Positions 1 to 20,000 of a stretch of 20,000 nucleotides of DNA are shown one piece after another. The position numbers and the translations under genes were made by a program. Position 1 is the stretch's first letter. The number at the start of each line of letters is the position of its first letter. The notes below the pieces were generated by a model, which searched no databases, was not told the origin of the DNA, and was given only the letters and a program-made list of their open reading frames with translations. Source of the stretch: an uncultured virus (IMG/VR IMGVR_UViG_3300025033_000016) (taxonomy: Duplodnaviria > Heunggongvirae > Uroviricota > Caudoviricetes); the IMG/VR virus record IMGVR_UViG_3300025033_000016; one strand, 5' to 3'.

Positions 1-116
1 AGTTTCCAGTGTAGAATACCCTTCTTCCATAGAAGAGCTACTGCCTCATTCTTAGTCGGCTTTAGGCTTAGATTTTTGCCCTGCTGGGTCTTTGGCTTTG
101 CTGACTTTTTTGGCAT
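1..116 (-). CDS. 5' part of a CDS running off the left edge; possibly terminase large subunit N-terminus
   Basis: ATG at 116 after AAGGAAG; reads MPKKSAKPKTQQGKNLSLKPTKNEAVALLWKKGILHWK, open to the edge. The LWxxGxLxWK segment resembles TerL N-termini as I recall them; no catalytic motif lies inside the window. Confidence 0.45.
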   Translation of the reverse strand, partial: MPKKSAKPKTQQGKNLSLKPTKNEAVALLWKKGILHWK

Positions 117-396
117 TAGACTTCCTTGTCTGTTTAGGTTCTACAACATCTAAGACGCCTTCCGGCGGCATCATGAGAGCTAAGGCATCTTCTACGGACA
201 ATGCCTCTGATTTCTTAGACGTGCCTTCAATTACTGTGGGATCTTCCTCGATCAACCGCAAGTTCTTTACTAGCATGTCATACATTCTAACTTCATCAGT
301 AGTTAATAATCTGTCTCTTGAAATTTCATTAAGTCTATCCAGCTGCTGTAGAGCAATCTCATATTCGGGTCTGGACATCTTAATTATACTAGACAT
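52..396 (-). CDS. Hypothetical protein (terminase small subunit candidate by position only)
   Basis: 114 aa helical ORF with basic tail; overlaps the start of the partial ORF at 1-116. Confidence 0.6.
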   Translation of the reverse strand: MSSIIKMSRPEYEIALQQLDRLNEISRDRLLTTDEVRMYDMLVKNLRLIEEDPTVIEGTSKKSEALSVEDALALMMPPEGVLDVVEPKQTRKSNAKKVSKAKDPAGQKSKPKAD

Positions 397-397
397 A

Positions 398-661
398 TTA
401 TCGACGTTTAGTTTGGTTGTTTAGGATAGCGCCGCCTGATAAGAACATTAGCTTGTTCTCCATAGACTGAACTCTATCAACTATGTCCTTTTCAATCTTA
501 CGTGCTTGGTTCCATTGAGTGTAATGCAAGAAACCTAAGTAACCTAAGCTACCTACTACTGCAATACTCTCGGCTAATGAAAGGGGATTAATAAATGATT
601 TAATTACCAAAGCTGCAAAGCCTAGGATAACTACTGTTGGGATATGCTTGTTAACTTCCAT
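398..661 (-). CDS. Small membrane protein with two hydrophobic segments
   Basis: 87 aa; two hydrophobic stretches, then a coiled-coil-like tail; TAATG coupling to the upstream ORF. Confidence 0.7.
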   Translation of the reverse strand: MEVNKHIPTVVILGFAALVIKSFINPLSLAESIAVVGSLGYLGFLHYTQWNQARKIEKDIVDRVQSMENKLMFLSGGAILNNQTKRR

Positions 662-873
662 TATTTCACCTCATCAGCTTTTGGAGCTTGTTGTTGAGCT
701 AGGTTATCACTAAGTAGTTTTTGAAGCTGCTGCAGTACGTCTACTAGATATTTATCTAGACTGGAGATGTGGTGAATTTCGCTGCCTGGAATAGTGCAGA
801 GTTGGATGGATTTTCGGTACTGTGTAAGCTGCGCAGTATGCGCTCGTACCTTGGCTAATTGCTCTTCTGTCAT
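661..873 (-). CDS. Hypothetical protein
   Basis: Probable start ATG 873 (MTEEQ...) preceded by GAGAGGAAA. Confidence 0.65.
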   Translation of the reverse strand: MTEEQLAKVRAHTAQLTQYRKSIQLCTIPGSEIHHISSLDKYLVDVLQQLQKLLSDNLAQQQAPKADEVK

Positions 874-892
874 GTCGTTTCCTCTCAACCAT

Positions 893-937
893 CTCTTACG
901 AGGTAGGCTTTGGTTTTATGCTAGCCTCTTACGAGGT
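893..937 (-). repeat. Two copies of CTCTTACGAGGT (minus-strand CUC-GUAA-GAG tetraloop hairpins)
   Basis: Exact 12-mer at 893-904 and 926-937 in the intergenic region between dcd and the 661-873 ORF. Confidence 0.7.
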
Positions 938-1055
938 TAAGCTTATTAAGTTAAGATGCTGAGCTGTGATGAGCTTGTATTAACATCTGCGAACAGGGTT
1001 TCTCCCTTAGCTGTAATCTTACTTGCTTCGTATTTGTTATACCGGAGTTTAATAG

Positions 1056-1571
1056 TTATTCCTTTATATAAGTCTTTGAAGGGACTACTTCTTCTTGATC
1101 CTGATACTTTCCGTTATAGAGCATATCAATAGATCCTTCAGGCTTATGGAAGTATAGCTGCCCTATCTTCATATTAGGGTAAATAAAGGTAGGCTTAACT
1201 ACAGTAATCTCAAGGACCCAGAAGCCTCTAAAACCAATGTCTCCAAATCCTGCCGTAGCATGTACACTAATGCCTAGCCTAGCTAGAGAGGACTTGCCTG
1301 TAATCATGGGAACTACGTTGTGGGACTCAGTCCACTCATTAGTTCTAGCTAAGTATAGCTCATGTGGATGTAATACCATGCCTTCTGACGGAATCTCCCT
1401 AATCTCTACTTTATTGTCCACTCTAGGGTCTAATACTAGAGGTTTATACACTTTAATCTCGGGGTGTAGGGTAACGTCTACGGAGTTGGCATTGATATTA
1501 GAGCGCTTAATCGGATTGATTACAATAGTGCCGTCTTTTAAAGACTTTTTAATCGCTGCTGCTGTTAACAT
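1056..1571 (-). CDS. dcd: dCTP deaminase
   Basis: Motifs INANSVDVTL, GKSSLARLG, HATAGFGDIGFRG..LEI, KIGQLYF and YNGKYQDQ of the trimeric dUTPase/dCTP deaminase family; 171 aa. Confidence 0.93.
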   Translation of the reverse strand: MLTAAAIKKSLKDGTIVINPIKRSNINANSVDVTLHPEIKVYKPLVLDPRVDNKVEIREIPSEGMVLHPHELYLARTNEWTESHNVVPMITGKSSLARLGISVHATAGFGDIGFRGFWVLEITVVKPTFIYPNMKIGQLYFHKPEGSIDMLYNGKYQDQEEVVPSKTYIKE

Positions 1572-1812
1572 CTTGAGCTTCCTTCTTTTCTACTTGATGC
1601 TTCATAATATTATACTCCTGCCACAGTAGAGGCTCTGGCAGGCTGCTATACACATTCATTAGTTTTTTGTGGTGATTCTGCAATTGTGCATAGGTACTAC
1701 CATCTGCGACCTTAATCTCTTCGAGTACTGGAACATCCCTTACGCCTTTTTTCTCTAGGAGTTTGGCAATTTCAGTCAACATTTGCTTTTTAGACAATGC
1801 GAATTTACTCAT
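1549..1812 (-). CDS. Hypothetical protein
   Basis: 87 aa ORF; 4-nt overlap with the upstream gene and AAGGGGAG SD. Confidence 0.7.
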   Translation of the reverse strand: MSKFALSKKQMLTEIAKLLEKKGVRDVPVLEEIKVADGSTYAQLQNHHKKLMNVYSSLPEPLLWQEYNIMKHQVEKKEAQDVNSSSD

Positions 1813-2204
1813 GCTTTAGGAATCTCCCCTTTTTTACTAGCGTTAAACATAAATTCACCGTCAAAGGCATCTTTAGTTGATTGTTCGTTATTTTCAATTG
1901 AAGTTTCTAGCTGTTTAATTCTAGCTGAGGATCTATCTACAAACTCTTCTACCTCTTTCATCATGTCCGACACCTTCATAGTATCTTCTAAAGCTTCTAA
2001 CTGAGCTTTTCTAGATTTAGCATCTTCTGTAGAGCCTATAACCTCGAAAACATCGAAAAACTGCTCGTTAATGTCCTTGATAGTCTTATAGATGATAGCT
2101 CGCTCAGCTGTGGAGCCTCTATTCATATGCTTAGCGGCTTTTAGGTTACTATCTACTAATACTTCCAATAGTTCTTTTAGATCTTCAATAAGTTTCTTAC
2201 TCAT
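1809..2204 (-). CDS. Hypothetical coiled-coil protein (leaderless)
   Basis: 131 aa, E/K-rich helical; no SD; ATG lies 6 nt after a -10 box. Confidence 0.75.
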   Translation of the reverse strand: MSKKLIEDLKELLEVLVDSNLKAAKHMNRGSTAERAIIYKTIKDINEQFFDVFEVIGSTEDAKSRKAQLEALEDTMKVSDMMKEVEEFVDRSSARIKQLETSIENNEQSTKDAFDGEFMFNASKKGEIPKA

Positions 2205-2210
2205 ACACCA

Positions 2211-2239
2211 ATATTAGCGTATTTCTAGGGCTTTGGCAA
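2211..2239 (-). promoter_or_regulatory. sigma70-type promoter giving a leaderless transcript
   Basis: Minus strand TTGCCA-17nt-TAATAT-6nt-ATG(2204). Confidence 0.65.
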
Positions 2240-2242
2240 GTA

Positions 2243-2950
2243 TTAACTTAACAAATCACCGTATTTTTCTAAAAGACGAGCCCGCTCATGCTCATTTTCA
2301 ACAGAATTAAGGGAGTCCTTGATATATTTAATATCTTCTGGAGTTAATTGCTGCTTTATCTCAGGAAATTTATCTCCCAAGTACAATTCAGCTTCAGCTA
2401 AGCGTCTTTTAGTGATGCCTGGTAGTTTATCTTTATTAGATCGCAGCATAATCTCGGCAGCAGCTCCCATGTCATCTCCTGTAGCAACTTTATGCTGTAA
2501 CATAGGGCCTATAAGCTGCGGATTATTGTAATAAAGGCTTAACAGGGCTGCATGTTGGTTGGTTTGGAGCGGTGGGCGCTCCGGTTCCCGCTTAATTTTA
2601 CGCTTATATTCAGGTAATTTGATCTTAAGAGTCTCTTTAGCTAATAACTGTGACTGTTCAGGAGTTAAACTGCTCTGAGACGCTCTCAGTTGCCCTGTAT
2701 TGATCGATAAGTTCTTGGCGGCACGTTGGGTCGCTGGGCTATTTAAGTTCGCTCCTACACCAATTGTGTCGATCTGAGAGGTGTCCTTGTACACTGTAGG
2801 ACTCATTCCTTCGTGTTCCTCCAAGAATCCGAATGTAGTATCTACTAGCTCTGCATCAGGGTCCTCAATTTGAGACTGCTCTACGGCTGGCTGGACTCCT
2901 AATCGTACTTCCGCTAGCTTATCTTTATTTAATATCTTCTTTAGATCCAT
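2243..2950 (-). CDS. GH24 phage lysozyme with N- and C-terminal extensions
   Basis: EHEGMSPTVYKDTSQIDTIGVG gives the E-X8-D-X5-T triad; ALLSLYYN and GITKRRLAEAELY match the GH24 C-terminal motifs. Start taken at ATG 2950 (MDLKK, upstream AGGAAG); the ORF track extends to 3046. Confidence 0.85.
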   Translation of the reverse strand: MDLKKILNKDKLAEVRLGVQPAVEQSQIEDPDAELVDTTFGFLEEHEGMSPTVYKDTSQIDTIGVGANLNSPATQRAAKNLSINTGQLRASQSSLTPEQSQLLAKETLKIKLPEYKRKIKREPERPPLQTNQHAALLSLYYNNPQLIGPMLQHKVATGDDMGAAAEIMLRSNKDKLPGITKRRLAEAELYLGDKFPEIKQQLTPEDIKYIKDSLNSVENEHERARLLEKYGDLLS

Positions 2951-3104
2951 AAGAACTACTTCCTGTGAGGCGGTTGAGAAGTTTTGATAGTTTATTGAGC
3001 CGAGGACGGCGATTACCAGACTCCAATTTCTTAGGTTTATCGCCATATACTGACTTTAGCATACCTTCTAGGTTTTTAACACTATTAACTGGATTATTAG
3101 CCAT
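2925..3104 (-). CDS. Small basic hypothetical protein
   Basis: MANNPVNSVKNLEGMLKSVYGDK...; ATG 3104 with AAGGG upstream; 59 aa. Confidence 0.55.
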   Translation of the reverse strand: MANNPVNSVKNLEGMLKSVYGDKPKKLESGNRRPRLNKLSKLLNRLTGSSSYGSKEDIK

Positions 3105-3117
3105 ACCCTTGATTTGT

Positions 3118-3381
3118 TTAGTCTGCTGTATTGAGGTCTTCAACCAAGGCGTCTCTAACTAACTTCCTAGTATAAGCCTCATAGCTCATTAAATCAGTTT
3201 CTTCAACGCCATAACGCCTATCTCTATCATCTAGCTGCTCTGACATTATTAAGTATCTGAACTTATTATCGTGACCCCTGGCTGACACTAATACTCTAGC
3301 AGGTCCGTACACTATCTCACCGTTATGCAGTAATACTACCCGCTCGTCGTAATTAAATAAAGGCTTTACTTGTATTGTCAT
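3118..3381 (-). CDS. Small beta-rich protein with C-terminal RDxLREDL-type tail
   Basis: Strong SD AAGGAGGT; ends RKLVRDALVEDLNTAD. Confidence 0.8.
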   Translation of the reverse strand: MTIQVKPLFNYDERVVLLHNGEIVYGPARVLVSARGHDNKFRYLIMSEQLDDRDRRYGVEETDLMSYEAYTRKLVRDALVEDLNTAD

Positions 3382-3419
3382 GCAGTTACCTCCTTGTAAC
3401 TAGCTATATCGTAATTAGT

Positions 3420-3836
3420 TTACACTTGTCTAGTGTCGGCTACTATCTGCAGCCTCTTACTAGATTCTAGCCTATTCTTGTTATCCATTATCACGACATC
3501 CAATGCTTTCTTAGGATTCCGATAGAAGCCTGTAGTGCAATCATTGCCTACCTTAAGGAATAGGCCGCTCCATCTCGTGTGGAAGAAGCTTAGGATAGCC
3601 GAGTCAGCTCTAAGCCAGCCTTGTCCAGCATCGAACTCTGCGAACCTCTTATTGATTGATTTAGCTGTAACCTTGTTAGAACTCGGTACAGCGCATATAA
3701 CGCGTACTTCTCTTCCAACCTTACTACAAAGGGCATGTAGAGCGCTACTTAGCTGCTTACCTCCCTTAGACCGCATAACTCTATAGCTAAATCCATCAGT
3801 CACTAAGTAAATTACATGCTTGTCTAATATTAACAT
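3420..3836 (-). CDS. Hypothetical protein, possibly a degenerate T5orf172/GIY-YIG-like fold
   Basis: Layout VIYLVTDG...VRVICAV...INKRF....GQGWL....ILSFF resembles T5orf172/Mug113, but the KIG, conserved E and GEWF residues are altered. Confidence 0.5.
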   Translation of the reverse strand: MLILDKHVIYLVTDGFSYRVMRSKGGKQLSSALHALCSKVGREVRVICAVPSSNKVTAKSINKRFAEFDAGQGWLRADSAILSFFHTRWSGLFLKVGNDCTTGFYRNPKKALDVVIMDNKNRLESSKRLQIVADTRQV

Positions 3837-3849
3837 AAGCTTATCTCTA

Positions 3850-3878
3850 AGTATAACACGTATACAAATAAAATGCAA
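3850..3878 (-). promoter_or_regulatory. sigma70-type promoter for the leftward arm
   Basis: Minus strand TTGCAT-17nt-TATACT with TG extension, 13 nt before ATG 3836. Confidence 0.65.
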
Positions 3879-4390
3879 CCCTTATTCACTTTCTTATTGA
3901 AAATGATACAAAAATATGATATAATCTAGTTATAGATTGTTTAATTCGCAAAGTTAAACACATATGCAGCATACCAAAGAGCTGTTGCAGCATAAACAAA
4001 CAATGCAGCAAATAAACATGAACAATGTTGCATAAACAAATCCAATAAATGATGCCATTGCAGCGAATGCATAGCAACAATCACAGATTTTATAGCGATT
4101 ATATCTTTAGGCTGAAGGGGATAGTTATACCCTACTTTTAGGGTGTAAATTCATAGCATTTATGAATAGATCTTACTTAGCTTGTATGCTAATAAATTCA
4201 GCTACTTACAAGTACACCCCGATAGGCAATGAATACATTAGTGAATAGATAACACCTTAGTACTGCGAAACTAACGATACCTATGATTTTATATTGCGTG
4301 ACGCTTAGTGTTATGCGATGTACTAAGTGCAATCATCCCCCCAGTTCCGCAACACCCCCCTTCTTTTTTAGGTAGCTTAATCTGGAAGAC

Positions 4391-4401
4391 TGTGGTATAG
4401 T
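4391..4401 (+). promoter_or_regulatory. Extended -10 promoter, leaderless
   Basis: TGTGG-TATAGT, then 6 nt, then ATG 4408; T-tract upstream; weak -35. Confidence 0.55.
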
Positions 4402-4407
4402 TTGTAT

Positions 4408-4761
4408 ATGAGTAACAACTGGTGGAAAGGTTTATCTAAAGAGCAGATAGCTGGTATGAGTTTTACGCTTGCGGAGAGCAGCGCTTTGTATAAATCAAGA
4501 GCTTACACTTTTCCAGAAAGTAACGTGTTTAGAGTTGTAGCGATCCCTAAACGTACAGCTATGGAGTTTTTTATAATCCAGCCAGCAGATAGCTTAGGTC
4601 TTAACGAAGGCTGGAAATTCGAGCATGTCAGTAGTTATAACGTATTAACTAGCTTTGATCCTAAAAAGGGGTGCTGGGGATTAAAGCCTACAGAGTTAGT
4701 GCCTGTAGATCTCAGGCATAGATTAGTCCGAGATAGCTTAAGAGAGGATCTGTTAAAATGA
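4408..4761 (+). CDS. Hypothetical protein with C-terminal RDxLREDL tail
   Basis: Ends DLRHRLVRDSLREDLLK; ATGA overlap with thyX. Confidence 0.8.
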   Translation: MSNNWWKGLSKEQIAGMSFTLAESSALYKSRAYTFPESNVFRVVAIPKRTAMEFFIIQPADSLGLNEGWKFEHVSSYNVLTSFDPKKGCWGLKPTELVPVDLRHRLVRDSLREDLLK

Positions 4762-5417
4762 GCAACATAAAAGTAGATTACGTAGATCATATGGGGAATG
4801 ACTTGACTGTTGTAAATTCAGCTAGGGTTTCCTTTGGTAAAACTAAGACCACGTTAGATGAGTCTGATATTAAGCTTCTTAATTATTTAGCAAAGCACAA
4901 GCATTATACGCCATTTGAGCATTGTACGCTTACGGTGCTTGTTAAATGCCCGCTATTTACCCGAAGTCAGATACATAGACACAGGACATTTTCTTACAAT
5001 GAAATTAGCCGAAGATATACGGCAGAGAAGCTTGAATTTTACATTCCTAAAGTTTATAGGAAGCAGCACGATAAGAGTAAACAGTGCTCAAGTGGTAATT
5101 TTGAAAGCTCTGACAACGAGGTGCTAGTCAATAAAACTAAGAAGCTACATAAAGAGAGTATTGAGCTTTATAATGAAATGATCGATAAAGGCGTTGCTAG
5201 AGAGATGGCTAGGGGCATATTACCACAGAACCTAATGACTGAGTTTTGGATGACAGGTAATCTCAGGAATTGGATTCATTTTTTAGATTTACGAGTTGAT
5301 TCCCATGCACAGCAAGAAGTAAGGGATGTTGCGCAGCCGATTTTAGAAATAATTGAAGCTAAGTTCCCAGAAGCATCGAAAGCTTTATTTAAACATTCAA
5401 TGTCTTCAGGAGGCTAA
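4758..5417 (+). CDS. thyX: FAD-dependent thymidylate synthase ThyX
   Basis: ThyX signature RHRTFSYNEISRRY, plus ARVSF, KHYTPFEH, AREMARGILP, GNLRNWIHF and HAQQEVR. Confidence 0.97.
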   Translation: MSNIKVDYVDHMGNDLTVVNSARVSFGKTKTTLDESDIKLLNYLAKHKHYTPFEHCTLTVLVKCPLFTRSQIHRHRTFSYNEISRRYTAEKLEFYIPKVYRKQHDKSKQCSSGNFESSDNEVLVNKTKKLHKESIELYNEMIDKGVAREMARGILPQNLMTEFWMTGNLRNWIHFLDLRVDSHAQQEVRDVAQPILEIIEAKFPEASKALFKHSMSSGG

Positions 5418-5419
5418 CG

Positions 5420-6034
5420 GTGGGATTTAACGTAGACGTAAAGCCTTTAATCAAAGTCCTAGTCCGTAAGGAATTCTTACATAACTTTGAAGAAGGACAT
5501 GGAGAGTTTGAAGAGGGCTATATCTTTGGAGCTTGTGCTATGAAGAGTAGACCCTTATTATTTCACGTACATCTAAAGAGCGGCGCTAAGTTTATACGCC
5601 TACCTATCAACGCCTTTTGTACTAAGAAAGATGCGCCTTTAGAGGTTATTGGAGACTTGGAGTTATGGGACTGCTTAGCCTCAGAAGTAAGCTGCCATCA
5701 GTACAACTATTTCAAGAACTATGAAGTGCTAGTTAAATTGAAGAGTGGTACACATTGGGGTAGATACTTGCTTACCTTCGATTTTCCGCCCAGCGGAGGA
5801 TTAGAAGAGACTCCAGATCAACACAAGGACTTTAATCTGATTGAGCTAGAGAACGGCAATCTAGCGCTACAGCCTAATAACACGCTGCTATGGGTTGATG
5901 AGCACTTTACAGGTAAGCCTACCGGAGTACCTAGTTATAAGGCAATGCAGAAATATTGGCTAGTTGAACGCGAAGACTTTAGAGACTTTTCAGATGACGA
6001 GTCTTATTTTTACATACCAAAGAAAGAAGACTAA
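5420..6034 (+). CDS. Hypothetical phage protein
   Basis: 204 aa; GTG start with GGAGG SD; motifs VRKEFL..GHGEF, LWDC, HK, GNLALQPNN look conserved but no function recognised. Confidence 0.8.
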   Translation: MGFNVDVKPLIKVLVRKEFLHNFEEGHGEFEEGYIFGACAMKSRPLLFHVHLKSGAKFIRLPINAFCTKKDAPLEVIGDLELWDCLASEVSCHQYNYFKNYEVLVKLKSGTHWGRYLLTFDFPPSGGLEETPDQHKDFNLIELENGNLALQPNNTLLWVDEHFTGKPTGVPSYKAMQKYWLVEREDFRDFSDDESYFYIPKKED

Positions 6035-6035
6035 C

Positions 6036-6203
6036 ATGCAAGGAACAGTAACTGTACTACATTTTATACTATCCATACTGTGTATATATGCGCTGCTAAT
6101 TAGCGCCTCAGTAGGCACGTTTAATTGGATAGCGATGCTAGCATTTGCGTTTAATGCGGTAGCTATGTTGCGAGCTTTAGACAAGGTATTAAATAATGAT
6201 TGA
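6036..6203 (+). CDS. Small two-helix membrane protein
   Basis: Start ATG 6036 (MQGTVT...); two hydrophobic segments. Confidence 0.65.
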   Translation: MQGTVTVLHFILSILCIYALLISASVGTFNWIAMLAFAFNAVAMLRALDKVLNND

Positions 6204-6459
6204 AGCTGTCGGCTGGGTAGCCGGGATTCTATTCGCCTTCTGCGCCTTCCCACAAGCTTATCAGTCTTATAAATCTGGACACTCTGTTGGGATTAATCCT
6301 TGGCTGCTGTGGATGTGGTGGCTTGGTGAAGTTCTAATGATTATTTATGTATATGTAAAGCATGGATTTGATGTCCCGTTGATGATTAATTATATTGGTA
6401 ATCTATTCTTTTTAGCTTTTATTATGAAATTCTACTATTTTCCTAGACAACCTAAGTAA
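6196..6459 (+). CDS. PQ-loop / SemiSWEET-like membrane protein
   Basis: Three TM segments with FPQAYQSYKSGHSVGIN loop and PLMINY in TM3; 87 aa. Confidence 0.85.
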   Translation: MIEAVGWVAGILFAFCAFPQAYQSYKSGHSVGINPWLLWMWWLGEVLMIIYVYVKHGFDVPLMINYIGNLFFLAFIMKFYYFPRQPK

Positions 6460-6525
6460 ACAGTGTTATAGTCTTATAAAGCCCTAAGCAAGGCTCTAAA
6501 CTGCTTATCATAAAAGGAGATAAAT

Positions 6526-6714
6526 ATGAGTAAAAAATCACGTTATATTGGAGTTAGTTTTTCAGCAGGCCGTACTAATCCTTGGAGAAGTAGAGCTTCT
6601 ATCAACGGCAGTACTATCTTCTTAGGCTACTTTAAAACACAAGCCGACGCAGCTAGGATGTATAACGACTTTATCAAGGCTAGTGAGCTTGATCGCCCGC
6701 TAAATAGCCTGTAA
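6526..6714 (+). CDS. Stand-alone AP2 DNA-binding domain protein
   Basis: KSRYIGVS...WRSRASING..IFLGYF.T..DAARMYN matches the AP2 pattern; SD AAAGGAG; no HNH domain. Confidence 0.85.
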   Translation: MSKKSRYIGVSFSAGRTNPWRSRASINGSTIFLGYFKTQADAARMYNDFIKASELDRPLNSL

Positions 6715-6722
6715 GGGTTATT

Positions 6723-6995
6723 GTGAGAGTAAAAGAAGTTTTAACATTAGTGGCGATTCTCCTGTTAATCACAGGGGCTTCGTCATATCTTTCCTATAAA
6801 ACCGGACACGGTGAGGGTCAAGTAGCAGCTTGTTCTAAAATAATACCAATTGCTCCGCTACTAAAACTGCTCGTTAAAGACTGCCTAGTAGAAAAGCAAC
6901 AGCTAATTCTAATTCTAGGAGATGATAGCGAACTAAATGTAGATAGACTATATGAGGAAGAAGATGCTACTGAAGATTCTACAGCTAGTGAGTAA
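6723..6995 (+). CDS. Membrane-anchored hypothetical protein
   Basis: N-terminal hydrophobic helix, two Cys, acidic tail. Confidence 0.6.
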   Translation: MRVKEVLTLVAILLLITGASSYLSYKTGHGEGQVAACSKIIPIAPLLKLLVKDCLVEKQQLILILGDDSELNVDRLYEEEDATEDSTASE

Positions 6996-7368
6996 GCTCC
7001 ACCTTAAGTTTATGCTGTGGAAGAGGGGCCGAATGGGGTTAGTTATACCTAATGAAAACTCCATCCAGCCTTACCACTTTGTCGGTGGATCTGAGTGGGA
7101 AATACATAATGAACGTGTAATGGTAAAGACCTCTAAGTGGTTAGTGGAAGAGTTCTTCGTAGAAACATTAGACCCCACTAATTTCTATTTCATTCACCAC
7201 GGCAGACCAAAGAATAAGTCGCTACCCTTAAGTTTTAGACTAGATTGGGATTCCTTATGGGCTAGTAGCCCTAGATGCGTGTCTTCACCAGAAGACTACA
7301 AGAGGCTTTGTAAAGAGCACGTTGAGTTAGTAGATCAAATAGCTCGGAATAAGAGAGGCTTGATATGA
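6952..7368 (+). CDS. Hypothetical protein
   Basis: 138 aa ORF; ATGA overlap with the next gene; exact start uncertain. Confidence 0.65.
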   Translation: MRKKMLLKILQLVSKLHLKFMLWKRGRMGLVIPNENSIQPYHFVGGSEWEIHNERVMVKTSKWLVEEFFVETLDPTNFYFIHHGRPKNKSLPLSFRLDWDSLWASSPRCVSSPEDYKRLCKEHVELVDQIARNKRGLI

Positions 7369-7646
7369 AGCTTTATTTAATAGCCTTAGTCCTATCTCTA
7401 GGAGCCTGCGCTACAAAAGCCGTAATAGACGAGAAGAGTAAATATAATTTAGTTGACCATAAGGTAGTTAGCCTATATGCTGGTTGTATTGAAGGCTTTA
7501 TGGAAGTAATTAAACTTGATATGTATAGAAGACCTAAGAAATTTAAGACACCTAAAGAAGCGTCCGATGCAGTTAAGCACGCTTGCCATTACCGATCAAT
7601 GCTATATCAATACTATCTGGAGAAGAGCTTTTTTGGAAAAGAGTAA
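7365..7646 (+). CDS. Putative lipoprotein
   Basis: MKLYLIALVLSLGAC: signal peptide with lipobox LGAC; SD GAGAGG. Confidence 0.75.
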   Translation: MKLYLIALVLSLGACATKAVIDEKSKYNLVDHKVVSLYAGCIEGFMEVIKLDMYRRPKKFKTPKEASDAVKHACHYRSMLYQYYLEKSFFGKE

Positions 7647-7869
7647 CTACAGCTTTAAAGTCGGGGATATCGTAGTACGTAAGCATACCCCCGCAACTAA
7701 GTATAAAGTGATCGAAGTGTTAAGTGAAGATCTAGCTTATGGTAGTACCAGTGGTAGATTTGACGTGCCCTTCGTATTACTGACTACGAAAGACTATATA
7801 CTAGAACCCGAGGCCGCGAGATATAAAGCTGTCAGGAATTCACTACGTGACGACTTAAAAGGAGAATAA
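7633..7869 (+). CDS. KOW/SH3-like small protein with RDxLREDL-type tail
   Basis: Probable TTG start 7633 after GGAGAAGAG; FKVGDIV at the N-terminus; ends ARYKAVRNSLRDDLKGE. Confidence 0.75.
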   Translation: MEKSNYSFKVGDIVVRKHTPATKYKVIEVLSEDLAYGSTSGRFDVPFVLLTTKDYILEPEAARYKAVRNSLRDDLKGE

Positions 7870-7871
7870 CT

Positions 7872-7943
7872 ATGGACCTAACTAAAGCATTTAAAAGAAT
7901 ACTTCCACCAATGATTGCAGGAGCTGTATGTTTCCTGAGCTAA
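7872..7943 (+). CDS. 23-aa mini ORF, or frameshifted 5' part of the next gene
   Basis: Strong SD AAAGGAG; MDLTKAFKRILPPMIAGAVCFLS; its TAA overlaps ATG 7943 of the next frame. Confidence 0.4.
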   Translation: MDLTKAFKRILPPMIAGAVCFLS

Positions 7944-8257
7944 TGTTATTAGAGCCTAAACTTATTCGTAGTGGGGGCATAGCAGTCTCCGATCATATAT
8001 TTGACAAGCATTTATTACAGCACTTGCTATATATACATAAAACCTCTTTAAAAGACTACTCTGCCGACGAATTAAGAGAAACTTTGAAGCTATCTACAAA
8101 AGGCGCTACTCCTGTATACAATAACTTCACTCTATTTGCTGGAGATTGGCGACGTAGGCTAGCCGCGCTAGAGCTGCTAGAAGAGCAAATGCCTAAATTT
8201 AAAGCTACTTCAGTTAGAAGCTCACTACGAGATGATTTAATGGTTGACAAGACCTAA
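7928..8257 (+). CDS. Hypothetical protein with RDxLREDL-type tail
   Basis: Ends KATSVRSSLRDDLMVDKT; start at 7928 or 7943. Confidence 0.75.
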   Translation: MFPELMLLEPKLIRSGGIAVSDHIFDKHLLQHLLYIHKTSLKDYSADELRETLKLSTKGATPVYNNFTLFAGDWRRRLAALELLEEQMPKFKATSVRSSLRDDLMVDKT

Positions 8258-8272
8258 AGCATAAGCTAATAT
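8244..8272 (+). promoter_or_regulatory. sigma70-type promoter, leaderless
   Basis: TTGACA-17nt-TAATAT-6nt-ATG(8279). Confidence 0.7.
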
Positions 8273-8278
8273 ACAAAT

Positions 8279-8500
8279 ATGACAGTGCCTTCAGAACGAT
8301 TATTAGCAATAGTAAATGCTAGAAGATTCTTACGAGATCTATTAGATCCTAAGAAAACTCCTAGAGTACCCAAAGAGTATCGTACTAGAGCTTACTGGTG
8401 CTTAAGGCATTTTCCATCTAACTTCGAACTAGTTAGAGCTGAAACACATTTTAATGAAATATTCGAAACACGGGAGATCAAAGATGAAGACGATTACTAA
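8279..8500 (+). CDS. BPSL0761-family-like protein
   Basis: MTxPxER..A...AR.FL..L......PRVP...R..A..CLRHFP pattern, recognised from memory. Confidence 0.7.
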   Translation: MTVPSERLLAIVNARRFLRDLLDPKKTPRVPKEYRTRAYWCLRHFPSNFELVRAETHFNEIFETREIKDEDDY

Positions 8501-8882
8501 ATTGCTATTAACCGCAGGACTATTACTAACCGGAGCTGCTTATGCAGAAATGCCAGCGTATCTAAAAGGCGCTACAGTTACAGTAACGCTAGCTAACGGT
8601 GAAACTCACAGCTTTAAATCAGAAGAGTTTAAGGTTGTACCTAGAATCGCTGTTAAAGCTCCTGTGAGCCCCGTAGTTAAACGAACTCGTTTGTTGCTAG
8701 CGGTAGGCGGCGGTCCTGATGGACTCTCTACAAAGGCCGTAGGAAGCTCTACACAGGTAGAGATGAGAAACAAAGCTGTATGGGGTGTTGGGCTTCAACA
8801 AGAGATCGGCAACGGTTATAGCCTAGGCGTACTCGGTGTATCTAATGGAACTGTCCTAGGAACTGTTGGTAAGGACTTTTAA
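8484..8882 (+). CDS. Secreted beta-rich protein, possibly outer-membrane
   Basis: Start 8484 with GGGAG SD; signal peptide ending AYA-E; Gly-rich alternating beta-strands and terminal Phe (TVGKDF). Confidence 0.7.
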   Translation: MKTITKLLLTAGLLLTGAAYAEMPAYLKGATVTVTLANGETHSFKSEEFKVVPRIAVKAPVSPVVKRTRLLLAVGGGPDGLSTKAVGSSTQVEMRNKAVWGVGLQQEIGNGYSLGVLGVSNGTVLGTVGKDF

Positions 8883-9116
8883 GTGAAGCTCTCAGATTCC
8901 GAAAAGCGTATGTATTTTAACGAGTCCATATACGACTTTATGCTTAGTGAAGCTATGGTTAAAGCTCATATAAAATTAGCTACCAAGCACACTAAAGCTA
9001 AGAATCTGATTAAACGCTTCTTGTTAGAACCTAGCGACTCTGAAAAAGCTAAGCTGCACGGCGAGCTAACAGAGCTTGCTATAGACGCCTACGGAGCTAT
9101 TGCAGATGAGGATTAA
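8883..9116 (+). CDS. Hypothetical protein
   Basis: GTG start right after the previous stop; AAGGA SD; 77 aa. Confidence 0.7.
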   Translation: MKLSDSEKRMYFNESIYDFMLSEAMVKAHIKLATKHTKAKNLIKRFLLEPSDSEKAKLHGELTELAIDAYGAIADED

Positions 9117-9321
9117 AACTGGTACGATAGTAACTTATATAGATGTTGAAGGCAAGACGCGTAAGCTTAAATGTTTACAGCAGCTAGACGGCTTAGTTAA
9201 ATGGCATAAAGCTAAACCAAAGAGCGAGGCGGCTTTATATGAATGCGAAGATGGCCACGTAATACAAATACCTAATGATGCTTGGAGCTTAGTTAAGATC
9301 ATTAACGAGGAATCAATATGA
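9106..9321 (+). CDS. Hypothetical protein
   Basis: ATG 9106 with GGAG SD; ATGA overlap with the next gene. Confidence 0.7.
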   Translation: MRIKTGTIVTYIDVEGKTRKLKCLQQLDGLVKWHKAKPKSEAALYECEDGHVIQIPNDAWSLVKIINEESI

Positions 9322-9584
9322 AAATAGAATCAGCCGCATCACCAATGATTACTGGAGCTAGAGCACAAGAGTCTGCGTTCTCGTCAGGAGATATCAGAGC
9401 ACAGCTTCTAGTAGCCCGCAGCACAGAAGATCTAGAAGTACAAAAGCTTATACTAAAATCGGATAACCCACGCATACTCGTAGCATTAGCTAGTAATACG
9501 CATTTACATCCTGAGATCGAACAGGCACTAGCTAAGTCTAAGTTGCCGGGAGTACTTTCAGCTCTGATTGACAGGCGGGCTTAA
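9318..9584 (+). CDS. Short helical-repeat (LRV/HEAT-like) protein
   Basis: IRAQLLVARST / ILVALASNTHLHPEIEQALAKS / VLSALI periodicity; GAGGA SD. Confidence 0.6.
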   Translation: MKIESAASPMITGARAQESAFSSGDIRAQLLVARSTEDLEVQKLILKSDNPRILVALASNTHLHPEIEQALAKSKLPGVLSALIDRRA

Positions 9585-9586
9585 CA

Positions 9587-10297
9587 ATGCGCTGGTTATT
9601 CTTTTTTCTATTCCTATTTAGCGCTCAAGCTGAAGCTACTATAAAAGTAGCGGTAATAGATACTGGTATTAATTTAGCCATATTAGATAACAAAGAAGCC
9701 AACGGCCTATGCCCTACAGGTCACATAGACTTCACTGGTACTGGGTTGCATGACTCAGATTACCGAGAGCACGGCACTAACATATCAGGGATTATTCATA
9801 AGTTTGCTAGTAATACTAAGTACTGCCAGATCATTTATAAATACTGGAGTGAGCAAGCTACGCCAGCCCAAACCTTAGATTGGATGATACGGTCGATTAG
9901 AGCTGCGGTAGCAGCCAAGGTTGATATTATAAACATCAGTAGCGGTGGGGCTCAGTTTTCATATGCAGAGCGTCTAGCAGTAACTGAAGCCTTAGATCAA
10001 GATATTATTGTAGTAACAGCCGCAGGTAATAGCGGAGCCTTGTTAGCACATTGTACTCCTAACTCAGTATGCCCTACAGAATCTACTTACTACCCAGCTA
10101 TGTATGATTCTAGGATTAAAGTGGTAGGCAGCGCAGATCTATTTGGTAGACCTCACAGCTTCTCTAACAAGGGACCCCTAGTCAATACTTGGGAGATAGG
10201 CAAAGGCGTACAAGGTGCCTACGGGCCTAAGCTATCAGGTACTAGCCAAGCAGCTGCCGTGCATACTGGTAAGCTGATTTTCTCTAAGATACCTTAG
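9587..10297 (+). CDS. Secreted S8 subtilisin-like serine protease
   Basis: Signal peptide (AEA); catalytic Asp VAVIDTG, His HGTNISG, oxyanion Asn AAGNSG, Ser SGTSQAA. Confidence 0.92.
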   Translation: MRWLFFFLFLFSAQAEATIKVAVIDTGINLAILDNKEANGLCPTGHIDFTGTGLHDSDYREHGTNISGIIHKFASNTKYCQIIYKYWSEQATPAQTLDWMIRSIRAAVAAKVDIINISSGGAQFSYAERLAVTEALDQDIIVVTAAGNSGALLAHCTPNSVCPTESTYYPAMYDSRIKVVGSADLFGRPHSFSNKGPLVNTWEIGKGVQGAYGPKLSGTSQAAAVHTGKLIFSKIP

Positions 10298-10330
10298 GGT
10301 ATCCCGGCTCTTCTTTTTTTAATTAATAAC

Positions 10331-10359
10331 TTGCCTTTAGTAATTAGATTGGCTATAAT
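10331..10359 (+). promoter_or_regulatory. sigma70-type promoter, leaderless
   Basis: TTGCCT-17nt-TATAAT-6nt-ATG(10366); T-tract upstream. Confidence 0.75.
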
Positions 10360-10365
10360 ATGAAT

Positions 10366-10689
10366 ATGCACACACAGTTTTTTAAACCTGGAGACATAGT
10401 TAAAGATAACTCAAACCCCGATGAGTTTTTGTACGAGGTAGTTGCATATGATTTAGCCGACTATTGGATGGTAGCTATTCCTTATCCAGAAGCTCCACAT
10501 ACAAAGCCCGATAACTCTCTATCTATTTTAGCTGGGTACTATAAACTAAGCCATGATGTGCAGCCTTATATCGATAACTATGGACCAAACACGAGCTGGC
10601 GTTGGCTAAAGCAGGATTCCGTCACTAAATACGACGGCAGGGCTAAAATCGTACGAGCTGCTTTAAGGGAGGACTTGGCTAGTGAATAA
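10366..10689 (+). CDS. KOW/SH3-like protein with RDxLREDL-type tail; paralog of 12185-12523
   Basis: FKPGDIV start; shares AYDL and LSHDxQPxIDxYG with the 12185 ORF; ends DGRAKIVRAALREDLASE. Confidence 0.8.
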   Translation: MHTQFFKPGDIVKDNSNPDEFLYEVVAYDLADYWMVAIPYPEAPHTKPDNSLSILAGYYKLSHDVQPYIDNYGPNTSWRWLKQDSVTKYDGRAKIVRAALREDLASE

Positions 10690-10852
10690 CTCAATAATTA
10701 GAGAAGCCGCTTACTTTCACGGATATGTATGGCCTAAGCAATTATATACTGGTATAATGTTTTACAAGGGACACAGGATTACTATTGAGCAGTTCAATGC
10801 TGTAGCTGCTATGTTTAAAGGAGAGGCTTGCTTATGGAACCAGTTTTTCTAG
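10682..10852 (+). CDS. Small hypothetical protein (56 aa)
   Basis: GTG 10682 with GGGAGG SD supplied by the upstream gene's R-E-D codons; MNNSIIREAAYFHGYVWPKQLYTG... Confidence 0.6.
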   Translation: MNNSIIREAAYFHGYVWPKQLYTGIMFYKGHRITIEQFNAVAAMFKGEACLWNQFF

Positions 10853-11088
10853 TTTTAGGTACTTATGTTTTAGTAGGGTTATTAGTGTTTATTGGGGCAA
10901 TTGCTTATCAGATTCAAGACTCTAATGAAGTTGATATGGACCTTACATTTTTCATATCTATGTTGTGGCCTGCTACACTTTTGGGAGGCTTAGCTATATT
11001 TATAGGTCAATGGCTAGGCACTAAGCTTAGACACAGAAAACACACTAAAGATAGCACTAAGGTTAGATATAGAGGTAAAGGACTATGA
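10834..11088 (+). CDS. Two-TM membrane protein
   Basis: SD AAGGAGAGG; two hydrophobic helices with LWP motif and basic tail. Confidence 0.75.
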   Translation: MEPVFLVLGTYVLVGLLVFIGAIAYQIQDSNEVDMDLTFFISMLWPATLLGGLAIFIGQWLGTKLRHRKHTKDSTKVRYRGKGL

Positions 11089-11285
11089 ATATAGATAAAA
11101 AAGACTCTTACATAAGATTCTGGTCTTGGGTTTACCGCAAGACGGGTTACTACCACAGAGCTATAGATAGCATAATTCTACATGACATACTGAGAAACTT
11201 AGAAAGCTCTAAGAAACGCATTGATAGTACAGACTTAAGTATAAGCATAGGCTCTTGGCAAGCAGCGAAAGGATTTTACAGATGA
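11085..11285 (+). CDS. Hypothetical protein
   Basis: 66 aa; ATGA overlaps at both ends; AAGGA SD. Confidence 0.65.
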   Translation: MNIDKKDSYIRFWSWVYRKTGYYHRAIDSIILHDILRNLESSKKRIDSTDLSISIGSWQAAKGFYR

Positions 11286-11614
11286 ATAAACTAAACATAG
11301 GCGACAAATTCTGGGTATCGGGCTATTACACCAATGATGACGTAGGCGACGTTACAGAGTTTTAGGTAGTGGACTATTACAGCGACGCTTTCATTAACTC
11401 CAGCTACCTAGCTAAGCCAGCGGGCTCTGATAAGACGCCTAGAGTATTCACCGACTATGGCTCCCTAGATGTTCTAGGAGCTAAGGTATTTAAAAGCCTA
11501 GAATAATTGGAAGCTTACAAAGAAGAGTCTGCGGATTATCACAGACGTAGGGAACTAGCGCTGTCAGTAGCTGAGGAGATCTTCCCTGAAGGTAACTGGG
11601 ATGAGCTTGTATAA
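11282..11614 (+). pseudogene. Interrupted KOW/SH3-like gene with two in-frame stops
   Basis: ATG coupled to the upstream TGA; MNKLNIGDKFWV...TEF*(TAG 11363)VVDYY...KSLE*(TAA 11504)LEAYK...WDELV*(TAA 11612); final stop overlaps the next gene's SD. Confidence 0.65.
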
Positions 11615-11624
11615 GGAGAATAAT

Positions 11625-11891
11625 ATGAAGAATATACAAGTAGGCGATATAGTTAGTTTTAAACACAATCAAACCCTAGGTTATATCGTGGAAATAGACT
11701 TCGAAGATGAGAACGATGAAGGTCTGCTTCCCATAGCCGTAATGCCGCTTTCCTTTGAAGATAGGGACCGTTACATTGAAAGCTGGTGGGAACCTAAACA
11801 CCTTAGAAAAGCCTCGGACTCTGAGATAACTGAGTTCTTAGCTAATTCTCTGCGATATCACTTAATTGAAGACTTTAAGGCTGTAGTATAA
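11625..11891 (+). CDS. KOW/SH3-like protein with degenerate tail
   Basis: SD TAAGGAG; IQVGDIV...GYIVEI...WWEPKHL; ends NSLRYHLIEDFKAVV. Confidence 0.8.
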   Translation: MKNIQVGDIVSFKHNQTLGYIVEIDFEDENDEGLLPIAVMPLSFEDRDRYIESWWEPKHLRKASDSEITEFLANSLRYHLIEDFKAVV

Positions 11892-12149
11892 AACACCGCT
11901 ATTTGGTTGATATTCGCTAGTATTTGGGGTATATGAGCTATCTATGCTACTGATACAGAGTAATCCCCTATATTAGCCCCTACAATGCCTTCTAAGCGCT
12001 CTTCTTCTAGTGAATGACCTTACCCCTTAACCACACATTAAAATGCATTACAGAGCCGTACAGGGCGTCTGGTGGCGAACTAAGGTATGGGCTGTATCCT
12101 AGCTTGGTATTCCCCCCGTTATTTTTTATATTAACCGGGCATTAAGTCC

Positions 12150-12178
12150 TTGCATCTTGGGCTTAACTAGGGTAAGCT
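12150..12178 (+). promoter_or_regulatory. sigma70-type promoter, leaderless
   Basis: TTGCAT-17nt-TAAGCT-6nt-ATG(12185). Confidence 0.65.
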
Positions 12179-12184
12179 GGGTTT

Positions 12185-12523
12185 ATGACTAAAAAGCGGG
12201 AATACAAGTTTAAACCGGGGGATATTATACAAGAGGCGGAGTTTATAGAACTTCCACATAAGCAGTATAAGGTATTAGCTTATGACCTAGAGGATGATAT
12301 GATATTAGCGGTAGCTTGGCCATCGCCGTCTTTGCCAGGACTAGGGCATTCTGGGCTAAGCCACGTGAAACGACTCCGTAGGCTAAGCCACGATATACAA
12401 CCGCACATAGATAAATATGGCAATGCTGATTATACTTGGTTAGCGAACGGGATAACTGAACTATCAGACAACCGCCCTAAACTAGTCAGAGATGCCTTAC
12501 GGGAGGATTTACTAGGTGATTAA
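12185..12523 (+). CDS. KOW/SH3-like protein with RDxLREDL tail
   Basis: YKFKPGDII; ends DNRPKLVRDALREDLLGD. Confidence 0.82.
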   Translation: MTKKREYKFKPGDIIQEAEFIELPHKQYKVLAYDLEDDMILAVAWPSPSLPGLGHSGLSHVKRLRRLSHDIQPHIDKYGNADYTWLANGITELSDNRPKLVRDALREDLLGD

Positions 12524-12761
12524 ATATAAAGTAGGTGATATAGTAACCGCTATATCTTACACTGGCGCTGACTTGTTTAAGATTGCGGCTATATATGAGT
12601 TCAATCCAGAGCCTAACAATTTTACATACGATCTACTTAGAGTATCCCCTAAGCCGGGCCGTGCTGATCGCATCTACAAGACCTACTACGAGATTAAACT
12701 AGCAGATCAGCGGCCTAAGGCCGTTAGGGACTCGCTACGGGAGGATTTAGCTAATGACTAA
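12516..12761 (+). CDS. KOW/SH3-like protein with RDxLREDL tail
   Basis: GTG start with GGGAGG SD; YKVGDIV; ends ADQRPKAVRDSLREDLAND. Confidence 0.82.
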   Translation: MIKYKVGDIVTAISYTGADLFKIAAIYEFNPEPNNFTYDLLRVSPKPGRADRIYKTYYEIKLADQRPKAVRDSLREDLAND

Positions 12762-12972
12762 GTTTAAACCGGGGGATATTGTTAAAGGCAATTATTCTGG
12801 AAAAGAGCAGTTATTTACGGTACTAGATTATGATGCTAGCACAGATACCGTACTGATACAGCTACGTTCTGATACACGAGTGGGTTGGAGAGCAGTTCCA
12901 GAGAGTCTTACCTTAGCAGATCAACGTCATCAAGTAGTTAGGGATGCCTTGAGAAAAGACTTGTTAGACTAG
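12754..12972 (+). CDS. KOW/SH3-like protein with RDxLREDL-type tail
   Basis: GGGAGG SD; FKPGDIV; ends ADQRHQVVRDALRKDLLD. Confidence 0.82.
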   Translation: MTKFKPGDIVKGNYSGKEQLFTVLDYDASTDTVLIQLRSDTRVGWRAVPESLTLADQRHQVVRDALRKDLLD

Positions 12973-13135
12973 CAATATCAGCTATTTGCTATTTATGAAG
13001 GCTATATTTAACGTTTATGTGATAAGGGTTTGATGAAAGTTAAGTAGGTGTTATTATTCTCCAAAATGACGGGAGCGTGATTTTTTGAGTATCGAAACCG
13101 ATCACCACCCAATAACCCCAACCACCCCCCCCCTA

Positions 13136-13236
13136 TGGCACGCTATTTGCAATAGCAATTTATATGCCACCTAACTTGGCACGCTTCTTGCTCCCCCTGC
13201 AATAACTATACCTAAGGAGCTGGCATGGAACTTGCT
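13136..13236. promoter_or_regulatory. Cluster of five sigma54 (-24/-12)-type boxes in alternating orientation
   Basis: + TGGCACGCTATTTGCA (13136-13151); - TGGCATATAAATTGCT (13154-13169); + TGGCACGCTTCTTGCT (13177-13192); - AGGTATAGTTATTGCA (13198-13213); + TGGCATGGAACTTGCT (13221-13236). All have GG-N10-GC spacing. Confidence 0.8.
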
Positions 13237-13279
13237 ACGCGCACGCGTATCCTCTAATATGTAGACCGACCAGATCGCC

Positions 13280-13359
13280 TGTCAAAGAACTATACACTGT
13301 ATAACTTTTAGACACCAAGCATATCACACACTTACAACGAAGCGTCAATAACTTCGACA
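13280..13359. promoter_or_regulatory. Palindromic enhancer-like (UAS) sites
   Basis: TGTCAAAGAACTATACA (13280-13296) and TGTATAACTTTTAGACA (13298-13314), both TGT-N11-ACA; CGTCAATAACTTCGACA (13343-13359). Confidence 0.55.
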
Positions 13360-13384
13360 CCACTAATCCTCCTGCATCCAATGA

Positions 13385-13397
13385 TATCAATGCGTTA
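13385..13397 (+). promoter_or_regulatory. IHF-binding consensus
   Basis: TATCAATGCGTTA matches WATCAANNNNTTR and lies between the palindromes and the sigma54 box. Confidence 0.55.
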
Positions 13398-13402
13398 CGT
13401 GC

Positions 13403-13418
13403 TGGCACGGCATGTGCA
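13403..13418 (+). promoter_or_regulatory. sigma54-type promoter of the small-gene operon
   Basis: TGGCACGGCATGTGCA; predicted +1 near 13429, then GGGAG SD and ATG 13451. Confidence 0.7.
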
Positions 13419-13450
13419 ACGTACTATGATAGAAACGGGAGACATAGAAA

Positions 13451-13591
13451 ATGAAAACAATACTTCTATCAGACAATACAATCGTAATCATGTACAAAGC
13501 TTGGATACTCGTCACAGCTAAAGGGACGCGCAAGGATATTCCTAGACTCACGGAACTAGCGCAAGAGCGTCTACTTGAGGTAGCGGCGTAA
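13451..13591 (+). CDS. Small hypothetical protein (46 aa)
   Basis: GGGAG SD; MKTILLSDNTIVIMYKAW...EVAA; TAATG coupling to the next ORF. Confidence 0.65.
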   Translation: MKTILLSDNTIVIMYKAWILVTAKGTRKDIPRLTELAQERLLEVAA

Positions 13592-13677
13592 TGGCTAAGA
13601 TCGTACGGGTTAAGAAAATAACCATAACTTCACACAACATCCTAGTAAAACTAGGCTACACTGTAGTATACGTATAG
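13591..13677 (+). CDS. Very small hypothetical protein (28 aa)
   Basis: GAGGT SD; MAKIVRVKKITITSHNILVKLGYTVVYV. Confidence 0.55.
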   Translation: MAKIVRVKKITITSHNILVKLGYTVVYV

Positions 13678-13691
13678 GAAAGGAATAGACT

Positions 13692-13895
13692 ATGACATTA
13701 ATGATTCTAATAACTGTAGCCGCTTTGACTTGGTACATTCTAGGGACTCGCAGAGCTTGGTACGACAACGATGGTCTAGTAATGATGATATTCGTAGCCC
13801 TGGCAGTATGGGGTATCGGTAGCTACTTGGTAGACGTACCTAGTATAATGGAAACAGTGGCGAACGTAGCCGCTACAATCGAAGGGAGTAAATAA
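13692..13895 (+). CDS. Two-TM membrane protein
   Basis: AAGGA SD; two hydrophobic helices. Confidence 0.7.
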   Translation: MTLMILITVAALTWYILGTRRAWYDNDGLVMMIFVALAVWGIGSYLVDVPSIMETVANVAATIEGSK

Positions 13896-13897
13896 TC

Positions 13898-14032
13898 ATG
13901 GGTTTAATCTTAACTGTACTAATTGGCTTGATGCTGCTAGGGTATCTAATCGCTGGGAGCGCTGGGGTCTTGACTGTACTCGGCATCTTAGGTCTAGTGT
14001 TCCTAGTATTCATCTATGAGGTGGTATCATGA
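13898..14032 (+). CDS. Small hydrophobic membrane protein (44 aa)
   Basis: GGGAG SD; MGLILTVLIGLMLLGYLIAGSAGVLTVLGILGLVFLVFIYEVVS; ATGA overlap with the next gene. Confidence 0.65.
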   Translation: MGLILTVLIGLMLLGYLIAGSAGVLTVLGILGLVFLVFIYEVVS

Positions 14033-14304
14033 TACATAGACTTCAAACAATCGAGGGGCAAGTATCGTACTACCATAATCAGTTACTACTTAGTATTGTC
14101 GCTATAGAGCGCTTTGGTGTAGCCTTGCTGCAGCCTCAAGACTATGAGGCTTATGAGACGTTGACTAATGAATACGCCAAGACTTGGGAAACTAAGCCGG
14201 ACTCTAAGCCCAAGCTTAGGCAGCTTAGATTCACGGTAGCTAGGCTAAACAGGCTAGTGGATGATATCAGCGGTGATTATCAGAAAAGGACATACAATGA
14301 CTAA
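14029..14304 (+). CDS. Hypothetical protein
   Basis: GAGGTG SD; 91 aa helical. Confidence 0.7.
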   Translation: MIHRLQTIEGQVSYYHNQLLLSIVAIERFGVALLQPQDYEAYETLTNEYAKTWETKPDSKPKLRQLRFTVARLNRLVDDISGDYQKRTYND

Positions 14305-14551
14305 AACAGTACAATCAATTGAAACTAGATACTTAGGTCCCACGAATAGACAAGGTAGCCGTATTAAGGCTTTATACGCCTCTACAGCGATAGTATTACC
14401 TTATGACCATGGTGCTAAGGATACCCATACTAAAGCAGCTACGGCGCTCCTAGAGCGTCTAATAGCTAACGGTGGGGTATCTAACAGCACTACACTAGGG
14501 GTTAGGGTAGCTACTCCCAGGGGATTCATTTATACCCTGATTGAACCTTAA
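14297..14551 (+). CDS. Hypothetical phage protein
   Basis: Start ATG 14297 with AAGGA SD; QSIETRYLGPTNRQGSRIKA is a motif I recall from small phage early proteins. Confidence 0.75.
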   Translation: MTKTVQSIETRYLGPTNRQGSRIKALYASTAIVLPYDHGAKDTHTKAATALLERLIANGGVSNSTTLGVRVATPRGFIYTLIEP

Positions 14552-14718
14552 CGTAACATAAGAGGTCAAATTAGAATTTCACTAGGTCGTTTTAGCCTAA
14601 CGCACTGTATTTATAATGCAGCGCATCAGTGACTAAACCTTGACGTAACGGCTATAATTGACGCTTAGGGCTATAAATAGCGGCGTATCAGTACTAAGAA
14701 AAGAAGGAGAATGACGCA

Positions 14719-14910
14719 ATGCATAAGAGAAAAGACATAACACAGTATAGTGAGGCAGAACTAAGCCTATTAGTATTCAATGACGAGGGTTTGTACAGCA
14801 TTAGGCACCAACCCCAGCTAATTGAGGTATTACATGACTGCTATGAGTTCACCGATGAGCAGCTAGCTACGCTTCAGGGAGACTTAGATGCAGATTTGGA
14901 GTGTAACTAG
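14719..14910 (+). CDS. Small acidic hypothetical protein
   Basis: AAGGAG SD; DITQYSEAELSLLVFNDEGLY; 63 aa. Confidence 0.75.
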   Translation: MHKRKDITQYSEAELSLLVFNDEGLYSIRHQPQLIEVLHDCYEFTDEQLATLQGDLDADLECN

Positions 14911-15342
14911 GGGAATGGGGAGAAATGTGGAGGTCTGTCATTCAGTATCAATTTCAGGGTATTAGTGAGTATCAACTCAGGGTTTATTAGGGTTTACTAA
15001 GTAGTACTATCCTGGTACTCTGGGGCAGCTATTCAAGTCTATTCCTGGCACTGCTTAGGCATATCACAGATACTATGCAGTACTTCTATCAGGGTATTCT
15101 AATATACTCCCTAGACTCTTATATCTTATAGGTGCTTTATGGTTGTTTTATGGATGTTATTTAGTACTATAGCTTCTCTTAGTCTTATGCTTCTATATTA
15201 GTCTATGCTTAGTATATTCTTTAGCTTAGCTTACTTTAGTTTACTTATAGGGTATATTAGTATCATAGCTATTATACCTTACTACAATACTCTTATATAC
15301 CTTAGATATCCTTATAGACTTACCCGCTTGCCCTATACCTGA

Positions 15343-15355
15343 TATCAAGTACTTA
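15343..15355 (+). promoter_or_regulatory. IHF-binding consensus
   Basis: TATCAAGTACTTA matches WATCAANNNNTTR at the end of a long T-rich non-coding tract. Confidence 0.4.
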
Positions 15356-15609
15356 GGAGGATAGGCTTAACTAGGAATATGGCGACTTAAGGGGCAGCGT
15401 TACGAGGCTTTTAAAGGCTCTCTAAGCAAGGCTAAAGATGGCACTAGTAACCCTAGCTTTTAGCTTAGATCGTGGCTTAGAAGGCAGCCTAGAGCGCCTC
15501 ATGGCAAGCTAATAGCCCTGTCAAAGAGTACCGATCTTTAACCAGGCACTAAACGTAACTTTTAATTAAACATAACCATAACTTAATAACACTAGCCTAG
15601 ATATTGTGC

Positions 15610-15638
15610 TAGACTTAGATTAGAAGCATTGCTACTAT
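15610..15638 (+). promoter_or_regulatory. sigma70-type promoter
   Basis: TAGACT-17nt-TACTAT with TG extension, upstream of AGGAG SD and ATG 15660. Confidence 0.5.
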
Positions 15639-15659
15639 GCAAGGCTTAGGAGAAATATA

Positions 15660-16082
15660 ATGTTAACTAGTCAAGATATACACAAGCTGCCTATAGGCAC
15701 TATACTAATATCTAGAAAATATGATATGAAGGCTGCGGCTAATCAGAGACGCATTAAGGAAGGATTTAGAAGAATGAAGCTACTAGAATACCACGTGACA
15801 GGGGCAATTGAACGAGGCGAAGCTGAGCCGATAGTATGCGTTAAGCCGCTACCTACCTTGGTTTACTTTAAGAAGTTCCCCGAAGGTGACGTAATAGCCT
15901 TAATGCCTAGGGAAGCATACAATCATCATAGCACTGATATCATGAGTTATCAGCGAATAGGGCAACATGGGGCAGCTAGTATTGAACTATTGACAGAATT
16001 AGAGGATGCTGATAGGGTAGAGCGTAACAGTCTTAAACGGGAACTAATTAGCTTAGGCTATCACATAATTGAAGGGAACTAG
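15660..16082 (+). CDS. Hypothetical phage protein
   Basis: AGGAG SD; C-terminal half VYFKKF.EGDVIAL.P...SYQRIGQHG...LKREL..LGY looks like a conserved phage domain of unknown function. Confidence 0.75.
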   Translation: MLTSQDIHKLPIGTILISRKYDMKAAANQRRIKEGFRRMKLLEYHVTGAIERGEAEPIVCVKPLPTLVYFKKFPEGDVIALMPREAYNHHSTDIMSYQRIGQHGAASIELLTELEDADRVERNSLKRELISLGYHIIEGN

Positions 16083-16083
16083 T

Positions 16084-16554
16084 ATGAAACTAATGAAAAC
16101 ACTAACAATTGCAGGACTTTTAGCACTAGCCGCGTGCGGCAGCGATCAGGTTACTATCGTACAATCATGTAGCATTGAGGACACTAGCGAAGGTGTAGCC
16201 ATGACTTGTGGTGACGTGACCGAACTAGTTAGGCACGGCTCTAACGGCTTAGACGGCGCTAACGGAGTCGATGGAGTAGACGGGCTAGACGGCACTAATG
16301 GCTTAGATGGCGTCGATGGACAGGATGGCGCTAACGGACTAGACGGCCAAGATGGAGTAAGTCCTATCTTAGCCATTATCGACCCTTGCGGAGATAATCC
16401 AGGTAAGCCGGACGAGGTGCTCTTTCAACTTGATTCAGGCATAGCAGCTTGGTACCAGGACATTGGCTTAGTACTACTAGGCAATCGTAATTACATTACT
16501 ACGGACGAACAAGCTTGTAGGTTTAGAATCACTAACGGACAATACTCCGAATAA
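16084..16554 (+). CDS. Lipoprotein with acidic collagen-like Gly-X-Y repeat
   Basis: Lipobox LAAC; uninterrupted G-X-Y run (GSN GLD GAN GVD ... GQD GVS); Cys-containing flanks. Confidence 0.85.
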   Translation: MKLMKTLTIAGLLALAACGSDQVTIVQSCSIEDTSEGVAMTCGDVTELVRHGSNGLDGANGVDGVDGLDGTNGLDGVDGQDGANGLDGQDGVSPILAIIDPCGDNPGKPDEVLFQLDSGIAAWYQDIGLVLLGNRNYITTDEQACRFRITNGQYSE

Positions 16555-16562
16555 TATTAGCG

Positions 16563-16597
16563 GGCCTTTGTTAGACTATCTAGCAAGGGCCTTTATT
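16563..16597 (+). terminator. Intrinsic terminator-like hairpin
   Basis: GGCCTTTGTTAGA-CTA-TCTAGCAAGGGCC stem (two G-U pairs) followed by TTTATT. Confidence 0.65.
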
Positions 16598-16607
16598 AAA
16601 ACTTAAC

Positions 16608-16636
16608 TTGACGCTAGGTGTTAACCTTGCTATTCT
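16608..16636 (+). promoter_or_regulatory. sigma70-type promoter
   Basis: TTGACG-17nt-TATTCT with TG extension. Confidence 0.7.
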
Positions 16637-16657
16637 TAAATTATATCGGGGAGGATT

Positions 16658-16867
16658 ATGGCTATGCAAGTTAGAGACTTCATACTAAATATGGACTACC
16701 CAGCTAAGCGGTGGTATATGCAAACGATGCGCAATAGATTAGACTACGGCATTGAGGACTTAACAGACTGTAAGTGTATAGCTGAGGAGGTATTCTTCGG
16801 CTATGTGCTACCCTATAACTTAGATAATGCCGAGCAACTAGACTTGTTCGAAACTTTGGAGGACTAA
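16658..16867 (+). CDS. Hypothetical protein with QLDLF motif near the C-terminus
   Basis: GGGGAGG SD; ends AEQLDLFETLED. Confidence 0.7.
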   Translation: MAMQVRDFILNMDYPAKRWYMQTMRNRLDYGIEDLTDCKCIAEEVFFGYVLPYNLDNAEQLDLFETLED

Positions 16868-17436
16868 TGAGATTCACTAATATTAGAAATAAAGACGGTA
16901 AGACTTTGACTACCTATGAGACTGTAATCATGGCCGCTACTTTGAAGGACTTGTTAGCCGCGCTAGGGTTCATTACAGATTATGACTTAATTAACAAGCG
17001 CTCCTTTAGACTAAGCTTAAATAGAGGTAGCTTTAGAATTAACACGGCTATGCTAGGTCGAAACGGTAGACGCGACTCTAGGTGGCAAGATACAATCAAA
17101 GGCTACAAGTTTACGGACGTGCCTACCTGGGAGCAACGCAAGGACTACAACCACGAGGTTAACAGGTATCTAGACGAGTTAGGCATTAGCGCTACCGTGC
17201 GTAACGGATTCTACACTATCCGCAAGGGTAGGGAGGCTGTAACGTCATGGACTCCTATGGATAATAGCTTTGATATCGAACCCGCAAGCGACCTACACGA
17301 AGAACTAGACTCGGACGCTAGAATCAAAGCGCACCGCAAAGCTCAATATGCTGAGCGTAAGGCAGCGGCGCAAGCTAGGCGACCTAAAGTAGTAAGGGAT
17401 GCGATTCGAGAGGACTTGTTAAGTGAAACGGTTTAA
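16867..17436 (+). CDS. Hypothetical protein with RDxLREDL-type tail
   Basis: 189 aa; charged helical linker, then ARRPKVVRDAIREDLLSETV. Confidence 0.8.
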   Translation: MRFTNIRNKDGKTLTTYETVIMAATLKDLLAALGFITDYDLINKRSFRLSLNRGSFRINTAMLGRNGRRDSRWQDTIKGYKFTDVPTWEQRKDYNHEVNRYLDELGISATVRNGFYTIRKGREAVTSWTPMDNSFDIEPASDLHEELDSDARIKAHRKAQYAERKAAAQARRPKVVRDAIREDLLSETV

Positions 17437-17782
17437 GTATAGCGGCGAAGGTAGCGTAGACAATGGCGTCTACCTGCACGTACAAGTCAACGATGAAACT
17501 TTTATAGCTAAGGCTATAGGGGAGAAGTATAACGAGTCTAACTACAATTATGACGATCATTGGGAGGATACCATAGTCCAGATACTAAATGCTAAAACAG
17601 GTTGGGACTTCTTTTATACTCCGCAAGATAATAGAGGGTATTGGGACGTAGTAGACGATGAGCATATAGTTGAAGGTGCCGGAGGGTACTACTACCTAGA
17701 CGAACTAACCTCCTGGGAAATAGCCGATCTTAGACCTAAGCTAATACGTGATAGTTTAAGGGAGGACTTGTTAGGTGAGTAA
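17423..17782 (+). CDS. Acidic aromatic-rich protein with RDxLREDL tail
   Basis: GTG start with GAGAGGA SD; ends ADLRPKLIRDSLREDLLGE. Confidence 0.8.
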   Translation: MKRFKYSGEGSVDNGVYLHVQVNDETFIAKAIGEKYNESNYNYDDHWEDTIVQILNAKTGWDFFYTPQDNRGYWDVVDDEHIVEGAGGYYYLDELTSWEIADLRPKLIRDSLREDLLGE

Positions 17783-17873
17783 CTTACTAGATAATTTATA
17801 CTTAATGTTAGTTGTATTTATATTAATAAGCTACGGAGCTATTCTACTCTTCTTAGCTACATTGGAGGCATAA
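17775..17873 (+). CDS. Small single-TM protein (32 aa)
   Basis: GTG 17775 with GGGAGG SD from the upstream tail; MSNLLDNLYLMLVVFILISYGAILLFLATLEA; TAATG coupling to the next ORF. Confidence 0.6.
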   Translation: MSNLLDNLYLMLVVFILISYGAILLFLATLEA

Positions 17874-18094
17874 TGGGCAAACTAAAAGACAAGGTAACTG
17901 CTAGAAACTTAGATAATAAGATACTACTAGGCCGGTTAAAAGACTACATAGACAAGCACGACAAGACTAGGTTTATCCAGGCACTAGTGGCTTTGGATAT
18001 TCTCCCTGATATCTCGCTAGAGTTATTCTATGAAGAGTCGGGAGATACCTTGAATAGGGTATATGATAAGAAAAAAACAGACGCTCCATTTTAA
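17873..18094 (+). CDS. Hypothetical phage protein
   Basis: GGAGG SD; RFIQAL...LFYEES..TL; 73 aa. Confidence 0.75.
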   Translation: MGKLKDKVTARNLDNKILLGRLKDYIDKHDKTRFIQALVALDILPDISLELFYEESGDTLNRVYDKKKTDAPF

Positions 18095-18097
18095 CAC

Positions 18098-18126
18098 TTG
18101 ACAATCAACTAAGTAGCACGTAAGCT
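18098..18126 (+). promoter_or_regulatory. sigma70-type promoter
   Basis: TTGACA-17nt-TAAGCT. Confidence 0.7.
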
Positions 18127-18130
18127 GTTA

Positions 18131-18242
18131 GATAGGTCCTAGGTTAGTAATTAGTAAGTAAGCTTCGCATCAAGATAATCATCTAGTAAGTTTGCCTCTA
18201 TTCCCTCCCAACCCCTCAACTAACCTGGGGCCTTTCTATTTT
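18131..18242 (+). ncRNA. Candidate small RNA or structured leader
   Basis: Begins at the predicted +1; 5' arm AGGTCCTAGGTTAGT (18134-18148) pairs with ACTAACCTGGGGCCT (18219-18233), 15 bp including two G-U; T-rich tail; loop contains TTCCCTCCCAACCCCTC. Confidence 0.5.
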
Positions 18243-18273
18243 CAACAACACACTAAACTATATGAGGTATAAC

Positions 18274-18423
18274 ATGGAACTAACTAGCGAAGAGTTAGCA
18301 TTGATTAGCACATGGGACGGTAGCCTATTAGACGATATCACGCAAGTAACTGGGAGTCATATTCTATATAACTTGATTGATAAGGTCATTGAGCTATCGA
18401 CGCAAAGCAGCGAGGTGCACTAA
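18274..18423 (+). CDS. Small hypothetical protein (49 aa)
   Basis: GAGGT SD; MELTSEELALISTWDGSLL...SEVH; abuts the next ATG. Confidence 0.6.
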   Translation: MELTSEELALISTWDGSLLDDITQVTGSHILYNLIDKVIELSTQSSEVH

Positions 18424-18642
18424 ATGGCTAAGGTATTCATAGAGCATTCTAAGCTGGGCAAGCTAATTACCTTTCACATAAGCCATTTAGACGCGCAAGG
18501 GCGGTCCGTAGTGAGTTTAAATGAAGAAAACGAGTGGGAGTTCCTACTAAGCCCAAAGACTGCCAGGGAGCTAATACGGGCCTTAGAAGAGCAATTAGAT
18601 ATTGCCCAAGTAAAAGATGAAAATAAATCGTTGGCATGGTAA
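18424..18642 (+). CDS. Hypothetical protein
   Basis: GAGGTG SD; 72 aa. Confidence 0.7.
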   Translation: MAKVFIEHSKLGKLITFHISHLDAQGRSVVSLNEENEWEFLLSPKTARELIRALEEQLDIAQVKDENKSLAW

Positions 18643-18650
18643 TTGCCTTG

Positions 18651-18679
18651 TTGACACAATGTAGAATAATAACTAAACT
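18651..18679 (+). promoter_or_regulatory. sigma70-type promoter for the AAA+ operon
   Basis: TTGACA-17nt-TAAACT, upstream of GGAGGAG SD. Confidence 0.65.
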
Positions 18680-18712
18680 AGACATACAAAAAAAATCGGA
18701 GGAGAATAGAGT

Positions 18713-19816
18713 ATGAATATTAAACCGAGTGACATTTTCGCAGTTATGGATATGGCTAAGCTAGCACGAGAGAATGGGGATAACTTAATCCCTTGCTTTA
18801 GAGGTGACGCAGGACTAGGCAAGTCTCAAATTGTATTCCAATGGGCAGCGTTAAATGAGATGCCCGTGGTAGACCGTAGACTAGCCCTAGACGAGGCTCC
18901 AGACCTTAAAGGCTTTCCACACGTAACTGTGGAGGAGGGCACGCAGCGTACTATCTACGCAGTACCTAGTCACTGGCCTACGGACCCTAAGTGGCAAGGT
19001 GTTATCTTCCTAGACGAGGTTAACCGTGCCGATCCTTCAGTAACTAATGCTTGTATGCAGCTATTCACTGATCGTAAGCTTGGCGAGTATACTTTGCCTC
19101 AAGATGCTATCTTGGTCACAGCTATCAATGGAGACACTTATGATGTTAACCCAATGGACGCAGCACTAGCTGATAGGCAAATCATCTACGACGTAGCGTA
19201 TGACAAGTCTACGTTTCAGAAGTACATGGCGTCTAAGAACTATAACAAGGCTATTCAATCATTCATTAAAAGTGGTAATTGGACTTACCGTAGGCCAGAC
19301 GAGTTAGCCGATGGAGAAACCTATGTATCTCCTAGATCATGGTCTAGGTTAAACATGCTGCTACGCTGTAATCCTAATGCGGATATCTTGTTTAAGTCTT
19401 GCGTAGCTGTACTGGGGGCTAGTGTAGGTCGTGAGTTCTACGCTTTCATGACTAACGATAGACCACTGTATGCAGCGGACTTTGCTGATAAGAAAGCTTG
19501 GAAGGCTAACTTTAAGCGCCTAGACGAGTTTAACAATGTTAAGAATCGGAGAGCTGATTTGCTTAAGGTATCGTCAGACTCTATAATCGACGAGGTTAAG
19601 GCTAACGGATTTAACGGTATCGTCACTAAGGACCTAGCCGCTGAGGTAGCGCAGCATATGCCGCTAGACCTAGCAGTAGAGTTCTTGTCTGATATCACAA
19701 TTGCAGCGCAGCCAAACACTGACGATAAGACTGTGATTAAAGCTAACGAGTTCTTCTTTAAAGACTACCCTAAGTTACGTGAGTACCTTAAAGATAGACT
19801 CTCAACACAAAGCTAA
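18713..19816 (+). CDS. MoxR-like AAA+ ATPase (AAA_5 type)
   Basis: Walker A GDAGLGKS, Walker B VIFLDEVNRA, sensor-1 VTAIN, Arg finger MDAALADR, sensor-2 SPRSW; 367 aa. Confidence 0.9.
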   Translation: MNIKPSDIFAVMDMAKLARENGDNLIPCFRGDAGLGKSQIVFQWAALNEMPVVDRRLALDEAPDLKGFPHVTVEEGTQRTIYAVPSHWPTDPKWQGVIFLDEVNRADPSVTNACMQLFTDRKLGEYTLPQDAILVTAINGDTYDVNPMDAALADRQIIYDVAYDKSTFQKYMASKNYNKAIQSFIKSGNWTYRRPDELADGETYVSPRSWSRLNMLLRCNPNADILFKSCVAVLGASVGREFYAFMTNDRPLYAADFADKKAWKANFKRLDEFNNVKNRRADLLKVSSDSIIDEVKANGFNGIVTKDLAAEVAQHMPLDLAVEFLSDITIAAQPNTDDKTVIKANEFFFKDYPKLREYLKDRLSTQS

Positions 19817-19834
19817 ATAGAAAGGTAGATAACA

Positions 19835-20000
19835 ATGTCAAAATATCTCATTGAAGCTACGATTTATAACTTGCAAAATAAGCAGCCCTACTTGGGGCGG
19901 CTTATGCAAATCATGACTACTAAAGTAACCGATAGATTCCCTATCGCAGGAGTACGTTTTGATAAGAAGACTCGCAAGTTTGAAATGCTAATCAACATGG
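19835..20000 (+). CDS. 5' part of a probable DUF2201-type metallopeptidase/VWA-like partner protein
   Basis: MSKYLIEATIYNLQNKQPYLGRLMQIMTTKVTDRFPIAGVRFDKKTRKFEMLINM, open to the edge. The PxxGxL...PxAGV...IN pattern and the position after a MoxR ATPase fit; the HExxH motif would lie outside the window. Confidence 0.6.
   Translation, partial: MSKYLIEATIYNLQNKQPYLGRLMQIMTTKVTDRFPIAGVRFDKKTRKFEMLINM

What the first reader, a model, noticed from the sequence alone, without database searches (positions are those of the whole stretch)
3118..17782. Eleven dispersed small proteins share a conserved C-terminal tail (VRDxLREDL): a possible phage protein-addressing system
Seen in sequence. C-termini are RKLVRDALVEDLNTAD (3118-, minus strand), RHRLVRDSLREDLLK (4408), RYKAVRNSLRDDLKGE (7633), KATSVRSSLRDDLMVDKT (7928), RAKIVRAALREDLASE (10366), NSLRYHLIEDFKAVV (11625, degenerate but in register), RPKLVRDALREDLLGD (12185), RPKAVRDSLREDLAND (12516), RHQVVRDALRKDLLD (12754), RPKVVRDAIREDLLSETV (16867) and RPKLIRDSLREDLLGE (17423). 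The motif always ends 2-5 residues before the stop. Codons vary synonymously (Arg CGA/AGG/AGA/CGT, Ser AGC/TCA/TCG/AGT), so selection acts on the peptide, and the i/i+4/i+8 hydrophobic spacing fits one amphipathic helix. The bodies differ: some are KOW/SH3-like, while 4408, 7928, 16867 and 17423 are unrelated. None of the recognisable enzymes, membrane or secreted proteins carry it. Inference: a portable tag that sends varied cargo to one partner, e.g. capsid loading/ejection (analogous to the N-terminal T4 capsid-targeting sequence), a shared scaffold or host complex, or an AAA+ machine or protease. I do not recognise a named family for it.
Basis: partly seen in the sequence, partly recalled or inferred. 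Interest (0 to 1): 0.92.

Follow-up and report, generated by a model that had tools for sequence, protein, structure and literature searches.

The report
Shared tail helix on phage proteins
About a fifth of the genes of an uncultivated 78-kb phage encode small proteins that end in the same short helix, a related phage uses a different version of it, and it is probably a docking tag whose partner is still unknown.

Summary
All 11 tails are present, and the window holds a 12th decayed copy. The whole ~78-kb phage genome has 30 tailed genes out of about 135 ORFs, and every motif ends 0-5 residues before a stop.

At least 18 carriers are one expanded family: a Tudor/SH3-like small barrel, a linker and a terminal helix. 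At least five have other bodies, including a Gad2-family nucleotidyltransferase-like protein whose outside relative lacks the tail.

Selection acts on the peptide, because synonymous sites are saturated, equally so on non-barrel bodies. The 3' part is also dual-coded. In 23 of 30 tails the R-E-D codons form the Shine-Dalgarno site and the last codons hold the next gene's start. This explains the fixed distance to the stop.

A related phage (capsid protein 79% identical) has about 16 tailed genes with a different shared tail (V-x-E-E-V-x-E-W-L). Bodies interleave between the two phages, but tails sort strictly by genome. One tail was recently copied onto an unrelated body.

The best reading is a body-independent docking helix for one genome-specific partner, spread as a junction cassette. 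The partner is unidentified. This scan has noted analogous shared tails, with other motifs, in other phages.

The parts
3118..3381 (-). Tailed gene, 87 aa. It ends ...TRKLVRDALVEDLNTAD, with the motif core at 3133-3156. The body's best match is its positional counterpart beside the lysozyme gene in the related phage G003.
4402..4761 (+). Tailed gene, 119 aa, motif core at 4729-4752. The thyX start (ATG at 4758) overlaps its stop (ATGA). The body is a borderline barrel-family member.
7633..7869 (+). Tailed barrel gene, 78 aa from the probable TTG start at 7633 (the ORF is listed from 7516). Motif core at 7834-7857. No overlapping downstream ORF of at least 30 codons.
7928..8257 (+). Tailed gene with a non-barrel body, 109 aa, motif core at 8216-8239. 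By eye it looks like a paralog of the weakly tailed L006 8869-9219 gene. That similarity was not scored.
10360..10689 (+). Tailed barrel gene, 109 aa, motif core at 10654-10677. The next gene's GTG at 10682 lies inside the tail's last codons.
11601..11891 (+). Barrel gene with a degenerate tail (...NSLRYHLIEDFKAVV), motif core at 11853-11876. No downstream overlapping ORF.
12185..12523 (+). Tailed barrel gene, 112 aa, first of a tandem trio. Motif core at 12488-12511. The R-E-D codons (CGG GAG GAT) act as the Shine-Dalgarno site for the GTG at 12516.
12516..12761 (+). Tailed barrel gene, 81 aa, second of the trio. Motif core at 12726-12749. The next gene's ATG at 12754 lies inside the tail's last codons.
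12754..12972 (+). Tailed barrel gene, 72 aa, last of the trio. Motif core at 12940-12963. This is the protein that was modelled: barrel at residues 9-54, linker at 55-59, tail helix at 60-71.
15730..15777 (+). Decayed copy: RLRLIRDALRKDLEE-stop in a 15-codon frame with no start codon, out of frame with an upstream barrel-like N-terminus that starts at 15660. Its SD-like AGGAAGGA and an ATGA-overlapped start for the downstream ORF (MKLLEYHV...) are retained. It is also present in the near-identical record G001.
16867..17436 (+). Tailed gene with an unrelated 189-aa body, motif core at 17395-17418. The next gene's GTG at 17423 lies inside the tail's last codons.
17423..17782 (+). Tailed gene, 119 aa, motif core at 17747-17770. 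The body is a borderline barrel-family member and an orphan among 1.84 billion representative proteins.

Best explanation
The tail is a terminal amphipathic helix of about 12 residues (x-V-R-D-S-L-R-E-D-L-L). It works independently of the protein body as a docking tag for one partner that is constant within a phage.

Shown:
- It began as, and mostly still is, the C-terminus of a lineage-specific, greatly expanded family of small Tudor/SH3-like barrel proteins arranged in tandem arrays.
- Its last codons also carry the Shine-Dalgarno site (R-E-D read as AGGGAGGA or GAGGA) and the start codon of the next gene. Tail plus initiation site therefore form one compact junction cassette.
- The peptide is under long-term purifying selection on barrel and non-barrel bodies alike.
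- A related phage has the same system with a different tail, sorted strictly by genome.
- One tail was recently copied onto an unrelated body.

Inferred:
- The cassette spreads by tandem duplication and short-patch recombination. This is how the tail reached unrelated bodies such as the Gad2-like enzyme and the membrane-anchored protein.
- The variable bodies bind varied targets or carry out varied activities, probably in host takeover or anti-defence.
- The constant helix brings them to one reader.

My rough odds within this reading are a host hub 0.2, the procapsid interior (loading for co-injection, as with the T4 internal proteins) 0.15, and a protease or AAA+ machine 0.15.
For: - Position and excess: 12 of 12 window hits lie next to a stop, against 0.007 hits expected. 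There are 23 regex hits in 135 called proteins, against 0.018 in residue shuffles.
- Genome-wide count: 29 ORFs with E<0.01 plus one weak case.
- Peptide-level selection: codon position identities are 0.59, 0.78 and 0.40. In the V-R-D-S-L-R segment, which lies outside the overlap, identical residues share a codon in 29% of barrel-by-barrel pairs and in 25% of pairs between the five strictly non-barrel tails and the rest. Both equal the chance value from codon usage. Amino-acid identity is 0.68 and 0.61 respectively.
- Body independence: the tail-stripped barrel HMM finds no similarity in 9 of the 14 carriers outside the 16-member core used to build it (5 strictly non-barrel, 4 unresolved) and in none of 81 non-tailed genes. 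The 228-aa carrier matches Gad2 clusters (feature score 0.96; structure TM 0.61/0.77 over residues 1-164). Its outside homolog P0015 (35% identical) ends without the extension or the tail.
- Appendage, not fold core: the AF2 model has a barrel, a 5-residue linker and a helix. The best structural matches cover model residues ~1-59 only.
- Genome-specific tag: G003 (capsid 79%, scaffold 62% identical) has 0 hits to our tail HMM. It has 16 ORFs that end in [KQ]-x-K-x-V-x-[DE]-E-V-x-[DE]-W-L.
- Bodies interleave, tails do not: the best body match lies in the other phage for 15 of 45 proteins, including the reciprocal non-barrel pair L006_3797/G3_32095. The best tail match lies in the other phage for 0 of 45.
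- Transfer: 1 of 435 tail pairs is 38/39 nt identical, with random identity just upstream and different bodies.
Against: - No partner was found, and no binding was shown.
- About two-thirds of the carriers are one family, so a family-intrinsic role for the helix is not excluded.
- Part of the motif and its position are explained by dual coding with the next gene.
- Concerted change between the two phages could come from homogenisation of the junction cassette rather than from co-evolution with a reader. The barrel N-termini are also genome-specific, and one conversion event was seen.
- Only two phages carry the system, so co-variation cannot be tested.
- Against procapsid loading specifically: one carrier is membrane-anchored, the tailed genes sit among DNA-metabolism genes, and our scaffold's C-terminus does not resemble our tails.
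Confidence: 0.5

Rival explanations
1. Family-intrinsic helix plus hitch-hiking. The helix is a structural or stabilising part of the barrel family. It appears on other bodies only because recombination moves the junction cassette (tail end, Shine-Dalgarno site, next start), which is kept because the downstream gene needs it. There is no addressing function.
For: At least 18 of 30 carriers are one family. 23 of 30 tails overlap the next gene's start, and all 23 have SD-like R-E-D codons, against 1 of the other 7 (Fisher p 1.2e-5). The Glu column is GAG 18 times and GAA once, against 50:50 genome-wide. G003 puts the next start inside its E-W codons in 11 of 16 tails. One recent conversion event was seen. 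The decayed copy at 15730-15777 keeps its SD and the downstream start.
Against: The cassette needs only the last ~20 nt, yet V-R-D-S-L-R upstream of it is conserved at saturated synonymous sites, equally on the five strictly non-barrel bodies. The 7 tails with no overlapping downstream ORF still keep V-R-x-S-L-R and the invariant Asp. A non-barrel orthologous pair kept a tail in both phages. The structural matches to the barrel do not include the helix.
Confidence: 0.22
2. Self-association tag. The helices pair or bundle with each other, so the ~30 proteins form homo- and hetero-oligomers, giving a combinatorial network of bivalent binders.
For: Inference only. The helix is amphipathic (hydrophobic moment 0.45), with invariant Arg and Asp that could form reciprocal salt bridges in an antiparallel pair. 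Genome-specific tails would then be self-consistent without any other partner.
Against: A four-turn helix with an Asp in the middle of its hydrophobic face is a weak candidate for a stable coiled coil. Nothing in the data points to oligomers.
Confidence: 0.1
3. Degron or adaptor tail for a protease or AAA+ machine. The tail would deliver the protein itself, or whatever its body binds, to a Clp-type or MoxR-type machine. Candidates are the phage's ClpP-like protein working with a host unfoldase, or the MoxR/VWA-metallopeptidase pair.
For: The phage encodes a ClpP-family protein directly downstream of three tailed genes, a MoxR AAA_5 ATPase and a DUF2201 VWA/metallopeptidase protein. The architecture of variable binding domain, linker and constant C-terminal peptide resembles known adaptor families (recalled, not tested).
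Against: With 30 tailed genes among ~135 ORFs, adjacency means little. No ClpX/ClpA-type unfoldase was found among the 69 proteins scanned against Pfam. The ClpP-like protein's best family hits are head-maturation proteases, and all are below the curated cut-offs. The tail does not resemble known Clp recognition tails (recalled).
Confidence: 0.13
4. Nascent-peptide coupling element. The last ~18 residues would act inside the ribosome at termination, slowing release and so promoting initiation at the overlapping start of the next gene.
For: The conserved stretch is about what the exit tunnel holds at the stop codon. It always abuts the stop, and in 23 of 30 cases it abuts an overlapping start. 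It does not depend on the body.
Against: The 7 tails without a downstream ORF are still conserved. The i/i+4/i+8 pattern and the confident helix in the model suggest a folded surface helix. The two phages' tails differ strongly, although ribosomes are conserved.
Confidence: 0.05

Closest known systems
Capsid targeting sequence (CTS) of phage T4 internal proteins
   Same: A highly diverse set of small phage proteins, several of them anti-defence, shares only one short conserved terminal peptide that addresses them to one place. [quoted passage not shown]
   Different: The T4 CTS is N-terminal and is removed by the prohead protease (recalled). Here the tag is a C-terminal helix on about 30 genes. 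It is dual-coded with the next gene's start. Virion location is untested.
Helix-and-hook C-terminus of the phage 80alpha scaffold and SaPI1 CpmB
   Same: The last 16 residues (an 11-residue amphipathic helix and a short hook) bind the capsid protein, and an unrelated small protein carries a near-identical copy that binds the same site (PMC5644958, passages seen). Our tail has the same size and form.
   Different: Our scaffold's C-terminus (...LSDWMYS) does not resemble our tails. G003's scaffold end (...INDWLYG) does rank first of 64 against G003's tails, but the E-W in those tails is partly forced by an embedded start codon.
Encapsulin cargo-loading peptides
   Same: A short C-terminal peptide on varied cargo directs it into an HK97-fold shell, and it is transferable to foreign proteins (PMC11866011, abstract seen in the listing).
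   Different: Those peptides differ in sequence, and a system usually has one or a few cargo proteins. There is no evidence of encapsidation here.
Families of adaptors or substrate receptors with a shared docking module (SspB tail for ClpX, F-box, poxviral ankyrin/PRANC)
   Same: A variable target-binding domain plus a constant short docking element, with lineage-specific expansion. This comparison is recalled and was not tested.
   Different: No cognate machine was identified, and the tail's sequence is unlike those modules.
Tudor / chromo-barrel / SH3 / KOW small beta-barrels
   Same: The fold of the main body: PHF19 Tudor Z 8.4 (rmsd 1.7, 55 aligned), MRG15 chromo barrel Z 8.2, SMN Tudor, Spt5 KOW.
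   Different: There is no sequence relationship. Z values near 8 are common for small barrels. The terminal helix is not part of the matched fold.
Shared C-terminal tails on small proteins of other uncultivated phages
   Same: Many otherwise unrelated small proteins in one phage end in one motif. One note reports that related viruses carry a different tag on the same proteins.
   Different: The motifs and genomes are different, and I did not check those notes.

Membership tests
Tudor/SH3-like small beta-barrel fold (main body) | Five-stranded small barrel of ~55-60 residues | tested here: met
   AF2 model with pLDDT 88 and strands at 9-14, 17-27, 32-37, 44-47 and 53-54. Foldseek TM by target is 0.78 to PHF1 Tudor, but E is only 2e-3. 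VIA Z is 8.4 with rmsd 1.7 over 55 residues.
Tudor/SH3-like small beta-barrel fold (main body) | Sequence membership in a curated family (Pfam or PHROG) | tested here: not met
   No Pfam family reached its curated cut-off, and no PHROG had E<0.009, for any of the 23 tailed proteins scanned.
T4-type capsid targeting sequence | One short terminal peptide shared by otherwise diverse small phage proteins | tested here: met
   30 carriers, of which at least 5 are unrelated to the barrel family.
T4-type capsid targeting sequence | N-terminal position with removal by the prohead protease | tested here: not met
   The tag is C-terminal. Cleavage is not testable here.
T4-type capsid targeting sequence | Carriers are present inside virions | not testable with these tools
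   This needs virion proteomics or an encapsidation assay.
Scaffold-like helix-and-hook (80alpha SP / CpmB) | A C-terminal amphipathic helix of ~16 residues with a short end | tested here: met
   Helix at residues 60-71 of 72 in the model. The motif ends 2-5 residues before the stop.
Scaffold-like helix-and-hook (80alpha SP / CpmB) | Similarity to the phage's own scaffold C-terminus | tested here: inconclusive
   In our phage the scaffold end is not among the 10 most tail-like of 103 C-termini. In G003 it ranks 1 of 64 (shuffle p 0.0075), but this is confounded by the start codon embedded in the E-W codons.
Gad2 (PF26128) for the 228-aa carrier L006 9493-10179 | A match to the family model or clusters | tested here: inconclusive
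   The protein carries a precomputed PF26128 label. The Atlas gives a feature score of 0.96 and structure TM 0.61/0.77 to Gad2 clusters. My own Pfam scan listed no family at E<=1, and my AF2 model failed (pLDDT 40).
Gad2 (PF26128) for the 228-aa carrier L006 9493-10179 | Inhibition of Gabija defence | not testable with these tools
   The function is known only for the Bacillus phage proteins (bioRxiv 10.1101/2023.05.01.538930, passages seen).
ClpP (S14) for L002 8543-9097 | A Pfam CLP_protease match above the cut-off | tested here: met
   92.4 bits against a cut-off of 20.2, covering protein residues 23-184 of 185. NCBIfam models for both head-maturation and ATP-dependent ClpP score below their cut-offs.
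SspB-type adaptor system | A cognate Clp unfoldase that reads the tail | tested here: inconclusive
   No ClpX/ClpA-type family was found among the 69 phage proteins scanned. The host is unknown.

The most novel reading that the evidence does not exclude
The phage runs a genome-specific address code. A fifth of its genes carry one C-terminal docking helix. The helix brings a fast-evolving library of small binder domains and enzymes, including an anti-defence-family member, to a single reader. The purpose would be either to load them into the procapsid for co-injection with the DNA, or to hand bound host proteins to a destruction machine. On this reading the code and its reader diverge together between sister phages, and new cargo is recruited by copying a 45-nt cassette that also starts the next gene.
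Probability: 0.3. Interest if true: 0.85.

Novelty: new variant of a known kind. Interest (0 to 1): 0.72.

Why it matters
If the tail is a docking tag, it offers a simple, transferable handle of 12-16 residues. That handle could be used to find the hub a phage uses to deploy dozens of accessory proteins, and to identify those proteins as one functional class without any homology.

The dual-coded junction cassette shows how a phage can expand, shuffle and re-tag small genes while keeping them translationally coupled.

Together with similar tails noted by this scan in other phages, it suggests that shared terminal tags on accessory proteins may be a recurrent, under-described principle of phage genome organisation.

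Tried and rejected
- **Known families.** Pfam, PHROGs and NCBIfam gave no family for the tailed proteins.
- **Close relatives by sequence.**
  - megablast and tblastn against named phages found none.
  - The search for related loci with single proteins found none.
  - Profile and single-protein searches of 5.8 billion proteins returned only this phage's own proteins, apart from one tail-less homolog (P0015) of the 228-aa protein.
  - A search of 1.84 billion representatives with p17423 returned itself and a repeat protein that I judge spurious.
- **Back-translated tail patterns.** In the viral, metagenome and genome collections they found only contigs of this same phage. What first looked like relatives (L001-L003) proved to be other assemblies of the same genome.
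- **RNA or DNA motif instead of a peptide.** Rejected for the upstream half, because third codon positions are at chance identity. No tRNA or Rfam match was found in the window.
- **Self-association.** The one complex job (two copies of the 72-aa protein) returned no verdict and is not evidence either way.
- **ClpP-like protease as a fellow tag carrier.** Its C-terminus ranked 1 of 103 for similarity to the tails. However, it lies inside the Pfam ClpP domain match, which reaches residue 184 of 185. It is therefore the fold's own last helix, and the tail HMM does not score it. Rejected as evidence.
- **Scaffold internal segment (...NIVRKEMRKDLGE...).** It beat its own shuffles (p 0.005) but is conserved in G003 and does not co-vary with the tails. 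Rejected.
- **MoxR ATPase C-terminus.** Rank 3 of 103, about 2 sd above the mean of the 103. Not significant.
- **Failed or empty attempts.**
  - The AF2 model of the Gad2-like carrier was unusable (pLDDT 40.5).
  - The Atlas gave nothing usable for p16867.
  - No charge signature separates tailed from other small proteins.
  - More distant capsid relatives (33-34% identical: G004, G005) and G006, a fragment with a 100% identical capsid segment, have no hit to our tail profile. I did not look for tags of their own.
- **Literature.** Phrase searches for a phage-encoded ClpP found no paper. A search for conserved C-terminal motifs on paralogous small phage proteins found nothing relevant among the 15 of 71 papers listed. 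I found no paper describing this motif, but I ran no search on the motif itself.

Full report
**1. What is there**

- A six-frame search with a loose form of the motif gives 12 hits in the window.
- Every hit lies 2-5 codons before a stop and none is internal.
- 300 shuffles of the window gave a mean of 0.007 hits.
- The 12th hit (15730-15777) is a decayed copy. It is a tail in a 15-codon frame with no start, out of frame with a barrel-like N-terminus that begins at 15660. Its Shine-Dalgarno-like sequence and an ATGA-overlapped downstream start are still intact. The same remnant is present in a near-identical 20-kb record, G001.

**2. Where the window lies**

- The window is the last quarter of a 78,201-base metagenome contig whose end repeats its start. 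The genome is therefore probably complete and circularly permuted.
- Several loci that first looked like relatives are other assemblies of the same phage, at 99.98-100% identity.
- I scanned the held pieces with a profile of the 11 tails. The genome count is 29 ORFs with E<0.01, one weak case, the remnant, and one internal copy in a natural fusion of two family genes.
- About 1 kb remains unscanned.
- The profile was trained on the window's 11 tails, so the 18 hits outside the window are the independent ones.
- With about 135 ORFs from a crude caller, roughly a fifth of the genes carry the tail.
- All significant hits end 0-3 residues from the end of the frame, except the copy inside the fusion.

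**3. The bodies**

*Barrel family*
- Sixteen proteins share an N-terminal M-x-K-F-K-x-G-D-x-V hairpin and other features. Two more are picked up by a tail-stripped profile at E<0.01: a membrane-anchored protein and the tandem fusion.
- None of 81 non-tailed genes scores better than E 0.35.

*Structure*
- An AlphaFold2 model of the 72-aa member, built on a 21-paralog alignment, is confident (pLDDT 88). It shows a five-stranded small barrel, a five-residue linker and the tail as a helix at residues 60-71.
- The barrel matches Tudor, chromo-barrel, SH3 and KOW domains, for example PHF19 Tudor at Z 8.4, rmsd 1.7 over 55 residues. These matches cover model residues ~1-59 only. The helix is therefore an appendage to a common fold.

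*Other bodies*
- Five carriers are strictly unrelated to the barrel family: 7928, 16867, L006 3797, L006 8869 and a 228-aa protein.
- The 228-aa protein carries a precomputed Pfam label PF26128 (Gad2), and the protein atlas places it with Gad2 clusters. The feature score is 0.96 and the structure TM is 0.61/0.77 over residues 1-164.
- Its one outside homolog ends right after the shared core, with no extension and no tail.
- Gad2 is an experimentally shown anti-Gabija protein with a predicted nucleotidyltransferase domain (bioRxiv 10.1101/2023.05.01.538930, passages seen).
- The function of our protein is not shown. My own Pfam scan and AF2 model did not confirm the family.

**4. Two layers of constraint in the tail**

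*The peptide*
- Across 27 tails, codon positions 1, 2 and 3 are 59%, 78% and 40% identical.
- In the V-R-D-S-L-R segment, identical residues share a codon in only 25-29% of pairs. That is the chance level for this genome's codon usage.
- This holds equally for the five strictly non-barrel carriers, whose amino-acid identity to the rest is 0.61, against 0.68 among barrel proteins.
- The tails are therefore old and kept by selection on the peptide, whatever the body.

*The DNA*
- The Glu column is GAG 18 times and GAA once, against 50:50 genome-wide.
- In 23 of 30 tails an ORF of at least 30 codons starts exactly 7-8 nt after the Asp codon, inside the tail gene's last two codons.
- All 23 have SD-like R-E-D codons, against 1 of the other 7 (Fisher p 1.2e-5).
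- The tails without a downstream gene are the ones where the Glu column drifts (Q, K, D, S, or Glu as GAA), yet they keep V-R-x-S-L-R and the Asp.

**5. A sister phage with a different tail**

- A search with the capsid protein found a 42.5-kb contig, G003. Its capsid is 79% identical, its scaffold 62% and its dCTP deaminase 63%, and it is syntenic with the start of the window.
- G003 has no hit to our tail profile.
- Sixteen of its small ORFs end in another shared motif, [KQ]-x-K-x-V-x-[DE]-E-V-x-[DE]-W-L, 0-3 residues before the stop.
- The two tails align in register, with hydrophobic residues at i, i+4 and i+8, but differ at key positions. Our invariant Asp corresponds to their Trp.
- Tail-stripped bodies are significantly similar across the phages (z up to 7.2).
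- For 15 of 45 proteins the best body match lies in the other phage. These include reciprocal pairs, one of them non-barrel.
- For 0 of 45 proteins does the best tail match lie in the other phage. Mean tail scores are 42 and 34 within each phage and 13 between them.
- The tail therefore changed in concert on lineages that were already separate before the phages split.
- In G003 the next gene's ATG or GTG lies inside the E-W codons in 11 of 16 tails. Part of the Asp/Trp difference reflects where the overlapping start sits.

**6. How the tail moves**

- Of 435 tail pairs, one (L002 9988 and 13435) is identical at 38 of 39 nt. Identity drops to random just upstream, and the bodies differ. This is a recent short-patch copy of a tail onto another gene.
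- All other pairs average 57% nt identity. Conversion is therefore occasional and cannot by itself keep the peptides alike.

**7. What the tail does**

- The data fit a body-independent docking helix read by one partner that is constant within a phage. They do not say who the partner is.
- I looked for tail-like ends on other proteins. The ClpP-like protease ranked first of 103, but its end lies inside the ClpP domain match. It is the fold's own last helix, so I reject it as evidence.
- An internal scaffold segment resembled our tail but is conserved in G003, so it does not co-vary.
- G003's scaffold C-terminus ranks first of 64 against G003's tails. This echoes the 80alpha scaffold/CpmB helix-and-hook (PMC5644958) and the T4 capsid targeting sequence (PMC3012670). 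However, the E-W in the tails is partly forced by the embedded start, and our own scaffold end does not resemble our tails.
- Against capsid loading: one carrier is membrane-anchored, and the genes sit among DNA-metabolism genes.
- The head module runs terminase, portal, a 359-aa protein, scaffold and capsid, with no recognisable protease. The ClpP-like gene lies about 9 kb from the start of the structural block, next to the ribonucleotide reductase genes.
- A complex prediction for self-association gave no verdict.

**8. Verdict**

The tail is a portable, selected, genome-specific tag. However, most carriers are one family, the position rule is a coupling cassette, and the partner is unknown.
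- It is a new variant of a known kind, namely shared terminal address peptides such as the T4 CTS, scaffold-helix mimicry and encapsulin cargo peptides. It sits on a protein family with no relatives outside two uncultivated phages.
- This scan's earlier notes report analogous shared tails with other motifs in other phages. I did not check those notes.

Noticed in passing
L002:4784-7495 (-): The large subunit of ribonucleotide reductase is interrupted by an intein with a LAGLIDADG homing endonuclease (Pfam Ribonuc_red_lgC in three stretches, Intein_splicing, LAGLIDADG_3).
   Followed up: no
L021:9785-11665 (+) in G003, against window 4758-5417: thyX is an intact 219-aa gene in the window. Its counterpart in the sister phage is a 626-aa ORF that matches ThyX only in part and holds an HNH-like insert, probably an intein or homing element.
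   Followed up: no
L009:13426-14955 (-) and L009:16276-16995 (-): The major capsid gene is flanked on both sides by homing-endonuclease genes (HNH type and LAGLIDADG type). The sister phage has a different endonuclease-VII/HNH-like gene downstream of its capsid gene.
   Followed up: no
L020:17557-L021:1928 in G003: The sister phage has seven extra genes between the portal gene and the 356-aa head-module gene that our phage lacks. One is a 166-aa protein with a weak ClpP/crotonase-superfamily PHROG hit.
   Followed up: partly
window 16069-16554 (+): A predicted lipoprotein (its N-terminus reads by eye as a signal peptide with a Cys) with collagen-like G-x-D/N repeats (Pfam Collagen, E 1e-7).
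   Followed up: no
window 9587-10297 (+); L002:11478-12245 (-): Two further proteases whose N-termini look like export signals: an S8 subtilase with a signal-peptide-like N-terminus, and a trypsin/DegP-like peptidase with a hydrophobic N-terminus whose start codon lies inside a tail.
   Followed up: no
window 18713-19816 (+) and L006:12-1202 (+): A MoxR-type AAA_5 ATPase is followed by a DUF2201 VWA/metallopeptidase protein. This pair is widespread in large phages (705 phage records match the ATPase at under 60% identity). The ATPase has a ~30-residue C-terminal extension beyond the PHROG match that is weakly tail-like (rank 3 of 103, not significant).
   Followed up: partly
window 12973-13690 and 14911-15660: Two ORF-poor stretches within the tailed-gene region. 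No tRNA and no Rfam family were found. Promoters and repeats were not examined.
   Followed up: partly
window 15660-16082 (+): The downstream ORF after the decayed tail ends ...DRVERNSLKRELISLGYHIIEGN. This looks like a further, strongly degenerate tail (rank 4 of 103 non-tailed C-termini), so the family may be larger than the 30 counted.
   Followed up: partly
L006:2442-3020 (+): A natural fusion of two family genes: barrel, truncated tail, barrel, tail. The first tail is internal and has lost its last residues, which shows that junctions can collapse into fusions.
   Followed up: partly
window 7872-7943 (+): A 23-codon ORF with a hydrophobic core lies between two tailed genes. It starts 5 nt after an AAAGGAGAA encoded by the tail's K-G-E codons.
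   Followed up: no
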